Shown here: positions 1-64,000 of the stretch, piece after piece
Numbering within the stretch: the stretch's first letter is position 1
How the letters are laid out: every line of letters starts with the position of its first letter
Origin: a phage
Direction: 5' to 3' (one strand)
DNA: 64,000 nucleotides
NCBI GenBank assembly: GCA_017686895.1
Contig: GCA_017686895.1_4521.1
The notes under the pieces: model-generated
What the model saw: the letters and a program-made list of their open reading frames with translations, nothing else
Database searches by the model: none
What the model was told of the DNA's origin: nothing
Translations under genes and position numbers: made by a program

Positions 1-1
1 T

Positions 2-322
2 AAAGACCCTGATTGTCGTTTGATACGCAGACCATTTGATTCAGCAGCTCAAGCATGGGCTTGGATTAAATCTAAATCGCCTGGTTATATGTTCTTTGAA
101 GTAGTCGATGACAATGGTATACTGCATCCAGAACCTACAGAAACTATTAATTTCCTTCTGTTTGCTGGTTATGACTGTTATCCTCTTGGTGGTATTGATG
201 ATCTTGTTGCTACAGGAAAAACTGTTGAAGCTCTTCGCGAAATTTATAAAAACGCAGAAGAAAATTTTGACTGGTACCATATTGTTGATGCTCATACCTT
301 TGAAGTGGTGGAACATTCATGA
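2..322 (+). CDS. hypothetical protein, probably 5'-truncated by window edge
   Basis: Track ORF 20..322 begins with TTG; frame stays open to position 2, so the real start is probably upstream of the window. Confidence 0.4.
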   Translation, partial: KDPDCRLIRRPFDSAAQAWAWIKSKSPGYMFFEVVDDNGILHPEPTETINFLLFAGYDCYPLGGIDDLVATGKTVEALREIYKNAEENFDWYHIVDAHTFEVVEHS

Positions 323-609
323 TTCTTTATGCTAAGGTAAAATCCGTTGAGAATGGATATGAAAGCGACCAACGTGCAGCTAAAGCACTAGTCGATGACT
401 ACGGTATTCTGACTAACTTTGAGGTTGAAAAGGTTTATATCGACCGTTCATCTTCACAGGTTAAATTACTCTGTGAAGACAATAAATTTAACACAGTTAA
501 TTTTGATTTCTTTATTGAAACTGAATCAGGCCCTCTTGAATACGATATTTTCAAGAACACTTTGAAATTACGTTGCATTGAATATAATTACATTAATATG
601 GTACGGTGA
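319..609 (+). CDS. hypothetical protein
   Basis: ORF with ATG overlapping upstream stop (ATGA coupling); no recognisable motif. Confidence 0.45.
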   Translation: MILYAKVKSVENGYESDQRAAKALVDDYGILTNFEVEKVYIDRSSSQVKLLCEDNKFNTVNFDFFIETESGPLEYDIFKNTLKLRCIEYNYINMVR

Positions 610-613
610 GTAA

Positions 614-1129
614 ATGAATATTTGTTTAGGCAGTACAATCCCTAAAGGTTACGTAATTGATGTCACTACTTCGGAAAATGACGGCGACAACTATAAAACC
701 AAAACATTATTTGGTGTAGAAGAGCATGAGCTCCAACAGTTTAAATATCTCTTGAAGAAATTTAAGAGTCGTCATTCTAGCACTAAAGCTGAACGTTACT
801 GTGGTAATACACCATTCAGTGATTGCTCGCTTATTATCTACGAATATCTGGTTGAAGGACTGTTCTCAGACCATCTTTATCCAGAATTCATTAAAAAGGT
901 CTTTGATATTGAAGTTGACCTCGGTAATAAATCTGAAGAAGACGAATCACGTGTATTTGACCTGTTCCGTGAGAATGGATATTTAGTATCAGAAGGTCTC
1001 ATTGATATTCTTGGCCATGCTTCCGAATATTATGATTATGATTTCTTGCGTGTAGTTGAATGTGTTGAATTTGCTTATATTGAAGAAGAAATCGTTTTGC
1101 CGACTGTTAAAATGATTGATTTGCTTTAA
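614..1129 (+). CDS. hypothetical protein
   Basis: 171-aa ORF, ATG start 4 nt after upstream stop; acidic C-terminal half; no motif recognised. Confidence 0.5.
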   Translation: MNICLGSTIPKGYVIDVTTSENDGDNYKTKTLFGVEEHELQQFKYLLKKFKSRHSSTKAERYCGNTPFSDCSLIIYEYLVEGLFSDHLYPEFIKKVFDIEVDLGNKSEEDESRVFDLFRENGYLVSEGLIDILGHASEYYDYDFLRVVECVEFAYIEEEIVLPTVKMIDLL

Positions 1130-1208
1130 GAATTATGTGTTATTATTAATTCATACCCTCTATTACCAAAGGTGCTCTAAAGTGCCTTTCATAATAGAAA
1201 GTTATTTA

Positions 1209-1282
1209 GGCCCTGTAGCTCAATGGTTAGCAGCAGTCCCCTCATAAGGGAAAGGTTACCAGTTCGAATCTGGTCCGGGTCA
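1209..1282 (+). tRNA. tRNA with CAU anticodon (Met or lysidine-type Ile)
   Basis: Hand-folded cloverleaf: acceptor GGCCCTG/CCGGGTC (one mismatch), anticodon loop CTCATAA, T-arm ACCAG-TTCGAAT-CTGGT; T4 also has a CAU tRNA next to tRNA-Arg. Confidence 0.7.
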
Positions 1283-1288
1283 TATATT

Positions 1289-1365
<77 letters not shown>

Positions 1366-1383
1366 ATTATAAGTGAGGAAAAT

Positions 1384-1728
1384 ATGAAAGGCAATATTTA
1401 TTTGGTAGTTCATGATTTAACGTTTTATTTTAATGAATATGATACAGTTATTTCTCATCGATTGATTAATTCACTTTATCAGCATGCCGATTACATCTAT
1501 GTTCAAAATGAATTCGGACATTGGAAGTTCATTAAAAACCGTTCAGGGTTAACTAGTTTTGAATACTTTGATCGTAAAGACCTTTTAAACGAAATCCCAT
1601 TGCAACATCGGTTTCAGAAACGTGAATCATTATATTATTGCCGTCATATACCAAACGCCGAATGTGTTAATGAAGCGATTAATCTATGGCGTCGGCGTCG
1701 AGAGCAAATTGATGATATGCCAAAATAA
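1384..1728 (+). CDS. hypothetical protein
   Basis: Track ORF 1336..1728 starts at TTG inside the tRNA; internal ATG at 1384 follows RBS GTGAGGAA. Confidence 0.5.
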   Translation: MKGNIYLVVHDLTFYFNEYDTVISHRLINSLYQHADYIYVQNEFGHWKFIKNRSGLTSFEYFDRKDLLNEIPLQHRFQKRESLYYCRHIPNAECVNEAINLWRRRREQIDDMPK

Positions 1729-2039
1729 GAAGCCGGGTCGCTACCGGTAAGTCGTCGGACTGATGTTCCCTGAGTAAGGACTGGTCTTAATAAATCTTTA
1801 TGATTCGTTAATATCCCCTTACATCACAGCAGAAACGGCGCACAGAATTATCGATTCGAGGAAATATCTTTGCCGTAAGCCGAGTAGCGTTTTTGACGGA
1901 ACGTTCGGATATGGTCGAGATATGGCCTTTTAAAAATATTGAGTAGCGTCAACTGCTTAATAACCGGGTTCGAATCCCGGCGTTTCGTACAAACACTTGC
2001 CTTAGCAGGTGGAACCCCGACAAGGTTACCGCAAGGCTT

Positions 2040-2068
2040 AGCCCCTTCCGAAAGGTTGGGGCTTTTTT
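2040..2068 (+). terminator. intrinsic terminator (GC hairpin + T6)
   Basis: AGCCCCTTCC-GAAA-GGTTGGGGCT followed by TTTTTT. Confidence 0.6.
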
Positions 2069-2112
2069 GCATAATAATAAATAGATAAGTTAATTAACTT
2101 AGGAAAAGTAAC

Positions 2113-2577
2113 ATGAAATCATATGCAGAATTTTTGACTGAACAATCTAGTTCAGATGTAAAAGCCGCTGCGATTGCAGCAATTCAAGCAGGTAAATATT
2201 CTTACAAAGACGCCTCTGATGAAGAACGTTTCCGTTTTATTAGAGATTTTAAAGCCGAAGGTTTTACTAATGCTAATACTGTTAGCCGAGTTTTTAAAAG
2301 CCTAGCTGCATCAGGTGAATTGTTCCAGAAAGCTACAGGTAAAGCACCAGCACCAAAAGCGGGCCCTAAAGCAGCTCAAGAAAAAAATATCGCCAAAGGA
2401 ATTATTTCTAAGTATGAAGCAATTCTTAAAGAACTTTTGGTAATCAAAACTGAAGGCCAGAAACTGGCACGAGCACATAGCTTCAAAGATAATCCTCACG
2501 CTCATAGCCTTGAGTATGTTGAAGATATCCAAAAACTTATTAAAGATCGCATTTGGTCTGCTAAACAAATCAAATAA
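2113..2577 (+). CDS. internal head protein (IP-like) with capsid-targeting leader
   Basis: N-terminus MKSYAEFLTE matches the T4 IPII/IPIII leader MKTYQEF..E cleaved by the prohead protease; own RBS and downstream terminator. Confidence 0.65.
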   Translation: MKSYAEFLTEQSSSDVKAAAIAAIQAGKYSYKDASDEERFRFIRDFKAEGFTNANTVSRVFKSLAASGELFQKATGKAPAPKAGPKAAQEKNIAKGIISKYEAILKELLVIKTEGQKLARAHSFKDNPHAHSLEYVEDIQKLIKDRIWSAKQIK

Positions 2578-2584
2578 CATTCTT

Positions 2585-2612
2585 AGCCCTAGCCAAAAGG
2601 TTGGGGCTTTTT
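2585..2612 (+). terminator. intrinsic terminator
   Basis: AGCCCTAGCC-AAAA-GGTTGGGGCT then TTTTT. Confidence 0.55.
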
Positions 2613-2702
2613 AGTTTGAATCTCTCAGAGAATGCTGTTACTGATAATACCAAAGTAATAAATAATTAATAACCAACCGATAAATTATTTCAAGGATTTT
2701 AA

Positions 2703-3266
2703 ATGAAAACCTACGCCGAATTTTTAACCGAAGCAGCAAAATTACCATCTGAAGCAGATCTTACTAAAGTATTCTTCCACTTGGATCCAAAAGACCGCGG
2801 CGATTTTCTTAAGTGGAAAGCTAAAGCTATTGAAATGTATAACATCGATACTAGTTCTTTTACGATGAGTCAAGAAAATAGTTTCAATAAAGCATTTTTC
2901 AAAATTTCTAAGAAACTGGCATCTGGCACACCGGTTCCTAAATCCGCCTTAGCTACTCCTGAACGTGCACCTGTTAAAATTTCTAAGAATATGTTTGACA
3001 CTAAAAAATACGTCAATGCTTTGAATAAAGCTCTTGATGCATTGGATGATGCAAAGAAGGCAGCCCGTGATCTTCAAGACGTGTACACTGATTTTGATCG
3101 TAAAACTAAAGGTTCTATTTCAAATAGCGAACGCAATAGTGTAAGTGTTTATTCTGATAGCCTTGATGTTCTTGGCGATGCGTATACTGAAATTAAAAAT
3201 CGTATTAACACTGCATCTAAGCTAAAAGCTGCTGCCGAAGCTATAATAACTAAACTAGGTAAATAA
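2703..3266 (+). CDS. internal head protein (IP-like) with capsid-targeting leader
   Basis: N-terminus MKTYAEFLTE; 187 aa; followed by terminator. Confidence 0.65.
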   Translation: MKTYAEFLTEAAKLPSEADLTKVFFHLDPKDRGDFLKWKAKAIEMYNIDTSSFTMSQENSFNKAFFKISKKLASGTPVPKSALATPERAPVKISKNMFDTKKYVNALNKALDALDDAKKAARDLQDVYTDFDRKTKGSISNSERNSVSVYSDSLDVLGDAYTEIKNRINTASKLKAAAEAIITKLGK

Positions 3267-3272
3267 TTTTAA

Positions 3273-3299
3273 AGCCCTATCTAAATGATAGGGCTTTTT
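3273..3299 (+). terminator. intrinsic terminator
   Basis: AGCCCTATC-TAAAT-GATAGGGCT then TTTTT. Confidence 0.6.
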
Positions 3300-3431
3300 G
3301 GTATCTAGGCCTTTCCCGGCCTCTCTAGGCATCATTTAGTTTCTGCCCTTTATAATATATTATCATATCCTTTGATTTCCCCTCCCTGCCCTAGAATTCC
3401 ACAAAACTTTTTAATTTTTTTTCACAAAACT

Positions 3432-3461
3432 GTTTACATCCCTGTTCTTCCGTGGTACTAT
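3432..3461 (+). promoter_or_regulatory. sigma70-type early promoter (approximate coordinates)
   Basis: GTTTAC -35, about 18 bp spacer, TGnTACTAT extended -10. Confidence 0.5.
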
Positions 3462-3503
3462 AAAACTATCAACTACCGATACAGAAAAACCTTGGAGAAT
3501 GAA

Positions 3504-3767
3504 ATGGATAATTACGGTGAACTGTTCAACTTCTTTATGAAATGCGTTCCAGACGATTTCGGACGTACGGTGAATGATATTAAAGTTATTGGACCTGACC
3601 ATCCGATGTTTGAAACTTACGCAGTAATGGGTAATGAAGACGGACAATGGTATACTGTAAAGGTTGTGATTAATATGTTCGCAGCAGAAGGTTATGTTAA
3701 ACTGTCTTCTAAAGTTTACCATGATAATGTCGAAATCGCTGAAGAATATTTCGATAATATGAAATAA
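3504..3767 (+). CDS. hypothetical protein
   Basis: Track ORF 3372..3767; internal ATG at 3504 preceded by GGAGA RBS. Confidence 0.45.
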   Translation: MDNYGELFNFFMKCVPDDFGRTVNDIKVIGPDHPMFETYAVMGNEDGQWYTVKVVINMFAAEGYVKLSSKVYHDNVEIAEEYFDNMK

Positions 3768-3824
3768 ATGCGTACATGGGCTTATGATTGAGATATTATG
3801 AGCCCTATTAATGAGGAGAATATT

Positions 3825-4130
3825 ATGAGTCTTTATACTGAACTGAATAAAAAATCTGAAGAATCTGCTGAAACCATTTTTAAAAACGTGCAAAAGCGTA
3901 TTTTAGAAAAGATGTATAACGCTGCATCTAAAGGTGAAAAATCTTGCCAGTTTCCGATGAGGTGTTCTTCAGATTTATGCGCAAATACTGTTGAATGGCT
4001 GGAAAGTGAAGGTCTTACGGTAGAGAAAAACCCGGCGTCTTCTATTGATGGCGAATCATATATTAGTATTTCTTGGGATAAACCACGTATGAATGAAGGA
4101 CACTACAAGTTGTTAAGTTGGAAAAATTAA
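3825..4130 (+). CDS. hypothetical protein
   Basis: ATG at 3825 preceded by GAGGAG RBS within track ORF 3798..4130. Confidence 0.45.
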   Translation: MSLYTELNKKSEESAETIFKNVQKRILEKMYNAASKGEKSCQFPMRCSSDLCANTVEWLESEGLTVEKNPASSIDGESYISISWDKPRMNEGHYKLLSWKN

Positions 4131-4198
4131 AAATAATGATGTACAAACACCAATGATGGTGATACTATAGGACTTATCAACTACAGAGGAGAAACAAA

Positions 4199-4426
4199 AT
4201 GGCTAAAGTTAGTATTGATGTCGTTGATTATGAATACACCGAAGAAGTTATTCGCAACCGACACCCTGAAGTTCGTATCGATTCAGCCCAAGATTCCAAG
4301 TTTTGGACAACTGAGCTTAATCTGAGTGGTCCTTATGAAGCTGTTAAGAAGTTCATGGTTGAAGAATACTGCGAAGGCATGCACCCAGAAGACGCCGAGT
4401 TTTATGTCAATTTGATTAAAAAATAA
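4199..4426 (+). CDS. hypothetical protein
   Basis: 75-aa ORF with AGAGGAGAA RBS. Confidence 0.5.
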   Translation: MAKVSIDVVDYEYTEEVIRNRHPEVRIDSAQDSKFWTTELNLSGPYEAVKKFMVEEYCEGMHPEDAEFYVNLIKK

Positions 4427-4474
4427 TTTACAAACTCTTGAGAGCAGAGTATAATGCTCTCGTTGGATAATAAA
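4427..4474 (+). repeat. promoter cassette copy 1 (approximate coordinates)
   Basis: ACAAACTCTTGAGAGCAGAGTATAATGCTCTCGTTGGATAATAAA; near-identical copy at about 33837..33882; palindrome GAGAGCA/TGCTCTC flanks the TATAAT. Confidence 0.6.
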
Positions 4475-4496
4475 CCACCAATTGAAAGGTAATAAT

Positions 4497-5090
4497 ATGA
4501 ACACACTGAAGAAACTTGTTGAATTCATCCGCACTAAACTGGGTACTGCTATGGCTAAAAATCTGACTGTCGAAGAACAGTATAACGCAGCCGCAGATAA
4601 GTTGATTACCCAAATCAAAGAACTAAAAACGGCTTCTGTTAAATCTATTAATGAAGAAAAACGTATTCGCGAACTTGTTAATGAAAAGAACAAGCAAGCC
4701 GCTTCTAAGGAACGTGAAATTCGTAAGCTCCTGGCTGAAGGACAAGATGTTACCATGCATGCTAAGCTTGGTCTTCTGTATCGTCGAACTGCCGAACAAC
4801 TTAATACAAAAGCTGACGGTTATGCCGCTATGCGAATTGAAATTGCTCGTAAGGTGGTTGAACTTGATGATGCTCGTCAGAATCTGGCAATCAAACTCGA
4901 ATACATTCGTGAAACTCGAGCAGCCAATGCCCTTGGTATCTCTACGGCTGATGATGTGATTGAAATTGCTGCACTGACTAAGGTTGATATCGAAGACACT
5001 CTGACTCGTGTTGAAACGTTCAATGGCACTCCAGCCGGTGTCGAAACCACTTCTGCTGATGTACAAGAATATATTAACTCTTTGAAATAA
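4497..5090 (+). CDS. hypothetical coiled-coil protein
   Basis: ATG at 4497 within track ORF 4482..5090; heptad-rich, charged sequence. Confidence 0.5.
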
Positions 5091-5098
5091 AATAATAC

Positions 5099-5120
5099 GG
5101 AGGACTCCGGTCCTCCTTTT
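5099..5120 (+). terminator. intrinsic terminator
   Basis: GGAGGAC-TCCG-GTCCTCC then TTTT. Confidence 0.65.
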
Positions 5121-5139
5121 GGATAATAAAGGAGTTAAC

Positions 5140-5736
5140 ATGCGAAACCAAAATAATGATATTGACTCAATGTTCGAAGAGTTCCGAGATAAGGTAAATC
5201 CACCTACGTCTTTAGTTGATTCATTACGATATGTTGCAACCGGACGTAAATGGTACTGGTCATCTTCTTATGAGACAACTGAATATGCAAATAACCGAAA
5301 ATCTTTATTAGCCCCAGGTATCATGATTAATGATATCGGAGCTATTGCTAAACTAGTTGCAGACCATGATATTAGATTCACTGATTTCGTTGCTCCTACG
5401 TGGTCTGTTTGTTGTTTAAACACTGAATGGGAATATATCAGCGAACGCTCTGAAGATTATTATGGTTTTAGAGATAAGCTTCTGAGGTCTAATATGTTTT
5501 ATATCGATACAGAAGTTCTAGTCGATAATAAAAAATACTACTTTACGTTAATCGTCGATTCTGAAACTATGTATGAAGGCAAGCCTTTGCTTAAGAGAGT
5601 TGATGCTTTAAGTGCTATTGATGCGCTTTATGAAACTATGGTTGTTAGTCCTAATTTCACTAACAATTTAATCCTTGAGCAATTTATTATGGAATGTAGA
5701 GAATATGTCAAAGCCAACCCTATACATGCCAAGTAA
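5140..5736 (+). CDS. hypothetical protein with EQFIMECRE motif near C-terminus
   Basis: ATG at 5140 after AAAGGAG RBS; C-terminal region carries the ExF(I/V)xECR tail shared with four downstream genes. Confidence 0.5.
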   Translation: MRNQNNDIDSMFEEFRDKVNPPTSLVDSLRYVATGRKWYWSSSYETTEYANNRKSLLAPGIMINDIGAIAKLVADHDIRFTDFVAPTWSVCCLNTEWEYISERSEDYYGFRDKLLRSNMFYIDTEVLVDNKKYYFTLIVDSETMYEGKPLLKRVDALSAIDALYETMVVSPNFTNNLILEQFIMECREYVKANPIHAK

Positions 5737-6100
5737 GCCCTGGGCGTATGAATACAAGCGTAAATTAATCCCAAATGAAGTACTATTTGGCCCTATTTTA
5801 GCTTTAGCATTTTTAATCTTTATGATTATAGGAGCCGTTTTAGATTCTAGTGAAGTTATATCGTCTGATGCAGCATTTTCATTAATGTTCGTCGCACCAC
5901 TTATTGTACCGTTTTTATTAATGCCTATTAACTGGATGGGATATTGGTACCAAGGACGTCATCACAGGGCCCGATTAAGAGAATGGAAAGTTCAGTGCGC
6001 AAAAGCCCAAGCTCAGTATGATGAAGCTGTTAAAAAGTATGAATATGAAGAAGCTATGGAATTCGTTAAGGAAATAAGATGCAAAAGCCTTAACTCTTAA
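5705..6100 (+). CDS. small membrane protein with EFVKEIRCK tail
   Basis: Two predicted TM helices (LFGPILALAFLIFMIIGAVL, FSLMFVAPLIVPFLLMPINW); start chosen at ATG 5705 (track start 5675 is TTG). Confidence 0.4.
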   Translation: MSKPTLYMPSKPWAYEYKRKLIPNEVLFGPILALAFLIFMIIGAVLDSSEVISSDAAFSLMFVAPLIVPFLLMPINWMGYWYQGRHHRARLREWKVQCAKAQAQYDEAVKKYEYEEAMEFVKEIRCKSLNS

Positions 6101-6141
6101 CCGTATGGCCTTCTCTTGGTGAGAACATTCTAATTTTTATT

Positions 6142-6438
6142 ATGAGTATTGGCATGGGATTTGCCTTTGGATTAGTTGGATTTATTATTGACGGCGTTGT
6201 GTTAGGATTTATAGGGAACACTGGTGGATTCACAGATCAATGGCAGGACTTACGGTATACCCAAGCCTTTGCATCCATCGCATCATTTTGTACTGTAGTC
6301 TATTTTTACTACAATTTTATAAACCATAACAAGAAAAATAAAAAAGTTTACGCTTCTCAAATGATTAGTTATAATGAACTCCTAGCTAGACGTGAAAATG
6401 AAACAATCGAAAACTTTATTAAGGAATGTAGAAAATGA
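6142..6438 (+). CDS. small membrane protein with ENFIKECRK tail
   Basis: Hydrophobic N-terminal half; ends ENFIKECRK. Confidence 0.5.
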   Translation: MSIGMGFAFGLVGFIIDGVVLGFIGNTGGFTDQWQDLRYTQAFASIASFCTVVYFYYNFINHNKKNKKVYASQMISYNELLARRENETIENFIKECRK

Positions 6439-6740
6439 GTAAGATTATTGAAATTAAAGTACCAGAGTTTAATGATGCCAAATCCGCTTCAGATGCAATT
6501 TATAAACTTCTGAATCAAGCTGAACGTATCGAAGAAGAAGCTACAAAGATTGCAGACCAATATGCAGTATCGTTTTCTGTAGGTGATTATGGTAGCGGTC
6601 GTACTTATTATCCTAAGGGTGAAATCGTATCCCAGTGGATGAAAGATGAAATTGAAAATAATGGCGGCGATGTTAAGCGTGAAGGTAATGGATACGTTAT
6701 TACTGAAGGTGCTTGGGTTTCATCTTCTGCGTTGTGCTAA
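6435..6740 (+). CDS. small protein, WVSSS-C tail family member 1
   Basis: Ends GAWVSSSALC; ATGA overlap with upstream gene. Confidence 0.5.
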   Translation: MSKIIEIKVPEFNDAKSASDAIYKLLNQAERIEEEATKIADQYAVSFSVGDYGSGRTYYPKGEIVSQWMKDEIENNGGDVKREGNGYVITEGAWVSSSALC

Positions 6741-6749
6741 GGAATCATT

Positions 6750-7022
6750 ATGTCTAAAGAACAAACCGAACTGGCTGAAGCTGTAGCAAAAATCTATGCA
6801 GTTATTGAGGCTGCCAAAGAAATTGCTGATAAACAAAACACAACATTCGACTTGTATCCAGCTTATGGTATGGGTGGAACGTATTATTCTCCTGGATTCT
6901 TGAAAAAAGAACTTGAGCATTATACCGAACAAGGCAATCCGAATTGGGCCACTGTCAACCAACACTCATATTACACCAGCCTCGAATCAGGTGGTTGGGT
7001 TGCATCTTCTATGGAATGCTAA
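6750..7022 (+). CDS. small protein, WVSSS-C tail family member 2
   Basis: Ends GGWVASSMEC; preceded by TAAGGAATCATTATG junction. Confidence 0.5.
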   Translation: MSKEQTELAEAVAKIYAVIEAAKEIADKQNTTFDLYPAYGMGGTYYSPGFLKKELEHYTEQGNPNWATVNQHSYYTSLESGGWVASSMEC

Positions 7023-7031
7023 GGAAATCAT

Positions 7032-7229
7032 ATGTCTCGTGAATTAGATTGTGCTGTACGTACGGCAGTAGCTGCTCTGGAAAACCTGTTCCAAATTGCA
7101 ACAGAAGAACGCGAAGAAGTTACATTATGGATTGAAGATAACGCAGGTCTGAATCTCCAGGACGCGATCTCATTATCCCACAATAGTATCACTGTTCAAG
7201 GCTGGGTATCATCTAGTTATTCTTGCTAA
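7032..7229 (+). CDS. small protein, WVSSS-C tail family member 3
   Basis: Ends QGWVSSSYSC; preceded by TAAGGAAATCATATG junction. Confidence 0.5.
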   Translation: MSRELDCAVRTAVAALENLFQIATEEREEVTLWIEDNAGLNLQDAISLSHNSITVQGWVSSSYSC

Positions 7230-7233
7230 AACA

Positions 7234-7263
7234 GTTTACAACAAGATAGGGCTATGTTATAGT
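7234..7263 (+). promoter_or_regulatory. early promoter inside a palindrome (approximate coordinates)
   Basis: GTTTAC, 18 bp spacer, TGTTATAGT; -10 flanked by ATAGGGCTA / TAGTCCTAT inverted repeat. Confidence 0.55.
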
Positions 7264-7291
7264 AGTCCTATCAAATTAAATGGAGACAACA

Positions 7292-7532
7292 ATGGTTTAT
7301 TACGAAAGTATCGGAACCGAAGTAGTTGCTAAAACTATTACTCGTGAAAAGTTTGCAAAGATATTCGATATGCGTTATAAAAAAATCTGAACACAAAGGC
7401 ATCCGATTCGAAGATGCGCACTGTACAATTTGCCCTTATAATGAAGACATAAACGGCACAATCGTTCCATTGGTAGAGGCTTCACATGACGACCTCTGGG
7501 ATGAATATAATATCGCATGTCGCGAAATTTAA
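7292..7532 (+). pseudogene. small Cys/His-containing protein gene interrupted by a frameshift at an A7 tract
   Basis: ATG 7292 with good RBS reads 31 codons into A7 run (7379..7385) then stops at 7388..7390; the +1 frame continues as track ORF 7326..7532 (SEHKGIRFEDAHCTICPYNEDINGT...). Confidence 0.4.
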
Positions 7533-7557
7533 GTAATCTAAATTCGAGGAAAATATT

Positions 7558-8514
7558 ATGATGTTAGTTATTGGTTCTCGTGCACTTCACTATCACGGTC
7601 TTATTGATTCTAGCGCTATCAAAAATAGTGATTGGGACTTTATTGCGGACCAATGTTCTTGGAATGCATTCAAAAATCAAATGATGGGTGTATATGTTCA
7701 CCAAGATAACCCTGGTGTCCAAGTTTTCAAATGTTTCCATAATGGACGCGAAACTCATTTTGAAGCATACATCGTTCCGGCTATCACTAACGTTCGCGAA
7801 CTAGTCGGTGAACTCACTCCTGAAGATTTCACGTCTTCTTATGACCTTTTAAAATACGCCAAGAAAAATTTGACTAAAGACCGTTTGAACGGGTTTTACT
7901 GGGCAACTCCTGAGATATGTCTTGCAATTAAGATGTCTCATCGTTTCAAGAAAAATAATCCATTCTTTTTAAAGACTATGAACCATATTCAGTATCTTCG
8001 TGGTAAAGGTGTTACACTGGACGATGAACTTACTGAAATTATGCTGAAACGCCAGAAAGAAACCTTGAACTATGCTCACCCAGTTCTTGACACTTCTAAA
8101 AGCGCATTCTTTAAAGATGACATCTATACGTATGACCATGATACTATTCACGAAGCCATTGCACTAACAGACCGTCCAGCGTATACATTTTATATGAAAG
8201 ATGGTTCTGAAGTCATGACCTCACGCGAGAAGTTCGAATCATTACCAGAAATGGTCAAATTAGCCGGCGTATACGAAGAATCATGTGTACTAGCGTTAGA
8301 ACGTTCTCAGATTCCTAATAACTTTGAAATCCATCCACGTGATAGTTTTATGATGGCATTAGAAAAAGTCTGTACTTCAATCACGTCAGGCTGGTTCCGT
8401 GAATACGCTTGGGAAAACTACAGCAAAGTTGTAAGTATGTACCAAAGCTTAGGACATGACGATTATGTAAAACGTTTTAAACAAAATTTCCATATGGTAA
8501 AACCTTTCAAATAA
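7558..8514 (+). CDS. hypothetical protein
   Basis: 318-aa ORF, ATG-ATG start after GAGGAAAA RBS; N-terminal IGSRALHYHG...DWDF weakly resembles a nucleotidyltransferase motif. Confidence 0.55.
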   Translation: MMLVIGSRALHYHGLIDSSAIKNSDWDFIADQCSWNAFKNQMMGVYVHQDNPGVQVFKCFHNGRETHFEAYIVPAITNVRELVGELTPEDFTSSYDLLKYAKKNLTKDRLNGFYWATPEICLAIKMSHRFKKNNPFFLKTMNHIQYLRGKGVTLDDELTEIMLKRQKETLNYAHPVLDTSKSAFFKDDIYTYDHDTIHEAIALTDRPAYTFYMKDGSEVMTSREKFESLPEMVKLAGVYEESCVLALERSQIPNNFEIHPRDSFMMALEKVCTSITSGWFREYAWENYSKVVSMYQSLGHDDYVKRFKQNFHMVKPFK

Positions 8515-8526
8515 TTTCGCAAAACT

Positions 8527-8556
8527 GTTTACACAATTATAGGACTATGTTATAGT
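8527..8556 (+). promoter_or_regulatory. early promoter inside a palindrome (approximate coordinates)
   Basis: GTTTAC, 18 bp, TGTTATAGT; flanked by ATAGGACTA / TAGTCCTAT. Confidence 0.55.
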
Positions 8557-8584
8557 AGTCCTATTAAAACATGAGGAGAATATT

Positions 8585-8890
8585 ATGAAATTAGGCGAAA
8601 CCAACCGAATTGGTCTTTTAACTATATTTGTATCACTTTTTTACGTAGCTCTTTCTGTTGCAGTATTACAAAAGGCTTACGATATGGATGGTGTTCCTGG
8701 TTTTGTATTCTTATCACCATTTTTATTATTCGTCGGGGCTTTGTTATTATATGCCACGACTAGTTTTGACCATAACGTCTGGGTTAATTATAAATGTAAA
8801 TTGTCTGAAGAAGAACACGCAGAAGCTCGTAAAAAAGCTATTGAATCTACCAATCTAGAAAATTTCATTAAAGAATGTCGAGGAAAATAA
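8585..8890 (+). CDS. small membrane protein with ENFIKECRGK tail
   Basis: Two hydrophobic segments; C-terminal LENFIKECRGK. Confidence 0.5.
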   Translation: MKLGETNRIGLLTIFVSLFYVALSVAVLQKAYDMDGVPGFVFLSPFLLFVGALLLYATTSFDHNVWVNYKCKLSEEEHAEARKKAIESTNLENFIKECRGK

Positions 8891-8891
8891 T

Positions 8892-9578
8892 ATGAATAGT
8901 TCTAAAGTGTTTAATAGTCAAGCTCGTGCAGTAGGTGGTTTTGCTCATAACGTACAAAATGACCAAATCAAAAATGAACCAATGTTCTTTAACTGTGATT
9001 TGAGTTTTGCTTGGGATAACGGCGGTCCTATTACTCGTAGCTTTATTGCCAATCTCCCAATTGATTGGACTAATCAACATGTTGTATTTGATTCTCGGGT
9101 TCATATGCTGATGCCTGGTTGGTATCCTGCTATTCCTGGATATCACCATGACGATGTTCCTCGCCCTGATATTCCAGTCGGCCAACACTTTATTACTGCA
9201 GGACAACCTGACTATGATAACCCTCGTTACCATTCTGAACATATTCTTGGTCTTGTTAACGCTGACGTGTGTCCTACTCATTTTGCAACAGGAACTGCAG
9301 AGTTCAGTCAGATTCCTGATGGCGAACTTATCTATCGCCAATGGCACAAAGAAGTCCTCGAAAAAATTGAAAAAGGTGAACTAGAGAAATGGGAAGCTCC
9401 AGACCGTACTCTTCTTCAGTTTGATTGGCAAACATGGCACACTGGTTCTCGTGCAATTAGTAATGGATGGCGTTGGTTCGGACGTGTATCTCGTAATACA
9501 GACCGAGTTAAAAAGATTACCAATGAAATTCGTGTCAATGCCCAAGTTTATCTGGAATTCCCTATGGAAGGCTGGTAA
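8892..9578 (+). CDS. putative Fe(II)/2-oxoglutarate-dependent oxygenase-like protein
   Basis: Candidate HxD (GYHHDD), distal His (WHTG) and RxS (RVS) in the spacing typical of the 2OG oxygenase fold; motif-level only. Confidence 0.4.
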   Translation: MNSSKVFNSQARAVGGFAHNVQNDQIKNEPMFFNCDLSFAWDNGGPITRSFIANLPIDWTNQHVVFDSRVHMLMPGWYPAIPGYHHDDVPRPDIPVGQHFITAGQPDYDNPRYHSEHILGLVNADVCPTHFATGTAEFSQIPDGELIYRQWHKEVLEKIEKGELEKWEAPDRTLLQFDWQTWHTGSRAISNGWRWFGRVSRNTDRVKKITNEIRVNAQVYLEFPMEGW

Positions 9579-10069
9579 TGATTAACAAAATATATTGGTC
9601 TAATATTGACGACGGCAATGAAGGTATTTCATACTATTCAGTAGATTGGACAGGATGTCCATCCTACTTAGTGAAACGTATTTGTCAAGAATTTAAAATC
9701 GACCAGCCAGCAGGTATTATCGTGAACAGATACATTAATGGATATCAACCTATCGATGAAGTAATACGAACAACTCAAGCTGATCTTGAAAAGTTTTTCA
9801 ATAAGTGTCAATGGATAACAGGATGGATTATATTTGTACCGTCGGTATGGTTTTTTAGTACTAAAGTAAGTGCCTTTGCCATACCAGATATTATCGCTAT
9901 CTTATTAGCATCTACTATCGTAAGTATTATTGGTGGTATTATTGGTGGAGGTACTATAGGCATCATTATTAATCTTGTTAAAAGTAGTTTACAGGAACGT
10001 AAAGACAAGATAAAGGCCAAGAATAATGAAGTTGAACGTTTTATTACCGAATGCAGGAATTTGAGATGA
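9578..10069 (+). CDS. membrane protein with ERFITECRNLR tail
   Basis: TAATG overlap start; Gly/Ile-rich TM segments; conserved tail. Confidence 0.5.
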   Translation: MINKIYWSNIDDGNEGISYYSVDWTGCPSYLVKRICQEFKIDQPAGIIVNRYINGYQPIDEVIRTTQADLEKFFNKCQWITGWIIFVPSVWFFSTKVSAFAIPDIIAILLASTIVSIIGGIIGGGTIGIIINLVKSSLQERKDKIKAKNNEVERFITECRNLR

Positions 10070-10302
10070 GTATAGCAATTTACATTAAATCAGAATCATG
10101 TGATAGTTATCTGTACACATATGATAAAGATGTGTCAGAAGAAAAAATCAAAGACGATCTTAATATGGACCTTGATTTGTTCAGTCCTATTGCAGATTAC
10201 AAACTTGCTGTCTCTAATAGTGAAAGTCCATCTAAAGAAACGCGTATTGAAGAATTTATGTCCGAATTAATGGCCAAATCATGGGACCGAGATGATGAGT
10301 AA
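10066..10302 (+). CDS. hypothetical acidic protein
   Basis: ATG 10066 overlapping upstream stop (ATGA). Confidence 0.45.
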   Translation: MSIAIYIKSESCDSYLYTYDKDVSEEKIKDDLNMDLDLFSPIADYKLAVSNSESPSKETRIEEFMSELMAKSWDRDDE

Positions 10303-10750
10303 GAAAAATAAAGTGAAAGAACTATCAGCCGGTATTATCTTCATGACAAAAGATAAAGAATTATTCATGGGTCGTGTAACTGGTTCTCGTCCTAAAGGTG
10401 CATTAGCTCATCGGTGGGATATTCCTAAAGGCCGTGTCGAACCTGGCGAATCTCCTATCGAAGCCGCTATTCGTGAATGCGAAGAAGAAACTGGGTTTAC
10501 ACAATATGACCCTGCCTTCCTGAAAGACCTAGGTGAACATCATTACTCAGACAATAAGAATATTCATCTGTTCCTATATACCATCCCTGTAGAGCACGAG
10601 CAATTCAGAAACAGTGTTTGTAATTCATATCATACATTCCCGGACGGACGACAGATTCCTGAATTTGATGCATTCGCTCTAATTAAACCTTCTCAATGGG
10701 AATATGTAATGGGCAAATCGTTATATAAGGTGCTCACTACCCTCCTATAA
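10292..10750 (+). CDS. nudE: Nudix hydrolase
   Basis: Nudix box GRVEPGESPIEAAIRECEEETGF; sits immediately upstream of lysozyme e. Confidence 0.85.
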   Translation: MMSKKNKVKELSAGIIFMTKDKELFMGRVTGSRPKGALAHRWDIPKGRVEPGESPIEAAIRECEEETGFTQYDPAFLKDLGEHHYSDNKNIHLFLYTIPVEHEQFRNSVCNSYHTFPDGRQIPEFDAFALIKPSQWEYVMGKSLYKVLTTLL

Positions 10751-10784
10751 GTAATAAATACCTCCTATAAACGTGGGAGGTATT

Positions 10785-11273
10785 ATGAATATATTTGAAA
10801 TGCTTCGTAATGACGAAGGTCTTAGACTGACTTTATACAAAGACACTGAAGGCTTTTGGACGATTGGTATAGGCCATTTAGTAACAAAGAACCCGTCTTT
10901 AGCCGTAGCTAAAGCTGAACTTGACAGAATGATCGGTCGTAAATGCAACGGTACAATTACCCTTGATGAGGCTGAAAAGCTATTTAATGAAGACGTTGAT
11001 AAAGCCGTTCGCGGAATCTTGGGTAATGCTAAACTTAAACCGGTATATGATTCTTTAGATGCGGTTCGTCGATGTGCATTGGTCAATATGGTCTTCCAAA
11101 TGGGTGTAGCAGGCGTTGCTGGTTTTACTAATTCTCTTCGTATGCTTCAACAGAAACGTTGGGATGAAGCGGCAGTAAATCTAGCTCAATCTAAATGGTA
11201 TCGTCAGACACCTAATCGCGCGAAACGCGTAATCTCAACATTTAAAACAGGAACTTGGAAAGCGTATATATGA
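10785..11273 (+). CDS. e: lysozyme (endolysin)
   Basis: [31 protein letters not shown]... nearly colinear with T4 lysozyme as I recall it; start at ATG 10785 after GGGAGG RBS. Confidence 0.95.
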
Positions 11274-11551
11274 AAACATATAGTGAATTTTTATCAGAAT
11301 CTATTCTTAACGAAGCTACTGACACATTTGCAACTAAGCTAGGTGCAGCTTTGGTTGAAGCTGAAAGTCTATTAGCACGTATTTCTGAACTTGCTAGTAA
11401 GATAGATATTCGCAAATTTGAACGTACCAGCGATATCGCTAAGCTTGAAGCCTTGTTGCGTATGTGCGATAAACCAGAGGAAATCGCTAAGAACGGCTCG
11501 CTGATGAAACAACGTCTTGAAAAATATATTTCAGGCGCTTCAGAAAAATAG
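11270..11551 (+). CDS. internal head protein (IP-like) with capsid-targeting leader
   Basis: Starts [10 protein letters not shown]; ATG overlaps lysozyme stop. Confidence 0.6.
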
Positions 11552-11609
11552 TGTTTACTTCCTCCAAGGGTTTTGATACTATACATTCATCAACTACTTG
11601 GAGGAAATT

Positions 11610-12023
11610 ATGACTCGTATCAATTTAACACTTGTTTCTGAACTGTCCGACCAACATCTTATGGCTGAGTATCGTGAATTACCACGCGTATTTGGTGCAG
11701 TCCGTAAACATGTTCAAAACGGTAAACGTGTAAAGGATTTTAAAATCTCTCCAACATTTATCTTAGGCACAGGTCACGTAACATTCTTTTACGACAAACT
11801 CGAATTTTTACGTTTACGTCAAATCGAGCTAATCGCTGAATGTTTGAAACGTGGTTTCAAAATCAAGGACACGACAGTCCAGGATATTTCCGACATCCCT
11901 GCCGAATTTCGTAATAATTATGTCCCGTCCGAAGCGTCCATTGCGATAAGTCAAGCACGCTTAGATGAAAAAATTGCTCAACGTCCGACTTGGTACAAAT
12001 ACTATGGTAAATCAATTTACTAA
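11610..12023 (+). CDS. denV: endonuclease V (pyrimidine-dimer DNA glycosylase)
   Basis: [34 protein letters not shown]... matches T4 EndoV along its length. Confidence 0.95.
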
Positions 12024-12030
12024 GGAAAAA

Positions 12031-12360
12031 ATGAAAACATATCAAGAGTTTATCACTGAAGTTACATTATCTGCGGAACAGAAAGCTGCTATCGAAGAAA
12101 GTAAAAATCCCAAAGTAACATATAAAGTAAATAGTAAAGGCGTTTTTGATGGCTTGGTTCAAGACCCTGAATTGAAAAAAGCTCTTTCTAAAACTAATGC
12201 GTACTTTGCTCCTAAATTTAACACAGCAGGTGTACTTATTGGATTGGATGTATTCAACTCTAAAGGTGTTCTATCTAATGCCTTTGGCTATGCCGCTAAC
12301 AAAATTACCAAAGCCGCATGGGAATCCAATACCAAACAAGCTCAAAAGCCTAGAGTATAA
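12031..12360 (+). CDS. internal head protein (IP-like) with capsid-targeting leader
   Basis: Starts MKTYQEFITE, the same leader as T4 IPII/IPIII. Confidence 0.6.
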   Translation: MKTYQEFITEVTLSAEQKAAIEESKNPKVTYKVNSKGVFDGLVQDPELKKALSKTNAYFAPKFNTAGVLIGLDVFNSKGVLSNAFGYAANKITKAAWESNTKQAQKPRV

Positions 12361-12532
12361 TTCTTGTCTAATAAAGGGAAACGCAACCTCTCCTTATGAA
12401 CGTCGAGTCCTCTGAGTGATGTACCTTTTCCAACCTGTAATAAGGTCGAGCGCAATGCGGTAATGGGTTTACATAGCGAGTCGAAGGACCTAACATGTGC
12501 CACGGAATGGCCCAAACCTTAAGAGAAATAAT

Positions 12533-13072
12533 ATGAGAACATTTTTAACTGGACCTTATCTATCCCTGATGAATGCTTTTACACACCATTCTGATGCTAG
12601 AGTAGAAGAAATTTGTAAGAACGGTTATATCCCACCATTTGAAGACGTACTCAAGCAGTACTGTACACTTCGTTTAGACGGCGGCAGACAATCAGGTAAA
12701 TCAATTGCTGTGACTAACTTTGCTGCTAATTGGCTGTATGATGGTGGAACAGTTATTGTTCTTTCTAATACTTCAGCTTATGCTAAAATTTCTGCTGGTA
12801 ACATTGAAAAAGAATTTTCTCGTTATTCTAGCGATGATATTCGATTCCGTTTGTTTACTGATTCTGTTCGTAGTTTTATTGGCAATGAAGGTTATAAATT
12901 CCGTGGATTAACGCTTTCTCGTATTCTGTATATAATTGACGAGCCTATTAAAGCTCCTGATATGGATAAGATTTACGACATCCATATTAAAACAGTCCAA
13001 CACTGTTGCAAAAGCAAATATTGCATCGGCGGTAATGCTCGTCCTCAATTTTTTGTGATTGGAATGCAATGA
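12533..13072 (+). CDS. hypothetical P-loop protein
   Basis: Walker A-like DGGRQSGKS; start at ATG 12533 after AGAGAAATAAT. Confidence 0.45.
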   Translation: MRTFLTGPYLSLMNAFTHHSDARVEEICKNGYIPPFEDVLKQYCTLRLDGGRQSGKSIAVTNFAANWLYDGGTVIVLSNTSAYAKISAGNIEKEFSRYSSDDIRFRLFTDSVRSFIGNEGYKFRGLTLSRILYIIDEPIKAPDMDKIYDIHIKTVQHCCKSKYCIGGNARPQFFVIGMQ

Positions 13073-13377
13073 TGACCGATATTGAAGTTTTTGAGTATTG
13101 TTATAACAGCCCAGTATGCAATAAAAGGGCCCTTGTAGAAAATTACGAGATTTACCATTTTAAACCTAAACGATATCGTTTGACTAAAGGTCCGTTCGCA
13201 GGGCAGCAAGTTCTTTGTACTGCTCCTAATGCACGGTTGATGACTAGTATTCCGCATTTCAAAATGGAATTTATTGATGGGCCATTTAAGGGATTAATCA
13301 CTCAAAGTTTAATGGCGTTTAATTCCGACCCATTTTTGATTAAAGAACAATCCTGGATAAATTTATTTTCTAATTGA
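13069..13377 (+). CDS. hypothetical protein
   Basis: 102-aa ORF overlapping upstream stop. Confidence 0.45.
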   Translation: MMTDIEVFEYCYNSPVCNKRALVENYEIYHFKPKRYRLTKGPFAGQQVLCTAPNARLMTSIPHFKMEFIDGPFKGLITQSLMAFNSDPFLIKEQSWINLFSN

Positions 13378-13383
13378 GGTTAT

Positions 13384-13746
13384 ATGAAAGCATATCAAAT
13401 TCTTGAAGGCACACACAAAGGCACTATTTATTTTGAAGACGGTACTCAAGCCCGGATTATTGTCTCTAAGACTTTTAAAGAAGACGCTATTGTAGACCCG
13501 GAAATTTTCTACGGTTTGAATGCCCGTGAAATTGAAATTGAACATCAACCTAAAGTTAAAATTGAAGGTGGTCAACACCTGAACGTTAATGTTCTGCGTC
13601 GTGAAACTCTGGAAGATGCAGTTAAGCATCCAGAAAAATATCCGCAGTTGACCATCCGTGTATCCGGTTATGCAGTTCGCTTTAACTCTCTGACTCCGGA
13701 ACAACAGCGCGACGTTATCGCTCGTACCTTTACTGAGAGTCTATAA
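13384..13746 (+). CDS. grcA: autonomous glycyl-radical cofactor (GrcA/YfiD-like)
   Basis: C-terminal ~60 aa ([60 protein letters not shown]) carry the RVSGY glycyl-radical motif and look near-identical to E. coli GrcA as I recall it. Confidence 0.85.
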
Positions 13747-13970
13747 TGGCTAAATTGATTATAGAAGGGTCTGAAGATGTTTTAAAATGTTTTGCCGCCT
13801 GGTTTAGTTGCTCAGGCGAGCAATCATTCATTGAAGCATTTAGAATGGGTGATATTACTGGAAACTATCCGGCAACTGATATCACTGTACGTGGATATGG
13901 TATTAATGAGCCTATCCAATTGGTCGAATATGACCTTGCCACCGATGAGGAAATTCCTTATGTCGATTGA
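13746..13970 (+). CDS. hypothetical protein
   Basis: 74-aa ORF, TAATG overlap start. Confidence 0.4.
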   Translation: MAKLIIEGSEDVLKCFAAWFSCSGEQSFIEAFRMGDITGNYPATDITVRGYGINEPIQLVEYDLATDEEIPYVD

Positions 13971-14226
13971 AGATATTAAAGGCTACAAGCCACATACCGA
14001 CGATAAAATCGGTAAAGTGAACGCTATTAAAGATGCAGAAGTCCGTCTTGGATTGTTGTTTGATGCTCTGATTGAAGAAGCATATATCTTGAAAGAAAAT
14101 GAAACAGAGCAACAAACCAAAGAAGATATGGATGCAGTACAGGCTCTTAAGTATGCTAAGCAACATCTAAAAGAAGCCAGCATGTGGGCCTGTCGTGCAG
14201 TATTTCGACCTGAGGAAAAATACTAA
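13960..14226 (+). CDS. hypothetical protein
   Basis: Internal ATG (MSIEDIKGY...) of track ORF 13792..14226, overlapping upstream stop. Confidence 0.4.
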
Positions 14227-14525
14227 TGGCTCAAATCCTATCAGGCTTTGGAACTCATTATGAAGCATCTAGACGCATAACTGAAAGCAATCCTTTTGGC
14301 CTTGTTCCGAAGCACAAGAAAATTCAAAGCCTTGATGACTTTGAGAACCGCCTATGGGCCCTCTTTAATGAGTACAAGGCATATCTGAAAGAAGACGCTG
14401 ACGATTGTCTTGAAGAAGATGAGATTGCGTATTACGAACAACGCCTTGAACAGCTCAAGAACTTCCATCAGGTTCGTGACGAAGTATCTAAAGCAGTTAA
14501 AAAGTTAATTCCTTTCAAAGAGTAG
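14226..14525 (+). CDS. hypothetical protein
   Basis: 99-aa acidic ORF, TAATG overlap. Confidence 0.45.
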
Positions 14526-14553
14526 TTTACTTCTCCTCTAGTTGTGTTACTAT
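14525..14553 (+). promoter_or_regulatory. early promoter inside a 12-bp perfect palindrome (approximate coordinates)
   Basis: GTTTAC, 17 bp, TGTTACTAT; CTCCTCTAGTTG ... CAACTAGAGGAG inverted repeat whose right arm contains the regB RBS GAGGAG. Confidence 0.55.
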
Positions 14554-14581
14554 AGTCTTGTCAACTAGAGGAGAAATCAAA

Positions 14582-15040
14582 ATGACTATCAATTCGGAAG
14601 TTTTTATCCGCCGTAATAAACTCCGTCGAATCTTTGAAACGGAGTTCCGCAAAATAAATGCCGGTATAAAAGATGCTGCAAAGTCTCTTGGACTACCAGG
14701 CTTTCATATCAAGTATTCTCAACATCTCTTAGATCGTGCCATCCAGAGAGAAATAGATGAGAATTACGTTTTTGAATTATTTCGTAAAGTAAAAAATCAT
14801 GTTAAAGAAGTTGCAGAATTTTTATCAATGCCGGCACGTCCAGATGTTGATGAAGATTTTGTCGAAGGTGTCGAATATCGCCCAGGCCGTTTAGAAATAA
14901 CTGATGGAAATCTTTGGTTAGGACTTACAGTCTGTCGCGAAAATCCAGCATTCAAAATGAAGACTCTTCAATGCAGAATGGCTATTATTAACAGTAAACG
15001 ACTACCAGGAAAAGCTTCTAAAGCAGTGATTAAAATCTAG
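14582..15040 (+). CDS. regB: site-specific endoribonuclease RegB
   Basis: MTINSEVFIRRNKLRR...YSQHLLDRAIQREIDENYVFELF... matches T4 RegB along its length as I recall it. Confidence 0.9.
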   Translation: MTINSEVFIRRNKLRRIFETEFRKINAGIKDAAKSLGLPGFHIKYSQHLLDRAIQREIDENYVFELFRKVKNHVKEVAEFLSMPARPDVDEDFVEGVEYRPGRLEITDGNLWLGLTVCRENPAFKMKTLQCRMAIINSKRLPGKASKAVIKI

Positions 15041-15048
15041 AGGTAAAC

Positions 15049-15591
15049 ATGAGAAAAGCACTACTCGCTGGTCTATTTGCTCTTTCGTTATCAGCACATA
15101 GCTCCGAGCATACTTTTAGTAATGTCCAACTCGATAACTTGAATTATGCTTATCAGTTTGGGGAACAGTTTTCTAAGGACGGAAAATTTAAAACGCATGA
15201 AAATATGCATAAGAAAGGACTTGGATACATAATGGCCGCAATACTATGGCAAGAATCATCCGCAGGTATTAATCTTAAAGATAAGAAAGGTCACCATGCG
15301 TATGGAATGTTCCAAAACTATCTACCAACAATGAGGGCAAGAATTAACCAGCTTGGTTATAATATGACTGATGCCCAAATTAAGAAAATGCTATCTAAGC
15401 GGTCTAATTCAGCAAGATGGGCTTATATCGAATTTTCTTATTGGTTAAATATACATAACGGGGATATAAGAAAAGCTATATCCTCATATAATGCGGGGTG
15501 GAAGACAAGTGCTGGAAGTAAATATGCTTCTGAAGTCCTAGAAAAGGCTAATTACCTTAAATCAAATAAACTACTGGAAATAAAAGAATGA
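15049..15591 (+). CDS. secreted lytic transglycosylase-like protein
   Basis: Signal peptide MRKALLAGLFALSLSAHS; SLT-like ILWQESS and AYGMFQ motifs. Confidence 0.5.
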   Translation: MRKALLAGLFALSLSAHSSEHTFSNVQLDNLNYAYQFGEQFSKDGKFKTHENMHKKGLGYIMAAILWQESSAGINLKDKKGHHAYGMFQNYLPTMRARINQLGYNMTDAQIKKMLSKRSNSARWAYIEFSYWLNIHNGDIRKAISSYNAGWKTSAGSKYASEVLEKANYLKSNKLLEIKE

Positions 15592-15935
15592 CCAAAATGT
15601 TAGCTTTAATAGTTGGCTTGGTTTCATTTAACGCTCTTGCTAATACTACATATACTGATGTAACGGAGTATACAAACAGAACGGCGTCTGATTATTGTGG
15701 TAAAAGTCAAGAGTGTAAAGTAGATTTTTCACAAAAATTGTTATACGCGTATAAAGACGGAGAAAAAGATGGGGCGTCTAGTAGGTTCAAGGCGTCTACC
15801 TTAATTAAAAGATACTATAAAAAATGGCAAATATTAGAATGCTCGGTGGCGGAACCTAAAGATAAGGCAGCATGCAATTCTATGGTGGACCGTCTAGTTG
15901 ACTCTTATACTAGAGGACTTGTAGCAAGTGATTAA
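15588..15935 (+). CDS. secreted hypothetical protein
   Basis: Signal peptide MTKMLALIVGLVSFNALA; Cys-containing mature region. Confidence 0.45.
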   Translation: MTKMLALIVGLVSFNALANTTYTDVTEYTNRTASDYCGKSQECKVDFSQKLLYAYKDGEKDGASSRFKASTLIKRYYKKWQILECSVAEPKDKAACNSMVDRLVDSYTRGLVASD

Positions 15936-16395
15936 AAACTATATCAAGGGCGATATTGTCGCCCTGTTTTCTAAAGGTAATAATATTGCTCATGGGTGCA
16001 ATTGTTTTCATACAATGGGCGCCGGTGTAGCAGGTCAATTAGCAAAGGCTTATCCAAAAATTTTAGAAGCCGATAAACTTCAAACCGAATTCGGAGACGA
16101 GTCTAAACTTGGGACTTATTCGGTTTATGAAAAATATTTTAAGACCCATAAAGCTTATTGCTTTAATCTTTATACACAGTTTGAGCCGGGACCTAATTTT
16201 GAGTACTCTGCTTTAATGAATTGTATAATAGAATTAAATGAATTCGGAAAAAATAAGATAACAAAGCCTGTAATTTATATGCCAAGAATTGGTGCAGGTA
16301 TTGGTGGTGGAAACTGGGATGTCATCGAAGAGATTTTAGATACGTATTCCACTAAACTAGAAATTGTGATTGTTGATTGGGAACCATTGTTATGA
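15928..16395 (+). CDS. macro-domain-like protein (ADP-ribose binding/hydrolase family, tentative)
   Basis: HGCNCFHTMGAGVAGQLAKAYP resembles the TARG1/MacroD-type glycine-rich loop; GTG start. Confidence 0.45.
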   Translation: MIKNYIKGDIVALFSKGNNIAHGCNCFHTMGAGVAGQLAKAYPKILEADKLQTEFGDESKLGTYSVYEKYFKTHKAYCFNLYTQFEPGPNFEYSALMNCIIELNEFGKNKITKPVIYMPRIGAGIGGGNWDVIEEILDTYSTKLEIVIVDWEPLL

Positions 16396-16598
16396 GCCAA
16401 ACAAAAATTCTTACAGGTGCTAAATGCGAAAAATGCGAATGGCCTGTAGTATTTGCTCTATGCAATGACGAAATGGCCTGTGATTTTGATTATTGGTGTT
16501 ACTGTTCGAACAAAGGTTGTAGCAATCATAAAGGTGAAGGGTTTTACTCAGGATTTTACCCTTACCCAGATTTCGTTAAAGAAGGTGAACCTAAATGA
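16392..16598 (+). CDS. small Cys-rich (zinc-binding) protein
   Basis: CEKCEW and CYCSNKGC pairs; ATGA overlap. Confidence 0.45.
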   Translation: MSQTKILTGAKCEKCEWPVVFALCNDEMACDFDYWCYCSNKGCSNHKGEGFYSGFYPYPDFVKEGEPK

Positions 16599-16777
16599 AA
16601 TTGACTAAAGAAGAGAAAACTAAACTGTTCGAACTTATCCATGACCTATTGGATGAGCAAGCAGCCACTAATGCGTACGATGAATATGCTCCTTTAACAG
16701 ACGAAGAATATCAAGCATTGATGGAATCATTTGACAGGAAAGAACAAGAACTCATTGACTACGTGAATTCACTATAA
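16595..16777 (+). CDS. hypothetical acidic protein
   Basis: 60-aa ORF, ATGA overlap. Confidence 0.45.
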   Translation: MKLTKEEKTKLFELIHDLLDEQAATNAYDEYAPLTDEEYQALMESFDRKEQELIDYVNSL

Positions 16778-16786
16778 GGGACTCTT

Positions 16787-17368
16787 ATGGCTAGTTTAAT
16801 TTTTACCTATGCCGCTATGAACGCTGGTAAGTCTGCTTCATTACTTACTGCCGCACATAACTATAAAGAACGTGGCATGGGTGTATTAGTTCTTAAACCG
16901 GCTATTGATACTCGCGATTCAAAAGGTGAAATAGTCTCCCGTATTGGTATTCGTCAGGATGCCAATATAATTACAAAAGACATGGATATCTTTGAATTTT
17001 ATAAATGGGCTGCAGCACAAAAGGATATTCACTGTGTATTTGTTGACGAAGCTCAGTTCTTAACTACTGAAAAGGTGTATCAACTTAGTCGTATTGTTGA
17101 CATATACAATGTGCCGGTAATGGCATACGGACTACGAACAGATTTTAAAGGTAATCTATTTGAAGGTTCTCAAGCATTAATGGCTATTGCCGATAAGCTT
17201 GTTGAACTTAAAGGTGTCTGTCATTGTGGTAAAAAGGCCACTATGGTAGCTAGAGTCACGGAAGATGGACTTCCAATTACAGATGGTGGACAAATTGAAA
17301 TTGGTGATACCGATAGATATGTGTCGTTATGCCGGAAGCATTGGAATGATTTGACAGGGTTGTTATAA
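16787..17368 (+). CDS. tk: thymidine kinase
   Basis: MASLIFTYAAMNAGKSASLL P-loop, zinc ribbon CHCGKKA...LCRKH; 193 aa, colinear with T4 Tk. Confidence 0.95.
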   Translation: MASLIFTYAAMNAGKSASLLTAAHNYKERGMGVLVLKPAIDTRDSKGEIVSRIGIRQDANIITKDMDIFEFYKWAAAQKDIHCVFVDEAQFLTTEKVYQLSRIVDIYNVPVMAYGLRTDFKGNLFEGSQALMAIADKLVELKGVCHCGKKATMVARVTEDGLPITDGGQIEIGDTDRYVSLCRKHWNDLTGLL

Positions 17369-17371
17369 ATA
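17364..17371 (+). promoter_or_regulatory. late promoter core TATAAATA
   Basis: Exact T4 late-promoter octamer about 25 bp upstream of the ORF at 17396. Confidence 0.5.
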
Positions 17372-17395
17372 CTAATATCTAACCAAGAGGTATAT

Positions 17396-17608
17396 ATGCA
17401 GCAATTAAACGAAAGACAACTTCGTAATCTTACTGTAACCCAATTGGATGAAATCCGAAGAGAATTAGGACATTCTATTTCTCATTTAAACGAGGATATC
17501 CGTCAAACTGGTTCTAAAGCTGATTATACACGCAAGCGCAAGCTGGAAAAATACCTCGAAGATGTTAAGGCCGTCCAAAGGCGAAAAATAAATACTGGCC
17601 AAAATTAA
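17396..17608 (+). CDS. hypothetical basic protein
   Basis: 70-aa ORF with AAGAGG RBS directly upstream of rI. Confidence 0.5.
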
Positions 17609-17620
17609 CAGGAGGCCTAT

Positions 17621-17923
17621 ATGGCCTTAAGAGCGATAGCCATTGTGGCGATGCTGGGGTTTTTTGCAGCAACGACTCCTATTGTTGGCACTGCATATGT
17701 TGACCCATACTTTGATAACTTTATGGAATCAGGGATTAAAAACGTATATACTTTGTTCGAAATTCAAAATGTTGAGAATTCTGAAAAATTTTATAAGTAT
17801 ATGGCAAAGCATTACAAAAATAGCCCCTGTGATGATGCATTTGAATGCCAGGAACAAGGCATAAAAACTGCCAGACAATTTGCTGAGTTCATGAAAATAA
17901 AATTAGAGCCTACATCTATCTAA
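17621..17923 (+). CDS. rI: lysis-inhibition regulator rI
   Basis: MALRAIAIVAMLGFFAA... then DPYFDNFMESGIKNVYTLFE...; resembles T4 RI in length and sequence. Confidence 0.9.
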   Translation: MALRAIAIVAMLGFFAATTPIVGTAYVDPYFDNFMESGIKNVYTLFEIQNVENSEKFYKYMAKHYKNSPCDDAFECQEQGIKTARQFAEFMKIKLEPTSI

Positions 17924-17929
17924 TTTACT

Positions 17930-17958
17930 AGCCCCTTCCTTATGGTTGGGGCTTTTTT
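17930..17958 (+). terminator. intrinsic terminator
   Basis: AGCCCCTTCC-TTAT-GGTTGGGGCT then TTTTTT. Confidence 0.6.
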
Positions 17959-17968
17959 GTATCTATCA

Positions 17969-17997
17969 GTTTACTTCTCCGCAGGTTGTGTTATAGT
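17969..17997 (+). promoter_or_regulatory. early promoter (approximate coordinates)
   Basis: GTTTAC, 17 bp, TGTTATAGT. Confidence 0.5.
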
Positions 17998-18024
17998 AGC
18001 CCTTACTTACTAGAGGAGAACGTT

Positions 18025-18204
18025 ATGACACGTAAAGAAAAGATTTCTAAGTTAATGTTTTTAATTGAAGAGTACGCTAATGCGGTATCTGATTGGGAAA
18101 ATGCTCATGGTTGCGAAGATGGAGACATCGACATTAACAGAGCTATGAAAAAGATGGCTGACGCCCACACCGAATTGCAAATGTATGTTAACGAGATTAT
18201 GTGA
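18025..18204 (+). CDS. hypothetical protein
   Basis: ATG 18025 after AGAGGAGAA RBS. Confidence 0.45.
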   Translation: MTRKEKISKLMFLIEEYANAVSDWENAHGCEDGDIDINRAMKKMADAHTELQMYVNEIM

Positions 18205-18211
18205 GGACATT

Positions 18212-18418
18212 ATGCTTTACGATTATACTGGAAAATCTGAAGACGGTGTACTTGAACTTTTACCTGAAAGCGCTGAAGATGATGATATGGTGGTGATGTT
18301 TTGTAAAAATGGCCCTGGGGATAAGGGATGGATTTATCTTCGTCAAGAAAATGACCTAATTGTTTTGGACCCTAAACAAGTTGAAGAACTTTATCAACAT
18401 TTAAAACACAATCGGTAG
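18212..18418 (+). CDS. hypothetical protein
   Basis: ATG 18212 after GTGAGGA RBS. Confidence 0.45.
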   Translation: MLYDYTGKSEDGVLELLPESAEDDDMVVMFCKNGPGDKGWIYLRQENDLIVLDPKQVEELYQHLKHNR

Positions 18419-18447
18419 TTTACATCTTGGTAGGACTATGATATAGT
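18418..18447 (+). promoter_or_regulatory. early promoter inside a palindrome (approximate coordinates)
   Basis: GTTTAC, 18 bp, TGATATAGT; TAGGACTA / TAGTCCTA inverted repeat. Confidence 0.5.
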
Positions 18448-18475
18448 AGTCCTATCAAAACGAACGGAGAACAAA

Positions 18476-18586
18476 ATGAAACTTTTGCTTATCGCTTATG
18501 TTGTAGTACAATACAATTATCCGATGTTTACTTATAACGTGGTAAACGGCATAGTGAATCTTATTGAAACGAGTATGGTAAAATGA
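18476..18586 (+). CDS. small hydrophobic ORF (36 aa)
   Basis: ATG after ACGGAGAA RBS; below the 60-aa track cut-off; hand-counted. Confidence 0.3.
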   Translation: MKLLLIAYVVVQYNYPMFTYNVVNGIVNLIETSMVK

Positions 18587-18762
18587 CCCGTGAACAAGCT
18601 AATAAATTGATGGACCTTATCCGTGATTTACGTGAAGCCGATTCAGATTTGAATGATGTAGCTTATCATGCAGTAAATGATAACGAAGACTTTTATGAAA
18701 AACAGGTTGATGCTTGTCTGAATGATTTGGTGAATTTTGTTGAAACTTTAATTGGTGAATAA
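18583..18762 (+). CDS. small acidic ORF (59 aa)
   Basis: ATGA overlap with preceding small ORF; ends 1 nt before next gene; hand-counted. Confidence 0.35.
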   Translation: MTREQANKLMDLIRDLREADSDLNDVAYHAVNDNEDFYEKQVDACLNDLVNFVETLIGE

Positions 18763-18763
18763 T

Positions 18764-19294
18764 ATGAAAATTGTAATTGAAACAACCGAGTTGTTTGGTG
18801 ATTTATGTATCGAAAAACGTGGTTATGTGTATGTTCTGACACAAGAAGATGATTCTGTTACTATTCTTCCTATGGAACTGGACAAGATTTTGAAACTCAA
18901 TCCGCCCGGCCATGCATCTGTAATTAACATCGATGAAGACCTTCAAGTTCGTTTTTATCACGGTCTTTATAGCGGGGTTAATATCGAAACAGAAGATGAA
19001 TGCCTTTCTATTAATAATTGGAAAACATTCGTCACTAAGGTGAAAGAATTAATGGAATCTGAAACAGCCAAAAAGGCCAAACTTCAATGGGCTAAATGCC
19101 GTAATGCTTTTATTACAAATCAGGACCGCCCTGACTATACAACAGTCCTAGGCGTTAATCCTTCTTATGAAGACGGTGATGTCGTAGTTATTCGCCAAAT
19201 TGATGACCTTCGTCAACATATCGTTACATTAGACAAAGATGAAGCAGTTGCTCTTAAAGCTTATCTTGATTCTATTATCCCAACTTTGAAATAA
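18764..19294 (+). CDS. hypothetical protein
   Basis: ATG 18764 within track ORF 18752..19294. Confidence 0.5.
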   Translation: MKIVIETTELFGDLCIEKRGYVYVLTQEDDSVTILPMELDKILKLNPPGHASVINIDEDLQVRFYHGLYSGVNIETEDECLSINNWKTFVTKVKELMESETAKKAKLQWAKCRNAFITNQDRPDYTTVLGVNPSYEDGDVVVIRQIDDLRQHIVTLDKDEAVALKAYLDSIIPTLK

Positions 19295-19303
19295 GGAATT
19301 ATT

Positions 19304-19777
19304 ATGATTATCAATGAAAACTCTTGGCACTTTAAAATTTATGCCGCGTTTAATAGTACATGGAATCGTCCGAAAACGTTGTGTGCTTATTTTTGGAAAA
19401 CGTTTCTCCCGGTATTGTTTGTTTCGATTATTGGATTTGCGATTTTAGCAGCGGCCACAATCGTTGGCCATGAAATTTTAACTAAATTCTTTGTCTTTAG
19501 TAGTTTATGGTCATTGGTTCCGGCCTCAATTGGTGTAGGTGTTTTATTCATTGCATTATGTGTTGGTATTTCTATAGTTTTAGTATTAGGCATACCGTGG
19601 CTAATCGACTTATATAGAGAGCGGAAGTATTATAAAGAAATTGAGCTCATTGCGCAAAACCAAGAACGAATTAAAAATGGACTTGAGCCTATTGAACGTA
19701 AGAAATCATTAATAGGTGAATACCTTAAAGCTCGTAAAGAAAAAGTCTGTCCTACTCTTGAATATAAGGCTAAATAA
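19304..19777 (+). CDS. membrane protein
   Basis: Three hydrophobic helices followed by a charged C-terminal tail. Confidence 0.5.
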   Translation: MIINENSWHFKIYAAFNSTWNRPKTLCAYFWKTFLPVLFVSIIGFAILAAATIVGHEILTKFFVFSSLWSLVPASIGVGVLFIALCVGISIVLVLGIPWLIDLYRERKYYKEIELIAQNQERIKNGLEPIERKKSLIGEYLKARKEKVCPTLEYKAK

Positions 19778-20763
19778 TGAAAACGATTGTTAAGGCTTAC
19801 TTTGGTAGCCACCTTTATGGAACGTCTACTCCTGAATCTGACGTTGATTTTAAAGAAATTTATGTCCCTCATGCTCGTGATATTTTGACCGGTAACGTTA
19901 AAGAACATATGAGCAAGAACACGAATAACACATCTTCTAAGAACACAAAAGACGACGTAGACCATGAGTTGTATAGTCTCAAATATTTCTTTAAACTAGC
20001 TGCAGATGGTGAAACCGTCGCATTAGATATGCTTCACACTCCACCGAGTCTAGTAGTTAAATCTGATTTGCCTGATGTATGGAAGTATATTCAAGATAAC
20101 AGATCTCGTTTCTATACCACTAACATGAAATCTTATTTAGGGTATGTCCGTAAGCAAGCTTCTAAATATGGCGTCAAGGGTTCTCGTCTGGCTGTTCTCC
20201 GCCAAGCCCTTAAACGTTCTAATGAATGGGGACAATACTTTGACAACGGTGCAGTAATTCGTTTATCACATATGAAGAATGTTCTGCCTATAGGTGAATT
20301 TGCTTCGTGGATTGAAACCGAAAACGAGAAAACAGGTAAGCAAACATTCTATAATCTGTTAGACCGTAAATTCCAAGACACGTTAACCAATAAAGAGTTC
20401 AATGCCATCCTGGTTAAACTGGAAGAGAACTATGGTGAACGTGCTCGTAAGGCAGAAGCTAACGAAGGTATTGATTGGAAAGCATTGAGTCATGCATGCC
20501 GTGGTGGACTTCAGCTCTTAGAAATTTACAAAACCGGCGACCTGGTTTACCCGCTTCAGGATGCTCCATTTATTCTCGATGTTAAGCTTGGTAAACATAC
20601 GTTTAAAACCGTACAGGAATTCTTAGAAGATATCGTTGACCAAGTTGAACATGCCGCAGAACAAGCCGCTAAGAACGGTATGCAGCAAAAAGTAGATATG
20701 AGTTTCTGGGATGACTTCCTTGAGCAAGTCTACTTAGAAAACCACAATTCATACTATAAATGA
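19777..20763 (+). CDS. nucleotidyltransferase-fold protein (pol-beta superfamily motif)
   Basis: GSHLYGTSTPESDVDF fits hG[GS]x9-13DhD; 328 aa. Confidence 0.5.
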   Translation: MKTIVKAYFGSHLYGTSTPESDVDFKEIYVPHARDILTGNVKEHMSKNTNNTSSKNTKDDVDHELYSLKYFFKLAADGETVALDMLHTPPSLVVKSDLPDVWKYIQDNRSRFYTTNMKSYLGYVRKQASKYGVKGSRLAVLRQALKRSNEWGQYFDNGAVIRLSHMKNVLPIGEFASWIETENEKTGKQTFYNLLDRKFQDTLTNKEFNAILVKLEENYGERARKAEANEGIDWKALSHACRGGLQLLEIYKTGDLVYPLQDAPFILDVKLGKHTFKTVQEFLEDIVDQVEHAAEQAAKNGMQQKVDMSFWDDFLEQVYLENHNSYYK

Positions 20764-20765
20764 TA

Positions 20766-20783
20766 AGGGCCTTCGGGCCCTTT
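20766..20783 (+). terminator. intrinsic terminator
   Basis: AGGGCC-TTCG-GGCCCT then TT. Confidence 0.6.
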
Positions 20784-20870
20784 AGGGGGTCAAAATATTT
20801 TTAAAAAGTAGTGTACATGCTTTTAGGATATGTTATTATAGGACCTATCAAAACAAGAGGAGAAAACAAA

Positions 20871-21089
20871 ATGAAAACCAAAATGTTAGAAATGATTCGT
20901 GAAGCTGGTGATAAAGGTCTTATGGTTAACACTCGTAATGCAGACCAACGTCAAGCATTCGGTGAACTGAAATCTAAAGGTCTGGTTAAAGCATCCTTGG
21001 GAATCGGTAATGCATTACGAGTCACTTTGACTCCTGCCGGTAAAGCAGTGTTCTTTCAACCTCTTACCAAAAAATCTCGTCGCAAATAA
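20871..21089 (+). CDS. hypothetical small basic protein
   Basis: ATG 20871 after AAGAGGAGAA RBS. Confidence 0.45.
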   Translation: MKTKMLEMIREAGDKGLMVNTRNADQRQAFGELKSKGLVKASLGIGNALRVTLTPAGKAVFFQPLTKKSRRK

Positions 21090-21159
21090 TTGTTTACTTT
21101 TGCTTTAAACATGTTATTATAGACCTATCGAAACGAAATGAGTAAATTTGGAGAATAAA

Positions 21160-22140
21160 ATGTTCAACGTTCAAATCAAAAAAGGTATCTATCGTAATAA
21201 CGAAATCTCTGGTTCTTATGTTGCCACAAAGACATGGTTCCCGGCAAAGCTTAATCCTGAATGTTCCCACTTAGGTGACGGTAAAATTTTCGTTATGATT
21301 GATGGTTCTGAACGTGGAGTATGGGTCTTCAAATCAGACATCGTAATGGAAGGAGTTGAGACGTCACCAGTTGCAGTTGTTGAAAGCACTGAAGATATGA
21401 AAACTCGTATCAACAAACGCTTTAAAGTAATGAACATGATGACGAATGGCATTATTGATGGCAAAATTCGTTCACTCATTATTTCAGGTGCAGCTGGTAT
21501 TGGTAAGACGTATTCTCTGGATAAAGCACTTAATAATGCTAATGATAATGGTTTCATCAAATACAAAAGCATTAATGGTAAAATCTCCAGTATTGGCCTT
21601 TACGAACAACTTTGGCTCAACCGTGATGAAGACAGCGTTCTCTTAATCGATGACGTTGACGTATTCTCAGATATGGACATCCTGAACCTTCTTAAAGCAG
21701 CATTAGATACCGGAGATAAACGCAAAGTTTGTTGGAGCACTGCGTCATCTTATCTCGAGGATAAGGGTATTGATAAAGAATTTGAGTTTGAAGGTACTAT
21801 CGTTTTCATTACAAACGTTGATATCGATAAAGAGTTAGAACGGGGTTCGAAACTTGCTCCACACCTTCAAGCTTTAGTATCTCGTTCAGTGTATCTCGAC
21901 CTTGGAGTACACTCTAATGAAGAGATTATGGTTCGAGTTGAAGATGTAATATTATCTACTGATATGATGCAGAAACGTGGCTTGACTGATGCTGAAACGT
22001 ATAAAGCATTGTCCTGGATGAAGGCTAATGTATCTCGTCTTCGCAATGTATCATTACGTACGGCTCTTTATGTAGCAGATTTTATTTCAACTGATAAAGA
22101 TGGTTGGGAGGAAATCTCTGAAGTAACTTTATTGAAATAA
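21160..22140 (+). CDS. P-loop ATPase
   Basis: Walker A GAAGIGKT and Walker B LLIDDVD. Confidence 0.5.
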   Translation: MFNVQIKKGIYRNNEISGSYVATKTWFPAKLNPECSHLGDGKIFVMIDGSERGVWVFKSDIVMEGVETSPVAVVESTEDMKTRINKRFKVMNMMTNGIIDGKIRSLIISGAAGIGKTYSLDKALNNANDNGFIKYKSINGKISSIGLYEQLWLNRDEDSVLLIDDVDVFSDMDILNLLKAALDTGDKRKVCWSTASSYLEDKGIDKEFEFEGTIVFITNVDIDKELERGSKLAPHLQALVSRSVYLDLGVHSNEEIMVRVEDVILSTDMMQKRGLTDAETYKALSWMKANVSRLRNVSLRTALYVADFISTDKDGWEEISEVTLLK

Positions 22141-22278
22141 GCTTACAGGAAGTTCTGAGGTAACAAAAGCCATAAAGATGAATAATCATATGGCTTACCT
22201 CAAAGAAGGACACCAGGAACCTACTGAGGGCATAGAAATATTTAAAAATAATGATGTACAAATCAAAGAGGATATGTT

Positions 22279-22566
22279 ATGGATTTTATGCAAAAAATTA
22301 AAGCCGCAGTCGAACTCTATGCCCATCGTATGGTTAGTTCTACAATGCAATATAGCGAGGAGGTTCGCCAGGACTCTTCCTTGAAAGGAAAAACTAAAGC
22401 CTTAATTACCTTAGATCATTTGCAAAAGAGTGCCATAGAGATGCTCCAGTACGACAAGGATGCGTATAAGAAAGAACAGGAAGAGAAACTTAAATCTGAA
22501 AAATTACAAAAAATCCCGAAGTCGGTTTGGTTCAGTGGAAAAAATACCGAAAAAAGTTTCTTTTAG
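22279..22566 (+). CDS. hypothetical protein
   Basis: 95-aa ORF; weak RBS. Confidence 0.4.
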   Translation: MDFMQKIKAAVELYAHRMVSSTMQYSEEVRQDSSLKGKTKALITLDHLQKSAIEMLQYDKDAYKKEQEEKLKSEKLQKIPKSVWFSGKNTEKSFF

Positions 22567-22568
22567 TT

Positions 22569-22597
22569 GTTTACAAGGTCTATGATTATGTTATTAT
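22569..22597 (+). promoter_or_regulatory. early promoter inside a palindrome (approximate coordinates)
   Basis: GTTTAC, 17 bp, TGTTATTAT; AGGTCTAT / ATAGACCT inverted repeat. Confidence 0.55.
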
Positions 22598-22624
22598 AGA
22601 CCTATCAACTACTGGAGGTAAAAC

Positions 22625-23152
22625 ATGAACGCTAAAGATATTTTCAACCTGGTAAATTATAACGACGGTAAATTTAAATCTGAAGCACAAAGCAAGTTCT
22701 TTAATGACGTTGCTTATGGTAACGAGATTACCGTAGACGGAGGTCAGATTTTCAAATCTCGCTGGAATTGGATTGTTATCATCGATTCAGTTGGAATTGT
22801 GGAAGTCTACAAAAACACTAACAAAAAACGTACATTATTCTGGTCTCGTGAAACTAACGAGCAGTACAAAAAGGATAAAGCATCTCGTTTATCCAAAGTA
22901 ACCCAGGAAGATATCGACTTCATTAAGAAAGATATCGAGATGTACGAAAATTTAATCGCTGAAGACCAGGCAGTACTCGATAAGTTTGATGAAATTAAAG
23001 CTTCTCGTGAAATCCCTGACTTCATGAAAGAAACAGTAAACGAACGATACGCTCTCACTTCAGAACGTATTGCAAACTATACAAAACAGAAAGCAGAACG
23101 TATTAGTACTCTTCGGAAATTTGAAGAACGTTTAAAGACGGTTCACGCATAA
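22625..23152 (+). CDS. hypothetical protein
   Basis: 175-aa ORF after CTGGAGG RBS. Confidence 0.5.
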   Translation: MNAKDIFNLVNYNDGKFKSEAQSKFFNDVAYGNEITVDGGQIFKSRWNWIVIIDSVGIVEVYKNTNKKRTLFWSRETNEQYKKDKASRLSKVTQEDIDFIKKDIEMYENLIAEDQAVLDKFDEIKASREIPDFMKETVNERYALTSERIANYTKQKAERISTLRKFEERLKTVHA

Positions 23153-23154
23153 AC

Positions 23155-23179
23155 GCTTTACCCAAGGACGGGTTATAAT
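23155..23179 (+). promoter_or_regulatory. candidate MotA-type middle promoter (approximate coordinates)
   Basis: GCTTTA box, 12-13 bp, TATAAT. Confidence 0.4.
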
Positions 23180-23214
23180 GGTTTTGAGTTCCAATTCAAT
23201 CTGAGGAAATAGTT

Positions 23215-24210
23215 ATGAGCATTACATCTGATGCGGTAAAACATGAAATTAACGGTTTATGTGCTTCACAGATTAAAGTGTGGTTTAAAGACCATAACGA
23301 TCGCAGAGCACTTAATTATGAGCAAATTGCTATCCAAGTTCATCAATTACTGACTAGTAAATTTGATTTTCATATGCCGTCTGAAATCTATACTAATCTG
23401 CCGCGAGCACTTATTAAAGCGTGTAAAGGTTATGGAAAATCAATGGCTGACGGAATCTTCAGCGCGCTGAATAAACTTAACGTTCTGTCAATGATTAACT
23501 CTAACAACATCCTGCGTAATCTAGGACGTACTGATTTGTTCGGTCGTGAACAGTGTAAAATGCCTTTGAAATGGATTGTTGCTCATCTTAACGAGAACCA
23601 AACACGTTTTATGGCCGTAACAGCACGTTTACAAATGGGCCTAGATCGTCAGATGAACTTTAAAACTCATCCACGTTATTCAGGTTCAACTGACTTTTAT
23701 AAATGTGAGCTTCAAAAGGTCGGTGGCAAAACCGTCTTAGTAGTTCGTGTAACGTTTGAAGGACGACGTCAAGGATATTTTGACATAATCGGCTCCGGTC
23801 TTAAACATTGTGGATTTATCGACGAAGTTAATATCAAGCGAGACGGCATTGGATACCGTATTGGGTATGTTTGTACTCTTAAAGAAGAGATTTCAGGACC
23901 AGCACCAGGACTAAAAGACGTTAGATATAAAGACGAGCTCGTTGAAGAAATAAAAGAAGTTGAATATGATATCAACCAAGAAGATGCTCTTAAAGACCTT
24001 ATTGACGAACTAAACCAAGACGTTATTCCGGTTCAGAAATTTGAATCAAAACATGCTGAGCAAATCAAATACTTTGAAGCTTTGATTAATGAACTTAATG
24101 TAACTATTCAACAGACTGACGATGAAATCTCACGATTAGCAGGCTTAAATGGTAAAAATAAAACAGAACGAGCTAATCTTATTCAGGTAGTAAAACTTCT
24201 TAAGGAATGA
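23215..24210 (+). CDS. hypothetical protein with C-terminal coiled coil
   Basis: 331-aa ORF. Confidence 0.5.
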   Translation: MSITSDAVKHEINGLCASQIKVWFKDHNDRRALNYEQIAIQVHQLLTSKFDFHMPSEIYTNLPRALIKACKGYGKSMADGIFSALNKLNVLSMINSNNILRNLGRTDLFGREQCKMPLKWIVAHLNENQTRFMAVTARLQMGLDRQMNFKTHPRYSGSTDFYKCELQKVGGKTVLVVRVTFEGRRQGYFDIIGSGLKHCGFIDEVNIKRDGIGYRIGYVCTLKEEISGPAPGLKDVRYKDELVEEIKEVEYDINQEDALKDLIDELNQDVIPVQKFESKHAEQIKYFEALINELNVTIQQTDDEISRLAGLNGKNKTERANLIQVVKLLKE

Positions 24211-24239
24211 TGTACAACCAAGGATGGTTGGAGTATAAT
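24211..24239 (+). repeat. promoter cassette TACAACCAAGGATGGTTGGAGTATAAT, copy 1 (approximate coordinates)
   Basis: Identical copy at about 25231..25259; hairpin CAACCA-AGGA-TGGTTG directly upstream of TATAAT. Confidence 0.6.
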
Positions 24240-24265
24240 AAATTTTTCAACATGAGGAATATAAA

Positions 24266-25225
24266 ATGGCTTTTATTACACGTAGAGAACTTATCAAAGA
24301 ATTTACCTCGAACGCATATACTCCAGGACCTAATCCTATCCGTATGCCTGTAAAGACTCCTGAAGAGATTGAGGAAATCTGTTCATATTATGGGATTACT
24401 TCTCGTATGTTTACCCAATTTGAATGCGTTACTAACACACCCGTTAAAGAGTTCATTAAAAATGGTGAGTTCAGCCGTTTATTGGCCAAACAGAAACTTC
24501 GTAATTTTTGTATTGGCGGTGAAGGTCAATATTTCGCTAAGCAGTTCCGGAATAACCTTAACAATCTGATGGCCATTGCTTCTCGTATTCGTCCTCAAGC
24601 AATTAACATGAAACATTTGAAATATACTTACGATAAGTTAGAAATCATGGTTATCAGTGAGAATGAGTTCACTCTTACGTATAAACCTAAGAATGATAAC
24701 GTTGCTCGTGTATTCCACCAAGCGTTGGAAGTGTTAGGTGATAATATCCACCAGATTAAAGCAATTTATTCTCGTGAGCTTAATATTATCGACCCTATCA
24801 AGAATAAGGGCCATATCGCTATCCAGGCTCGTGTATCTATTGGTAAAAAGGTTCCTGCGCCATGGTGGCACAAAGACTCCGAATATTATCAAAATCTTAA
24901 AAAGGAAAATGCATTGTTTGAAGCATCGCTTACTGGGACCCCAATTGAACAGGCCGAAGTCCTAAGTGCTTATTCTACTTCGGGTAAATCAATGTTTAAA
25001 GGTTTGCCAAATGTGTGCAAACTGTCTGCAGTAAAACTAAATGTTTCTAATGACCTTCTTCCGGTCGAAGATTACCATTACAATCAAATCAAGGCCACTA
25101 TGGACCAACTGTCTGTTGAACTTGACAAAGCACAAGCTAAGCTTCGTGATGCTCAAAGTGTTGTAACGAATCTCCAGTTGCAGTATTCTAAACTTTTTAA
25201 CGCAATGAATGCATTAAAATCATAA
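24266..25225 (+). CDS. hypothetical protein with C-terminal coiled coil
   Basis: 319-aa ORF. Confidence 0.5.
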   Translation: MAFITRRELIKEFTSNAYTPGPNPIRMPVKTPEEIEEICSYYGITSRMFTQFECVTNTPVKEFIKNGEFSRLLAKQKLRNFCIGGEGQYFAKQFRNNLNNLMAIASRIRPQAINMKHLKYTYDKLEIMVISENEFTLTYKPKNDNVARVFHQALEVLGDNIHQIKAIYSRELNIIDPIKNKGHIAIQARVSIGKKVPAPWWHKDSEYYQNLKKENALFEASLTGTPIEQAEVLSAYSTSGKSMFKGLPNVCKLSAVKLNVSNDLLPVEDYHYNQIKATMDQLSVELDKAQAKLRDAQSVVTNLQLQYSKLFNAMNALKS

Positions 25226-25230
25226 AATAG

Positions 25231-25259
25231 TTTACAACCAAGGATGGTTGGAGTATAAT
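25231..25259 (+). repeat. promoter cassette TACAACCAAGGATGGTTGGAGTATAAT, copy 2 (approximate coordinates)
   Basis: Same 27-bp sequence as at about 24211..24239. Confidence 0.6.
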
Positions 25260-25287
25260 GAATCTATCTTAACGAGAGGAAAATATT

Positions 25288-26238
25288 ATGACACGTTCAC
25301 ATTACATTGAATACTTTGCAGGTCTTATCGCTAACGTTCATGCCCAACGTGCTTCTGGTGCACTAGGATTTGATGTTCCACACCGAGATGTAGTAAGTGG
25401 TATTCTTCGCGATTTTGGTACATACATAGGCCAAGAAAATCATATCTGTAAAGATACTCAGAATGCGTATTCTCATTCATTAGGGACACTGCTTCAATGG
25501 TTCAAACGTTCTCGTTTATTATCTTCTACTGTAGCTCGCGATAACATTAAAAACTTTATGAAACCGAGCTTTATTAAATCTGTGACATCTAAAACTGATT
25601 TGGTTGAATTCACTATTGTTAATGATGTTAAAAAGACTCATTTGGCTGATTGGTTATCTACCATTCCTGAAACTAAATTCGCTGATAAATTTGCTTGTGA
25701 ATTCAATAACCAAGTGAATATGCTTTTTAAACATTCTCGTAAATTATTCACGGGCGGTGATGGTCGTACAAATAAAGTTCATGTTAAAGATTGGGTTACT
25801 GCAGTATTCAAACCGACCGGTAATGGTAACGCATCATTATCAATTGATATCCAGGTTCCTTATTACTACTCACGTAATCTCGGTACCATGAAAGCTGAAG
25901 AAATTAATAAGCATAACAAAACCGTTCGTTCATTGTCTTATAAACTTATTACATTGTTAGAGACTATGGATGTTGTTGAAACGTTCGACGAATCCGAAGA
26001 TAACGGTTCAATGTTATACAGTTCTCGCACCCGAATTAAGCTGAAGAACCCTAACGAGTATAAACTTAAGACTATTAAAGAACCTAAAGTAGAAAAAGTT
26101 GACAACTTGAGCGAAGAACGTGAATATCTCAAATCTCGTCTGAAAGAAGTCGAAGCCCAGATTAAAGAACAGACTAAATCGTTAAAAGCTCTGAATGCGA
26201 AAGCGGACGGTTTACGAAATGCCATTGAGTTGTTATAA
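25288..26238 (+). CDS. hypothetical protein with C-terminal coiled coil
   Basis: 316-aa ORF. Confidence 0.5.
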   Translation: MTRSHYIEYFAGLIANVHAQRASGALGFDVPHRDVVSGILRDFGTYIGQENHICKDTQNAYSHSLGTLLQWFKRSRLLSSTVARDNIKNFMKPSFIKSVTSKTDLVEFTIVNDVKKTHLADWLSTIPETKFADKFACEFNNQVNMLFKHSRKLFTGGDGRTNKVHVKDWVTAVFKPTGNGNASLSIDIQVPYYYSRNLGTMKAEEINKHNKTVRSLSYKLITLLETMDVVETFDESEDNGSMLYSSRTRIKLKNPNEYKLKTIKEPKVEKVDNLSEEREYLKSRLKEVEAQIKEQTKSLKALNAKADGLRNAIELL

Positions 26239-26543
26239 TGAAACTACGTCTTTTAGAGGATATTGATATGAGCACTAATCATGGCTTGGTTAAGTTTATT
26301 GACGATAGTTCAAAGATTGAATTTGTTCAGCGAGATAAAATCCACGGTGAAGAAGAGTTCGTTCCTCCAGCATGGAACGAAATAATGAAAATGGTTGAAC
26401 GACGTGAAAATGCTGCCAAATCGGCAGCAAAACATCCATGTCCGGAATGTGGAACTATCCAAGTCCAACTGGTTAACTGGACCACTGATAACTTGAAATT
26501 GAAATGCCGTAAATGCTTCCACAAATTTGAGAGAATATTATAA
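26238..26543 (+). CDS. zinc-ribbon protein
   Basis: CPECG ... CRKC pairs; TAATG overlap. Confidence 0.45.
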   Translation: MKLRLLEDIDMSTNHGLVKFIDDSSKIEFVQRDKIHGEEEFVPPAWNEIMKMVERRENAAKSAAKHPCPECGTIQVQLVNWTTDNLKLKCRKCFHKFERIL

Positions 26544-26956
26544 TGAGATATAGCCTTCGTTGTTTTATCGCAGCTTTAGTTTTTTCCGTTATTCCATTCA
26601 TTTGGAACAGTCAGAATACTTACATGGAAACTAAAGTAATTCCTGTGGAGGTAGTGGAATTAATCTCAGGCCAATCTACAGGAAAATATTCTAAATTAGA
26701 ATTTATTGCAGTCTATAAAGATGAGCAAGGACGAGTTTTTGACAGGCGTGTATCACCGTCGTTTTATACGCTTCTGAATAAAGGTGATACGATAGCTATA
26801 GAAATTCGTGAGATGGATATCAAACAAACTACTAAAGATAACTTGATTTGGTTCTTTGGTACAGTGTTGTTGGTTTCTATCTGTATCACAGGTTTTATTA
26901 CATGTATTGTATTTGGCATTGCATATTTAATCGATGAAAGGAAAAATAATGTTTAA
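26543..26956 (+). CDS. membrane protein
   Basis: N-terminal and C-terminal hydrophobic helices. Confidence 0.45.
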   Translation: MRYSLRCFIAALVFSVIPFIWNSQNTYMETKVIPVEVVELISGQSTGKYSKLEFIAVYKDEQGRVFDRRVSPSFYTLLNKGDTIAIEIREMDIKQTTKDNLIWFFGTVLLVSICITGFITCIVFGIAYLIDERKNNV

Positions 26957-27212
26957 AGTGTACGGGTATGACTCTACTATTCATAAATGCATTTATTGTG
27001 ATAATGCGAAACGATTGCTGACTGTTAAGAAACAGCCATTCGAATTCATTAATGTTATGCCAGAGAAAGGTGTATTTGATGAAGAAAAAATTGACGAGCT
27101 TCTGAATAAACTAGGACGTGAATCACAAGTTGGATTGACTATGCCTCAAGTATTTGCTCCTGATGGAAGTCATATTGGTGGATTTGACCAACTGCGAGAA
27201 TATTTTAAATGA
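26949..27212 (+). CDS. nrdC: glutaredoxin/thioredoxin NrdC
   Basis: MFKVYGYDSTIHKCIYCDNAKRLL ... CxxC redox motif; colinear with T4 NrdC as I recall it. Confidence 0.9.
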   Translation: MFKVYGYDSTIHKCIYCDNAKRLLTVKKQPFEFINVMPEKGVFDEEKIDELLNKLGRESQVGLTMPQVFAPDGSHIGGFDQLREYFK

Positions 27213-27505
27213 GTATTGATTTAATTTTCCCGGGCCCTTATGATCAGGGCGAATTAGAAGCTTTGTTATATCAAGAAATGTGTTCTAGTGCTAAGAACGA
27301 TATCCAATATGCTATCGATAATCCATGGGGTGAATTTCGTATATTAATGGGTAATCGAATCATAGGTGTTCAATGGCGATTCGTTGGTCTTGAACCTGAA
27401 GACTACGAAGAAAACGAGCACGGTGACTGGATTCCTGTTGGTGAATATCACTGGGAATACGGTGGTCCTGATTTCGAAGTTTCCTGTGCCTGGGTAGAAC
27501 AATAA
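27209..27505 (+). CDS. hypothetical protein
   Basis: 98-aa ORF, ATGA overlap. Confidence 0.45.
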   Translation: MSIDLIFPGPYDQGELEALLYQEMCSSAKNDIQYAIDNPWGEFRILMGNRIIGVQWRFVGLEPEDYEENEHGDWIPVGEYHWEYGGPDFEVSCAWVEQ

Positions 27506-27523
27506 ACTGCGAGAATATTTTAA

Positions 27524-27859
27524 ATGAACGATATTGATTTCGCCAAAGCATATAAATTTGTAGCAACTCTTCTCGGTCCTGACGCTCCTACTAAGCTTGA
27601 AGTTTTAAATTCTATTCCGACTTCATTGGTTCGAGATGCTGAAATATGGACATGGGACGACCCGGCTGTTTGTGAAGATCTGTACATTCTGATGAATGAC
27701 ATGATGGTTAAAAAGCCTGAAACAATGGTTACTATTACTGTTGAAGAATATAATCGCCTGCAAGCCATTGAAGAGCTTCTGTGGAACATTGAATGTGACC
27801 TGCCGTCAGGGCTAGAATCCTGGATTGATTATGAAGAGCTCAATAAACTCCGGGGTTAA
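27524..27859 (+). CDS. hypothetical protein
   Basis: 111-aa ORF. Confidence 0.45.
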   Translation: MNDIDFAKAYKFVATLLGPDAPTKLEVLNSIPTSLVRDAEIWTWDDPAVCEDLYILMNDMMVKKPETMVTITVEEYNRLQAIEELLWNIECDLPSGLESWIDYEELNKLRG

Positions 27860-27987
27860 ACCGTGGTATTCTGCTCGATGGGAGACTGTCGAGCCAGACG
27901 TCGAAACAGTTTACAACGACGAAGAAACATGTTATGATGAACCTACAGTAAACGATATGATTGATTTAGAAATGGGAAGAGATTATT

Positions 27988-28158
27988 ATGCAAGTTAAAT
28001 TATTGTACCGTTTATTAAAAAATGGCAAGCACGATTGGTATTTGCTTATTAAAACCGATCCAAATTTTTTCTCCGGACAACCATTTACGGTTCGTCCTAC
28101 TAAACGTCAGCTTCGCAAAGCTAAACGTTCTCATCGTAACTTTTATAGAGAATATTGA
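27988..28158 (+). CDS. small basic protein with VRPTKRQLR tail (56 aa)
   Basis: Hand-identified below track cut-off; tail shared with the ORF at 57032. Confidence 0.3.
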   Translation: MQVKLLYRLLKNGKHDWYLLIKTDPNFFSGQPFTVRPTKRQLRKAKRSHRNFYREY

Positions 28159-28159
28159 T

Positions 28160-28573
28160 ATGAATATTTCTGAAACTCGCGGTAAATGGTTCAAGATTGT
28201 TAAAGAAGACGAAGAACTACAAGTCAAGTTTCCTGAATTAAAGAAAGGAACAATCCTCAAGGTAATTGGTACTACTACCGAAGATGGTTATGGCGACCAT
28301 GGCATTATCGAAGTGATGTTGAACACAGGTGAGAAACTTTGCATCTATGACCGTGATACTTCTCTTTGGTGCTTCTGGGAATCCCATTCAATAGATGAAC
28401 TCGAAGAAATTGACCAAGTAGTTTGTGATGGTGGACTTGGTGAATTCGAAGGTGAACGTATTTCTTATGCTTTAGCTAAATTAGCTGGTCAAGAAAATAA
28501 TGACGGTTATGAAGGTAATCTGATGCAAGCCGCCGCGGAATACATTGAATATTTAGAACGACGTTTAAGTTAA
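28160..28573 (+). CDS. hypothetical protein
   Basis: ATG 28160 (MNISETRGKW...) inside track ORF 28022..28573, whose N-terminal extension looks non-protein-like. Confidence 0.45.
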   Translation: MNISETRGKWFKIVKEDEELQVKFPELKKGTILKVIGTTTEDGYGDHGIIEVMLNTGEKLCIYDRDTSLWCFWESHSIDELEEIDQVVCDGGLGEFEGERISYALAKLAGQENNDGYEGNLMQAAAEYIEYLERRLS

Positions 28574-28608
28574 TAAATACCCTTATCTATTTAAGGTAAG
28601 GGTTTATT

Positions 28609-29082
28609 ATGTTATTATCTGGCAAATTATACAAAGAAGAAAAACAAAAATTTTATGATGCACAGAACGGTAAGTGTCCTATTTGCCACCGTGAATTAGA
28701 CCCTGATGTTCAAGGTAACCATCTTGACCACAACCACGAGTTAAACGGGCCAAAAGCCGGTAGAGTTCGTGGATTACTCTGTAATCTGTGCAACGCAGCA
28801 GAAGGCCAAATGAAGCATAAGTTCAACCGTTCTGGTCTTAAAGGTCAAAACGTTGATTACCTCGAATGGCTTGAAGCTCTTCTTGCTTATTTGAAACAAG
28901 ATTATTCTGATAATAATATCCATCCTAATTTTGTTCCAGACAAAACTAAAGAGTTCTCAAGACTAGGTAAAGAGGAAATGATGGCTGAGATGCTTCAAAG
29001 AGGATTTGAATATACTGAATCTGATACTAAAACACAATTAATAGCTTCATTCAAAAAGCAGCTTAGAAAGAGTTTAAAATGA
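28609..29082 (+). CDS. 49: endonuclease VII (Holliday junction resolvase)
   Basis: GKCPICHRELDPDVQGNHLDHNHELNGPKAGRVRGLLCNLCN ... colinear with T4 gp49, 157 aa. Confidence 0.95.
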   Translation: MLLSGKLYKEEKQKFYDAQNGKCPICHRELDPDVQGNHLDHNHELNGPKAGRVRGLLCNLCNAAEGQMKHKFNRSGLKGQNVDYLEWLEALLAYLKQDYSDNNIHPNFVPDKTKEFSRLGKEEMMAEMLQRGFEYTESDTKTQLIASFKKQLRKSLK

Positions 29083-30896
29083 AAATTGAAAAAGAAATTG
29101 AAGGATTAATTTATAAAACTAATAAAGATCTTTTGAACGAGAATGCTAATAAAGATTCTCGTGTTTTTCCAACTCAACGGGACCTTATGGCTGGTATTGT
29201 GTCTAAGCACATTGCCAAAAATATGGTCCCGTCTTTTATTATGAATGCGCATGAAAGTGGAATTATCCACATGCATGATATTGATTATTCTCCTGCTCTT
29301 CCGTTTACTAATTGTTGTTTAGTCGATTTAAAGGGGATGCTTGAGAACGGATTTAAATTAGGCAATGCTCAAATTGAAACGCCTAAATCGATTGGTGTTG
29401 CTACTGCAATTATGGCACAAATTACTGCACAAGTTGCTTCACATCAGTATGGCGGAACTACATTTGCGAATGTCGATAAAGTTCTTTCTCCTTATGTTAA
29501 ACGTACATACGCTAAACATGTTGAAGATGCAGAAAAATGGCAAATCGCTGATGCGTTGAATTATGCTCAATCCAAAACAGAAAAAGATGTATACGATGCA
29601 TTCCAAGCTTATGAATATGAAGTAAATACTCTCTTTAGTTCAAACGGACAAACGCCTTTTGTAACAATTACATTTGGTACGGGAACCGATTGGACTGAAC
29701 GAATGATTCAGAAAGCAATTCTTAAAAATCGTATTAAAGGTCTCGGTCGTGACGGAATAACTCCTATTTTTCCTAAACTTGTTATGTTTGTTGAAGAAGG
29801 TGTTAATCTTTATAAAGATGATCCAAACTATGATATTAAACAACTTGCGTTAGAATGTGCAAGCAAAAGAATGTATCCTGACATTATTTCGGTTAAGAAT
29901 AATAAAGCTATTACTGGTTCTTCAGTTCCGGTTTCTCCAATGGGCTGCCGTAGTTTCTTGAGCGTATGGAAAGATTCGACTGGTAATGAAATTCTTGATG
30001 GACGTAATAATCTCGGTGTTGTAACACTGAATCTTCCTCGCATCGCATTAGATTCTTATATTGGAACACAGTTCAATGAACAGAAATTTGTTGAATTATT
30101 CAATGAACGAATGGATTTATGTTTTGAAGCTTTGATGTGTAGAATTAGTTCCTTAAAAGGAGTTAAAGCGACTGTTGCTCCTATTCTTTACCAAGAAGGT
30201 GCATTCGGGGTTCGTCTTAAACCTGATGACGATATAATTGAGTTATTTAAAAACGGTAGAAGTTCAGTGTCTTTAGGATACATCGGTATTCATGAATTGA
30301 ATATTCTTGTTGGTCGTGATATTGGACAAGAAATTTTAACTAAAATGAATGCTCATCTTAAACAGTGGACCGAAAGAACTGGATTTGCTTTTAGTTTATA
30401 TTCTACTCCTGCTGAAAACTTGTGTTATCGTTTCTGTAAACTTGATACAGAAAAATATGGAAGCGTAAAAGATGTTACCGATAAAGGCTGGTACACTAAT
30501 AGTTTCCACGTTTCAGTAGAAGAAAATATTACTCCGTTTGAAAAGATTTCTCGTGAAGCGCCATATCATTTCATTGCGACAGGTGGTCACATTTCTTATG
30601 TTGAACTTCCTGATATGAAAAATAACCTAAAAGGTCTTGAGGCCGTGTGGGATTATGCTGCACAACATTTAGATTATTTTGGTGTTAATATGCCAGTAGA
30701 TAAATGTTTTACATGCGGAAGTACTCATGAAATGACTCCTACTGAAAACGGATTTGTTTGTTCAGTTTGTGGAGAAACTGATCCTAAAAAGATGAACACT
30801 ATAAGAAGGACATGCGGTTATTTGGGAAATCCGAACGAACGCGGATTTAATCTCGGTAAAAATAAAGAAATCATGCATAGGGTTAAACACCAATGA
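29079..30896 (+). CDS. nrdD: anaerobic ribonucleoside-triphosphate reductase
   Basis: 605 aa; C-terminal zinc ribbon CFTCGSTHE..CSVCGE and glycyl-radical motif RTCGYLG; uninterrupted, no intron. Confidence 0.95.
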   Translation: MKIEKEIEGLIYKTNKDLLNENANKDSRVFPTQRDLMAGIVSKHIAKNMVPSFIMNAHESGIIHMHDIDYSPALPFTNCCLVDLKGMLENGFKLGNAQIETPKSIGVATAIMAQITAQVASHQYGGTTFANVDKVLSPYVKRTYAKHVEDAEKWQIADALNYAQSKTEKDVYDAFQAYEYEVNTLFSSNGQTPFVTITFGTGTDWTERMIQKAILKNRIKGLGRDGITPIFPKLVMFVEEGVNLYKDDPNYDIKQLALECASKRMYPDIISVKNNKAITGSSVPVSPMGCRSFLSVWKDSTGNEILDGRNNLGVVTLNLPRIALDSYIGTQFNEQKFVELFNERMDLCFEALMCRISSLKGVKATVAPILYQEGAFGVRLKPDDDIIELFKNGRSSVSLGYIGIHELNILVGRDIGQEILTKMNAHLKQWTERTGFAFSLYSTPAENLCYRFCKLDTEKYGSVKDVTDKGWYTNSFHVSVEENITPFEKISREAPYHFIATGGHISYVELPDMKNNLKGLEAVWDYAAQHLDYFGVNMPVDKCFTCGSTHEMTPTENGFVCSVCGETDPKKMNTIRRTCGYLGNPNERGFNLGKNKEIMHRVKHQ

Positions 30897-31363
30897 ATTA
30901 TGATAGATTTTATCCTTGCGATTTTGTTAATGGCCCTGGTTGCAGGGTCGTTCTTTTCGTTACAGGTTGTTTGCATAAATGCGAAGGGTGTTATAATAAA
31001 TCAACATGGAACGCTAGAAATGGTGCTCCATTCACTGGAGAGACACTAGAACAATTAATTGAATGTTTGAATAATGATTATATAGAAGGATTAACTATAA
31101 CCGGAGGAGACCCTCTCTATCCTGATAACCGAGATGTTATTCACTCTGTAGTTCAAACTATTAAAAATCTTTATCCCAATAAAAGCATTTGGTTGTGGAC
31201 AGGATATAAGTTTGAAGATATTAAACAGCTAGAAATGCTTAAATATGTTGATGTTATTATTGATGGGAAGTATGAGAAAAATCTTCCGACCAAAAAGTTG
31301 TGGCGAGGATCAGATAATCAGCGACTTTGGTCAAATACCGATGGGGTGTGGAAACATGATTAA
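30893..31363 (+). CDS. nrdG: anaerobic RNR activating enzyme (radical SAM)
   Basis: CLHKCEGC radical SAM cysteine motif; ATGA overlap with nrdD. Confidence 0.9.
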   Translation: MNYDRFYPCDFVNGPGCRVVLFVTGCLHKCEGCYNKSTWNARNGAPFTGETLEQLIECLNNDYIEGLTITGGDPLYPDNRDVIHSVVQTIKNLYPNKSIWLWTGYKFEDIKQLEMLKYVDVIIDGKYEKNLPTKKLWRGSDNQRLWSNTDGVWKHD

Positions 31364-31474
31364 ATTGAATTACATTATGGATACTATAAATGATATGATT
31401 TTTCATTTTGGTCCAGAATTTTATTCGCAATATGGTTTGCTTATCAACGCTTGGTTAATTAATTAAGGGTAAAT

Positions 31475-31690
31475 ATGTATAAATTTCGTAAAGGTTTAGC
31501 TGATTTTCTTACAACTGTAACATTCTTTCTGTTTATGGCAGTTGGAGCTATTTTTCTTATTCCTTTTACTGGTGTATTTTTCGTGATTAGTTTAATTTCT
31601 CCAGAAAAGGGCTTATCTTCTAATGAGTTCAATGAGCGTCTGGATAAAATTACTAACAAACTGAATTCTGTTCTTGATAAAAAGGCTTAA
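31475..31690 (+). CDS. small membrane protein
   Basis: Two hydrophobic helices. Confidence 0.4.
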   Translation: MYKFRKGLADFLTTVTFFLFMAVGAIFLIPFTGVFFVISLISPEKGLSSNEFNERLDKITNKLNSVLDKKA

Positions 31691-31692
31691 TT

Positions 31693-32010
31693 ATGATTAG
31701 TTTTGAGCGGTATGTGGTAGAGAGTTGGAAGGGGTTTGATATGTTCGGTAATGACTATTATTTTTACGAATGTAATCTAAATCCTAGTTTTTGGGCTGGA
31801 CGTGAACGAGATCTCGAAGAAATTAATGCTCGTGCCGAATTGTTAGGTGAACTGCCTACAGTTTATTTTACATTTGATGAATCCGGCTTCGTTATCCAGG
31901 TTTATTTTCCTGAAGAAAACTCGGGTGAGGATTCGGTTAATCCTCCTTATTGGGCTTACCAAGGAATTATTTCTCGTGGAACAAAACTCGAACTTAAAGA
32001 ACAAGATTGA
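31693..32010 (+). CDS. hypothetical protein
   Basis: 105-aa ORF. Confidence 0.45.
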   Translation: MISFERYVVESWKGFDMFGNDYYFYECNLNPSFWAGRERDLEEINARAELLGELPTVYFTFDESGFVIQVYFPEENSGEDSVNPPYWAYQGIISRGTKLELKEQD

Positions 32011-32299
32011 AATTTATGGCATCCCTGAAGAAGTTGGACGTTGTCCAGGATGTTATACTGTTACAAAACTTTTAAAGGAGCTCAATGCTCCTTATACATT
32101 TTATAAAGTCCTCACTAATAATGGTAAGATTGAATATGACCGTCCTTTAATCGTATCTCTTGCTAAACGTGCAGGATTCACTTCACTTAATATTCGTTAT
32201 CCTGTCATATTTTTAAATGATAAGAAACAAAAGAATATTGCAGAGTTTAAAAAGTCCTTGATTTCATTAGGATACGACTCTGATATCATAGAAGATTGA
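31976..32299 (+). CDS. nrdH: glutaredoxin-like protein (NrdH-like), start uncertain
   Basis: IEIYGIPEEVGRCPGCYTVTKLL thioredoxin-fold CxxC; by T4 synteny nrdH lies next to nrdG; no in-frame ATG near the domain, GTG at 31976 assumed. Confidence 0.5.
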   Translation: MEQNSNLKNKIEIYGIPEEVGRCPGCYTVTKLLKELNAPYTFYKVLTNNGKIEYDRPLIVSLAKRAGFTSLNIRYPVIFLNDKKQKNIAEFKKSLISLGYDSDIIED

Positions 32300-32322
32300 C
32301 CAGGTGCCGCCTGGTCTTCTTT
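32298..32322 (+). terminator. candidate intrinsic terminator
   Basis: GACCAGG-TGCCG-CCTGGTC then T-rich tract. Confidence 0.5.
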
Positions 32323-32464
32323 ATCCTATTTCTAATATAATCCATTAGAATCTTCACTTCACTATCTCCTTGTGCCCCTCTCAAATCAAAAATATTTTCA
32401 TAAACCAGTTTACATCCTCGATAGATATGTTAAGATTAAACCATCTGCTATAGAGGAAAACAAA

Positions 32465-32647
32465 ATGACAATTGAAGATAAAGAAATTAAGGTTGACCAG
32501 TATTATTCTGTCAATGGTAATGCAGTACGGATAACCAGAGTTTCAAGCCTGGATGTTTGGTACCGTTCAATCAAATATCCAGAAATTGGTGAAATGCTTT
32601 GTGACCGTAGTATCTTCTGTTCAATTGCGAAGGAAATTAAGCCATGA
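32465..32647 (+). CDS. hypothetical protein
   Basis: ATG 32465 after GAGGAAAA RBS. Confidence 0.4.
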   Translation: MTIEDKEIKVDQYYSVNGNAVRITRVSSLDVWYRSIKYPEIGEMLCDRSIFCSIAKEIKP

Positions 32648-32892
32648 TTAGTTTAGATTCAAAGAAGGTTGTTCTAACCCTTAAAGTTAATGACGAGCAT
32701 CCGGTATTCATTACCATTTCAGATTTGCATGTTGAAATTGCTAATGGCGTTCGTACTTATCAAGCAAATAAAACTCATTGGGATTATATCCCGATGTTGA
32801 CGCTTACTCAGCGTTTAGAATCAATCGGTCTTAAAGACCTTTCAGTAAGTGAAGTGAATTTTATCAAACGTGTCGTATCAATCAACCTCTGA
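32644..32892 (+). CDS. hypothetical protein
   Basis: 82-aa ORF, ATGA overlap. Confidence 0.45.
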   Translation: MISLDSKKVVLTLKVNDEHPVFITISDLHVEIANGVRTYQANKTHWDYIPMLTLTQRLESIGLKDLSVSEVNFIKRVVSINL

Positions 32893-32899
32893 GGTACTT

Positions 32900-33193
32900 A
32901 TGGGTAAAACATATCGTCGTAAAGATTTGAAAGTTCGCGATTATGACTATTTTGGTAAGCGTAAAGCTCCTGACGGTGTTAGCCACAAAGACATGGTTGA
33001 AAACATTTTCCGCTCAGATAAATGGAAACGTATGAAAGGAGTTGATTCTGAAGTCAAGAATGAAATGAATCGACAACTCCGCAAAGAGGTTCGTAAGTTG
33101 AAAAAAGATGTTTACAGTAAAGAAGAGTATGATTATAATACTTCTCATACTGAAGCCAAACGTAAAGCTAACGAATGTTATCGTTACAGTTGA
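32900..33193 (+). CDS. hypothetical basic protein
   Basis: ATG 32900 within track ORF 32870..33193. Confidence 0.45.
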   Translation: MGKTYRRKDLKVRDYDYFGKRKAPDGVSHKDMVENIFRSDKWKRMKGVDSEVKNEMNRQLRKEVRKLKKDVYSKEEYDYNTSHTEAKRKANECYRYS

Positions 33194-33200
33194 GGAAATT

Positions 33201-33335
33201 ATGAATATTAAACGAATGCTTTTTAAGCAAGGATTATATACTTTAAATGTTAATCCAAAGGGTGATACAACTAAATGGTCTGTAAATGACTGGATTAAGT
33301 TCATCGATGAAAATGGGGCGTGGAATACAAAATGA
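33201..33335 (+). CDS. small hypothetical protein (44 aa)
   Basis: ATG 33201 after GAGGAAATT RBS. Confidence 0.35.
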   Translation: MNIKRMLFKQGLYTLNVNPKGDTTKWSVNDWIKFIDENGAWNTK

Positions 33336-33532
33336 ATCCTGAATCTATGTTATCGCAAAAGCTTCGTGAAGAACGTGCCGAATTCTTTGCCAATATGAAA
33401 CTCAACGGCGTTGAGGATGAAGACTTCTTACGCTGGTTCTGGATTTACAAATACAAAGAATGCCAGCACGCTGTACTATTGACTTGTGCAGCTATGTACG
33501 AAGGCTGGAAAGGCGCTAAAAAGTTCGGTTAA
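33332..33532 (+). CDS. hypothetical protein
   Basis: ATGA overlap start. Confidence 0.45.
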   Translation: MNPESMLSQKLREERAEFFANMKLNGVEDEDFLRWFWIYKYKECQHAVLLTCAAMYEGWKGAKKFG

Positions 33533-33595
33533 TAATGTACAACGATAGGACGACATGTTATTATCTTCCTATCGTCTTAAAATGAGGAAAATATC

Positions 33596-33835
33596 ATGGC
33601 CCAAGAATTAGATTTTATCAAATTCAAAAAACACCTCGACGTTAAAATTGGGGATTCAATTGTTAGGATTGAGTATGACATTTTAACAGATGCTATTACT
33701 GTTAGTTGTGATGGAAATAGTTTCAGCTTCGATACAACCGAAAACAAATACCCAATCTATAAAGGCATCTTTGATATGGGTGTTGATATTACTCCACGTG
33801 ATACAAATTACTTACTTTTCATGCTTAAAAAATAA
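33596..33835 (+). CDS. hypothetical protein
   Basis: 79-aa ORF after GAGGAAAA RBS. Confidence 0.45.
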   Translation: MAQELDFIKFKKHLDVKIGDSIVRIEYDILTDAITVSCDGNSFSFDTTENKYPIYKGIFDMGVDITPRDTNYLLFMLKK

Positions 33836-33836
33836 T

Positions 33837-33882
33837 ATACAACTCTTGAGAGATGAGTATAATTCTCTCGTTGGATAATAAA
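33837..33882 (+). repeat. promoter cassette copy 2 (approximate coordinates)
   Basis: ATACAACTCTTGAGAGATGAGTATAATTCTCTCGTTGGATAATAAA; palindrome GAGAGA/TCTCTC flanks TATAAT; copy of the element at about 4427..4474. Confidence 0.6.
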
Positions 33883-33900
33883 ATAACCGAGGAAAATAAT

Positions 33901-34233
33901 ATGTCTACTAAAATCAAAAACGTAGTTAATTCTTTCGCTTTCGATAAAGTTGTTGCTCTTCTGGAATCCGGCAATATTGTTACTCCTCAAGTTCTTGACG
34001 CGTGGGAATTCCGTCTTTATGAAATCATGCAAAAACACGACCAGAAAATTGGACGTAATTCTATTCGCGAAATTCTAGTGCAATATATTCTTTCTGAATT
34101 TGACGTTGCTGCATTTGGTGTTGAATCTAAAGCTTATCAGAAACATGAAATCTCTGAAAAGACTATCCGTCGTATGAAAAATCAACGTAAGAAAAAATTC
34201 GTTGACCTTAAAATTGTTAAGGCGGTAAAATGA
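33901..34233 (+). CDS. hypothetical protein
   Basis: ATG 33901 after CCGAGGAAAA RBS. Confidence 0.5.
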   Translation: MSTKIKNVVNSFAFDKVVALLESGNIVTPQVLDAWEFRLYEIMQKHDQKIGRNSIREILVQYILSEFDVAAFGVESKAYQKHEISEKTIRRMKNQRKKKFVDLKIVKAVK

Positions 34234-34457
34234 GCGTATTAACAGAAACTTTGATTAATGACCTGCGTCTAGCTGGTTACGAAGTTGGTACAAATAGCCT
34301 AGGTCTTCCTCAGATTGAAGGTCCTGGATTTATTCTAGAATACGAATTCAAACAATGGTGGTTATATGCTACGGTTGATGATGCATTGAATATTGATTTC
34401 GTCGACCAATTTGATTCATTGGATGCTGCTTTATTTGCCGCAAAGGAAATAGAATGA
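34230..34457 (+). CDS. hypothetical acidic protein
   Basis: 75-aa ORF, ATGA overlap. Confidence 0.45.
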   Translation: MSVLTETLINDLRLAGYEVGTNSLGLPQIEGPGFILEYEFKQWWLYATVDDALNIDFVDQFDSLDAALFAAKEIE

Positions 34458-34546
34458 AACTATCTCGAATCGCTATAACCGAAGAAAAGTATGGTGAATT
34501 TTAAGTCGACAACTTTATGAAAGTTACGTATCTTTGATAGTATCTC

Positions 34547-34581
34547 GTGCTTTAAGATAGGTCTCTAAATATTATGATATA
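34547..34581 (+). promoter_or_regulatory. promoter upstream of gene 55: MotA-like box plus extended -10 in a palindrome (approximate coordinates)
   Basis: TGCTTTA box, then TGATATAAT flanked by ATAGGTCT / AGACCTAT. Confidence 0.4.
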
Positions 34582-34612
34582 ATAGACCTATGAATTGAGC
34601 TAAGAGGTACTT

Positions 34613-35170
34613 ATGACTGAACAAAAACCTAAAAATAACTATGTGAATAATAAAGAGCTTCTCGCCGCTATAATCGAGTGGAAAAAGGAGCTCTTAAATA
34701 ATAAAGACCCAAACAAAATTATTCGTCAGAATGATACCATCGGTTTAGCAATTATGCTTATCGCCGAAGGCCTGTCCAAACGTTTCAACTTTTCAGGATA
34801 TACCCAGTCTTGGAAGCAGGAGATGATTGCAGATGGGATTGAAGCCTCTATTAAGGGACTTCATAATTTCGACGAAACTAAGTACAATAACCCACATGCA
34901 TACATAACTCGAGCTTGTTTTAATGCTTTTGTCCAACGTATCAAAAAAGAACGTAAGGAAGTTGCAAAGAAATATAGTTACTTCGTTCATAATGTCTACG
35001 ACAGTCATGACGATGATATGGTAGCGTTGGTAGATGAAACGTTTATTCAAGACATCTACGATAAAATGACGCATTATGAAGAATCCGCTTATAAAGCTCC
35101 TGGGGCTGAAAAGAAGGAAGTTGTTAGCGATTCGCCTAGTTTGGATTTTTTATATGAGGATGACAATTGA
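34613..35170 (+). CDS. 55: late-transcription sigma factor gp55
   Basis: 185 aa; [28 protein letters not shown] ... matches T4 gp55 nearly throughout as I recall it. Confidence 0.95.
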
Positions 35171-35369
35171 CATCTCTAACTACTTAGAAGAACCTTTTGA
35201 CGAAGCAATCCCTTATTTGGTAAAACTGTTGGGTCGTGAATTTAAAATTAATTTTGACATCGACCCTTTGAACCCACATGACGTGTCATTTTCAATAAAT
35301 GGGACTCCAGTTGAGTACGAGTTCTGTATTGAAGAGGATGGACGTTTTTATTTTAATTTAATGAGATAA
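35160..35369 (+). CDS. hypothetical protein
   Basis: Internal ATG of track ORF 35076..35369, overlapping the end of gene 55. Confidence 0.35.
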
Positions 35370-35370
35370 T

Positions 35371-35694
35371 ATGACTACCGATATTATTGAAAATAAAGAA
35401 GCAGAAGATGCAGTAGCTAAAATGCTACAAGAAATCCAAAAGAAAAATGAAGCTGAAGCACGTAAAAAATCCGAAAAGATTCTTAAAAAGAATCGTTTTG
35501 AACTAAACCGTCTTTATGCACATGCTCAAGAAGCAGCAATTCAAAACAACTTCGAAGCTTACGAATATGCTATTAAGAAATCTCGGGATATTCTACGACA
35601 ACCATATAATGACAAGTTAATTAAAATCCAGTGGATTACTACTCGTCAGGCTATTGAGGACATCATTAATGGCGCTAGTTCAAACAAAGTTTAA
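35371..35694 (+). CDS. hypothetical protein
   Basis: 107-aa ORF. Confidence 0.45.
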   Translation: MTTDIIENKEAEDAVAKMLQEIQKKNEAEARKKSEKILKKNRFELNRLYAHAQEAAIQNNFEAYEYAIKKSRDILRQPYNDKLIKIQWITTRQAIEDIINGASSNKV

Positions 35695-35875
35695 ACGTCT
35701 GAAGCTGAACGCAGGGTTCACCCTTAAATTGGGAGGTCCTCTTTGTGTTAAAATTTCTGAAAAGGAATATCACGACGGTTCTATTACAGAAATTTGTCCG
35801 CCTATTGTAAAGGCGGACCCAAAACAACTCGTGTGGGTCGATTCATTTCAAGTTAAGAAATGGTGGAAACGATGA
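35669..35875 (+). CDS. hypothetical protein
   Basis: ATG 35669 after GAGGA RBS within track ORF 35654..35875. Confidence 0.4.
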   Translation: MALVQTKFKRLKLNAGFTLKLGGPLCVKISEKEYHDGSITEICPPIVKADPKQLVWVDSFQVKKWWKR

Positions 35876-35914
35876 GAGAAATCGATTTAGGTATTTTCTG
35901 AGAGGTGCTTATGC

Positions 35915-36088
35915 GTGACGAACATCCCGACTTCTGAAAATTTCGATAAAATCCGTAAAGGCAAAGCAGAAAGAACGAGACGTTTTAAAGAGTCTTATGA
36001 TAAAGCTAAAGCCGAAGGAACTATTACATACAAGCCCATTCGATTTAAAAGTTCAAATGAGCCTCTGTACGGTGTACTATGTGGATAG
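35915..36088 (+). CDS. possible small basic ORF (57 aa, GTG start)
   Basis: Hand-identified; ends at the hairpin terminator; weak support. Confidence 0.25.
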   Translation: MTNIPTSENFDKIRKGKAERTRRFKESYDKAKAEGTITYKPIRFKSSNEPLYGVLCG

Positions 36089-36111
36089 GAACTCTTCGGA
36101 GTTCCTTTTTT
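36088..36111 (+). terminator. intrinsic terminator
   Basis: GGAACTC-TTCG-GAGTTCC then TTTTTT. Confidence 0.65.
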
Positions 36112-36157
36112 GCTTTATAAACGGATGATAGAATGAATTAACTAATGAGGAAATAAT

Positions 36158-37177
36158 ATGAAAATTTTGCACTTAGGCGACTTCCATATCGGAGTCAAAC
36201 AAGACGACCCATGGGTTCAAGATATTCAACGTGATGGTATTCGACAAGCAATTGAATACTCTAAGAAACACGGGATTAAAACTTGGATTCAGTACGGTGA
36301 TTGGTTTGACGTCCGTAAAGCAATAACACATCGTACAATGGAATTCAATCGTGAAATCGTTGATATGATTTCTAAAGCAGGCATTCACGTTCATGTCACG
36401 ATAGGAAACCATGACATGGCGTTTAAGAATACAATAACACCTAACACTGTTTCTGAATTGTTAACTCAATTTGAAAACTTTACTATTTACGAGCATCCAA
36501 CTACTGTAGATTTTGACGGATGTCTGATTGATATCGTTCCATGGATGTGTGAAGAAAATACAGGTGAAATCTTAGAGCACATCAAGACTTCTTCTGCTGC
36601 GTATTGTGTTGGTCACTGGGAACTGAACGGCTTTTATTTCTATAAAGGAATGAAGTCCCATGGGCTTGAACCTGATTTCTTAAAGACTTATAAACAAGTC
36701 TGGTCCGGCCACTTCCACACAATCTCTGAAGCTGCTAACGTCAAATATATTGGGACACCATGGACCCTTACTGCAGGTGATGAGAATGATCCTCGCGGAT
36801 TCTGGGTATTTGACACTGACGTTGAACGTATGGAATTTATTCCTAATGAAACAACATGGCATCGACGAATCACTTATCCATTTAAAGGCAAAATCAATTA
36901 TTCTGATTATACTAATCTAGCCGTACGTGTTATAGTATCAGAAATTGATTCAGAGTTGACTAAGTTTGAATCTGAACTTGAAAAAGTAGTTCACTCTCTT
37001 CGTATGGTTTCTAAAGTTGATAACAGTGTTGAATCTGATGACGACCAGGAAATCGAGATTAAATCACTTCAAGATATCATTAAAGAATATATTGACGCGA
37101 TTCCAGATATCTCAGACGAAGACAGAGAAGCGCTGGTCAAATATTCCAACGAACTTTATATTGAGGCAACACAATGA
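36158..37177 (+). CDS. 47: recombination nuclease subunit gp47 (Mre11/SbcD-like)
   Basis: MKILHLGDFHIG phosphoesterase motif I, GNHD motif; 339 aa as in T4. Confidence 0.95.
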   Translation: MKILHLGDFHIGVKQDDPWVQDIQRDGIRQAIEYSKKHGIKTWIQYGDWFDVRKAITHRTMEFNREIVDMISKAGIHVHVTIGNHDMAFKNTITPNTVSELLTQFENFTIYEHPTTVDFDGCLIDIVPWMCEENTGEILEHIKTSSAAYCVGHWELNGFYFYKGMKSHGLEPDFLKTYKQVWSGHFHTISEAANVKYIGTPWTLTAGDENDPRGFWVFDTDVERMEFIPNETTWHRRITYPFKGKINYSDYTNLAVRVIVSEIDSELTKFESELEKVVHSLRMVSKVDNSVESDDDQEIEIKSLQDIIKEYIDAIPDISDEDREALVKYSNELYIEATQ

Positions 37178-37431
37178 CTTTAGATGAATTTAATAATGCT
37201 GGGCTCGGGCTTGAAGTTGAAATAGACGTTAAAGATGATGATGGATTCGAGAACACTATCAAGTATTGGATTGAGCCATTACGCGTTGAAGGCAATGAAG
37301 TTAAAGCAGTTCATGTCTGCACCGACTGGGCTATTGAATTTAGCTTTAATATAATGGACAACGATACTCCTGGCTCTATTCTTAAAATGGCTGAAGCGTG
37401 TATTGAGGATGCGTATAATGACGAAGACTGA
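37174..37431 (+). CDS. hypothetical acidic protein
   Basis: ATGA overlap with gene 47. Confidence 0.5.
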   Translation: MTLDEFNNAGLGLEVEIDVKDDDGFENTIKYWIEPLRVEGNEVKAVHVCTDWAIEFSFNIMDNDTPGSILKMAEACIEDAYNDED

Positions 37432-37657
37432 CTATGAAATCCATCGTCACGAATTTAGTATTGGTGACGGTTATATTGGTATCGTTGAATGGACTGAGAA
37501 TTACGAGGAATCAACTCCTCGTTTCTTTGGAACAATGTATGTTACCTGTGAGTACGCACCAGGTGTTGTTATGTATGCAGAACTAGATGAATATTTTGCT
37601 GATAGGGATGACATGTTAAAATATGTAGAGGACTTCACTCGAAGAGAATACATATGA
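37418..37657 (+). CDS. hypothetical protein
   Basis: ATG 37418 after GAGGA RBS. Confidence 0.45.
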   Translation: MTKTDYEIHRHEFSIGDGYIGIVEWTENYEESTPRFFGTMYVTCEYAPGVVMYAELDEYFADRDDMLKYVEDFTRREYI

Positions 37658-39342
37658 AATCATTTAAATTAAATCGTGTTCGTTATCAAAACATCATGTC
37701 GGTAGGTGGGAATCCTATTGATATCCAATTAGATAAAGTCCAAAAGACATTAATCACTGGTAAAAATGGTGGTGGTAAATCTACGATGTTAGAAGCCATT
37801 ACTTTCGGACTTTTCGGTAAACCATTTCGTGATGTTAAGAAAGGACAAATCATTAATAGCACGAACAAGAAAGAGCTCTTAGTTGAGCTTTGGATGGAAT
37901 TCGATGATAAAAAATACTTCATTAAACGAGGCCAAAAGCCCAATATTTTCGAAATCTCCGTTGACGGTGTTCGTCTTGATGAATCTGCCAGCAGTCGTGA
38001 CTTCCAAGAAGAATTTGAACGTAGCATCGGAATGTCATACGCGTCTTTTAAACAGATCGTTGTGCTTGGGACGGCAGGGTATACCCCTTTCATGGCTCTT
38101 AGCACCCCTGCTCGCAGAAAGCTTGTTGAAGACTTATTAGAAGTTGGAACACTAGCTGAAATGGATAAAATCAATAAGTCTCAAGTTCGAGAACTTAATT
38201 CCCAGGGACAAGTTCTCGATGCCAAGAAAGATGGTATTATCCAACAAATTAAGATTTATAACGAGAATATCGAGCGTCAAAAGAAATTATCTGGCGATAA
38301 TGTAGCGCGTCTACAGAATATGTATGACGACCTAGCCAAAGAAGCTCGTTCATTAAAGGCTGAAATCGAAGAAGCTAATGAGCGTCTACTTAATATCGTT
38401 CTTGACGAAGACCCTACTGAGGCATTCAACAAGATCGGACAAGAAGCATTCTTGATTAAATCTAAAATTGACTCATATAACAAAGTTATTAAGATGTATC
38501 ATGATGGCGGTACATGTCCTACTTGTGCATCACAGTTGCACCAGGGTGATCCTATTGTCTCTAAGATTACCGATAAGCTTCATGAATGTAATCACTCATT
38601 CGAGCAACTTACCTGCCACAGAGATAATCTGAGTGTCCTAGTGGACGAATATAGAGCTAATGTTAAGACTAAGCAGGACCTTGCATCTGATATTCGTACC
38701 AAGAAACAAGCAATGATTGCCACTATTGATAAAGCTAAGAAAGTTAAAGCTGCAATAGAACAAGCCTCGGCGGAATTTATCGACCATGCCGATGAGATAG
38801 CTTTGCTTCAAAAAGAACTTGATAAAATCATTAAAACAAAATCGGATATCGTTCTTGAAAAATACCATCGTGGTATTATCACAGATATGTTAAAAGATTC
38901 TGGTATTAAAGGTGCTATCATTAAAAAATATGTGCCTCTGTTCAACAAGCAGATTAACCATTACCTTAAAATCATGGAAGCTGATTACGTGTTTTCTATT
39001 GACGAAGAATTCAATGAATCTATAAAATCACGTGGCCGTGAAGAGTTCAGTTATGCTTCATTTAGTCAAGGCGAAAAAGCGCGTATCGATATCGCATTGT
39101 TGTTTACATGGCGAGATATTGCTGAAAAGGTCTCTGGTGTTAGAATCAATACATTAATTATGGACGAAGTCATGGATTCCGCGACTGATTCTGAAGGTAT
39201 TAAAGCTATTTCAACAATTCTTAACTCTCTAACCGATGCAAACGTGTTTATAATTAGTCACAGAGACCATGACCCACAAGCTTATGGACAACATCTTCAA
39301 ATGAGCAAAGTTGGACGATTTACTGTAATGACTGTTTCATAA
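37654..39342 (+). CDS. 46: recombination nuclease subunit gp46 (Rad50/SbcC-like ATPase)
   Basis: Walker A GKNGGGKST, zinc hook CPTCAS, C-terminal signature and D-loop region; 562 aa. Confidence 0.95.
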   Translation: MKSFKLNRVRYQNIMSVGGNPIDIQLDKVQKTLITGKNGGGKSTMLEAITFGLFGKPFRDVKKGQIINSTNKKELLVELWMEFDDKKYFIKRGQKPNIFEISVDGVRLDESASSRDFQEEFERSIGMSYASFKQIVVLGTAGYTPFMALSTPARRKLVEDLLEVGTLAEMDKINKSQVRELNSQGQVLDAKKDGIIQQIKIYNENIERQKKLSGDNVARLQNMYDDLAKEARSLKAEIEEANERLLNIVLDEDPTEAFNKIGQEAFLIKSKIDSYNKVIKMYHDGGTCPTCASQLHQGDPIVSKITDKLHECNHSFEQLTCHRDNLSVLVDEYRANVKTKQDLASDIRTKKQAMIATIDKAKKVKAAIEQASAEFIDHADEIALLQKELDKIIKTKSDIVLEKYHRGIITDMLKDSGIKGAIIKKYVPLFNKQINHYLKIMEADYVFSIDEEFNESIKSRGREEFSYASFSQGEKARIDIALLFTWRDIAEKVSGVRINTLIMDEVMDSATDSEGIKAISTILNSLTDANVFIISHRDHDPQAYGQHLQMSKVGRFTVMTVS

Positions 39343-39344
39343 AC

Positions 39345-39368
39345 GCTTTAACATGATGTGGTTATAAT
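39345..39368 (+). promoter_or_regulatory. promoter with GCTTTA box and TATAAT inside a palindrome (approximate coordinates)
   Basis: GCTTTA, 12 bp, TATAAT flanked by GATGTGGT / ACCACATC. Confidence 0.4.
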
Positions 39369-39396
39369 GACCACATCAAATTAAATGGAGAACAAC

Positions 39397-39585
39397 ATGG
39401 AGTATTCAACCGGACAACATCTTCTTGTTGTCCCTGAAATTAAAAAATATGTTTTGACCAATATGTTTTCAGGTGAAGAACATATTGTTACTGAACAAAT
39501 GCTCAAATCTGCTTTTAAAGATGAGTATAATAAAATAATGTCTAATCGCAATTCCGCATGGACAGTTACCGACTTCTACGAATAA
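39397..39585 (+). CDS. hypothetical small protein
   Basis: ATG 39397 after ATGGAGAA RBS. Confidence 0.45.
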   Translation: MEYSTGQHLLVVPEIKKYVLTNMFSGEEHIVTEQMLKSAFKDEYNKIMSNRNSAWTVTDFYE

Positions 39586-39597
39586 GAGAGAAATAAT

Positions 39598-40014
39598 ATG
39601 TTTACTACTGCTAAAGGTTTTACCGCTGCTGATCTGAAAGTTACTTCTATCCGTACTGACGCTAACCCGCATAACCATAATCGTGTTCGTAAAGCATGGG
39701 TCCTGCATTGTGATGACGCAAGTGCTAAAAAGCTTCAATCTTTGCCACAAGAAACTCGTTTTATGATTTATGGTTTTATTGATAACGATGTATCTGATAT
39801 GTGGATTCATCTGATGCGTAAGCACTATAAAGATTCTATTGAAGCAGGTGGAAAAATCGTTCTTGATAAAGATGGTTCTGAGCGCCTGGAAGATTTCTAC
39901 TGTGTTGATGCCGACGAACAATTAATTGCAGCTGGCGAAATTGTTGCTTCTAAAATTCCAGAATATATTGAATCACTGCCTGAAGCTATTAAAAAGCAGA
40001 TGGTCGCTGCTTGA
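39598..40014 (+). CDS. rpbA: RNA polymerase-binding protein (assigned by position)
   Basis: 138-aa ORF between 46 and 45, where T4 has rpbA; sequence identity not verified. Confidence 0.5.
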   Translation: MFTTAKGFTAADLKVTSIRTDANPHNHNRVRKAWVLHCDDASAKKLQSLPQETRFMIYGFIDNDVSDMWIHLMRKHYKDSIEAGGKIVLDKDGSERLEDFYCVDADEQLIAAGEIVASKIPEYIESLPEAIKKQMVAA

Positions 40015-40019
40015 TAATT

Positions 40020-40910
40020 ATGAATTTAATATATCTTATAACCTTTTATAATCGTGAGATTAAAAATGAATACCCGTGTTATTATATAGGTTCTAAAGTT
40101 TCGTGTCATTTTAATGGAAAGGATATTATTGAAGATTCTACCGGTAAAATATATACCGGTAGTGTTAATTCCTCGTATTCTCCTTTATATAACAGATTAA
40201 TAGACCAAGGCGAATATTCTGTAAAAATTTTAGGCGAAACCACATTAGACCCTAGAAGAATAGAAAGACTATTCCAACTCAATGTTAAAGCCGTTTCAAA
40301 TGAAAAATATTTTAATAAGGCTTATGCTAACGAGAAGTCTAGAATATCAGCTAAAGGATATGCACCGTATAAAAATTTAAAAACAGGCAAAATAGTAAAA
40401 CTTTCTAAAAACGAAATAAACGAAGATTACGTCGGTGTTAGAAAAAATTGCAAATTGTCGGAGAATCATTTAAACGCAATTAGAGAATTTCAAAAAACAT
40501 ATTGGACCAAAGAACGAAGAGAGAAAGTTTCTATTCGTTCTAAAAAAATGTTTAACGATAGAGATTTTGCTTTAAAATTTAAAGATATAATGAATTCTCC
40601 TAATGTTAAAGATAAAATAAAAATATCTAAAACATTGTATTGGTCTAAACCTGAAAATAGAGCAAAGGCCTCTATCGCAGCTTCGAAAAGAAATGCAACC
40701 AAAGAATTTAAGGATAAATTCAGAAAATCTAAAGCTAGAGGTACATGGATATTTCATGAACAAAAATTAAAGGAATTGTGGATTGCTTTAGGAAAACCAA
40801 GTTATATTACATTTAGAAAACATGCAATTCAGCATGGTTTTAATGATGAATCATACCAAGGTGCTATCCGGTCTTGGACAAATTATTATGCTAATAGGAA
40901 ACCTAAATGA
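40020..40910 (+). mobile_element. free-standing GIY-YIG homing endonuclease gene (seg-like)
   Basis: N-terminus MNLIYLITFYNREIKNEYPCYYIGS gives the GIY-(10 aa)-YIG spacing; Lys-rich C-terminal DNA-binding region; markedly AT-rich; inserted between rpbA and 45. Confidence 0.6.
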
Positions 40911-41593
40911 AACTTAGCCGTGAAACCGTAAATATTCTGAAAAACTTCGCTTCTATTAACTCTGGCATTCTGCTGAGTCAAGGTAAATTTATTATGACTC
41001 GTGCAGTTAATGGCACCACTTATGCGGAAGCAAATATCTCTGATGAAATTGATTTTGACGTAGCACTTTATGATTTGAATAGCTTCTTAAGCATTTTGAG
41101 TCTAGTGTCTGACGATGCTGAAATTTCAATGCACACTGATGGTAATATTAAAATTGCAGACACACGTTCCACAGTTTATTGGCCTGCCGCTGACAAGAGC
41201 ACCATTGTTTTTCCTAATAAGCCAATTCAATTCCCAGTGGCTTCTGTGATTACTGAAATTAAAGCCGAAGACCTTCAACAATTGCTTCGAGTTTCACGTG
41301 GTCTTCAAATTGATACAATTGCTATTACAAATAAAGATGGTAAAATTGTTATCAATGGCTATAATAAAGTTGAAGATTCTGGACTAACTCGTCCTAAGTA
41401 TTCTTTGACTCTTACCGATTATGATGGTTCTAACAACTTTAACTTCGTAATCAATATGGCTAATATGAAAATCCAGCCAGGTAACTATAAAGTAATGTTG
41501 TGGGGAGCTGGTGATAAAGTTGCAGCCAAGTTTGAAAGCTCTCAAGTAAGTTATGTTATTGCAATGGAAGCCGATTCTACTCACGACTTCTAA
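40907..41593 (+). CDS. 45: sliding clamp gp45
   Basis: 228 aa; MKLSRETVNILKNFASINSGILL ... matches T4 gp45. Confidence 0.95.
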   Translation: MKLSRETVNILKNFASINSGILLSQGKFIMTRAVNGTTYAEANISDEIDFDVALYDLNSFLSILSLVSDDAEISMHTDGNIKIADTRSTVYWPAADKSTIVFPNKPIQFPVASVITEIKAEDLQQLLRVSRGLQIDTIAITNKDGKIVINGYNKVEDSGLTRPKYSLTLTDYDGSNNFNFVINMANMKIQPGNYKVMLWGAGDKVAAKFESSQVSYVIAMEADSTHDF

Positions 41594-41668
41594 GTCAAAG
41601 CTTTACGTTTAATGTAGTACGATTATGGAGGAGAAATCCTCCAGATTAATGATAATGAGGAAAATTAC

Positions 41669-42631
41669 ATGATTACTATCAATTCCAAAGAACACATTCT
41701 AGAACAGAAATATCGTCCTTCTTCCATTGACGAATGTATTCTGCCTGCGTATGACCATGAAACATTCAAGTCTTTAGTATCTAAAGGAAAACTTCCTCAT
41801 ATTATTTTGCACTCTCCTTCTCCTGGTACCGGTAAAACAACCGTAGCAAAAGCATTATGTAATGATATCAATGCCGAAATGATGTTCGTCAACGGCTCTG
41901 ATTGTAAGATTGATTTTGTGCGTGGTCCGTTAACTGCATTCGCTCGTTCAGTCTCAATGGAAGGCAAGCCTAAAGTTATTGTTATTGATGAATTCGACCG
42001 TAGTGGTCTCGCCGAATCACAACGTCACCTTCGTACGTTTATGGAAGAATTCTCTAGTAACTGCTCTATTGTTATTACTGCTAACAACATCGATGGAATT
42101 ATTGAACCATTACGTAGTCGTTGTCGAGTTATCGAATTCGGACGTCCAACCGAAGAAGATAAAATCTCGATGATGAAGAAAATGATTCATCGTATGGTTG
42201 AAATCTGTAAGAACGAAAATATCGAAATCGCTGATATGAAAGTTGTTGCAGCTCTGGTTAAAAAGAACTTCCCGGACTTTCGTCGCACAATCGGCCAATT
42301 AGACCAGTACTCGTCTAAAGGTGTTCTTGATGCAGGTATTCTGTCTATCGTAACTAATGATCGTGGCACAGTCTCTGATGTTATTGAAGCAATGAAGAAC
42401 AAAGATATCAAACAACTTCGTGCATTAGCTCCAAAATATGCTGCAGATTATTCATGGTTCATCGATAAATTAGTTTCAGAATGTTACGACCAAGTTGCAC
42501 CTGGTAAAAGTATTATTTCGCTTTACGAAATTGCAGGCGAAAATAATAAGTTTCATGGACTAGCAAGTAATATTGAATTACATGTTATGTATATGCTTCT
42601 TCAACTGACCTGTGAACTGACTTGGAAATAA
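41669..42631 (+). CDS. 44: clamp loader large subunit gp44
   Basis: Walker [11 protein letters not shown], Walker [12 protein letters not shown] motif LRSRC. Confidence 0.95.
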
Positions 42632-42632
42632 T

Positions 42633-43196
42633 ATGAACTTATTCGATGATGACGTCCAGCTTAACGAGCACCAAATTGCATGGAAGTCTAATGACGCTGA
42701 TGCGATTCAAAAATGTGCTGATATGTTTAAAGAAAAACCTGAGAATGAATTCTTTAAAATCATTAATGCTATTAATGAAAAGAAATCTATGTCAATTGCT
42801 CAGGTCGACTACTCAAAATTTATGGTTGAGAACTCATTATCCCAGTTTCCAGAATGTATGCCAGCTGTTTACATGATGAACTTAGTCGGTTCTGAATTAA
42901 GCGATGAAGCGCACTTCAACTATATGATGGCGGCAATTCCGCGTGGTCGTCGATTCTCTAAATGGGCTAAACTAGTCGAAGACACTTCAGAGTTACTAGT
43001 TATCAAACTGTTGATGAAACATTACACAATCAACATGAATGACGCCACTGAGTATAAGCGGCTCCTTGAAAAAAATAACAAGTTGCCAATAGTCCTTAAA
43101 GAACTGAAGGCCATGGTCACTGATGAATTTCTCAAAGAAGTTACCAAAAACGTGAAAGAACAAAAACAATTTAAAAAATTAGCATTGGAATGGTAA
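42633..43196 (+). CDS. 62: clamp loader small subunit gp62
   Basis: 187 aa; [19 protein letters not shown]... resembles T4 gp62. Confidence 0.9.
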
Positions 43197-43198
43197 AA

Positions 43199-43567
43199 AT
43201 GATTGAAATTAAATTGAAGAACCCCGAAGATTTTCTGAAAGTCAAAGAGACTTTGACCCGTATGGGCATCGCTAATAACAAGGATAAAGTCCTTTACCAG
43301 TCTTGTCATATCCTCCAAAAGCAAGGTAAATATTACATCGTCCACTTTAAAGAAATGCTGCGTATGGACGGACGTCAGGTTGATATTGATGGTGAAGACT
43401 ATCAGCGACGTGATTCGATTGCTCAGTTGCTTGAAGACTGGGGCTTGATTGTTATTGAAGACTCTGCTCGTGAAGATCTATTTAGCCTGACTAATAACTT
43501 CCGAGTTATCTCTTTTAAACAGAAAGATGACTGGACTTTGAAAGCAAAATATACAATTGGTAATTAA
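43199..43567 (+). CDS. regA: translational repressor RegA
   Basis: MIEIKLKNPEDFLKVKETLTRMGIANNKDKVLYQSCHILQK...; 122 aa; start at ATG 43199 (track start 43190 is GTG). Confidence 0.9.
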   Translation: MIEIKLKNPEDFLKVKETLTRMGIANNKDKVLYQSCHILQKQGKYYIVHFKEMLRMDGRQVDIDGEDYQRRDSIAQLLEDWGLIVIEDSAREDLFSLTNNFRVISFKQKDDWTLKAKYTIGN

Positions 43568-43572
43568 AGCAA

Positions 43573-43591
43573 TGGGACTTCGGTCCCATTT
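43573..43591 (+). terminator. intrinsic terminator
   Basis: TGGGAC-TTCG-GTCCCA then TTT; a TATAAT follows at about 43596. Confidence 0.65.
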
Positions 43592-43648
43592 GGAGTATAA
43601 TGAGTTCATCAACAAACAAAAGACAATAACTCGTCTAAAGGAAATTAA

Positions 43649-46360
43649 ATGAAAGAATTTTACTTAACGGTTGAACAGATTGGTGATTCAATTTTTGAAC
43701 GTTACATCGATTCTAATGGCCGTGAACGTACTCGTGAAGTAGAATATAAACCATCACTGTTTGCTCATTGTCCAGAAAGTCAGGCTACGAAATATTTCGA
43801 TATCTACGGTAAGCCGTGTACTCGTAAGTTGTTCGCTAATATGCGTGATGCCTCCCAATGGATTAAACGCATGGAAGATATCGGACTTGAAGCACTTGGC
43901 ATGGACGATTTCAAATTGGCGTATTTGTCTGACACTTATAACTATGAAATCAAATACGACCATACAAAAATTCGTGTGGCTAACTTCGACATCGAAGTAA
44001 CATCTCCGGATGGGTTCCCTGAGCCGTCACAAGCAAAACATCCAATTGATGCTATCACCCATTATGACTCAATTGATGACAGGTTCTACGTATTTGATCT
44101 ATTGAATTCTCCATATGGTAATGTAGAAGAATGGTCTATTGAAATCGCTGCTAAGCTTCAAGAACAAGGTGGTGATGAAGTTCCATCTGAAATTATCGAT
44201 AAAATCATTTATATGCCATTCGATAATGAAAAAGAATTGTTGATGGAATATCTCAACTTCTGGCAACAGAAAACTCCTGTCATTTTGACTGGATGGAACG
44301 TTGAGTCATTTGATATTCCATATGTGTATAACCGAATCAAGAATATTTTTGGCGAATCTACTGCGAAACGTTTATCACCACATCGTAAAACTCGTGTTAA
44401 AGTTATCGAAAACATGTATGGTTCTCGTGAAATCATTACATTGTTCGGTATCTCTGTTCTTGATTATATCGACCTTTACAAAAAATTCTCTTTCACAAAC
44501 CAACCGTCGTATTCTCTGGATTACATTTCAGAATTTGAATTGAATGTCGGTAAACTGAAATATGACGGTCCTATTTCTAAACTTCGTGAAAGTAATCACC
44601 AACGATATATTTCTTATAACATTATCGACGTGTATCGTGTATTGCAAATTGATGCTAAACGCCAGTTCATCAACTTGAGTTTGGACATGGGTTATTATGC
44701 TAAGATACAGATTCAATCTGTGTTTAGCCCAATTAAAACATGGGATGCTATTATTTTTAATAGCCTTAAAGAGCAGAACAAGGTGATTCCACAAGGTCGT
44801 TCTCACCCGGTTCAACCTTATCCTGGCGCTTTTGTTAAGGAACCTATTCCAAATCGATACAAATATGTAATGAGTTTCGACCTTACATCTCTGTATCCAA
44901 GTATTATTCGCCAAGTGAATATTAGCCCAGAAACAATAGCAGGAACGTTTAAAGTAGCTCCATTGCATGATTATATTAACGCAATCGCTGAACGTCCTTC
45001 AGATGTGTACAGTTGCTCTCCTAACGGCATGATGTATTATAAAGACCGTGACGGTGTAGTTCCAACCGAAATCACCAAGGTCTTTAATCAACGTAAAGAA
45101 CATAAAGGTTATATGCTTGCTGCTCAACGTAACGGTGAAATAATTAAAGAGGCATTGCATAATCCTAATCTTTCTGTTGATGAACCATTAGATGTTGATT
45201 ATCGTTTCGACTTCACTGACGAGATTAAAGAAAAGATTAAAAAGTTGTCTGCTAAATCTCTTAATGAAATGTTGTTTAGAGCTCAACGTACTGAAGTTGC
45301 AGGTATGACTGCCCAAATTAACCGTAAATTGCTCATCAACTCGCTTTATGGTGCACTTGGCAACGTTTGGTTCCGTTATTACGATTTGCGTAATGCTACT
45401 GCAATCACAACATTTGGTCAAATGGCTTTACAATGGATTGAACGTAAAGTTAATGAATATCTGAATGAAGTTTGTGGTACAGAAGGTGAAGCTTTCGTTC
45501 TTTATGGTGATACAGACTCTATTTACGTATCTGCTGATAAAATTATCGATAAGGTTGGTGAATCTAAATTCCGTGATACCAACCATTGGGTAGACTTCTT
45601 AGATAAGTTCGCACGTGAACGTATGGAACCAGCTATTGATAAAGGTTTCCGTGAAATGTGTGAATACATGAACAATAAACAACACTTAATGTTCATGGAC
45701 CGAGAAGCTATCGCTGGTCCTCCGCTTGGTTCTAAAGGTATTGGTGGATTCTGGACTGGTAAGAAACGTTATGCATTAAACGTGTGGGATATGGAAGGAA
45801 CTAGATACGCTGAGCCTAAACTCAAAATCATGGGTCTAGAGACTCAGAAATCTTCGACCCCTAAAGCAGTACAGAAAGCTCTTAAAGAATGTATTCGTCG
45901 TATGCTTCAAGAAGGTGAAGAATCATTACAAGAATATTTTAAAGAGTTTGAAAAAGAATTCCGTCAATTGAATTATATTAGCATCGCGTCGGTATCTTCT
46001 GCGAATAACATTGCTAAATATGATGTAGGTGGATTCCCTGGTCCTAAATGTCCGTTCCATATTCGTGGAATTCTGACATATAACCGAGCTATCAAAGGTA
46101 ATATTGATGCTCCACAAGTTGTAGAAGGTGAAAAAGTATATGTTCTGCCTTTACGTGAAGGAAACCCATTCGGTGATAAATGTATCGCATGGCCTTCTGG
46201 TACTGAAATCACAGATTTAATTAAAGACGACGTACTTCATTGGATGGACTACACTGTTCTCCTTGAGAAGACATTTATTAAACCACTTGAAGGATTCACA
46301 TCAGCAGCGAAACTCGATTACGAGAAGAAAGCATCTCTGTTCGATATGTTCGATTTTTGA
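43649..46360 (+). CDS. 43: DNA polymerase gp43 (family B, 3'-5' exonuclease)
   Basis: 903 aa; exo motifs FDIE and YNIIDV, polymerase motifs DxxSLYPS, KILINSLYG, YGDTDS. Confidence 0.97.
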   Translation: MKEFYLTVEQIGDSIFERYIDSNGRERTREVEYKPSLFAHCPESQATKYFDIYGKPCTRKLFANMRDASQWIKRMEDIGLEALGMDDFKLAYLSDTYNYEIKYDHTKIRVANFDIEVTSPDGFPEPSQAKHPIDAITHYDSIDDRFYVFDLLNSPYGNVEEWSIEIAAKLQEQGGDEVPSEIIDKIIYMPFDNEKELLMEYLNFWQQKTPVILTGWNVESFDIPYVYNRIKNIFGESTAKRLSPHRKTRVKVIENMYGSREIITLFGISVLDYIDLYKKFSFTNQPSYSLDYISEFELNVGKLKYDGPISKLRESNHQRYISYNIIDVYRVLQIDAKRQFINLSLDMGYYAKIQIQSVFSPIKTWDAIIFNSLKEQNKVIPQGRSHPVQPYPGAFVKEPIPNRYKYVMSFDLTSLYPSIIRQVNISPETIAGTFKVAPLHDYINAIAERPSDVYSCSPNGMMYYKDRDGVVPTEITKVFNQRKEHKGYMLAAQRNGEIIKEALHNPNLSVDEPLDVDYRFDFTDEIKEKIKKLSAKSLNEMLFRAQRTEVAGMTAQINRKLLINSLYGALGNVWFRYYDLRNATAITTFGQMALQWIERKVNEYLNEVCGTEGEAFVLYGDTDSIYVSADKIIDKVGESKFRDTNHWVDFLDKFARERMEPAIDKGFREMCEYMNNKQHLMFMDREAIAGPPLGSKGIGGFWTGKKRYALNVWDMEGTRYAEPKLKIMGLETQKSSTPKAVQKALKECIRRMLQEGEESLQEYFKEFEKEFRQLNYISIASVSSANNIAKYDVGGFPGPKCPFHIRGILTYNRAIKGNIDAPQVVEGEKVYVLPLREGNPFGDKCIAWPSGTEITDLIKDDVLHWMDYTVLLEKTFIKPLEGFTSAAKLDYEKKASLFDMFDF

Positions 46361-46400
46361 TATAATACCATGGACGGTAAACTAATTAAATGAGAGAAAT

Positions 46401-47036
46401 ATGAAAACTACACCAATCACTATCGCTATTGACGCAATCGTAAAACAAGCTTCTTCTTTGGCTACTATGGCCAAAGTAATTAGTCAAAACCCTGCTCGTT
46501 ATAATGCTATTCTAGAAACTCTTCGACGCCCTGGACTGAGTAATTATGAAAGCCGAGTAATTATTACAGGTGTTGGTAAGAACGCTAATATCGCAACTAA
46601 AGCTTCCGAGACTTTTGCTTCACTAGGTATTCCTAGCATGTATTTGAACACCGGGCATTATTCTCATGGCGACGCAGGGTTTATTGCACCTAATGATGTA
46701 TTAGTTCACATCAGTCGTTCTGGTAAGACTGAAGAAATGATAGGTGTTGCTAAACATCTTCGTATGATTCGTCCTCAGGTTAAACAGATTCTGTTACATT
46801 GTAACCCTGACATTCCGCAAGAATACGAAGCTCTTTTTGATTATACGTTCTGTACAGGCATCGCGGTAGAGGTTGATGAGAATTCTCTGGCTCCGACCAT
46901 GTCCACTACATTGTTGTTAGCGCTTATCGATACGTTTGCTATCAACCTTTCGTCTGAACGTGGATTTACCTCTAATGACTTCCTTAAGTTCCACCCTGGT
47001 GGTGCACTAGGTGCCATGTTACGAGGCGAACAATGA
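46401..47036 (+). CDS. SIS-domain phosphosugar isomerase (KdsD/GutQ-like arabinose-5-phosphate isomerase without CBS domains)
   Basis: RVIITGVGKNANIATK, HISRSGKTEE and C-terminal FLKFHPGGALGAMLRG match the KdsD-type SIS domain as I recall it; 211 aa. Confidence 0.8.
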   Translation: MKTTPITIAIDAIVKQASSLATMAKVISQNPARYNAILETLRRPGLSNYESRVIITGVGKNANIATKASETFASLGIPSMYLNTGHYSHGDAGFIAPNDVLVHISRSGKTEEMIGVAKHLRMIRPQVKQILLHCNPDIPQEYEALFDYTFCTGIAVEVDENSLAPTMSTTLLLALIDTFAINLSSERGFTSNDFLKFHPGGALGAMLRGEQ

Positions 47037-47176
47037 AAGCAATAACAATAGGACTTTTACTATTGATGCTTGTCATGACTATCTACTGGAGCTTAACGGC
47101 TCCAGTAATGATTCCGACTCTTATAATCGGATGGATTATGATTGGACTACAAACAAAGTATGAATGCTTTAACTAG
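47033..47176 (+). CDS. small two-helix membrane protein (47 aa)
   Basis: MKAITIGLLLLMLVMTIYWSLTAPVMIPTLIIGWIMIGLQTKYECFN; ATGA overlap with SIS gene; hand-identified. Confidence 0.35.
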   Translation: MKAITIGLLLLMLVMTIYWSLTAPVMIPTLIIGWIMIGLQTKYECFN

Positions 47177-47189
47177 AATAGTGTACAAT
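47165..47189 (+). promoter_or_regulatory. candidate MotA-type middle promoter
   Basis: TGCTTTA box, 12 bp, TACAAT, about 28 bp upstream of ATG 47218. Confidence 0.45.
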
Positions 47190-47217
47190 ACACCTACTTA
47201 CCAATGAGGACCACAAC

Positions 47218-48903
47218 ATGAAAAAAGCTGTTATTCTTGGTGCTGGACTGGCAACTCGTTTGTATCCAATAACGCACCATATTCCTAAGGTGCTTGTTAA
47301 CTATAAACAAGACACTATTCTGAGCAATTTGTATACAATTTATTCTGACCTTGGTGCAGATGAAATTATTGTAGTAGTTCATTCAAAATTTGTTGAAACT
47401 GTTCGAGCTTATTGTGAGCAAGAAGGGTTCAATGTGACTATTCGTACAGTTGATGAAGCGTATGGTTCTGCTTATGCTCTTGCTAAATTATACAAAGATT
47501 TAGATGGCCATAACGTAATTGTTAACTGGTGTGATATTATTCCTGATTTTGGTTCATGGTCTTGGAATGTTAACGCAATCTATGTTAAGGGTGATGAATG
47601 TCGATATAATTTCGATGGTGAAAATATCACTAACGTAGGTTCAACAGGCGGTAATGTTGTAGGAATTTATCAGTTCAAAGACTGGGAATTCTATATGGGT
47701 TCTACTGATGAGGAAATTCATGAATACTGCAAAGGGCGTGATTTCGTAGAATTCCTTTACGGCAGTGCATTCAATAAATCAGAGCTTATGAATCTAATTG
47801 ATTTAGGTGATATGCCTAAACTTGAAAAAGCTCATGAAGTTCGTGAACTTAATCGTAGTTTTAATGCAGTTGAAATTGGTGAAGAAACTGTAACTAAATT
47901 CGCATTAACCGAACAGGGACGAGCTCTTCAGAAAGATGAGATTTCGTGGTATCTTAAAGTGAAATCAGATTCAGTTCCTCAGTTAGTTTCTGTTAATGAA
48001 AATAACTTTGAAATGGAACGCATTAAAGGTAAGCCAGCATTTGAATATATTAAATCCAAATCAAGTCTTGCTCGTCCACAAATTGTTGATGCAATTTTAG
48101 ATGCACTGAAATTCAGCACAGACACTTATTTTGTAAGTCCTGAAACTGTTCGTCGTGATTTCACTAAAGAATTCTATACGAAAGTTATTGATCGTTGTGA
48201 AAGCATTCAACCATTGATTGATTCATTTGGTAAAATCACACATGTGAACTACACTAAGATTGGACGTCTGAAGCCAATGCTGAAACAAGCTTTAGAACAC
48301 CTTATTCGTTATCATAACCGTTCTCAGGGACAGTACTCTGTTATTCATGGTGACCCGAACTTCAGTAATACTATGATTACTGATAACGGCGAAGTCAAGT
48401 TTATCGACCCTCGTGGATATTTTGGCGAAACCAAGATTTACGGGCCAAAATTGTACGATGAAGCTAAAGTGCTTTATGCTGTTTCAGGTTATGATGAATT
48501 CAATGCTAATCCGACCTGGGGACAGTTTACTATTGATGAAACAACTTGTAATGTGACTATTAACATCAATCCATTAATTTACAAATATGGAAAGATGAGT
48601 TCGTTTAACGAGTATCATCATTTGGCGGTGGCAATTATCTGGATTGCATTAGGTGGTTATTTCAAGAATAATCCACTTAAAGCGGTAGCCGCATATTATA
48701 AAGGTATGGAACTTCTGACTAAGCAATTACGCAACATGGGCCGTGTACTTCAAGACGGCTCTATTAGTTATGACGTAGCAGAACCTGTAACGGCTACTCT
48801 GATTACAAAAAATCCTGGTAAATGGGTACTAACTGATAAAGAAACTGGTGTTTCCTATCGTCCAATCGGTGGCGATATCACTCATCAATGGGAACGAATC
48901 TAA
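47218..48903 (+). CDS. bifunctional sugar-phosphate nucleotidyltransferase / APH-ChoK-fold kinase
   Basis: N-terminal AVILGAGLATRLYPITHHIPKVLV (sugar nucleotidyltransferase G-x-G-x-R-L-x-P-x-T motif); C-terminal VIHGDPNFSNTMI and FIDPRGYFG (aminoglycoside/choline kinase Brenner and DxE-like motifs). Confidence 0.75.
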   Translation: MKKAVILGAGLATRLYPITHHIPKVLVNYKQDTILSNLYTIYSDLGADEIIVVVHSKFVETVRAYCEQEGFNVTIRTVDEAYGSAYALAKLYKDLDGHNVIVNWCDIIPDFGSWSWNVNAIYVKGDECRYNFDGENITNVGSTGGNVVGIYQFKDWEFYMGSTDEEIHEYCKGRDFVEFLYGSAFNKSELMNLIDLGDMPKLEKAHEVRELNRSFNAVEIGEETVTKFALTEQGRALQKDEISWYLKVKSDSVPQLVSVNENNFEMERIKGKPAFEYIKSKSSLARPQIVDAILDALKFSTDTYFVSPETVRRDFTKEFYTKVIDRCESIQPLIDSFGKITHVNYTKIGRLKPMLKQALEHLIRYHNRSQGQYSVIHGDPNFSNTMITDNGEVKFIDPRGYFGETKIYGPKLYDEAKVLYAVSGYDEFNANPTWGQFTIDETTCNVTININPLIYKYGKMSSFNEYHHLAVAIIWIALGGYFKNNPLKAVAAYYKGMELLTKQLRNMGRVLQDGSISYDVAEPVTATLITKNPGKWVLTDKETGVSYRPIGGDITHQWERI

Positions 48904-49289
48904 TGCACCGTGTAGAAAACATGCTTAATCTTTGTTTTGATGTCGATGATTGTATAACAGAGTGGAATAACAATCGTGATTACGTGAACTTCAAACCAGA
49001 CGTCGAAATGGTGTCTGCCATTAATGCCCTGTATGATGCAGGGCATACCATAACGCTTTACACTGCTCGTGGTATGAAGTCAGTAGGTCCTGGTCGTATA
49101 GCAATTGACATTCTCCCAAGTCTGATTCAGAACTTGGCAAACATTGGCTTGAAGTACCATAATTTGCTAACACATAAACCAGTATATGATTGGATTATCG
49201 ACGACAAAGCTATGCGTCCTGACGAATTCAAAGCTCTTATGAATAAAGGCGAATTCGAAACATTTAAATCATATAAACCGAATCTATAA
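48903..49289 (+). CDS. HAD-superfamily phosphatase
   Basis: Motif I FDVDDCIT (DxDxT), motif III-like K-x-DWIIDDK; TAATG overlap with upstream gene. Confidence 0.65.
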   Translation: MHRVENMLNLCFDVDDCITEWNNNRDYVNFKPDVEMVSAINALYDAGHTITLYTARGMKSVGPGRIAIDILPSLIQNLANIGLKYHNLLTHKPVYDWIIDDKAMRPDEFKALMNKGEFETFKSYKPNL

Positions 49290-49335
49290 TAATTTAAGTA
49301 AGACCTGCAAAAACCATCGCATCAATTAACGCGAG

Positions 49336-50505
49336 ATGCAAAAAATGAATACTTTTAAAATCGGAACGAATTTTGATTTAGCTCTTCTTGATAAAATCGT
49401 AGAGCTCAATAAAACCTATCCTAATAGCTTGATAAACGAAGTATATGGCTCTACAAGAGAAATGGCTTTTGTAGCAGCCAGACCTGATTTTAGGCTTCCT
49501 GACGTTGACAAAAAGATGTTAGAAGATTACGTTAAACGTTGTAACGAATTAGGTATTTGCTTTAACTATACACTCAACACGATAAATCCTGGTTCAAAAA
49601 GAGAACTAGTTGAGTGGAAGAAGAAAGCTATTCAGGATTATGTTCAGTATCTTTGGTCAATAGGCGTATGGCGTATTACTATCGCTAACCCTGTTGTTAT
49701 GGAAATTGTTCGTGAAGTCAATAAAGATATTGAGATTGAAGTTTCAACAATTCTACATGTCGATGCGGTAACTCAAATCAAATACTTACATGACCAATAT
49801 AACATCAAAAAGGTCTGTTGCGGAATTCATAAGAACCGTTCAGTTTCTTTCCTGAAGCGTGCAGCAGAGTTTTGCAATAAGAACAATATAATATTTGAAG
49901 TTCTTGTAAATGAGTTCTGTTCTAATGCTGGTAAAGGGTATACAACACATTGTAGTTATCGTGACTCTTGCTATATTTTCCATAGTACTGATGTTACAGC
50001 TGATGATGCTAAATCCTTAAATGGATATCCAATGCAACACTGCATTAAAGCTCGTGATACAGACCCATTTAACTGGTTGAGAACTCGTTTTGTTCGTCCT
50101 CAAGATTTGAAACTTTATAATGATATTGGTATCACTCAATTCAAAGTTTCAGGACGTACAGGTAGCACAGACTACATTTTGAAAGTTCTTGAAGCATACG
50201 CTTCTGAAAAGTTTGAAGGTAATTTGTTAGAACTGTGGAAGCCTTTAGAGACTATTTTCACTCTTGAAAATGAGACTGAGTTTTCACATACAGTAAATAT
50301 TGAAACCTCTTTGTTAGATGGCTTTTTAGAAAAAAGGTGGTTCAGACATCCAGATTTTGATTGTGCTAATGAAATCTGTGGGTCAACGTGTACATATTGT
50401 GAAAGGTATTATAAACGTCAATTATCTAAAAACGGGTTAGCAGAAAACTCCATATCTATTATTGATATAACTAACTCTGATGACGCTTTGAGGTACCCGG
50501 AATGA
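49336..50505 (+). CDS. Cys-rich protein with peptidase-U32-like features (tentative)
   Basis: EVLVNEFCSNAGKGYTTHCSYRDSC resembles the U32 signature region; many cysteines including C-terminal CGSTCTYC (Cx3Cx2C); family not confirmed. Confidence 0.3.
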   Translation: MQKMNTFKIGTNFDLALLDKIVELNKTYPNSLINEVYGSTREMAFVAARPDFRLPDVDKKMLEDYVKRCNELGICFNYTLNTINPGSKRELVEWKKKAIQDYVQYLWSIGVWRITIANPVVMEIVREVNKDIEIEVSTILHVDAVTQIKYLHDQYNIKKVCCGIHKNRSVSFLKRAAEFCNKNNIIFEVLVNEFCSNAGKGYTTHCSYRDSCYIFHSTDVTADDAKSLNGYPMQHCIKARDTDPFNWLRTRFVRPQDLKLYNDIGITQFKVSGRTGSTDYILKVLEAYASEKFEGNLLELWKPLETIFTLENETEFSHTVNIETSLLDGFLEKRWFRHPDFDCANEICGSTCTYCERYYKRQLSKNGLAENSISIIDITNSDDALRYPE

Positions 50506-50741
50506 TTTCTAGAAAAAGTTTTAATTATAAACTTAACGAAGAGATTTTGACTATGAAACTGAACACTAACGAACAAATTCTTAAAAAGGCCCTTATGGGC
50601 CTGTTTGAAACCAAAGCGGCTAAAGTGATTAAAGAACCTGTTCAATTGGAATACTACACTGATGCATTCCTTCATAGTGTTCTTGGAAGTATAGATTCTG
50701 AAGCTTTACGTTATATCAACATTGTCAAGAAATTCAAATAA
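50502..50741 (+). CDS. hypothetical protein
   Basis: 79-aa ORF, ATGA overlap. Confidence 0.4.
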   Translation: MISRKSFNYKLNEEILTMKLNTNEQILKKALMGLFETKAAKVIKEPVQLEYYTDAFLHSVLGSIDSEALRYINIVKKFK

Positions 50742-50764
50742 GCTTTATGAATTGAGTATATAAT
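50742..50764 (+). promoter_or_regulatory. candidate middle promoter (approximate coordinates)
   Basis: GCTTTA box, 11 bp, TATAAT, about 20 bp upstream of ATG 50784. Confidence 0.4.
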
Positions 50765-50783
50765 AAATTGTATTGAGGTAAAT

Positions 50784-51500
50784 ATGGGAAAACATAACAC
50801 AATGAAATATATCAAAGCCGCAGATTTTCAAACCGCATTTAAAGCAGTCAATCGTGAAATTTTAGAAAACCCCGAATTCGTAACTGATTCTCGTATTGGA
50901 CGTTGTAATGAAATTGGGTCTATGACAGTAGTTGTTGACACTCCATCATCATTCAAAATGACCGACCCACGTATTAACCGCATCTCTTATGAATATGCCG
51001 AAGACTTCTGGAAGTTTATGATTTCTGGTGGTACCAACGCAGAAGAAGCGTTTAAGGCATATCCTAATGTCGCTAAATTTATTTCTAAACCAAAATCAGA
51101 TGTTTTGCCGGCGAACTTCAACACTTTCTATGGTCCTCGCATTGCGGCCCAATTACCAACTCTTCTAAAAGAACTTAAAGAAAAACCTAACTCTCGAAGA
51201 GTTGTGTTCCAAATTCTAGAAAGTTCTGATCAGGCTTTGCTTGATTCGGACGAAACACTTGAATATCCATGTACTGACTCAGTAACTTATTATATTCGTG
51301 ATGGTAAGCTTTATACCCACTGTCATATGCGTTCTCAGAACTGTGCTGTTGTTATGCAGTTGGATTTTTATCTCCAAGGAAAATTACTTCATTATATCGC
51401 TAACGAATGCGGTGTAGAAGTTGGTGATTATACTCATACCATGGTAAGTGCCCATGTGTTTGAACGTGATTTTGATTATGTTAAAGGATTCCTTGACTAA
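50784..51500 (+). CDS. 42: thymidylate-synthase-fold pyrimidine hydroxymethylase (dCMP hydroxymethylase-like, divergent)
   Basis: PNSRRVVFQI, catalytic-Cys region YPCTDSVTYYIRDGKLYTHCHMRSQN and VSAHVFERDF align to the PDSRRGIMIY / MCTNTVQYLIRD..NMRSND / GSLHVYSRHF blocks of T4 gp42 as I recall them. Confidence 0.65.
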   Translation: MGKHNTMKYIKAADFQTAFKAVNREILENPEFVTDSRIGRCNEIGSMTVVVDTPSSFKMTDPRINRISYEYAEDFWKFMISGGTNAEEAFKAYPNVAKFISKPKSDVLPANFNTFYGPRIAAQLPTLLKELKEKPNSRRVVFQILESSDQALLDSDETLEYPCTDSVTYYIRDGKLYTHCHMRSQNCAVVMQLDFYLQGKLLHYIANECGVEVGDYTHTMVSAHVFERDFDYVKGFLD

Positions 51501-52399
51501 TGGCTATTTTCCGCGTACCAATCTTGAGTATGCGGTCTTATGAAACTGGACAGTATGCTATCCTTAAGGATGGCAACTTCCAACTTCATTTGCACCGTGC
51601 TAATCCAGGTGATGTGATTACATATCCACGTAATGCATCTGATATTAAAGAATGCGAACGTCTTTTCCCAGAATTTAAGTTTGTTCCATTATGGTATAAA
51701 GATAACGCGTATAACACTCGTAAATATTTCTGGTCTGAAAATGAATTTGTGGTTGATTCATTAATTGCTTATTATGATTGTGATTTTCTAATCACAGATA
51801 TCACCGGATATGACGGCGCTTTTGATGTGGAATTCAATTTCAATATCACTGCAGACCCTAATAAACCACGTTTTTATATTGACGAATTCTTAAAAACTGA
51901 TATGTTGTCGGTTAATCGTTCACTTCAAACTACTGTGTTGAATGAACGTCAAAAAGAAGTGCTGGTTAACGCAGGTGCAGATGGTAATAAGATTATCGTA
52001 ACGCAGAAAGTTATACGTCCTTCCATCATGCAGCGTCTTGTAGGTGATTTGGCTCCTATTCATCTAGATGGTATTTTTCATCCATTTCGAATTAGTGACC
52101 CGTGCTATCGTTTTGAACAAGTGGTTGAATGTGCAATTCAATTAGGCCAACCGCTTTATATAACCGATCCAAATAATAGCTTCGACAGAAATAAGTATCC
52201 TGAAGAAGCATTGATTCGAATTTTTAAACCAACTAAAACTGAGTACTATCAAATTCTTAAAGGACGTCCGAAGATTCAATATTTCGAAAATCCTGAAGAA
52301 GTATTCCATCCAGGTCTTGGTGAGTTCATCTACTTTAATGCTTTAATTTCTTCGCCGTATAATATACCTAAATATGAAGATGTCGTAATCGAGGAATAA
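51500..52399 (+). CDS. hypothetical protein at the beta-gt position
   Basis: 299-aa ORF with no recognised motif; TAATG overlap with hydroxymethylase; occupies the slot of T4 beta-glucosyltransferase. Confidence 0.3.
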   Translation: MAIFRVPILSMRSYETGQYAILKDGNFQLHLHRANPGDVITYPRNASDIKECERLFPEFKFVPLWYKDNAYNTRKYFWSENEFVVDSLIAYYDCDFLITDITGYDGAFDVEFNFNITADPNKPRFYIDEFLKTDMLSVNRSLQTTVLNERQKEVLVNAGADGNKIIVTQKVIRPSIMQRLVGDLAPIHLDGIFHPFRISDPCYRFEQVVECAIQLGQPLYITDPNNSFDRNKYPEEALIRIFKPTKTEYYQILKGRPKIQYFENPEEVFHPGLGEFIYFNALISSPYNIPKYEDVVIEE

Positions 52400-52400
52400 A

Positions 52401-52949
52401 ATGGCTAAAATTATTTTAGTAGATGGCCCGGATAATGCTGGTAAAACAACTTTCATTAATGACATAATGGAAATTAGTGAAAGATATGTAAAGATTGATT
52501 TCCCTAAACGAACAGTTGATGGACGTTTCGATGTTAAGTCTCGAAATGAAGTTGGCTGTTTCGAAACTATGTTGAATTATTTAGACCCTACTAAGATTTA
52601 TCTATTAGACCGTGGATATATTAGTAACTGGGTTTATGGACGTATTCGACAAGATGCGGACTCGGTTCTTGACGTTTATGAACAGGATTATGTTCGTCTT
52701 TGCCAAAACCATGATGTGTTCACAATTATTTTAACACGTAACGAAATGACTGAAAGTTTTGAAGACGACCTTATTACTTTGTCTTCATTCGGTTTTAATA
52801 CAGTAATTTCACATTTTGAAGAGTTTGCAATTCATAACGAAATCCAAACGTATCAATTACTTAATCATGATGGTGCTAACAAAGTTATAGGATTTAATGC
52901 AAGCGAACGTAATAATTTGATTACAGAAATCATCAAATGGGCTCGTTAA
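52401..52949 (+). CDS. thymidylate-kinase-like P-loop nucleotide kinase
   Basis: Walker A ILVDGPDNAGKTT and DRGYISNWVYG (Tmk DR-Y-like motif). Confidence 0.6.
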   Translation: MAKIILVDGPDNAGKTTFINDIMEISERYVKIDFPKRTVDGRFDVKSRNEVGCFETMLNYLDPTKIYLLDRGYISNWVYGRIRQDADSVLDVYEQDYVRLCQNHDVFTIILTRNEMTESFEDDLITLSSFGFNTVISHFEEFAIHNEIQTYQLLNHDGANKVIGFNASERNNLITEIIKWAR

Positions 52950-53047
52950 GAGCCATTTAAAGTTTTAAATGCTGTATAACCCTTAGTATATAATCATCTT
53001 ATCTTTTAAACATGAGTAAAATATAATGATGCCTATGGAAAAATACA

Positions 53048-54220
53048 ATGTCTGATTTAAAATCTCGTCTGATTAAAGCTTCTACTTCTAAAATGACTGC
53101 AGACTTGACTAAGTCTAAGCTGTTTAATAATCGTGATGAAGTCCCTACTCGTATTCCAATGTTGAATATTGCACTAGGTGGTGCACTGAATGCAGGGTTG
53201 CAATCAGGCTTAACTATTTTTGCTGCTCCTTCTAAACATTTTAAAACGTTGTTTGGGCTGACCATGGTTGCAGCATATATGAAGAAATATAAAGATGCAA
53301 TCTGTTTGTTTTATGACTCAGAATTCGGTGCTTCAGAATCTTACTTCCGTTCGATGGGTGTTGATTTAGACCGTGTAGTTCATACTCCGATTCAATCCGT
53401 CGAACAACTTAAAGTTGATATGACTAATCAGCTTGACGCGATTGAACGCGGCGATAAAGTTATTATCTTTATCGATTCAATCGGTAATACTGCATCTAAG
53501 AAAGAAACCGAAGATGCGTTGAACGAGAAAGTTGTAGGTGATATGTCTCGTGCTAAGGCACTTAAATCTCTTTTCCGTATTGTGACTCCTTATCTGACTA
53601 TTAAAGATATTCCGTGTGTTGCAATTAACCATACTGCAATGGAAATTGGCGGATTGTATCCTAAAGAGATTATGGGCGGTGGTACAGGTATTCTTTATTC
53701 CGCCAACACGGTATTTTTTATCTCTAAACGTCAGGTTAAAGAAGGTACAGAATTGACCGGTTATGACTTCACGTTGAAAGCAGAAAAATCTCGTACAGTT
53801 AAAGAGAAATCTACTTTCCCGATCACGGTTAATTTCGACGGTGGTATCGACCCATTCAGTGGCTTGTTAGAAATGGCAACTGAAATCGGTTTTGTGGTTA
53901 AGCCTAAAGCTGGTTGGTATGCTCGCGAATTCCTTGACGAAGAAACAGGTGAAATGATTCGTGAAGAAAAATCATGGCGTGCTAAAGCTACTGATTGTGT
54001 AGAATTCTGGGGACCTTTGTTTAAACATAAGCCTTTCCGTGACGCAATTGAAACTAAATATAAACTAGGTGCTATCTCTTCTATTAAAGAAGTTGATGAC
54101 GCTGTTAACGACCTTATTAATTGCAAAGCAACAACTAAAGTTCCGGTTAAAACTTCTAATGCTCCGTCTGCAGCAGATATAGAAAACGACCTTGACGAAA
54201 TGGAAGATTTCGATGAATAA
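53048..54220 (+). CDS. uvsX: RecA-like recombinase UvsX
   Basis: MSDLKSRLIKASTSKMTADLTKSKLFNN ... Walker A and L1/L2 regions; 390 aa, colinear with T4 UvsX. Confidence 0.97.
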   Translation: MSDLKSRLIKASTSKMTADLTKSKLFNNRDEVPTRIPMLNIALGGALNAGLQSGLTIFAAPSKHFKTLFGLTMVAAYMKKYKDAICLFYDSEFGASESYFRSMGVDLDRVVHTPIQSVEQLKVDMTNQLDAIERGDKVIIFIDSIGNTASKKETEDALNEKVVGDMSRAKALKSLFRIVTPYLTIKDIPCVAINHTAMEIGGLYPKEIMGGGTGILYSANTVFFISKRQVKEGTELTGYDFTLKAEKSRTVKEKSTFPITVNFDGGIDPFSGLLEMATEIGFVVKPKAGWYAREFLDEETGEMIREEKSWRAKATDCVEFWGPLFKHKPFRDAIETKYKLGAISSIKEVDDAVNDLINCKATTKVPVKTSNAPSAADIENDLDEMEDFDE

Positions 54221-54554
54221 TCTCGATGATTTAAATCTAGAAATCGTTGATGAATCCCCTTCTTCGGAAGGGGAGGACATTCGCAAAGAACGAGTGTTTA
54301 ATGAATCTCTTAAAATTATCCGTTCAGCAATGGAAAATGTCATTCAAGAGATTCTGATTACACTTGAAGACGGTTCCCATCATATAGTCTATATTACAAA
54401 ACTAGACTGGGTTGATGGTAAAATCGTAATGGACTTTGCAGTTCTTGACCAGGACAGAAAAGCAGAACTTGCACCACACGTTGAAAAATGTGTTACAATG
54501 CAAGTACAACAAGCTTTTAATGAACGAACCAAGAAAAAATTTAAATTCTTTTAA
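54213..54554 (+). CDS. 40: head vertex assembly chaperone gp40 (by synteny)
   Basis: ATG 54213 overlapping uvsX end; lies between uvsX and 41 as in T4. Confidence 0.7.
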   Translation: MNNLDDLNLEIVDESPSSEGEDIRKERVFNESLKIIRSAMENVIQEILITLEDGSHHIVYITKLDWVDGKIVMDFAVLDQDRKAELAPHVEKCVTMQVQQAFNERTKKKFKFF

Positions 54555-54563
54555 GGAGTTATC

Positions 54564-56006
54564 GTGGTAGAAATTATTTTGTCTCATCTAGTATACGACC
54601 AGGCTTATTTTTCTAAGGTCTGGCCTTATATGGATTCTGACTATTTTGAGCGTGGACCGGCAAAAAATGTCTTTAAAATTATAAAGAGCCACGTTAACGA
54701 ATATAATGCAATGCCATCTATCAATGCGTTAAAGGTGGCTTTAGATAACAGTTCTTTAACTGAAGCCGAATATAAAGGAACTTCAGACCTAATTGAAAAA
54801 TTGGCTGATACTCCTGAAGACCATGAATGGTTGGTTAAAGAAACTGAGAAATATATCCAGCAAAAAGCGATGTATAATGCTACATCCAAAATCATTGAGA
54901 TTCAGTCTAATGCTGAACTACCTCCGGAACAACGTAACAAGAAAATGCCTGACGTAGGAGCTATTCCTGATATTATGCGTCAAGCACTTTCAATTTCGTT
55001 CGATAGTTATGTTGGGCATGACTGGATGGAAGACTATGAAGCACGTTGGCTTTCTTATCTAAATAAAGCACGTAAGGTCCCGTTCAAATTAAACATTTTG
55101 AATAAAATCACCAAAGGCGGCGCAGAAACAGGTACACTAAACGTTTTAATGGCTGGTGTTAACGTCGGTAAATCTTTAGGCCTTTGTTCACTTGCTGCAG
55201 ATTATCTTCAAACAGGTCATAATGTTCTTTATATTTCCATGGAAATGGCTGAAGAAGTTTGTGCTAAGCGTATAGATGCAAACATGCTTGACGTATCACT
55301 CGATGATATCGATGATGGTAACATATCTTATGCTGAATATAAAGCCAAGATGGAAAAATGGCGTTCAAAAACAACATTAGGACGTTTAGTAGTTAAACAG
55401 TATCCTACTGGCGGAGCTAATGCTAATACATTCCGTGCATTGCTTAATGAGTTAAAACTTAAGAAGAACTTTGTGCCATCTGTAATCATGGTTGATTACT
55501 TAGGTATTTGTGGGTCTTGTCGTATCAGAGTTTACACTGAAAATAGCTACACATTAGTTAAAGCTATCGCAGAAGAACTTCGTGCATTAGCAGTAGAATC
55601 TGAAACAGTTCTATGGACTGCAGCTCAAGTAGGACGTGCAGCATGGGATGCTTCAGACATGAACATGAGTGATATCGCAGAATCAGCAGGTTTACCAGCA
55701 ACGGCAGATTTCATGTTGGCTGTAATTGAAACCGAAGAACTTGCACAAGCTGAACAACAACTTATCAAACAAATCAAATCACGATACGGCGATAAGAATA
55801 AGTGGAATAAATTCCTGATGGGTGTACGTAAAGGCAATCAGAAATGGGTTGAGATTGAGCAAGAAGGCATGAACACACCTAACACAGTAAATGAAAACGC
55901 AGGTGCTCAGATGCGTCAGGCAGAGGTGAATCGTACGGAACGCGTAGGTAAAGCCAAAGCAACACGTGCTGACCTAGATAGCTTAGCCAATGAGTTAAAA
56001 TTTTAA
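54564..56006 (+). CDS. 41: replicative DNA helicase gp41
   Basis: GTG start after AAGGAG RBS; VEIILSHLVYDQAYFSKVWPYMDS ... Walker A GVNVGKS; 480 aa. Confidence 0.95.
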   Translation: MVEIILSHLVYDQAYFSKVWPYMDSDYFERGPAKNVFKIIKSHVNEYNAMPSINALKVALDNSSLTEAEYKGTSDLIEKLADTPEDHEWLVKETEKYIQQKAMYNATSKIIEIQSNAELPPEQRNKKMPDVGAIPDIMRQALSISFDSYVGHDWMEDYEARWLSYLNKARKVPFKLNILNKITKGGAETGTLNVLMAGVNVGKSLGLCSLAADYLQTGHNVLYISMEMAEEVCAKRIDANMLDVSLDDIDDGNISYAEYKAKMEKWRSKTTLGRLVVKQYPTGGANANTFRALLNELKLKKNFVPSVIMVDYLGICGSCRIRVYTENSYTLVKAIAEELRALAVESETVLWTAAQVGRAAWDASDMNMSDIAESAGLPATADFMLAVIETEELAQAEQQLIKQIKSRYGDKNKWNKFLMGVRKGNQKWVEIEQEGMNTPNTVNENAGAQMRQAEVNRTERVGKAKATRADLDSLANELKF

Positions 56007-56012
56007 TAAAAA

Positions 56013-56031
56013 GGAGACTTCGGTCTCCTTT
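56013..56031 (+). terminator. intrinsic terminator
   Basis: GGAGAC-TTCG-GTCTCC then TTT. Confidence 0.65.
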
Positions 56032-56035
56032 CGGG

Positions 56036-56065
56036 GTTTACATCTTCCTCTAGGCATGATATGAT
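56036..56065 (+). promoter_or_regulatory. early promoter (approximate coordinates)
   Basis: GTTTAC, 18 bp, TGATATGAT. Confidence 0.5.
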
Positions 56066-56094
56066 GTACTTACACAAACCAAGAGGAAAACATT

Positions 56095-56469
56095 ATGAAT
56101 ATGTCTCAAGCAATTTTTACTGCAATCACCGAAAACACAACTGTTGAAGTAGTTTCTCCGCTGGCAACCTACGTTATTCTTGCTCCTAAAACTATTGTAT
56201 CTCGTATGGAAAACACAGGCAAACGTATCGTACAAATAGTTGGAGCTGGAAATCAAAAACTTGATTATCTACGAACCATCAAAGCTTACGAACATTTCCA
56301 ACTCGAAAAAGGTTCTCCTATCCAGGTAGAACTCGTAAATGGTGATATCGTTCGAGCAATGTTCCATCATTTCTATGCATTGAATGACCCATCTAAAGCG
56401 GTTCGTTTAATTGCATATGACGCAAACCAAAACGAAATCAACGCAGATATATCTAAATTACATTTTTAA
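56095..56469 (+). CDS. hypothetical protein
   Basis: 124-aa ORF after AGAGGAAAA RBS. Confidence 0.5.
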   Translation: MNMSQAIFTAITENTTVEVVSPLATYVILAPKTIVSRMENTGKRIVQIVGAGNQKLDYLRTIKAYEHFQLEKGSPIQVELVNGDIVRAMFHHFYALNDPSKAVRLIAYDANQNEINADISKLHF

Positions 56470-56498
56470 GTTTACTTCTCCAGTAGTTGTGTTATTAT
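56470..56498 (+). promoter_or_regulatory. early promoter inside a 12-bp perfect palindrome (approximate coordinates)
   Basis: GTTTAC, 17 bp, TGTTATTAT; CTCCAGTAGTTG ... CAACTACTGGAG inverted repeat with RBS in the right arm. Confidence 0.55.
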
Positions 56499-56524
56499 AG
56501 ACCTATCAACTACTGGAGAACAAA

Positions 56525-56842
56525 ATGAAAACCATCGATTGTAAAGCAGAATTTAAGATTTTTTATCACGGTTCAAGTAGTTCAGCTAACATCGAAAACA
56601 TGCTTTGTCCTCCTGAAGAAACAGGAGTTCTGTCTGAAACTGGACGTAAGAAAAACTTGGATCGTGTATTCTTTACTGAAGATATCGGTTTAGCAAAGAT
56701 TTATGCAGGACGAGCAGCACGCTCTTATGGAGGTGAACCACGTCTCTATCGAGTAATTTCTCCGGTAGATGTAGTTCAAATGAATGATACTAAAGGCGCT
56801 ACAGTTTATCACGCTGAATGGGCATTTTGCGAGGAAATATGA
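56525..56842 (+). CDS. hypothetical protein
   Basis: 105-aa ORF. Confidence 0.5.
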   Translation: MKTIDCKAEFKIFYHGSSSSANIENMLCPPEETGVLSETGRKKNLDRVFFTEDIGLAKIYAGRAARSYGGEPRLYRVISPVDVVQMNDTKGATVYHAEWAFCEEI

Positions 56843-57030
56843 GCAAATTAACTAAAGTTACTTTTATCGGTTGGTTTAAAAGCGGTGAGATGTTCACTAA
56901 AGATATCATGTTATCAGGTGATCGCGAAGAAATCGAGTGGGTTACGGTACAACTTGCTGAAGTGAACAATGCATTAGTTAAAGCATTTATTAATGACGAG
57001 AAAGTTTTTGAAGCTGATTTCAGAGGATAA
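56839..57030 (+). CDS. hypothetical protein
   Basis: ATGA overlap start within track ORF 56818..57030. Confidence 0.45.
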   Translation: MSKLTKVTFIGWFKSGEMFTKDIMLSGDREEIEWVTVQLAEVNNALVKAFINDEKVFEADFRG

Positions 57031-57031
57031 T

Positions 57032-57244
57032 ATGTATTCAACTGTGTTTAAACCATCAACATACGAATTTGCATCAACTACACAATGGAAAGCTCTTATT
57101 CTGGAAGGATGGGAACTAATGATGGACTGCGAAGCATCTGAAAAGTTTCCACACGGCAAAGTGGACTTCGTTAAATTTGCTGTACGTCCGACTAAACGAC
57201 AGATTCGTCAAGAAAAACGCAAATTTCGAAAAAGTTTAAAATAG
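57032..57244 (+). CDS. small basic protein with VRPTKRQIR tail
   Basis: ATG 57032 within track ORF 56993..57244; tail resembles the ORF at 27988. Confidence 0.45.
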   Translation: MYSTVFKPSTYEFASTTQWKALILEGWELMMDCEASEKFPHGKVDFVKFAVRPTKRQIRQEKRKFRKSLK

Positions 57245-57246
57245 CT

Positions 57247-57276
57247 GTTTACAAGCACCACATACTGTGTTACTAT
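57247..57276 (+). promoter_or_regulatory. early promoter (approximate coordinates)
   Basis: GTTTAC, 18 bp, TGTTACTAT. Confidence 0.5.
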
Positions 57277-57304
57277 CTTTCTATCAACTACAGAGGAAAT
57301 TGAA

Positions 57305-57673
57305 ATGAAAAAATTAATCGCTTTAGCAATGGTATTTGGATTAACCGGATGTGGTGCCCATGGCTTTATCCCTAATAACGTCGGCCAATTGATTTACAAT
57401 CCGAATGTTAAACAGTACGACCAACCTAAAGTTGAAGTGGAAGACCCGGTTACTGTAGGTAATCGAATGATTCAAGCTGATGCCCATGCTCAACGTTATC
57501 GTGACTCTGATACCGTAGCATTGTCAAAAGAACAACGCGTTAAAGAACATTGTCTACAGGCTACTGAAATCGCATTCATTCGCTATGTTGAAACAACTGG
57601 TAAAGAGCCTACCCAGAAACAAATCGCGAATAACTACGTCCAGTGTATTGAACGTTTAAACAAATTTAATTAA
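57305..57673 (+). CDS. lipoprotein
   Basis: Signal peptide with lipobox LTGC (MKKLIALAMVFGLTGCGA). Confidence 0.55.
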   Translation: MKKLIALAMVFGLTGCGAHGFIPNNVGQLIYNPNVKQYDQPKVEVEDPVTVGNRMIQADAHAQRYRDSDTVALSKEQRVKEHCLQATEIAFIRYVETTGKEPTQKQIANNYVQCIERLNKFN

Positions 57674-57676
57674 TTG

Positions 57677-57706
57677 GTTTACACCAAAGTTAAAATAAGA
57701 TACTAT
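57677..57706 (+). promoter_or_regulatory. early promoter (approximate coordinates)
   Basis: GTTTAC, 18 bp, TACTAT. Confidence 0.5.
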
Positions 57707-57734
57707 AAACATAACAAATCAAGAGGAAATTAAC

Positions 57735-57983
57735 ATGGAATTATTCGTAGCTAGTTCAGTAGCAGTTTTAATCGCAGGTATTGGTTCAATCATCATTTAC
57801 ATGTTGCCTTGGGTAATCGCACTTATTCGTGGCACAAAAAGCACAACAGCAATCTTCTTTGTATCTTTACTCTTTAACTGGACGATGGTTGGTTGGATTG
57901 GAACTTTAATTTGGTCTATCGTTGCCGAAAAGAAATCTGCTCAGCAGCCTCAACAAGTAATTATTATTCGCGAAAAAGAATAA
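57735..57983 (+). CDS. superinfection immunity (Imm)-family membrane protein
   Basis: YMLPWVIALIRG ... FNWTMVGWIGTLIWSIV resembles the Imm family pattern as I recall it; two TM helices. Confidence 0.5.
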   Translation: MELFVASSVAVLIAGIGSIIIYMLPWVIALIRGTKSTTAIFFVSLLFNWTMVGWIGTLIWSIVAEKKSAQQPQQVIIIREKE

Positions 57984-58046
57984 ACTTGTTTACATTATAG
58001 ATGGACTATAGTATAGTAGTCCTATCAAATTAACTAAGGAGTTAAA

Positions 58047-58340
58047 ATGAAAAAGTTATCATTGGCAGCAATCTTACTTGCAGTATCATGTGCACCGGCT
58101 CCAGTTACGGCAGGTTATGATAAAGACCTCTGTGAGTGGTCAATGACTGCAAATCAAGAAGATGTTGAACAACAAATCTTCTCTGATATCATGAACATCA
58201 CTAAACGAGACCGTCCTAATATGGTTAATAAAGTTGTTGAACAACTTAAGTCTGGCGGTATCATGCAGTACAATTATGTTTTGTATTGTGACCCTAATTT
58301 CGATAACAAAGATATCGTAACCGAAATCACAGGTGAATAA
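58047..58340 (+). CDS. sp: spackle periplasmic protein
   Basis: Signal peptide then AGYDKDLCEWSMTANQEDVEQQI ... SGGIMQYNYVLYCD, matching T4 Sp as I recall it. Confidence 0.85.
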   Translation: MKKLSLAAILLAVSCAPAPVTAGYDKDLCEWSMTANQEDVEQQIFSDIMNITKRDRPNMVNKVVEQLKSGGIMQYNYVLYCDPNFDNKDIVTEITGE

Positions 58341-58341
58341 T

Positions 58342-58992
58342 ATGATTTATTACATGCACAAAAACGCACCATTTAAATATGGTAAATTTCCTAATGCACA
58401 ATGTTATAATATAACGCCGAACGAAAATAATAACGGATATCATATTGGTGTAATTTTTGTAATTGTTAAAGATAACGAAATCGTTGCCTGGGCCGATTTT
58501 AAAGGTACAACATATGATGTTAATCCTGTGCCTTTCACATATTACAATATAATGGATTTGGCATATGATTATAATTGGTTTAATCATGACGCGTTGGCTC
58601 ATATTGAAGGTGTAGGATTTGACATCTCTTATTCTAGCTATTCATTATGTCCTATGAGCAGGGCTCATGGTAAAGATGCATCATATCTTTCATTTCGGAA
58701 ACGTGTAAACTTCAAACGTAGTACAGAGTATGTTGGCGGACTCTTTGTTAAAGATAATAAAATAACCCGTATTAGTTATCCTTTAAGTGTAGGTCAAAAA
58801 GATGTTGATGTTGATTTAGACTTAACTGAAAATAACATTAATCGTATTGCTTCTGTATATTTTGATATCGATGAAAAAATTGTAGTGTGTGGATACGAAT
58901 TACCACCTGAAGAAAAGGCTGAAGCAGTTGAAGTCGAATTAGAAATTTCTGTTGATGACCAAATATTTAATGCATTTATGAATCGAGGTTAA
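58342..58992 (+). CDS. hypothetical protein
   Basis: ATG 58342 two nt after sp stop. Confidence 0.5.
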   Translation: MIYYMHKNAPFKYGKFPNAQCYNITPNENNNGYHIGVIFVIVKDNEIVAWADFKGTTYDVNPVPFTYYNIMDLAYDYNWFNHDALAHIEGVGFDISYSSYSLCPMSRAHGKDASYLSFRKRVNFKRSTEYVGGLFVKDNKITRISYPLSVGQKDVDVDLDLTENNINRIASVYFDIDEKIVVCGYELPPEEKAEAVEVELEISVDDQIFNAFMNRG

Positions 58993-58993
58993 A

Positions 58994-59191
58994 ATGACTA
59001 CTGCAATTTGCACTGGTTCTAAAATTAGTGTTTTTACAAGTTTTGAAGATTATGAAGTTGTTTCAAAACACCAACGCCATATTAGCGTAAAAGCTAATGA
59101 CGGTGTAATTTGGAATATTCCACAGTATGAAGGCACTACATATGAAGTCACAGATATAAATGGTGACAAAGCAATCTTTGTAATTGATTAA
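58994..59191 (+). CDS. hypothetical protein
   Basis: 65-aa ORF. Confidence 0.45.
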   Translation: MTTAICTGSKISVFTSFEDYEVVSKHQRHISVKANDGVIWNIPQYEGTTYEVTDINGDKAIFVID

Positions 59192-59210
59192 ATATACTCA
59201 GGAGGTACCT

Positions 59211-59678
59211 ATGGGTATTATTAACACTGCAATAGATTCTGTTTACGCATATAAGTTTATTCGACTAATGCAAAAACCTTTTACTGAATGGAAAGCGTAT
59301 GAAGCCAAAATCATCGATGAACGTGGGAGTGTTCTTAAACGCCCTTCCACTCCTGAAGAGAAAGCGGCTTATACACCTTTTCATGCTTCAGTTCGTTCAA
59401 TGAAGCGAATGATGAGCACTGTTCCAGGTCTTAATGGAATGGCCTCAATGATGTCTGCCTGGAGTGCTGTAGCTTCACGCTATAACATTACGGAAGAACA
59501 ACAGAAAGAAATATTTAAAGAACTCCCTTTATTTGAGGATATGGTTGCTGGTGATTCAGGTGGCAGCCCTCAAGCTATTGCATCAGGAACAACTACAGGT
59601 GCAGTAGTAAATAAAGGTCCAGAACAAATTCCTTCCAAGAAAAGAAAGCGAATTAAAGTAAATATTAATAAGTTGTGA
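59211..59678 (+). CDS. hypothetical protein
   Basis: ATG 59211 after CAGGAGG RBS. Confidence 0.45.
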   Translation: MGIINTAIDSVYAYKFIRLMQKPFTEWKAYEAKIIDERGSVLKRPSTPEEKAAYTPFHASVRSMKRMMSTVPGLNGMASMMSAWSAVASRYNITEEQQKEIFKELPLFEDMVAGDSGGSPQAIASGTTTGAVVNKGPEQIPSKKRKRIKVNINKL

Positions 59679-59717
59679 TATGATGGCCTTATTAATTTAA
59701 GGCCTCTGGAGAATACT

Positions 59718-60740
59718 ATGGCTGAATGGATAGATAATGAATTTGCTTATCGTGCGTTTTCTCACCTACCTCGTTTTAGACAAATCAATAATTCAAGCAC
59801 ATTTAAATTAACATTTCGATGTCCAGTTTGTGGCGACTCCCAGACAGATGCAATGAAAGCTCGCGGATGGTATTATGGTGGAACTCCAGGTAATGTGCAT
59901 TGCTATAACTGTCAATATCATAATACAATTTCCGGATACTTAAAAGAGTATGATGAAGAGCTTTATCGCGAATATCTAATGGAAGTTCGTAAAGAAAAAG
60001 CTAGAATGGAACCAAAGATTGAAAAGGTTCCTGAAGCTAAGCCGGAACCAGAGAAAAAGACTATAAATTCTTTGCCGTCTTGTTCTCGTCTGGACAAGCT
60101 GCCCGAAGAGCATCCTATTGTGAAATATGTTAAGTCTCGGTGTATTCCTAAAGAATCATGGAACAGATTATGGTTCACATTAGAATGGCCTAAATTGGTC
60201 AACAAGATTCAACCTGGTACGTATAAGAAAGAGATTCCCGAACCACGTTTAGTGATTCCTATTTTTAATAAAGATGGGAAGGCCGAGTCATTCCAAGGAC
60301 GTGCACTTCGTAAAGATGCTCCTCAGAAATATATCACTATTAAAGCGTTTGAGTCTGCAACAAAAATTTATGGTGTTGAACGTGTTAAGGAAGGGGACGT
60401 CTGGGTAATGGAAGGCCCTATTGATAGTTTATTCATACCCAATGCAATCGCTATTACAGGCGGCTCGATAGATTTAGATGTGGTACCATTTAAAGAACGT
60501 CGGGTATGGGTAATGGATAATGAACCTAGGCATCCGGATACTATAGCTCGTATGAAGCGATTAGTTGATGCAGGCGAACGTGTCATGTTCTGGGACCGAG
60601 CTCCATGGAGATCAAAGGATGTGAATGATATGGTAATGAAAGAAAATGCAACACCACAAGAAATTTTAGAATATATGAAACAGAATATTTCAAGTGGGTT
60701 GCATGCTAAAATGAGATTATCTCGTTATTCGAAGATTTAA
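59718..60740 (+). CDS. 61: DNA primase gp61
   Basis: Zinc ribbon CPVCGDS..CYNC, TOPRIM-like VMEGPIDSLF; 340 aa. Confidence 0.93.
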   Translation: MAEWIDNEFAYRAFSHLPRFRQINNSSTFKLTFRCPVCGDSQTDAMKARGWYYGGTPGNVHCYNCQYHNTISGYLKEYDEELYREYLMEVRKEKARMEPKIEKVPEAKPEPEKKTINSLPSCSRLDKLPEEHPIVKYVKSRCIPKESWNRLWFTLEWPKLVNKIQPGTYKKEIPEPRLVIPIFNKDGKAESFQGRALRKDAPQKYITIKAFESATKIYGVERVKEGDVWVMEGPIDSLFIPNAIAITGGSIDLDVVPFKERRVWVMDNEPRHPDTIARMKRLVDAGERVMFWDRAPWRSKDVNDMVMKENATPQEILEYMKQNISSGLHAKMRLSRYSKI

Positions 60741-60934
60741 ACAAGCCCTATAATAGCAAAGGCCAAATCAACTACAGTATCCAATGGAACAGAAGGAACT
60801 ATAATACCATGGGCAACTAACAATGGTGCAATCCCGAAGTTCCATGAAATAATGCCACCTACAACTATTGCAGCGATGGCAGTTTTCTTTTTATTGCCTT
60901 TAATAGCGTTGATTAACGACGGAAGTTTAAACAT
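60737..60934 (-). CDS. small membrane protein encoded on the minus strand
   Basis: Minus-strand ORF with strong RBS (AAGGAG 6 nt before ATG on the reverse complement); two hydrophobic segments; convergent with gene 61. Confidence 0.45.
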   Translation of the reverse strand: MFKLPSLINAIKGNKKKTAIAAIVVGGIISWNFGIAPLLVAHGIIVPSVPLDTVVDLAFAIIGLV

Positions 60935-61022
60935 AATATCTCCTTAGTTACCTATTATTTATTACGCTTTATAAAATTAATGTTAGAATTAACTCTCTTA
61001 TACTGAATTGAAAGGAAAAATA

Positions 61023-61544
61023 ATGGCGCACTTTAATGAATGTTCACAACTTATTTCTGGTGTTGATAAAGCAGAAGAAGTTTATTTTAATGCTCTGATT
61101 CACGAAGATAAAGACCCACTTCAGGTAATGCTTGATATGCAGAAATCTTTACAGGTTCGTCTGGCAAATGACAAGCCTGAACATAACAAACATCCTGATG
61201 AATTGGCTACTGCTGGTGATGTTGTTGATTGGCTGCGTAATCAGAAAGATTATATTGATGATGAATTCCGTGAACTGTTGACTTCACTTGGTGGTATGAG
61301 CAATGGTGAAAAAGCCGCCAGCAGTGTATGGAAGCCTTGGAAAGCACAACATGCTGAATATCGAAATCGTCGTATCGATGAACTGTCTCCTGAAGACCAG
61401 CTTGAAATTAAATTTGAGATGATTGATATTCTTCATTTCGTTCTGAATATGTTCCAAGGTCTGGGTCTTTCTGCTGAAGAAATCTTTAAACTTTACTACT
61501 TGAAAAACCAACACAACTTTGAACGTCAGGATAATGGTTACTAA
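61023..61544 (+). CDS. 56: dCTP pyrophosphatase gp56 (MazG-like)
   Basis: MAHFNECSQLISGVDKAEE ... ETAGDVVDWLRNQKDYIDDEFRELLTSLG resembles T4 gp56 throughout. Confidence 0.9.
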   Translation: MAHFNECSQLISGVDKAEEVYFNALIHEDKDPLQVMLDMQKSLQVRLANDKPEHNKHPDELATAGDVVDWLRNQKDYIDDEFRELLTSLGGMSNGEKAASSVWKPWKAQHAEYRNRRIDELSPEDQLEIKFEMIDILHFVLNMFQGLGLSAEEIFKLYYLKNQHNFERQDNGY

Positions 61545-61550
61545 TTAAGT

Positions 61551-61558
61551 TATAAATA
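61551..61558 (+). promoter_or_regulatory. late promoter core TATAAATA upstream of soc
   Basis: Exact octamer about 32 bp before the soc ATG; soc is a late gene in T4. Confidence 0.55.
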
Positions 61559-61589
61559 CACCTGTAATTAAACAACAAAGGAGTTAATT

Positions 61590-61826
61590 ATGGGTGGTTA
61601 TGTAAACATCAAAACCTTTACGCATCCTGCTGGTGAAGGCAAAGAAGTTAAAGGTATGGAAGTTTCTGTTCCGTTTGAGATTTATTCAAACGAACATCGG
61701 ATTGCAGATTCTCATTACCAAATCTTTCCATCAGAAAAGGCAGCTTATTCTACTGTAGTTTCTAATGCAGCTGACTGGAAAACTAAGAACGCTGAAATGT
61801 TTACCCCTACACCAGTAAGTGGTTAA
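61590..61826 (+). CDS. soc: small outer capsid protein Soc
   Basis: GYVNIKTF ... HYQIFPSEKAAYSTV resembles T4 Soc; 78 aa. Confidence 0.85.
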   Translation: MGGYVNIKTFTHPAGEGKEVKGMEVSVPFEIYSNEHRIADSHYQIFPSEKAAYSTVVSNAADWKTKNAEMFTPTPVSG

Positions 61827-61835
61827 ATAATTTAA

Positions 61836-61859
61836 GGAATCCTTCGGGATTCCTTTTTT
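61836..61859 (+). terminator. intrinsic terminator
   Basis: GGAATCC-TTCG-GGATTCC then TTTTTT. Confidence 0.65.
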
Positions 61860-61869
61860 CGTTTCTAGA

Positions 61870-61899
61870 GTTTACATCCACTAAAAACTATGTTAAGAT
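61870..61899 (+). promoter_or_regulatory. early promoter (approximate coordinates)
   Basis: GTTTAC, 18 bp, TGTTAAGAT. Confidence 0.5.
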
Positions 61900-61927
61900 A
61901 TTCTTACTTACTCAAGAGGAGAACATT

Positions 61928-62155
61928 ATGTTAAATCGTTGGATTAAACCTAATAACACATTAGGTGCTTTGATTGCTCAAGAAGTTTCGTTGAAATACG
62001 GCCTTGGATATTATGATGACGTAGTCGTACACTCATTCATGATGGATGGTGAAGACGTCAAATTTAATGCCGAAATCCGTTGGGATGATGGTGGTGTTCG
62101 TTTTGTTCGAGGAACAATTAATGCTTACGATGCTGAAGAAGTTATTTGTTGTTAA
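61928..62155 (+). CDS. hypothetical protein
   Basis: 75-aa ORF after CAAGAGGAGAA RBS. Confidence 0.45.
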   Translation: MLNRWIKPNNTLGALIAQEVSLKYGLGYYDDVVVHSFMMDGEDVKFNAEIRWDDGGVRFVRGTINAYDAEEVICC

Positions 62156-62168
62156 ACCAGGCGAAGGT

Positions 62169-62357
62169 ATGATGCCTATTCCTGATACACATGAAAAAAG
62201 TTGGGAATATATTGGTGACGGCATGATGGAAGAAGTTATTCGTCCTAAGTCTGCTTCAAGCTCTTCAAGTTATAATCATTCTTACGTATCATCCTGGTCT
62301 GGAGATTCTGGTTCAAGTTATTCTGATTGTAGTTCGGACTCAGGGAGCTGCGAATGA
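62169..62357 (+). CDS. small protein with Ser/Cys-rich low-complexity tail
   Basis: ATG-ATG start; tail SASSSSSYNHSYVSSWSGDSGSSYSDCSSDSGSCE. Confidence 0.4.
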   Translation: MMPIPDTHEKSWEYIGDGMMEEVIRPKSASSSSSYNHSYVSSWSGDSGSSYSDCSSDSGSCE

Positions 62358-62533
62358 ACAGAATAGTAAAATGGTTTAAAAGCTGGAATGATGGAGTCGG
62401 ACCAGAAGATTGGTTAGATGCTCTTGAAGAGAATATGGCTAAAGAATTCCAGAAACATGAAGAAAAACTCGTCGAAGATGAAGGCGAACGTATTGTAAAA
62501 CTTTATATGGGTGAACCATCGAGGAAATTATAA
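62354..62533 (+). CDS. small acidic ORF (59 aa)
   Basis: ATGA overlap upstream and TAATG overlap downstream; hand-identified below track cut-off. Confidence 0.3.
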   Translation: MNRIVKWFKSWNDGVGPEDWLDALEENMAKEFQKHEEKLVEDEGERIVKLYMGEPSRKL

Positions 62534-62997
62534 TGGATGCTATGTTATTTAAAATGTATTTGCTTGAAGCCAAGTCATTTAAACATATACCAGTAGAAGA
62601 TAAGACTCCACTAGAAATAGCTATTCTCATTAACAAAAGTCTAAATAATCCGCAATATATCGTAGAAGAATTCTGCAAATTGCAGATTCCTAAAGGTTAC
62701 AAAATTCGTGTAGAGCGAGTTGGAGCTATTACTCATTCTAAAAATTCTCCGTTTAGTCTTGAAGAAGGCATAAAGGACTTAGGGTATGAATCTACAGAAA
62801 ATGCTGTTTATGTGAATCCTGAAAAGCGTTTAGACCTGTTTGAAAAGCGAGACCATACGTATTTTGCCAAAAAATACTTTATTACATCATTAGCAGATTT
62901 AATCCATTTGCAACGAGCTATTTGGAAATTTTTTAAGACAAAAGGTGTAGCACTAGAAACATTCTCTGAACCTGCTAGTTTTTATTTAGGTGAATAA
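62533..62997 (+). CDS. hypothetical protein
   Basis: 154-aa ORF. Confidence 0.5.
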   Translation: MDAMLFKMYLLEAKSFKHIPVEDKTPLEIAILINKSLNNPQYIVEEFCKLQIPKGYKIRVERVGAITHSKNSPFSLEEGIKDLGYESTENAVYVNPEKRLDLFEKRDHTYFAKKYFITSLADLIHLQRAIWKFFKTKGVALETFSEPASFYLGE

Positions 62998-62998
62998 T

Positions 62999-63178
62999 AT
63001 GGACCTTATGAGTATGTTTGACGAGCCTGAAGTTGAGGCTCCTAAAGTGCATCGTAGTGAACTTGTTGATGAACTAGATAGTATTATACAACGACACGGC
63101 TTTAGTTTACCATTAGATGTCCTGAAAGACCTCGCCTCTTATTATGATGACCCTCCACCATGGAGTCCTTGGAAATGA
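62999..63178 (+). CDS. hypothetical acidic protein
   Basis: ATG 62999 within track ORF 62990..63178. Confidence 0.45.
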   Translation: MDLMSMFDEPEVEAPKVHRSELVDELDSIIQRHGFSLPLDVLKDLASYYDDPPPWSPWK

Positions 63179-63339
63179 AAGAGAAATTGAAAGAGAAATT
63201 CTTACTAGAAATCAAGGAAAAAGACTTTGAGACATGGTATCGAATGGTGAAAGGGTTGACATTGCTTTTTAAAGCATCGTTATTCGTGTTAGAACAACCT
63301 GGCCCTGATGGACCTTTAGTAGGAAAGCTTAAAAAGTAG
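63175..63339 (+). CDS. small ORF (54 aa)
   Basis: ATGA overlap; hand-identified below track cut-off. Confidence 0.3.
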   Translation: MKEKLKEKFLLEIKEKDFETWYRMVKGLTLLFKASLFVLEQPGPDGPLVGKLKK

Positions 63340-63367
63340 TTTACATTCCCTCCTCTCGTGTTATGAT
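63339..63367 (+). promoter_or_regulatory. early promoter (approximate coordinates)
   Basis: GTTTAC, 17 bp, TGTTATGAT. Confidence 0.5.
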
Positions 63368-63394
63368 AGGCTTATCTTTAAATGGAGGTCTATC

Positions 63395-63976
63395 ATGACA
63401 TGTCAATCTGAACTTCAAGAACGCGAATATCTCGCAGCACTAATTGATGATAAATTCACTAAACAAGAACAAAACATTCTCTGGGCTTGCACTGATTATA
63501 AGGAAGACCCGGATTTCCACTATGAATTAGACCATCTTGTTCGTAAGCATATGACTTCTACAGTACCAGTAGAACTCTACCGTGGTGTAACTCCAGAAGA
63601 AGTAGAACGTCTTTCCCTTCTTTCTGTTGGATGTCATTGGTCTCCCGGACGAGTAACATCGTTTACAACAGACTTTGGTACGGCCAGACAGTTCTCTGGG
63701 AGTTGGGAATATCAAACGTACACTATTCTTAGTCTCAGGAATGCTCCGTTCATTTTCGATTACTACCAAAACATGGTTAACATTGTACTCGCCGGAAAGA
63801 ACCCTAAGCATGTTATGGAAGAAAAACGTGTTGACGTCCTAGATATGATTGAATCTGAACAAGAATACATGGTCTCAGGTATCTCTAGATTTGAGATTGT
63901 AGAAATTGAAGACTTAGAATATGACCCTTTATCTCGGTTATACAAAATCATTCATTTGAAAATGTTGAATTTTTAG
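63395..63976 (+). CDS. ADP-ribosyltransferase (ModA/ModB-like)
   Basis: Candidate R-S-E triad: LYRG, SFTTD, EQEYMVSG; 193 aa; sits where T4 has modA/modB relative to soc and 56. Confidence 0.55.
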   Translation: MTCQSELQEREYLAALIDDKFTKQEQNILWACTDYKEDPDFHYELDHLVRKHMTSTVPVELYRGVTPEEVERLSLLSVGCHWSPGRVTSFTTDFGTARQFSGSWEYQTYTILSLRNAPFIFDYYQNMVNIVLAGKNPKHVMEEKRVDVLDMIESEQEYMVSGISRFEIVEIEDLEYDPLSRLYKIIHLKMLNF

Positions 63977-64000
63977 TGTACAAACTCTTCCGATGATGAT

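Follow-up and report, generated by a model that had tools for sequence, protein, structure and literature searches.

Four plus-strand genes in the 64-kb stretch of phage DNA analysed here (the window), a segment of a Mosigvirus (RB69-like T-even phage), begin with the leader that marks the internal proteins of T4 for the capsid. The best explanation for these genes, which start at positions 2113, 2703, 11270 and 12031 (genes 1 to 4), is that they encode T4-type internal proteins of Mosigvirus, and from the sequence we infer packaging, cleavage, injection and an anti-nuclease function for their products. We regard this explanation, nuclease blocking included, as probable. Judged separately, packaging and processing of the four proteins are very likely on the sequence evidence and an anti-defence role is slightly favoured, while the narrower proposal that GmrSD-type nucleases are the targets is tentative and would get somewhat less than an even chance.

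A capsid-targeting leader at four start codons

The first-pass annotation had reported four ORFs with the leader, and all are present on the plus strand, with the motif at each ATG. In a six-frame translation of the 64-kb window, MK[ST]Y.EF[LI][ST]E has exactly four matches, all at the ATGs of these ORFs. The analytic chance expectation for this strict motif is 1.6e-6, and 200 shuffles yielded no match. A looser leader, MK[STA][YFW].[EQD]F, has no further matches in the same six-frame translation. For comparison, T4 IPII and IPIII start MKTYQEFIAE. Mutagenesis of T4 IPIII, summarised in PMC9026906, assigns targeting to Tyr4 and Phe7 and processing to Leu/Ile8 and Glu10. All of these residues are present in each of the four leaders, which end in the L/I-x-E sites LTE (genes 1 and 2), LSE (gene 3) and ITE (gene 4), and as far as sequence can show, the leader matches the T4 capsid-targeting sequence (CTS) in full.

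The ten N-terminal residues would thus serve as a CTS and bind each protein to the scaffolding core during prohead assembly. A gp21-type prohead protease would then cut after the Glu of L/I-x-E, at residue 10 in each case, with a probable second cut at residue 15 in gene 3. The mature proteins, of 9-20 kDa, would stay alongside the DNA in the head and enter the cell by co-injection. Both the gp21 protease and the scaffolding core are expected in Tevenvirinae, and the head genes sit outside the window. Our literature searches found neither virion proteomics nor data on cleavage or phenotype for any of the four proteins.

Genomic context

The window shares 98-99.5% identity with Mosigvirus genomes and shows synteny to the tRNA–e–denV region of T4. 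Its gene order is trna.3/.2, tRNAs, rnaD/C, two cassettes, e.8...nudE, e, an internal-protein (IP) gene, denV and a further IP gene. Homologues of rnaD and rnaC, which are stable RNAs in T4, occupy 1735..1995 (plus strand) and form the upstream edge of the site that holds the two cassettes. This core and T4 rnaD/rnaC are nearly the same in sequence, with a mean column identity of 83% across the whole alignment, and a wider T4 segment aligns to 1723-2067 at 92%. Further downstream, the lysozyme gene e (10785..11273, plus strand) and denV, for endonuclease V (11610..12023, plus strand), are 82% and 91% identical to their T4 counterparts. Two polymorphic IP loci are recognised, 57B-trna.4 and e-denV. 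Genes 3 and 4 lie at or adjoining the second of these, while genes 1 and 2 lie outside both, between rnaC and e.8.

Two cassettes in the rnaC terminator

Gene 1 (2113..2577, plus strand; phrog_2280) encodes 154 aa with the leader MKSYAEFLTE (2113-2142), and its predicted mature protein has 144 aa, 15.9 kDa and a pI of 9.7. Gene 2 (2703..3266, plus strand; phrog_2280) encodes 187 aa with the leader MKTYAEFLTE, for a predicted mature protein of 177 aa, 19.6 kDa and pI 9.5. Three plus-strand terminator hairpins, each with a T-run and all of one direct-repeat family, D1, flank and separate the two genes. The first (2037..2067; -21.3 kcal/mol, z -3.5), ends the tRNA/rnaC unit and is the left boundary of cassette 1. 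The second (2582..2612; -17.6 kcal/mol, z -3.2), 87% identical to the first, lies between the cassettes, and the third (3269..3299; z -5.0) closes cassette 2. At the rnaC spot T4 carries only one copy of this hairpin and no cassette, and T4 homology picks up again at 3275, within the third D1 hairpin.

Both genes are preceded by the late-promoter-like sequence AATAAATA, situated in a repeat (D8) on the plus strand, at 2076..2083, 37 nt ahead of the gene 1 ATG, and at 2657..2664, 46 nt ahead of the gene 2 ATG. AATAAATA differs by one mismatch from the T4 late promoter TATAAATA and may function as a promoter. Each of genes 1 and 2 forms a cassette complete in itself, made up of terminator, putative late-type promoter, leader, body and terminator, and the two stand as tandem duplicates in the rnaC terminator. 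This terminator is a third site for internal-protein cassettes, an observation newly added here.

Genes adjoining e and denV

All four genes had initially been described as separately transcribed. This description suits genes 1 and 2, which have their own AATAAATA and are bounded by terminators, but it had to be dropped for genes 3 and 4. The ATG of gene 3 (11270..11551, plus strand; 93 aa) and the lysozyme stop codon TGA overlap as ATGA, and gene 3 would ride on the lysozyme transcript. A further AATAAATA (10753..10760, plus strand), where T4 has its two TATAAATA late promoters upstream of e, is the likely promoter for e and gene 3. Gene 4 (12031..12360, plus strand; 109 aa; leader MKTYQEFITE; phrog_3966) begins 7 nt downstream of the denV stop codon with no terminator in between. 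The best match to a late promoter upstream of it is only TACAAATA. An early-type promoter (GTTTAC...TATAC) lies ahead of denV, and gene 4 would ride on the denV transcript.

Gene 3 is clearly homologous by sequence to internal head proteins annotated as Ip5. It matches the profile of phrog_3499 ('internal head protein') with an E value of 1e-45, and it is 48% identical over 84 aa to Ip5 of the Tequatrovirus fHoEco02 (E 2e-24). Its tblastn matches are annotated as ip5 or internal head protein, and its RefSeq relatives are named 'internal head protein'. A second L-x-E site follows the leader (LNE at residues 13-15, SILNE/A), and the mature protein, of ~9 kDa and pI ~6.3, is not basic. The mature gene 4 protein has 99 aa, 10.7 kDa and a pI of 9.7.

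Relatedness and predicted structure of the bodies

The bodies behind the leaders had been called unrelated to one another, which is true of every pair by BLASTP and Smith-Waterman, but genes 1 and 2 share one PHROG, a common domain plan and collinear DNA repeats. Both match the full-length phrog_2280 profile (E 3e-53 and 5e-53), whereas direct hhalign comparisons gave weak matches, with probabilities of 27% and 68%, over the C-terminal 21-26 residues only. The AF2 model of gene 1 consists of an N-terminal domain of three helices that a Pro/Lys/Ala linker joins to a helical hairpin, and the model of gene 2 has the same domain plan. Given the single PHROG, the common predicted architecture and the tandemly repeated cassette, the two genes are probably distant paralogues. 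Gene 2 is also the full-length relative of the truncated RB69ORF149c, which is included in its BFVD structure matches.

None of the bodies paired with Ip1, Ip2 or Ip3 above shuffle expectation, the PHROGs differ, and no resemblance to solved or annotated structures was found. Since Ip1-3 are not homologous to each other, the absence of homology to them is uninformative on function. The mature proteins of genes 1, 2 and 4 are basic, with pI 9.5-9.7 (T4 IPs, 9.0-9.7).

Comparison with known systems

The four proteins share with T4 Ip1, Ip2 and Ip3 the N-terminal targeting leader and its L/I-x-E protease site, a small, mostly basic and non-essential-looking character, a genomic location near e/denV and the tRNA region, and the expected role of injected inhibitors of modification-dependent nucleases. 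They differ in having bodies with no detectable similarity in sequence or fold, in their PHROGs (2280, 3499 and 3966 versus 4363, 7857 and 5341 in T4), in gene order (e-IP-denV-IP versus e-ipIII-ipII-denV), in the presence of two genes at the rnaC terminator, which is empty in T4, and in belonging to a phage with arabinosylated rather than glucosylated DNA. Diverse bodies, a conserved leader and the shuffling of cassettes in polymorphic loci are equally features of the polymorphic T-even Ip4-Ip13 series (Repoila et al. 1994), Ip5 included. However, the locus of Ip5 is that of ipI (57B-trna.4), and its 15-residue leader, MKTFKEFATKTTITE, is of the IPI type, whereas the Mosigvirus relative, gene 3, adjoins e and has an IPIII-type leader. 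Unlike members of that series, genes 1, 2 and 4 have no Ip name or internal-protein annotation among the records listed. As in anti-CRISPR and anti-restriction hotspots, small, unrelated and patchy genes are stacked at fixed sites and swapped between related phages, an analogy drawn explicitly in PMC12373910. In contrast to those hotspots, the shared element here goes beyond a shared promoter or regulator, in that it is a protein address tag that would deliver a pre-made product with the DNA.

Proposed function and alternatives

Once injected, each protein would most likely bind and block a single variant of the GmrSD/BrxU-type (type IV) host nucleases directed against sugar-modified phage DNA. 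T4 Ip1, Ip2 and Ip3 each inhibit a different GmrSD type IV nuclease (Silas 2025; PMC12373910), and IPIII is active without its CTS when the host supplies it (PMC9391042). To call the four proteins candidate injected anti-defence effectors, as the first-pass annotation did, is reasonable, this being the published expectation for the class (PMC3012670, PMC12373910); for the same reason, the idea is not a new one.

Among the alternatives, the one that survives best, although we consider it improbable, is that the proteins are injected to counter defences or take over the host but have targets other than GmrSD-type nucleases, such as other modification-dependent systems, modified-cytosine glycosylases, or unrelated immunity or host functions. 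The dissimilarity of the bodies to Ip1-3 would be compatible with such targets. Mosigvirus DNA contains arabinosylated 5-hydroxycytosine instead of glucosyl-hmC (PMC13390438, PMC13326640), and the set of attackers may therefore differ. Titles in the literature point to additional defences against T-even modified DNA, and packaged T4 Alt demonstrates that injected cargo may act on non-restriction targets (PMC9026906). Against this, all three characterised CTS cargo proteins from IP loci act on GmrSD variants despite being mutually unrelated in sequence (PMC12373910), and the DNA in question is a substrate for these nucleases: GmrSD enzymes cut RB69 DNA (PMC6024577) and BrxU cuts Mosigvirus DNA (PMC13390438).

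It is less probable still that the proteins are packaged but mainly structural, contributing to DNA charge neutralisation, the organisation of packed DNA or core and head assembly, as suggested for T4 IPIII. The products of genes 1, 2 and 4 are Lys-rich as well as basic, and lysines of internal proteins contact DNA phosphates, while T4 IPIII mutants show slower head assembly and a reduced burst (PMC9026906, PMC3012670). The long, helical two-domain proteins of genes 1 and 2 are unlike the compact IPI*, and gene 1 combines wide conservation with purifying selection. However, T4 lacks genes 1, 2 and 4, gene 4 is absent from many Mosigviruses and gene 2 from most, and with so patchy a distribution none can be required for head structure. 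In addition, T4 mutants without all three IPs are viable (PMC9026906), and IPIII, for all its assembly phenotype, still proved to be a GmrSD inhibitor (PMC12373910, PMC9391042).

It is highly improbable that the leader is a recombination scar in at least one gene, most plausibly gene 4, with a product made early, left unpackaged and either acting in the producing cell or non-functional: a crossover inside the leader codons joined gene 4 to the denV flank, gene 4 has no late-type promoter of its own downstream of the early-type one, and genes 1 and 2 have truncated and fused derivatives in metagenomes and RB69, but the gene 4 leader is intact at every key residue, the ORF is 97-100% conserved in 77 records matching at >=95% identity, and T4 ipII and ipIII also lie behind early-type promoter sequences with no perfect TATAAATA, yet their products are packaged, at ~360 copies per head (PMC9026906).

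If injection and nuclease blocking are confirmed, the catalogue of pre-made, co-injected anti-restriction factors would be extended from glucosyl-hmC phages (T4) to the arabinosyl-cytosine Mosigvirus, whose members are being gathered for therapeutic use and are known targets of GmrSD/BrxU cutting. The four proteins would then serve as ready-made probes in the search for the corresponding host nucleases. The gain is incremental, because diverse cargo behind a conserved leader is already established in the type IV restriction arms race. The finding that diverse T-even internal proteins share the leader alone is reportedly to be credited to Repoila in 1994. New here are three unnamed families among the records listed, the third site in the rnaC terminator and a junction inside leader codons. 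A bolder version, which we offer as speculation and would not expect to hold in full, is that the phrog_2280 pair constitutes an unrecognised, widespread class of T-even injected two-domain helical proteins at a third IP locus that arose when cassettes were inserted into the rnaC terminator. The pair and gene 4 might, in arabinosyl-cytosine phages, neutralise defences beyond those countered by Ip1-3 (e.g., UTI89-type GmrSD, BrxU and non-GmrSD systems against modified cytosine).

Distribution and exchange of the cassettes

Searched without their leaders against 50,697 phage records, the bodies of genes 1, 2, 3 and 4 were found in 512, 165, 497 and 91 records, respectively, gene 4 being the rarest. 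All 40 records listed for gene 1 give it as 'hypothetical protein' or leave it unannotated, and an internal-protein name appears in none of the 30 listed for gene 4. The leader motif provides a simple annotation rule that would rename hundreds of such 'hypothetical proteins'. With a dN/dS of ~0.09, gene 1 is under ordinary purifying selection like its neighbour genes, with no visible arms-race signature. This value and its presence in ~500 genomes make it look like a conserved accessory rather than a fast-evolving arms-race gene. Almost all records of gene 2 are at least 95% identical and come from both Mosigvirus and Tequatrovirus, which indicates recent exchange.

The anatomy of the cassettes offers a concrete view of gene movement, in which the conserved leader and terminator DNA would act as recombination joints that carry cassettes in and out. 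For example, comparison with phage APCEc01 places the junction between gene 4 and the denV flank inside the leader codons, and APCEc01 has three cassettes after denV, versus one in the window.

Four internal-protein genes and their phage

A six-frame scan of the 64-kb window for the strict motif MK[ST]Y.EF[LI][ST]E, the capsid-targeting leader of the T4 internal proteins (IPs), gave four matches, all at the ATG of plus-strand ORFs, against a chance expectation of ~1.6e-6 and none in 200 shuffles; relaxed leader patterns found no further match elsewhere in the 64 kb. Gene 1 (2113-2577, 154 aa) begins MKSYAEFLTE, gene 2 (2703-3266, 187 aa) MKTYAEFLTE and gene 4 (12031-12360, 109 aa) MKTYQEFITE, the leader of gene 3 (11270-11551, 93 aa) falling in the same motif; T4 IPII and IPIII start with MKTYQEFIAE. 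Since these matches occupy ORF starts, with a Shine-Dalgarno-like AGGA or AAGGA 6-9 nt 5' of each ATG, and so few were expected, the first-pass annotation was right to read the four, from their sequence, as genes of T4-type internal proteins. In the mutational work that PMC9026906 summarises, ten N-terminal residues of IPIII are enough for packaging, residues 4 and 7 serving in targeting and residues 8 and 10 in cleavage by the prohead protease; Tyr4, Phe7, Leu/Ile8 and Glu10 are present in all four window proteins. Gene 3 has an additional site, SILNE/A, which in alignment falls where the longer IPI/Ip5-type leader is cleaved. The predicted mature masses are 15.9, 19.6, 9.2 and 10.7 kDa for genes 1-4, and three of the four mature proteins are predicted to be basic (pI 9.5-9.7), as T4 IPs are, the gene 3 product being near neutral.

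The region matches genomes of Mosigvirus, the RB69-like group of T-even phages (e.g. CCU7, phiC120, ATK47, FP43, APCEc01 and PhAPEC2), at 98-99.5% identity and is collinear with T4 trna.3 - tRNAs - rnaD/rnaC - e.8...nudE - e - ipIII - ipII - denV. The closest relatives carry a 95-aa homologue of T4 IPI (PhAPEC2_140, at 36-323 of the PhAPEC2 locus; an ORF at 1679-1966 of the CCU7 locus) ~0.3 kb upstream of the point matching the window start. Because the window begins just downstream of this gene, the phage probably has at least five internal proteins, the fifth lying just outside.

Transcription signals

The four genes had been described as separately transcribed, which fits genes 1 and 2 but not the other two. 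Upstream of genes 1 and 2, at 2076 and 2657, lies AATAAATA, one mismatch away from the T4 late promoter, and strong hairpin and T-run terminators (2037-2067, 2582-2612 and 3269-3299) bracket both genes. The ATG of gene 3, however, overlaps the TGA of the lysozyme gene e, ahead of which AATAAATA again stands, at the place of the T4 late promoters. Gene 4 starts 7 nt past the endonuclease V gene denV; neither a terminator nor a good late motif lies between the two, and denV is preceded by an early-type promoter. The perfect T4 late promoter TATAAATA was not found upstream of any of the four genes. This octamer is depleted in the window, a mostly early-gene region: counting both strands it occurs only twice (17364 and 61551), where shuffles predict 8.5. 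Early-type signals are no argument against packaging, since T4 ipII and ipIII, on sequence inspection, also have early-type promoter sequences upstream and no perfect TATAAATA. APCEc01_180, in a related phage, is preceded by an early-type promoter, GTTTACG-N17-TATAAT.

Relatedness of the bodies

The bodies (the proteins minus their leaders) had been called unrelated, and in pairwise comparison no pair scored above shuffles, T4 Ip1-3 included. For genes 1 and 2 in particular there was no BLASTP match, and the Smith-Waterman z was 1.9. However, both match phrog_2280 end to end (E~1e-53), and their AlphaFold models follow one plan: a short leader, a three-helix domain, a disordered Pro/Lys/Ala linker and a long helical hairpin. 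These models are only moderate (pLDDT 74 for gene 1 and 67 for gene 2) because the homologue alignments are very shallow. In hhalign, the probability for the two C-termini rose from 27% to 68% when 31%-identical relatives from an exhaustive HMMER search were added, and at the DNA level collinear repeats cover the terminator, promoter-like box, leader and C-terminal segment of the two cassettes (terminator, late-type promoter, leader, body, terminator). On the strength of the common phrog, the model plan, the hhalign link and the DNA repeats, genes 1 and 2 are probably distant paralogues that arose by tandem cassette duplication, a reading we hold with moderate confidence; the sequence and profile support is suggestive, short of proof. 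This evidence for tandem duplication adds to the earlier description.

Gene 3 is by homology clearly a relative of Ip5 (48% identity, E 2e-24), in the family phrog_3499, 'internal head protein'. Ip5 lies at the ipI locus in Tequatrovirus, whereas gene 3 adjoins e. Gene 4 shares phrog_3966 with the neighbouring APCEc01_180. What Klebsiella T4-like phages share with gene 1 is limited to its N-terminal domain of ~60 residues (55-59% identity), which suggests domain-level shuffling within the gene 1 family.

Cassette exchange and distribution

In the window, an insertion of 1.2 kb that T4 lacks (about 2068-3274) falls exactly inside the terminator of the stable RNA gene rnaC. The rnaC terminator hairpin is present once in T4 and three times in the window, separating the two cassettes, and Tequatrovirus fHoEco02 has a gene 1 orthologue at the same point. 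The rnaC terminator is thus added as a third cassette site. On the 3' side of denV, APCEc01 has three leader-bearing genes and the window one. The window tracks the APCEc01 denV flank through ATGAAAA and then reads on as the third APCEc01 gene, a switch that places the crossover within the leader codons and adds one recombination junction inside the leader. APCEc01_179 (RefSeq 'internal head protein', at 2832-3092 of the APCEc01 locus) is annotated from its second Met; a start 6 nt upstream yields the full leader MKMYQEFIIE.

In a tblastn search of 50,697 phage records with the leaderless bodies as queries, gene 1 was found in 512 (72 at >=95%, and about 400 from Tequatrovirus at 60-80%), gene 2 in 165, gene 3 in 497 (about half at ~47%, many named Ip5 or internal head protein) and gene 4, the rarest, in 91. 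Nearly all gene 2 matches are at >=95% in both Mosigvirus and Tequatrovirus, which implies recent exchange. For genes 1, 2 and 4 no internal-protein name occurs among the phage records listed, adding three families without such annotation. The dN/dS of gene 1 against its Tequatrovirus orthologue is ~0.09, a rough value because dS is near saturation; neighbouring genes are alike.

Deletions are frequent in the gene 1/2 region. For example, RB69ORF149c, the RB69 copy of gene 2, is truncated to 146 aa, and in metagenomic ORFs (P0009, P0019, P0020 and P0023) pieces of gene 1 or 2 are truncated or fused to neighbours, the partners being a trna.2-like N-terminus and NudE.

Possible targets

That internal proteins are injected anti-defence effectors is the field's standing hypothesis and no new idea; genes 1-4 would be candidates for this role. 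Infection of ECOR17 requires IPIII, which is active without its leader (Srikant 2022, PMC9391042). Ip1, Ip2 and Ip3 each inhibit one distinct GmrSD, and GmrSD variants are predicted to be the targets of all genes in the two Ip loci (Silas 2025, PMC12373910). GmrSD-family enzymes, BrxU among them, cut the DNA of RB69 and Mosigvirus, which carries arabinosylated cytosine, and RB69 IPI guards against some of these enzymes (PMC6024577, PMC13390438, PMC13326640). A literature search by the locus tags of these genes had no match, one on Ip5/Ip6 gave inositol-phosphate papers only, and neither Petrov 2010 nor a T4 omics paper mentions IPs.

Structure prediction, which had been suggested as a check, brought out the shared plan of genes 1 and 2 but no clue to a target, nor did Pfam, NCBIfam, PDB, BFVD or Foldseek, by fold or sequence. 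None of the four proteins had a Pfam or NCBIfam match that passed the threshold, and a PDB sequence search with leaderless bodies had no meaningful match. Foldseek matched the gene 1 model in PDB only to generic helical (ferritin-like) structures (E >= 0.4, TM about 0.2-0.3). In BFVD the gene 1 and 2 models each matched only their own family and some distant relatives from T4-like phages (Serratia PS2, Yersinia fHe-Yen9-01), and neither each other's family nor any T4 IP.

Neighbouring features

Close homologues of the T4 stable RNAs rnaD and rnaC (species 2 and 1) occupy 1735-1995, with a core near-identical to T4 inside a wider segment (1723-2067) matching T4 at 92%; they had no ARAGORN call and no Rfam match at the gathering threshold. 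The ~170 nt non-coding spacer 3' of gene 4 (12361-12532) is relatively G+C-rich, and a small antisense ORF is annotated at this place in relatives. A structured RNA here was ruled out, the fold being weaker than shuffles (z +2.2) with no Rfam match. At 6435-7229, three small tandem ORFs of 101, 90 and 65 aa share the C-terminal ending G-x-W-V-(S/A)-S-S-x-x-C; with this conserved Cys motif they look like paralogues. Four small membrane-like ORFs (5675-6100, 6142-6438, 8585-8890 and 9578-10069) have the C-terminal motif E-(N/R)-F-I-(K/T)-E-C-R in common, the first in a looser variant.

Follow-up and report, generated by a model that had tools for sequence, protein, structure and literature searches.

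Early-promoter cassettes of an RB69-like phage with a hairpin around the -10 box and a RegB/S1-type site

Why should two distant early genes of one phage be preceded by almost the same promoter, with an inverted repeat around its -10 box? The window analysed here, a 64,000-nucleotide stretch of phage DNA, comes from an RB69-like Mosigvirus (T4-type), and its early genes run on the + strand. An earlier note had described a near-identical promoter cassette of about 46 bp at two loci and a third copy starting at the window end. The two copies are found at 4427-4475, before e.6, and at 33836-33883, before the 55.2 homologue. The length needs correction; on direct reading the stretch in common is about 60 nt, from TTAAAAAATAAT, which contains the stop codon of the upstream gene, to GGATAATAAA. 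We consider that each copy is probably a composite punctuation cassette between early genes, made of a promoter, a nested hairpin and a RegB-type site. The promoters lie among the following features:

4415..4426, + strand: A-rich tract in the UP-element position of copy 1, containing the frd.3 TAA; the same 12 nt (TTAAAAAATAAT) stand before copy 2
4424..4426, + strand: TAA stop codon of frd.3, the upstream gene of copy 1 (RB69 annotation)
4427..4455, + strand: copy 1 sigma-70 early promoter; -35 TTTACA (4427-4432), 17-nt spacer, -10 TATAAT (4450-4455), 11/12 consensus
4497..5090, + strand: e.6 homologue downstream of copy 1, 197 aa; ATG 4497, Shine-Dalgarno AAAGG 4485-4489 (RB69 annotation)
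33833..33835, + strand: TAA stop codon of the gene preceding copy 2
33836..33863, + strand: copy 2 sigma-70 early promoter; -35 TATACA (33836-33841), 16-nt spacer, -10 TATAAT (33858-33863), 10/12 consensus
33901..34233, + strand: 55.2 homologue downstream of copy 2, 110 aa, DUF7570; ATG 33901, Shine-Dalgarno GAGG 33889-33892

The label of promoter cassette is well founded, with 10-11 of 12 positions matching the sigma-70 consensus and the right distance to a Shine-Dalgarno sequence and start codon. AT-rich TTAAAAAATAA precedes the -35 hexamer of both copies and adjoins the upstream stop codon. Both sites are listed among the RB69 early promoter predictions of 2006 (Pe:72069 for copy 1 and Pe:42515 for copy 2). 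The copy 1 promoter is homologous to the T4 motB early promoter, and its predicted start site is G4462. The e.6 homologue has no match in Pfam.

We compared the two copies base by base. Exact matches to the pattern CTCTTGAGAGNNGAGTATAATNCTCTCGTTGGATAATAAA lie at 4435-4474 and 33843-33882, and 100 shuffles gave none. The -35 hexamers differ by one T/A exchange (TTTACA in copy 1, TATACA in copy 2), and the spacer is one base shorter in copy 2 (ACAAAC compared with ACAAC). At the edge of the loop, A4446 of copy 1 is replaced by T33854. Finally, C4445 and G4456 of copy 1 correspond to A33853 and T33864 of copy 2, converting a C-G pair to A-T; since the two changed positions are base-pair partners, the compensatory change in the arms that had been noticed between the copies is real. 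Without the -10 hexamer, the copies are 82.5% identical, compared with a mean of 41% (sd 11%) for the 25 early promoters of the window. This similarity is tied for the highest among those 25 and is not unique: the promoter pair at 14526 and 56471 is just as similar, and that at 24211 and 25231 is close behind. The cassette pair is one case of a genome-wide published class of elements, the promoter-early stem-loop (PeSL), and no special duplication; the likeness of the copies probably reflects a single promoter sub-family, the motB type. The supposed third copy is a different early promoter, which shares only 14 bases with the cassette, GTGTACAAACTCTT at 63976-63989. In CCU7, the closest relative (98.5% identical), the sequence past the window end continues CCGATGATGATACTATACCTTTATCAACCACAGGAGAAACCTAAATG, and this continuation contains neither the palindrome nor the GTTGGATAATAAA box.

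63976..64000, + strand: beginning of another early promoter (-35 GTGTAC), unrelated to the cassette copies

The cassette family occurs across the Tevenvirinae, with four copies per Mosigvirus genome and a single member, upstream of motB, in T4 and its relatives; 27 distinct variants are present in viral and metagenome contigs. Within one genome, the arms differ from copy to copy (GAGAGC, GAGAGA and GGGAGC in the CCU7 type; GGGAGC and GGGGTC in one IMG/VR genome). Indels between strains start and stop at cassettes. RB69 ORF145c and its promoter are missing from the window, with the junction in a promoter leader, and in L008 an additional promoter with an ORF separates the frd.3 stop codon from the cassette, the insertion falling exactly between the two. 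One variant at the 55.2 locus (L002) looks chimeric, its left and right arms being of different types.

A hairpin loop encloses the -10 box in each copy:

4439..4462, + strand: copy 1 hairpin; left arm (T)GAGAGC(A) 4439-4446, right arm (T)GCTCTC(G) 4455-4462, -10 box in the loop
33847..33870, + strand: copy 2 hairpin; left arm (T)GAGAGA 33847-33853, right arm TCTCTC(G) 33864-33870, -10 box in the loop

The right arm of copy 1 occupies positions -6 to -1. As RNA, copy 1 folds with -11.7 kcal/mol (z = -4.9) and copy 2 with -7.6 kcal/mol (z = -2.8), the latter signal being weak in an 80-nt context (z = -0.84). In copy 2 of RB69, C replaces the outer T, so that the outer U.G pair becomes C-G. Rfam covariance models give no match at E <= 1 around either copy.

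The evidence that the stem itself is maintained comes from the family. A comparison of 22 distinct members shows invariant flanks, an invariant loop AGAGTATAAT and a 6-7 bp stem that covaries. Stem cells are paired in 98.7%, compared with 85.2% in shuffles, and none of 500 shuffles reaches this value; because the members are related and paralogous cassettes recombine, which can move both arms jointly, the independent compensatory events are fewer than these cell counts suggest. When the partners are slid as a control, pairing falls to 36-53%. Double changes occur at five of the seven stem pairs, and no core cell is unpaired in the arm combinations, at least nine in number, that occur in Mosigvirus, Tequatrovirus and other genera. 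Compensatory changes are also seen within one locus (GGGGCC/GGTCCC compared with GGGGTC/GACCCC) and within the 55.2 locus (GAGAGA/TCTCTC compared with GGGAGC/GCTCTC). In the six core pairs, every non-Watson-Crick cell is a G.U on the sense strand, and all 22 members fold more stably as the sense than as the antisense strand. Selection on the hairpin rather than on the sequence alone, as the earlier note had proposed, is therefore supported by the covariation in 22 distinct members from other phages, and most likely this selection acts on RNA. The single compensatory change within the window is not what supports it. Taken together, the 25 early promoters of the window have no general bias toward sense-strand stability, and the RNA-level argument holds for the motB-type cassette family only.

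The conserved downstream box GTTGGATAATAAA does not belong to the promoter. Judged by its sequence, it is probably a functional part of its own, an RNase site of the RegB/S1 type. The relevant features are:

4465..4475, + strand: copy 1 RegB/S1-type site GGAUAAUAAAC; 10/11 of GGAGRAYARAA with the allowed U at position 4, about 4 nt past the predicted start G4462
33873..33883, + strand: copy 2 RegB/S1-type site GGAUAAUAAAA; 11/11 with U at position 4, identical to the 11-mer of the T4 55.2 leader
5099..5131, + strand: promoter-less form of the RNA module before e.5 (ATG 5140); canonical terminator hairpin GGAGGACTCCGGTCCTCC, TTTT, then GGATAATAAAG
14582..15040, + strand: regB, endoribonuclease gene (Pfam PF10715 REGB_T4, E = 5.9e-69)

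The conserved box GGAUAAUAAA(A) matches the RegB/S1 recognition consensus, GGAGRAYARAA or GGAGAAUAAAA (PMC1702504, PMC3014915); RegB cuts this very 11-mer in front of T4 55.2. An 11-nt match to this consensus lies downstream in every family member. Most T4 GGAU sites resist RegB; GGAU is cut only if the strict A-rich tail AAUAAAA follows (PMC1702504, PMC3014915), and the T4 GGAU sites cut are those of ORF 55.2, cleaved in vivo, and motB.2 only (PMC1702504). The published minimal substrate from T4 motB ends in GGAGUAUAAAA (PMC1702504), and the T4 sequence has these exact boxes (55.2 and motB) at homologous places. In the centroid folds of both copies, the GGA triplet is unpaired, with a weak alternative 5-bp pairing to CCAAU possible in copy 1. 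The early strand of this genome type has six leader-type sites with the RegB consensus, and each is preceded by a stable hairpin at a distance of at most about 12 nt. RegB cleavage needs no sequence 5' of GGAG (Durand et al., PMC1702504); thus, the hairpin is no part of RegB recognition. Its role may be 3'-end protection or attenuation. The RegB encoded in the window is the nuclease that we propose for the GGAU boxes, at which cleavage in this phage is predicted from the consensus; RB69 RegB is divergent, and its specificity may therefore differ.

These parts suggest how the cassette might work. The strong sigma-70 promoter would restart transcription for e.6 or 55.2. Its -10 box sits in the loop of the 6-7 bp hairpin, with the left arm in the spacer (about -23 to -18) and the right arm as the discriminator (-6 to -1); the transcription start would be just 3' of the right arm. 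Because the predicted start lies 3' of the hairpin, the hairpin could fold only in sense read-through RNA from upstream promoters; start site and read-through are predictions for both copies. In such RNA, the hairpin would mark the 3' side of the upstream message, and RegB, together with ribosomal protein S1, would recognize GGAUAAUAAA(A) 3-4 bases beyond it. Cleavage at this site would divide one cistron from the next, and the upstream fragment would keep a protective hairpin at its 3' end. In the RNA of the promoter itself, the same cut would remove the triphosphate 5' end and may lead to decay by host RNase E/G via T4 polynucleotide kinase. Shared function and recombination between cassettes could keep the family alike, and recombination would also make the cassettes indel breakpoints.

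A bolder extension, which we hold only tentatively, is that hairpin and RegB site together make up one RNA punctuation module, selected in RNA and older than the nested promoter. The T4 55.2 leader and positions 5099-5131 of the window would then represent the promoter-less form (a terminator hairpin with the same 11-mer), and in the cassette a sigma-70 promoter would have been threaded through the hairpin loop. If this is true, some 60 nt would close the upstream message and shield it, open the following one and determine the RegB-triggered decay of the latter, and PeSL stems would become RNA-processing or stability elements instead of terminators or recombination targets.

The inverted repeat could also be explained without RNA processing. 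As proposed in the PeSL papers, such a hairpin would be a terminator or attenuator that blocks upstream transcription, so that its own promoter alone drives the downstream gene; the GGAU box would then be incidental. A PeSL stem-loop of RB49 reduced lacZ expression as much as a strong terminator did, and canonical terminators precede the same GGAUAAUAAA box at analogous positions, in the T4 55.2 leader and at 5099-5116 of the window. However, the cassette stems are short (6-7 bp) with a loop of 8-10 nt, and are followed by GUUGGAU, GUGGAGU or ACGGAUU, with only 1-3 U in the next 8 nt. A terminator scan flagged neither cassette hairpin because no T-run follows the stem (the tails are GTTGGATA in both copies), and the true intrinsic terminators elsewhere in the window do carry a U-run. 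Together with the constant fit of the downstream box to a defined 11-nt nuclease consensus, this makes a terminator unlikely for this family.

It is less probable still that the hairpin has no function, its likeness between copies coming from recent duplication or gene conversion and its paired changes from template-switch correction of quasi-palindromes or whole-allele recombination. The cassettes are recombination breakpoints, the chimera-like L002 variant fits such a history, and templated correction of quasi-palindromes was reportedly established in T4 rII by Ripley. Neutral decay would nevertheless break the stem, which is kept across genera in all those arm combinations, and template-switch correction predicts no strand bias, whereas only sense-strand wobbles are seen. 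That the repeat is a DNA operator, by which a dimeric phage or host protein switches off the promoter class, as in early-promoter shut-off, is very improbable. The arms are symmetric about the -10 box, in classic repressor geometry, and a review describes the shut-off mechanism as not completely understood; yet the arm sequences vary between copies in one genome while complementarity is kept, so that no half-site is conserved, mismatches limited to sense-strand G.U are meaningless for duplex DNA recognition, and other window promoters have unrelated palindromes.

The punctuation cassette that we favour is mostly a confirmation, extending the PeSL class to RB69-like phages and joining T4-type early promoters, PeSL stem-loops and RegB/S1 sites in one conserved mobile unit. 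The covariation and the sense-strand wobble bias lead to a testable claim, that the stems of at least this family work in read-through RNA. This bears on the insulation and timing of densely packed early genes in T4-type phages and on the question of what makes promoter cassettes hot spots of recombination. Annotators of these genomes should expect repeated palindromes that surround -10 boxes and need not regard them as anomalies.

Similar arrangements are known in T4. In e, soc, 49 and I-TevI, a promoter lies inside the DNA for the 5' arm of an RNA hairpin (review, PMC3014915). The logic is the same, since upstream transcripts form the hairpin and internal-promoter transcripts lack its 5' arm. 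However, those promoters are late and the hairpin hides the ribosome-binding site, whereas the cassette hairpin excludes the Shine-Dalgarno sequence. At the window early promoters 11554, 14526 and 56471, the hairpin does include it. The T4 ORF 55.2 leader precedes the same gene as copy 2 and carries the identical 11-mer GGAUAAUAAAA directly 3' of a hairpin; there, a canonical terminator with a UUCG loop and a U-run forms the hairpin and no promoter is present, whereas here a promoter is nested in the hairpin. The T4 motB cassette is homologous, with GTTTACAAACTCTTG, a 6-nt arm, AGAGTATAAT, a 6-nt arm and GGA(G/U)(U/A)AUAAAA, and Durand et al. 2006 (PMC1702504) showed that RegB/S1 cuts its box both in vivo and in vitro. 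It differs in its arms (GGGACC/GGTCCC compared with GAGAGC/GCTCTC here), in its box (GGAG instead of GGAU) and in the downstream gene.

The cassettes are PeSL-class elements, an already known kind, and the indel junctions fit that class. As described in the PeSL papers (Arbiol et al. 2010, PMC2839356; Comeau et al. 2014, PMC4122927), PeSLs have an intergenic sigma-70 early promoter, of the T-even type TTTACW, N17, TAYWAT, with an AT-rich upstream tract; a stem-loop, for which overlap with the -10 box is among the most common placements listed; a Shine-Dalgarno sequence and start codon after it; and copies repeated around the genome at indel junctions. Recombination between PeSL copies gives mini-circles in the same account. 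Both copies here combine an early promoter, an AT-rich upstream tract, a stable stem-loop, a Shine-Dalgarno sequence with start codon, and indel junctions. PeSLs were reported from RB49/phi1, T4/PST and KVP40/nt-1, whereas the present phage is a Mosigvirus. The T4/PST stems are reported there just upstream of the promoter, whereas here the stem encloses the -10 box. The stem interpreted as a terminator by the PeSL authors is here free of a U-tract and covarying, with a G.U bias of the sense strand. Here it is also coupled to a RegB-type site, a link not mentioned in the passages of those papers that were consulted.

The two cassette copies lie in DNA that RB69-like phages (Mosigvirus, Straboviridae) match at both loci with 95–99% identity (megablast, GenBank phages), the closest relative being Escherichia phage CCU7. 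The + strand of the window corresponds to the minus strand of RB69, along which early and middle genes are read. The window also holds tRNA-Met (CAT; 1209-1282) and tRNA-Arg (TCT; 1289-1365), as in RB69. The features on which the comparison rests are as follows.

4427-4475, + strand: copy 1 of the cassette, between frd.3 and e.6
33836-33883, + strand: copy 2, directly 5' of the 55.2 homologue (110 aa, DUF7570 protein)
14582-15040: regB (PF10715, E = 5.9e-69)

The two loci of the earlier note are confirmed: the core pattern occurs exactly twice in the window, at 4435-4474 and 33843-33882, and in none of 100 shuffles. Read directly, the copies are alike over ~60 nt, from TTAAAAAATAAT, which holds the upstream stop codon, to GGATAATAAA. 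Three positions differ within the hairpin. C4445 and G4456 of copy 1, which are pairing partners, correspond to A33853 and T33864 of copy 2, so that a C-G pair is replaced by A-T and the compensatory change seen earlier in the arms is borne out; the remaining difference (A4446 vs T33854) falls on the edge of the loop. Beyond the hairpin, the -35 hexamer has T in copy 1 and A in copy 2, and the spacers differ by 1 nt. The supposed third copy at the window end is ruled out: GTGTACAAACTCTT alone is in common, and CCU7 (98.5% identical) continues with another early promoter, whose -10 is TACTAT and which lacks both the palindrome and the downstream box. At 12336-12364, ACAAGCTCAAAAGCCTAGAGTATAATTCT bears a partial likeness to the cassette via GAGTATAAT, without palindrome and box, and is apparently within or ending a coding region.

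We compared the pair with all others among 25 well-placed early promoters in the window, scoring identity without the -10 hexamer. The pair 4427/33836 shows 82.5% identity and the mean of promoter pairs is 41% (sd 11%). The pair is thus far more alike than typical pairs. However, 14526/56471 ties with it and 24211/25231 is just below, so near-identical promoter pairs recur in this genome. The 14526/56471 pair also carries compensatory changes. The other pair, TACAACCAAGGATGGTTGGAGTATAAT (24211-24268 and 25231-25290), has counterparts in CCU7 (L040, 4091 and 4649) and at L038 19773, with a compensatory variant ATCCA...TGGAT in a CCU7 paralogue.

With a 101-nt query, most Mosigvirus genomes show four sites and Tequatrovirus genomes one. 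The four copies of the CCU7 type are upstream of e.6, 55.2, an ORF at CCU7 12.6 kb and ndd, and the T4 cassette, like that of the related phage Lutter, is followed by motB. Scanning IMG/VR and metagenomes with anchors placed outside the stem yielded 27 distinct variants; hits to the pattern GAGTATAATNNNNNNGTTGGATAA were mostly unrelated chance matches, and anchoring on the -35 side was more fruitful. The variants share one layout, TACAAACTCTTG, a 6-nt arm, AGAGTATAAT, a 6-nt arm, 2-4 nt and GGA(G/U)(A/U)AUAAA, with the following arms.

Arm combinations (left/right) of the cassette
GAGAGC/GCTCTC
GAGAGA/TCTCTC
GGGAGC/GCTCC(C/T)
AGGAGC/GCTCCT
GGGACC/GGTCC(C/T)
GGGATC/GGTCCT
GGGGCC/GGTCCC
GGGGTC/GACCCC
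GGGAGC/GTTCCC

Covariation was counted over the 7-bp helix in 22 distinct aligned members. Paired cells amount to 98.7%, compared with 85.2% in column shuffles (0/500 reach the observed value), and fall to 36-53% when partners are slid by 1-3 columns; the covariation score is 0.556 against 0.292 for the control. Both sides have changed in five of the seven stem pairs, with fewer independent compensatory events than cells, because the members share ancestry and both arms can travel together in a recombination event. Single loci also show compensatory change: GGGGCC/GGTCCC is replaced by GGGGTC/GACCCC between identical flanks, and GAGAGA/TCTCTC by GGGAGC/GCTCTC at the 55.2 locus. The outer U.G pair of copy 2 is C-G in RB69. 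Selection on the hairpin, as first proposed from the two copies, is therefore supported by family-wide covariation.

The position of the arms indicates which molecule can fold. The left arm is within the promoter spacer, and the right arm fills the six positions that separate the -10 box from the predicted start (G4462, G33870), which was placed by the standard sigma-70 -10-to-+1 distance. Since the right arm is 5' of this start and the left arm is in the spacer, the promoter's own RNA would contain neither, and with the start at this spacing the hairpin is foldable only in RNA arriving from upstream. Promoters are present 5' of the copies, at 4140 (copy 1) and 33536 (copy 2), and the terminator scan flagged no + strand terminator between either promoter and its copy. 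In the six core pairs of the 22 members, every non-Watson–Crick cell is a sense-strand G.U, for which the antisense equivalent is a C.A mismatch; thus, the sense fold is stabler than the antisense fold in 22/22 members, by 3-6 kcal/mol in those containing wobbles. Over all promoter hairpins of the window no sense-strand bias was found (mean -11.3 vs -11.1 kcal/mol, p = 0.98), so the RNA argument is limited to the cassette family, where selection most likely acts on read-through RNA. About half of the 25 window promoters have a stable hairpin across or abutting the -10 box, and native left and right halves show far higher complementarity than chimeras of halves from different promoters (mean MFE -11.3 vs -8.5 kcal/mol; permutation p <= 5e-5).

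A DNA cruciform is judged unlikely, given a stem of 6-7 bp and a loop of 8-10 nt, and the cassette matches no known structured RNA in Rfam at E <= 1. The sequence does not support intrinsic terminators either: no U-run follows the stems, and the terminator scan left them unflagged. Sequestration of the Shine–Dalgarno sequence fits other promoters of the window but not the cassette, whose arms neither include nor pair with the Shine–Dalgarno sequence of e.6 or 55.2. In read-through RNA, the hairpin may shield the 3' end that a RegB cut would leave on the upstream fragment, or it may attenuate read-through.

Early promoters with an anti-Shine–Dalgarno arm in the spacer are found at 11554-11612, 14526-14584 (the regB promoter), 56471-56527, 56037-56097 and 32409-32467, and the T4 motB.2 leader (T4 stretch L078, 4663-4725, minus strand) has such an arm too. 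The arm, e.g. TTCTCCTCTAGTTG, pairs over the -10 box with the gene's own Shine–Dalgarno region CAACTAGAGGAGAA (10-14 bp, up to -21 kcal/mol), which could hide the ribosome-binding site in read-through RNA only. In another family (7235, 8528, 18419, 57989), a hairpin (A)TAGGACTAT / ATAGTCCTA(T) closes on the -10 TATAGT and folds at -14 to -18 kcal/mol, sense-strand G.T pairs included. Similar canonical terminators (GCCCC...GGGGCTTTTT) sit 3' of small genes near the tRNA region, at 2039-2072, 2584-2617, 3271-3304 and 17929-17962.

In the cassette RNA the hairpin is followed by GGAUAAUAAAA. The RegB/S1 consensus is GG*AGRAYARAA with the optimum GGAGAAUAAAA, and GGAU cleavage requires a strict A-rich tail after GGAU (PMC1702504, PMC3014915). 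The only T4 GGAU sites cut are those of ORF 55.2 and motB.2, and GGAGUAUAAAA is the end of the shortest motB-derived RegB substrate (PMC1702504). In the T4 sequence, the 55.2 leader has AAGGGCTTCGGCCTTTTT then GGATAATAAAA, the motB cassette ends in GGAGTATAAAA and the motB.2 Shine–Dalgarno region is GGATAATAAAATG; all three boxes agree exactly with the published RegB sites. The box of copy 2 matches the T4 55.2 site at every position, with the same gene downstream, and the copy 1 box differs from that site at position 11 only. A GGAU site of RB69 is reportedly cut as well. The window has three occurrences of TTGGATAATAAA; the one outside the cassettes is at 5119, directly 3' of a canonical terminator hairpin and upstream of e.5. 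Among RegB-consensus sites other than Shine–Dalgarno sequences, 6/6 on the early strand (window plus the rest of CCU7) have a stable hairpin at most ~12 nt away on their 5' side, a descriptive count. A further module of hairpin and leader RegB site appears to lie at 36086-36133 (CCU7 L040 ~7490-7531), where a terminator with a UUCG loop precedes GGATGATAGAA; this sequence fits the RegB/S1 consensus perfectly, allowing U at position 4, and a start codon comes ~35 nt later.

The surroundings of the cassette vary between relatives. RB69 has ORF145c with its own early promoter in addition (~212 nt; L001 3692-3903), and the junction is at window 4191/4192, inside a promoter leader, between the Shine–Dalgarno regions of two promoter leaders. 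In L008, a relative from IMG/VR, an extra promoter and ORF are inserted precisely where the frd.3 stop codon meets the -35 hexamer of the cassette. A variant of the 55.2 locus (L002) combines the left arm of one type with the right arm of another, as expected from a crossover within the loop.

Both RB69 sites were already predicted as early promoters, Pe:72069 and Pe:42515, with no hairpins reported (Nolan et al. 2006). Promoters nested in hairpins have been described for T4 e, soc, 49 and I-TevI (PMC3014915); the anti-Shine–Dalgarno promoters of the window follow the same logic but are early promoters. Promoter-early stem-loops (PeSLs) were defined as sigma-70 early promoters with an AT-rich tract upstream and a stem-loop often over the -10 box, sited in variable regions and mediating modular shuffling, with the stem proposed as a terminator (Arbiol et al. 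2010 PMC2839356; Comeau et al. 2014 PMC4122927). The sequence-level features of PeSLs are present in the cassette, but its sequence does not support the terminator role. By its sequence, the element thus belongs with the PeSLs, as a motB-type early-promoter cassette to which a putative RegB-type site is coupled.

Follow-up and report, generated by a model that had tools for sequence, protein, structure and literature searches.

Five genes of the window (the whole 64,000-nucleotide stretch of phage DNA analysed here, which is that of a Mosigvirus, an RB69-like T4-type phage) encode proteins which carry one and the same short tail at or close to the C-terminus. The carriers are e.5, which is soluble, and the small membrane proteins e.4, e.3, RB69ORF133c and e.2 (Table 1). 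As judged from the sequences, the tail with the consensus hydrophobic-x-x-F-[I/V]-x-x-C-[R/K] is a module at the protein level; a published description of it was not found in the literature. We infer that the tail is helical and binds another protein, and we consider it somewhat probable that it is a docking helix for a common partner, with the product of the neighboring gene e.6 as the favored candidate. Although T4 is very well studied, e.2 to e.6 are among its many conserved early genes without known function, and the common tail connects at least five of these families in a putative network of interactions.

Table 1. Tail-carrying genes of the window, their tails and the adjoining features
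Feature	Position	Strand	Description
e.6 homologue	4497..5090	+	197 aa; conserved long alpha-helical hairpin; putative partner of the tail
GC-rich hairpin, then T run	5099..5116	+	between e.6 and e.5; terminator- or attenuator-like
e.5 homologue	5140..5736	+	198 aa, soluble; phrog_2607
e.5 tail L-E-Q-F-I-M-E-C-R	5674-5700	+	11 further residues overlap the e.4 start
e.4 homologue	5705..6100	+	131 aa, two hydrophobic stretches; phrog_2604
e.4 variant tail A-M-E-F-V-K-E-I-R	6053-6079	+	Ile in place of Cys
e.3 homologue	6142..6438	+	phrog_2330, profile positions 22-122 only
e.3 tail I-E-N-F-I-K-E-C-R	6406-6432	+	stop codon overlaps the ATG of the next gene
RB69ORF133c homologue	8585..8890	+	101 aa, two hydrophobic stretches; phrog_9798
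RB69ORF133c tail L-E-N-F-I-K-E-C-R	8855-8881	+	
e.2 homologue	9578..10069	+	163 aa; N-terminal soluble domain, two hydrophobic stretches, tail; phrog_2203
e.2 tail V-E-R-F-I-T-E-C-R	10031-10057	+	

The ORF translations confirm the five gene ends and the peptides EQFIMECRE, EFVKEIRCK, ENFIKECRK, ENFIKECRGK and ERFITECRNLR, which an earlier note on this DNA had read there. When all six frames of the window were searched for the strict motif E.F[IV].ECR, four matches were obtained and all of them are tails of carriers, whereas only 5e-4 matches are expected from the composition of the 23,350 residues in plus-strand ORFs. The looser motif [FW][IVL]xxC[RK] is expected 0.07 times within the last 21 residues and was seen four times, a number that was reached in none of 20,000 shuffles. 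In a complete relative of ~171 kb the strict motif is likewise confined to this cluster, with four occurrences, all at the same gene ends. For the window and this relative, the suspicion that the motif is frequent by chance can be dismissed. With a tail HMM of 14 columns the four cysteine-containing tails score 14.7-21.1 bits, the next best ORF of the window 4.5 bits and the best non-tail ORF of the complete Mosigvirus TH58 genome (170,748 bp) 6.7 bits. Nor are the proteins absent from infected cells, at least as far as the orthologues in T4 are concerned: the T4 proteins e.2 to e.6 have all been detected there (PMC9697503 supplements).

As proposed earlier, it is the peptide and not the DNA which is conserved. 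The synonymous differences between the tails of the window are present as described, and the same holds across 31 distinct DNA versions from other phages. Among these versions Arg is encoded by AGA, AGG, CGT, CGA and CGC, Cys by TGT (16) and TGC (15), and the hydrophobic residue at position -3 (counted from Phe) by 14 different codons. Glu or Asp is found at -2 and at +3 in 16 of the 31 versions each, and in 13 it is Glu which directly precedes Cys at +3. The tail is conserved more strongly than any of the carrier bodies; in an alignment of 42 sequences of the e.5 family the five invariant columns are P59, F83, F182, C186 and R187, the last three being in the tail. A function of the nucleotide sequence itself, be it as ribosome-binding or translational-coupling region, as promoter or as recombination junction for the shuffling of cassettes, is hardly conceivable. 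It is true that 0-10 nt separate each tail of the window from the start codon that follows, that purine-rich runs (AAGGAA, CGAGGAAA, AGGAAT) are found inside or just after the tails and that the codon read as Cys in e.4 forms the start of e.3. However, the free variation of synonymous codons, with AGR against CGN for Arg, largely refutes this reading, and elsewhere 5-25 codons lie between the tail and the next gene, or a gap of 68 nt in VR26 (L010 4338 to 4406). Furthermore, none of the promoter-like sites (4427, 7235, 8528) falls on a tail, and the HMM matches are limited to one strand and one frame, none being found in the other frames or on the opposite strand of the window, the sampled loci and TH58.

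The peptide EFVKEIRCK of e.4 had been counted among the CR tails, which does not hold. It is not a permuted form either, as no gap is needed to align it as F-V-K-E-I-R, with Ile at the position of Cys. The RC of the peptide is encoded by AGA TGC, codons that contain the ATG (6079-6081) of the overlapping gene e.3. Orthologues of e.4 in other phages end in FIKEVR, FVMEMR, FLKEMR, FIKNVR or FVKEVR, and the e.4 lineage has Ile, Val, Met or Ser instead of Cys. In Aeromonas phage AS-yj the Arg of the tail is lost. Since Cys is missing from the e.4 lineage and Arg from AS-yj, no one residue is indispensable in all carriers, which counts against the docking helix favored below. With Phe, Ile/Val, Cys and Arg the residues to be mutated can be named, and the anonymous ORFs thereby become a directly testable hypothesis.

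A search of other T4-type genomes, which had been suggested as a check, revealed the tail also in T4 and in ten or more other genera of the Straboviridae, on at least five types of protein body. It is present in T4, Mosigvirus, Dhakavirus, Gaprivervirus, Kanagawavirus, Moonvirus, Marfavirus and Jiaodavirus, and also in Winklervirus, Biquartavirus, Pseudotevenvirus and metagenomic relatives. At a threshold of 8 bits the tail HMM matched 60 of 1,791 ORFs on the coding strand and none of 2,432 on the other, and in all 60 the distance to the C-terminus is 25 residues or less. The 0-25 residues that follow the motif are variable, mostly basic or polar, and end with K, R, N, S, G and others. Each genome has four to six carriers; more distant phages have one tailed protein beside e.6 (Aeromonas 31 L016, MAG L019, Margaery L025). 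The motif can serve as a practical annotation marker for the hyperplastic region.

The five genes had been called otherwise unrelated, which stands for most of the bodies once the tail is cut off but is overstated for e.3 and e.4. With the tail removed, hhalign still relates these two with an E-value of 5e-6 versus 0.03 for the reversed control, and by this sequence comparison they are paralogues over their full length, though distant ones; the alignments used were small (1-9 sequences). All other pairs (e.2, ORF133c, e.5 and the small soluble carriers) stayed at the level of the control with alignments of the same size. When e.5-like proteins of Dhaka and Gapriver were compared with the e.5 of the window by BLASTP, the tail alone was aligned (7-10% coverage). 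That four of the five are membrane proteins is borne out by one or two strongly hydrophobic stretches in e.4, e.3, ORF133c and e.2. The e.5 of the window has no hydrophobic stretch, and two carrier families lack a membrane segment, the e.5-type proteins of about 200-300 aa and small soluble proteins of 92-108 aa (L009 6091-6369, L012 6780-7067, L015 5634-5918, L026 6881-7189). The tail could be a relic of common descent, namely the slowest-evolving end of one ancestral small protein, which serves the folding or self-association of each protein and has no shared partner. The paralogy of e.3 and e.4 would agree with this, as would the single architecture of the four membrane carriers (two hydrophobic stretches, a charged segment and the tail), the weak match of ORF133c to the e.2 family phrog_2203 besides phrog_9798, and the arrangement of the carrier genes as tandem neighbors. 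Nevertheless we regard it as unlikely, as the e.5-type and the 92-108 aa soluble bodies do not resemble the membrane proteins once the tail is cut, e.2 adds an unrelated N-terminal domain, and the tail is better conserved than the bodies.

The spacing of the conserved hydrophobic residues (-3, 0, +1, +4) places them on one face of a helix. The helical hydrophobic moment of the tails is 1.2-2.3 with a mean Kyte-Doolittle hydropathy near -1, and the AF2 model of e.5 draws the tail as a helix, albeit with low confidence (pLDDT 51). The tail is thus presumably an amphipathic helix, whose conserved part would comprise 9-10 residues. The segments after the last hydrophobic stretch contain 8-11 Lys and Arg residues, and we therefore expect the tail to be displayed on the cytoplasmic side, after a charged linker. 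An amphipathic helix near the C-terminus, also of soluble proteins encoded among membrane proteins, might lie in the plane of the inner membrane and hold the soluble carriers there, similar to MinD or FtsA. This is very improbable, as the mean hydropathy is low, positions -2 and +3 are often acidic, only four positions are conserved as hydrophobic, lipid binding would not call for a conserved Cys and Arg and the membrane carriers are anchored already. Targeting helices of the MinD/FtsA type are hydrophobic and net-basic without conserved acidic residues, and the tail is not of this kind.

A sorting, interaction or processing tag had been proposed. Of these, interaction fits best, because the tail appears to be an amphipathic helix that follows a charged linker, is cytoplasmic and lies 0-25 residues from the C-terminus. 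Sorting is disfavored since two carrier families are without membrane segment and the membrane carriers possess transmembrane hairpins of their own, and processing since Glu precedes Cys in only 13 of the 31 versions and the end residues vary. The prohead protease of T4 follows the cleavage rule I/L-x-E, and the leaders of the internal proteins have the consensus MKTYQEFIAE; what we take to be such leaders by this consensus is found in the window at about 11270 and about 12031 (MKTYQEFITE). The location near the C-terminus and the similarity of F-I-x-E to this rule and leader are the points in favor of a signal for proteolysis or processing, either recognized by ClpXP, FtsH or Tsp or cut by the prohead protease at I-x-E. 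We think this most unlikely: besides the inconstant Glu at +3, the variable residues after the motif present no fixed C-terminal end, the internal-protein leaders score less than 1.3 bits with the tail HMM, and four carriers are membrane proteins, which are unlikely to be packaged into heads. Packaging of the carriers is indeed argued against by the strongly hydrophobic stretches in four of the five. C-terminal degradation tags (ssrA-type, ClpX C-motifs, Tsp/Prc) were also discarded, the tail having neither a fixed extreme C-terminal position nor the characteristic final residues.

The capsid targeting sequence (CTS) of the T4 internal proteins is an address tag (PMC3012670). Like the tail, the CTS of IPI, IPII and IPIII is a peptide of ~10 residues common to otherwise unrelated proteins, and its genes too are found close to gene e in the hyperplastic region of T4-type genomes; F-I-x-E is the sole sequence that both share. 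The CTS, however, stands at the N-terminus, where the prohead protease cuts it off, and sends soluble cargo into the scaffolding core, whereas the tail is C-terminal, has a conserved Cys-Arg and is found mostly on membrane proteins. The position of all 60 HMM matches near the C-terminus and the low scores of the leaders in the window speak against the tail being a CTS.

For the docking helix that we favor there are precedents in the sliding-clamp-binding tails of T4 gp43, gp33 and gp55 and in the C-terminal tail of SSB. As proposed here, unrelated proteins end in the same peptide, which docks into a groove of one hub; the tail differs by its sequence, its membrane-bound carriers, a hub that is putative and a position that in some carriers is short of the very C-terminus. 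The partner would offer a groove for one face of the helix, on which the hydrophobic residue, Phe, Ile/Val and Cys lie next to the Arg, and different bodies (e.5-type soluble, small soluble and two-transmembrane inner-membrane proteins) would thus be brought to the same partner. In keeping with this, the carrier genes are co-directional and overlap or abut. If the partner is e.6, it would be tethered to the inner membrane by the membrane-anchored carriers, while e.5, being soluble, would bind it or compete for it. A host protein is an equally good candidate, and the tail would then be the mark of a family of host-takeover factors; so are the tails themselves. The tails might form a small helical bundle, with the Cys residues possibly sharing a metal ion, and join the different carriers in a membrane-attached hetero-oligomer that needs no external hub. 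Such a bundle agrees with the number of carriers (four to six in a genome), with their co-expression from overlapping genes, with the amphipathic face and with the Cys, near-invariant in most families. It is nevertheless rather improbable in our view, because the conserved stretch of ~2.5 helical turns is short for a stable bundle, the Aeromonas 31, MAG and Margaery loci named above have a single tailed protein beside e.6, and the e.4 lineage lacks the Cys.

A tail-bearing gene adjoins e.6 in nearly every sampled locus. Among eleven loci retrieved by e.6 alone, the gene beside e.6 has a tail of at least 6 bits in seven; in the other four the tail is weaker, three (L021, L022, L023) being recognized by eye and the fourth (L017) having a diverged extended form that is bridged by phage Margaery. 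A locus of Aeromonas phage 31 without e.6 (L013) has no tail. The order e.6, e.5, e.4/e.3-type membrane proteins is found in the window, T4, VR26, JS98 and Kosakonia 305 and also in Moon, R3_1, X20 and KP185, and the adjacency to e.6 may be due to nothing more than a stable order of genes in a conservative region of these genomes.

The AF2 model of e.6 (pLDDT 74.7) has helices at 3-15, 25-80, 86-145, 151-160, 166-172 and 186-196. In the PspA/Vipp1 fold a long helical hairpin is preceded by an N-terminal helix and followed by short C-terminal ones. With the e.6 model Foldseek listed Vipp1 on ranks 1-7 and then CdvB2, all weak matches (best E-value 5e-3). Proteins of the PspA family are anchored by small membrane proteins, e.g., LiaI or PspB/C, via their cytoplasmic parts (PMC9239133). 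As in LiaI-LiaH of Bacillus subtilis and PspB/PspC-PspA of enterobacteria, small inner-membrane proteins are encoded here beside a long helical-hairpin protein. In contrast to these systems e.6 and the carriers have no sequence membership in the respective families, the binding of anchor to hub is putative here, and soluble proteins bear the tail too. In seven of seven e.6 homologues Pfam gave no match at E-values up to 10, PspA_IM30 included, and NCBIfam gave nothing for e.6. A profile of 57 e.6 sequences found neither Vipp1 nor PspA among the PDB sequences, and hhalign against Escherichia coli PspA, for which an approximate sequence was used, returned a probability of 1.2%. PspB, PspC or LiaI were not detected in e.4, e.3, ORF133c and e.2, whose Pfam and NCBIfam matches were sub-threshold and unrelated. 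It is a tentative and doubtful idea that e.6 is a viral, ESCRT-III-like PspA/Vipp1 and the tail an adaptor for its recruitment or regulation within a phage module for membrane remodelling or repair. Early in infection, the small inner-membrane proteins of the phage and soluble e.5 would then bring e.6 to the inner membrane of the host or control it there, and if e.6 is indeed both the partner and PspA/Vipp1-like, the phage would encode a membrane-maintenance system of its own.

Some carrier genes are interrupted. In the window the ancestral start codon of e.3 is the ATG within e.4 mentioned above, and a TAA downstream at 6091-6093 interrupts the ancestral frame, so that the only open frame for e.3 starts at 6142 and encodes 98 aa. 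The e.2 gene of T4 is split, and its tail, NNFITECRKLK, persists in another frame.

The five genes whose products carry the common C-terminal peptide (here called the tail) lie in a region with 97.6% identity to Shigella phage Shf125875 (Mosigvirus, RB69-like T4-type, Straboviridae), and their names were taken from the annotation of that record. They run in the same direction, overlap or abut each other and are followed downstream by nudE, the lysozyme gene e and denV. The carriers belong to five separate PHROG families, none with an assigned function, with RB69ORF133c giving a second, weak match to the e.2 family. None of the five gave an above-threshold match in Pfam or NCBIfam, and precomputed Pfam labels cover single families only (e.g., PF26876 on e.5) and none covers the common motif. 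According to time-resolved omics of T4, e.2 to e.6 are all early transcripts and each has a protein class, namely early for e.4 and e.5, middle for e.2 and e.6 and late for e.3 (PMC9697503, supplementary files 4 and 6); these proteins are therefore made in T4.

Tail-bearing genes of the window and their neighbours
Feature	Position	Source or location
e.6	4497-5090	directly upstream of e.5
e.5 homologue	5140-5736	Shf125875 annotation
e.4 homologue	5705-6100	Shf125875 annotation
e.3 homologue	6142-6438	Shf125875 annotation
RB69ORF133c homologue	8585-8890	Shf125875 annotation
e.2 homologue	9578-10069	Shf125875 annotation
nudE	10292-10750	downstream of the five carrier genes
lysozyme e	10773-11273	downstream of the five carrier genes

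All peptides which the earlier note had quoted for the ends of these genes are present in the window. The strict form E-x-F-[IV]-x-E-C-R has four matches in the six frames of the 64 kb, every one in a carrier tail, where 5e-4 are expected from the residue frequencies of the window. For a looser form within the last 21 residues four matches are seen against 0.07 expected, and none of 20,000 shuffles reached four. A 14-column profile (tail HMM), trained on 30 distinct tails from other phages, scored four tails of the window with 14.7-21.1 bits and the next open reading frame with 4.5 bits. In the complete Mosigvirus genome TH58 (170,748 bp, 2,519 six-frame ORFs) the profile picked out these four genes alone, again with 14.7-21.1 bits, the next ORF scoring 6.7. 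The earlier note had named as a refutation that an AT-rich phage proteome produces such a motif often by chance; these counts show that it does not. We conclude that the tail is a real, non-random motif at the peptide level, which early proteins of T4-type phages (T4 included) share although most of them are unrelated.

The search of other T4-type genomes, as the earlier note had suggested, recovered the tail in T4 and in many genera. In the whole set of loci the tail HMM gives 8 bits or more to 60 ORFs out of 1,791 on the coding strand and to none of the 2,432 on the opposite strand; every match lies at most 25 residues from the C-terminus, and the consensus reads hydrophobic-x-x-F-[IV]-x-x-C-[RK]. 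The tail is present in Dhakavirus JS98, Gaprivervirus VR26, Kanagawavirus (Kosakonia 305 and Entb_45), Moonvirus, Marfavirus R3_1, Jiaodavirus KP185, Winklervirus X20, Aeromonas phage 31, Pseudotevenvirus Margaery and several metagenomic contigs; a scan of IMG/VR with e.5 gave six loci. In T4 it is present in e.5 (LEKFVKECREYV), e.3 (KEFVIDCRKIK) and e.4 (MKFVKESR), and the e.2 gene is split with NNFITECRKLK surviving in another frame. The annotated T4 e.2 (102 aa) is without the second membrane segment and without the tail. Since the missing C-terminus is open in the other frame between e.2 and nudE (T4 locus L002 4473-4634, minus strand) and an intact 162-aa e.2 is present in other Tequatroviruses (L005-L007), the T4 reference e.2 is frameshifted or split. 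The literature on the e.x genes, the shared motif or a phage PspA yielded nothing relevant except the T4 omics tables, and we found no earlier description of the tail in the searchable literature.

The proposal that the peptide rather than the DNA is conserved was borne out. The tail was compared in 31 distinct DNA versions (window and other loci), which differ synonymously: Phe is encoded by TTT in 23 and TTC in 6, Cys by TGT in 16 and TGC in 15 (the Cys column being circular, because the selection pattern demands Cys), Arg by AGA, AGG, CGT, CGA and CGC, and the hydrophobic residue three positions before the Phe uses 14 codons. An independently made alignment of the e.5 family (42 sequences) has only five invariant columns, F182, C186, R187, P59 and F83. 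We also considered that the tail reflects a nucleotide-level element. None of the promoter-like sites (4427, 7235 and 8528) coincides with the tails, and the hairpin-plus-T-run at 5099-5116 lies outside them. The tails of the window end 0-10 nt upstream of the next start codon; overlap with a ribosome-binding site can nevertheless not explain the conservation, because in other loci 5-25 codons or a gap of 68 nt separate the tail from the next gene. Likewise the e.4/e.3 junction is the only one where a start codon within GAA-TGY, or overlap with a Shine-Dalgarno sequence, could account for the conservation.

The tail might also be a pure relic of paralogy, and the bodies of the carriers had been called otherwise unrelated. 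We compared them with hhalign on small family alignments from which the tail columns were deleted. The description is supported for e.2, RB69ORF133c, e.5 and a soluble family of 92-108 aa from other genera, whose pairs gave control level only, and it falls for e.3 and e.4, which are still similar without the tail (E-value 5e-6, reversed control 0.03) and are therefore distant full-length paralogues. When e.5 of the window was compared by BLASTP with the proteins at the e.5 position in Dhaka/Gapriver phages, the tail alone aligned (coverage 7-10%, identity 58-69%). Altogether at least five body types bear the tail: e.5-type soluble, e.3/e.4-type membrane, RB69ORF133c-type membrane, e.2, which has an additional N-terminal domain, and the small soluble family. 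In a plan common to the membrane carriers, one or two strongly hydrophobic stretches come first, 28-52 charged residues follow, among them 8-11 Lys+Arg, and the tail comes last; by the positive-inside rule the tail is placed in the cytoplasm. No hydrophobic stretch was found in e.5; its AF2 model from the 42-sequence alignment has a pLDDT of 51.

The ending of e.4 contains a variant of the tail, without the permuted Cys-Arg that it seemed to have: A-M-E-F-V-K-E-I-R aligns free of gaps, with Ile replacing Cys. The trailing Cys is a by-product of gene overlap, because the codons AGA TGC carry the ATG of the overlapping e.3. Orthologues of e.4 in other genera have a hydrophobic residue at the Cys position (FIKEVR, FVMEMR, FLKEMR, FIKNVR and FVKEVR). 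The ancestral e.3 start, ATG at 6079, is followed by a nonsense TAA at 6091-6093, where Shf125875 has CAA; read in the e.4 frame this change is silent. In this phage e.3 is therefore either shortened at the N-terminus, to the 98 aa that begin at 6142, or inactive.

The gene e.6 is far better conserved than its neighbours and occurs in 1,110 phage records. With e.6 as sole query 11 loci were retrieved; the adjoining gene has a tail of at least 6 bits in seven and a recognisable weaker form in the other four, namely AEFVNFCKEK or QEFVNFCKEK (L022 and L023), SFINYCIV (Aeromonas phage AS-yj) and IIDEARKRVLGDKY..PE.MYT (Serratia phage 92A1). No tail was found in an e.6-free locus of Aeromonas phage 31. 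Three adjacent genes following e.6 in 92A1 (L017 9363-10600) have a common extended tail, (A/S)R(K/L)RVL(G/N)(D/E)KYxP(E/D)(I/M)MYT. Citrobacter phage Margaery combines the usual and the extended form within one protein, MEKFIHSCKKNVLEKYDPALTYT; its e.5-position protein (L025 4666-5571) ends MEKFIHSCKKNVLEKYDPALTYTKI, the usual tail joined to the 92A1-type extension. The idea that the different tail of 92A1 co-varies with a diverged e.6 is weakened, as Margaery fuses both forms.

In the AF2 model of e.6 (pLDDT 74.7) an N-terminal helix precedes a long hairpin, whose arms span 25-80 and 86-145, and short helices make up the C-terminal part. Foldseek against the PDB ranked Vipp1 at 1-7, followed by archaeal CdvB2, with weak matches (best E-value 5e-3), and no sequence-level link of e.6 to PspA/Vipp1 was found. 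This model predicts a long helical hairpin as the fold class of e.6, the sort that membrane-shaping proteins use, without establishing e.6 as a member of the PspA/ESCRT-III family.

The spacing -3, 0, +1 and +4, counted from the Phe, would bring the hydrophobic residue, Phe, Ile/Val and Cys onto one helix face with the Arg beside it, and the conserved part would form about 2.5 turns displayed after a charged linker. Of the forms compared, a short docking helix suits these features best, ahead of a coiled coil, a lipid-binding helix and a terminal degron. For a membrane-binding helix the tail is too polar and often acidic, and for a terminal degradation signal its distance to the protein end is too variable; a processing signal and tail-to-tail bundling were considered as well. 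On balance we lean towards the tail being a module for protein-protein docking, with one partner common to the carriers, its binding and helicity being what we infer. Our favoured partner is e.6, a tentative and rather doubtful choice. The membrane carriers would then hold the partner at the inner membrane, and the soluble e.5 would bind the partner or compete for it. Because no other arrangement is as widespread as e.6 with a tailed e.5, this pair is probably ancestral, in which case the same handle would have been gained or kept by the membrane proteins of the enterobacterial Tevenvirinae.

Hub-binding C-terminal tails, e.g., clamp-binding peptides, are a conceptually close system. So are the small membrane anchors of the PspA family, LiaI-LiaH and PspB/C-PspA (PMC9239133). 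[quoted passage not shown] Two internal-protein-like genes at ~11270 and ~12031 begin with such a leader (a ten-residue sequence or MKTYQEFITE), whose F-I-x-E resembles the tail core and which the tail HMM does not detect. A capsid-targeting sequence or prohead-protease site was therefore rejected for the tail. By the features tested the tail is not a member of any of these three systems.

The RB69ORF132c homologue (8892-9578, 228 aa) has the motifs PGYHHDDVPRP and WHTGS and no match in Pfam or NCBIfam. It shows 75-100% identity across phages of E. coli, Klebsiella, Aeromonas and Stenotrophomonas and ~30% in Mycobacterium, Gordonia and Bacillus phages, and it looks enzyme-like. RB69ORF135c (7326-7532, ending DEYNIACREI) was rejected as a sixth carrier, since its homologues end YCYEI or DYVAEI and it has itself no tail HMM score. 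In the window the RB69ORF135c homologue (7280-7532) falls into two frames because a poly-A run at ~7379-7385 is one A longer than in Shf125875 (seven versus six); a frameshift mutation, a slippery run and an error of sequencing are all conceivable. Three tandem genes of the RB69ORF139c/137c/136c types (6435-6740, 6750-7022 and 7032-7229) all end G-x-W-V-S-S-S-x-x-C directly before the stop. This family has three to five copies in VR26, JS98, Kosakonia 305, Moon, R3_1, X20 and metagenomic loci, with endings WVSSSxEC, WxSSSC or WYSSSMxxC elsewhere; it gives the cluster a second common C-terminal motif, which differs from the tail and finishes in Cys.
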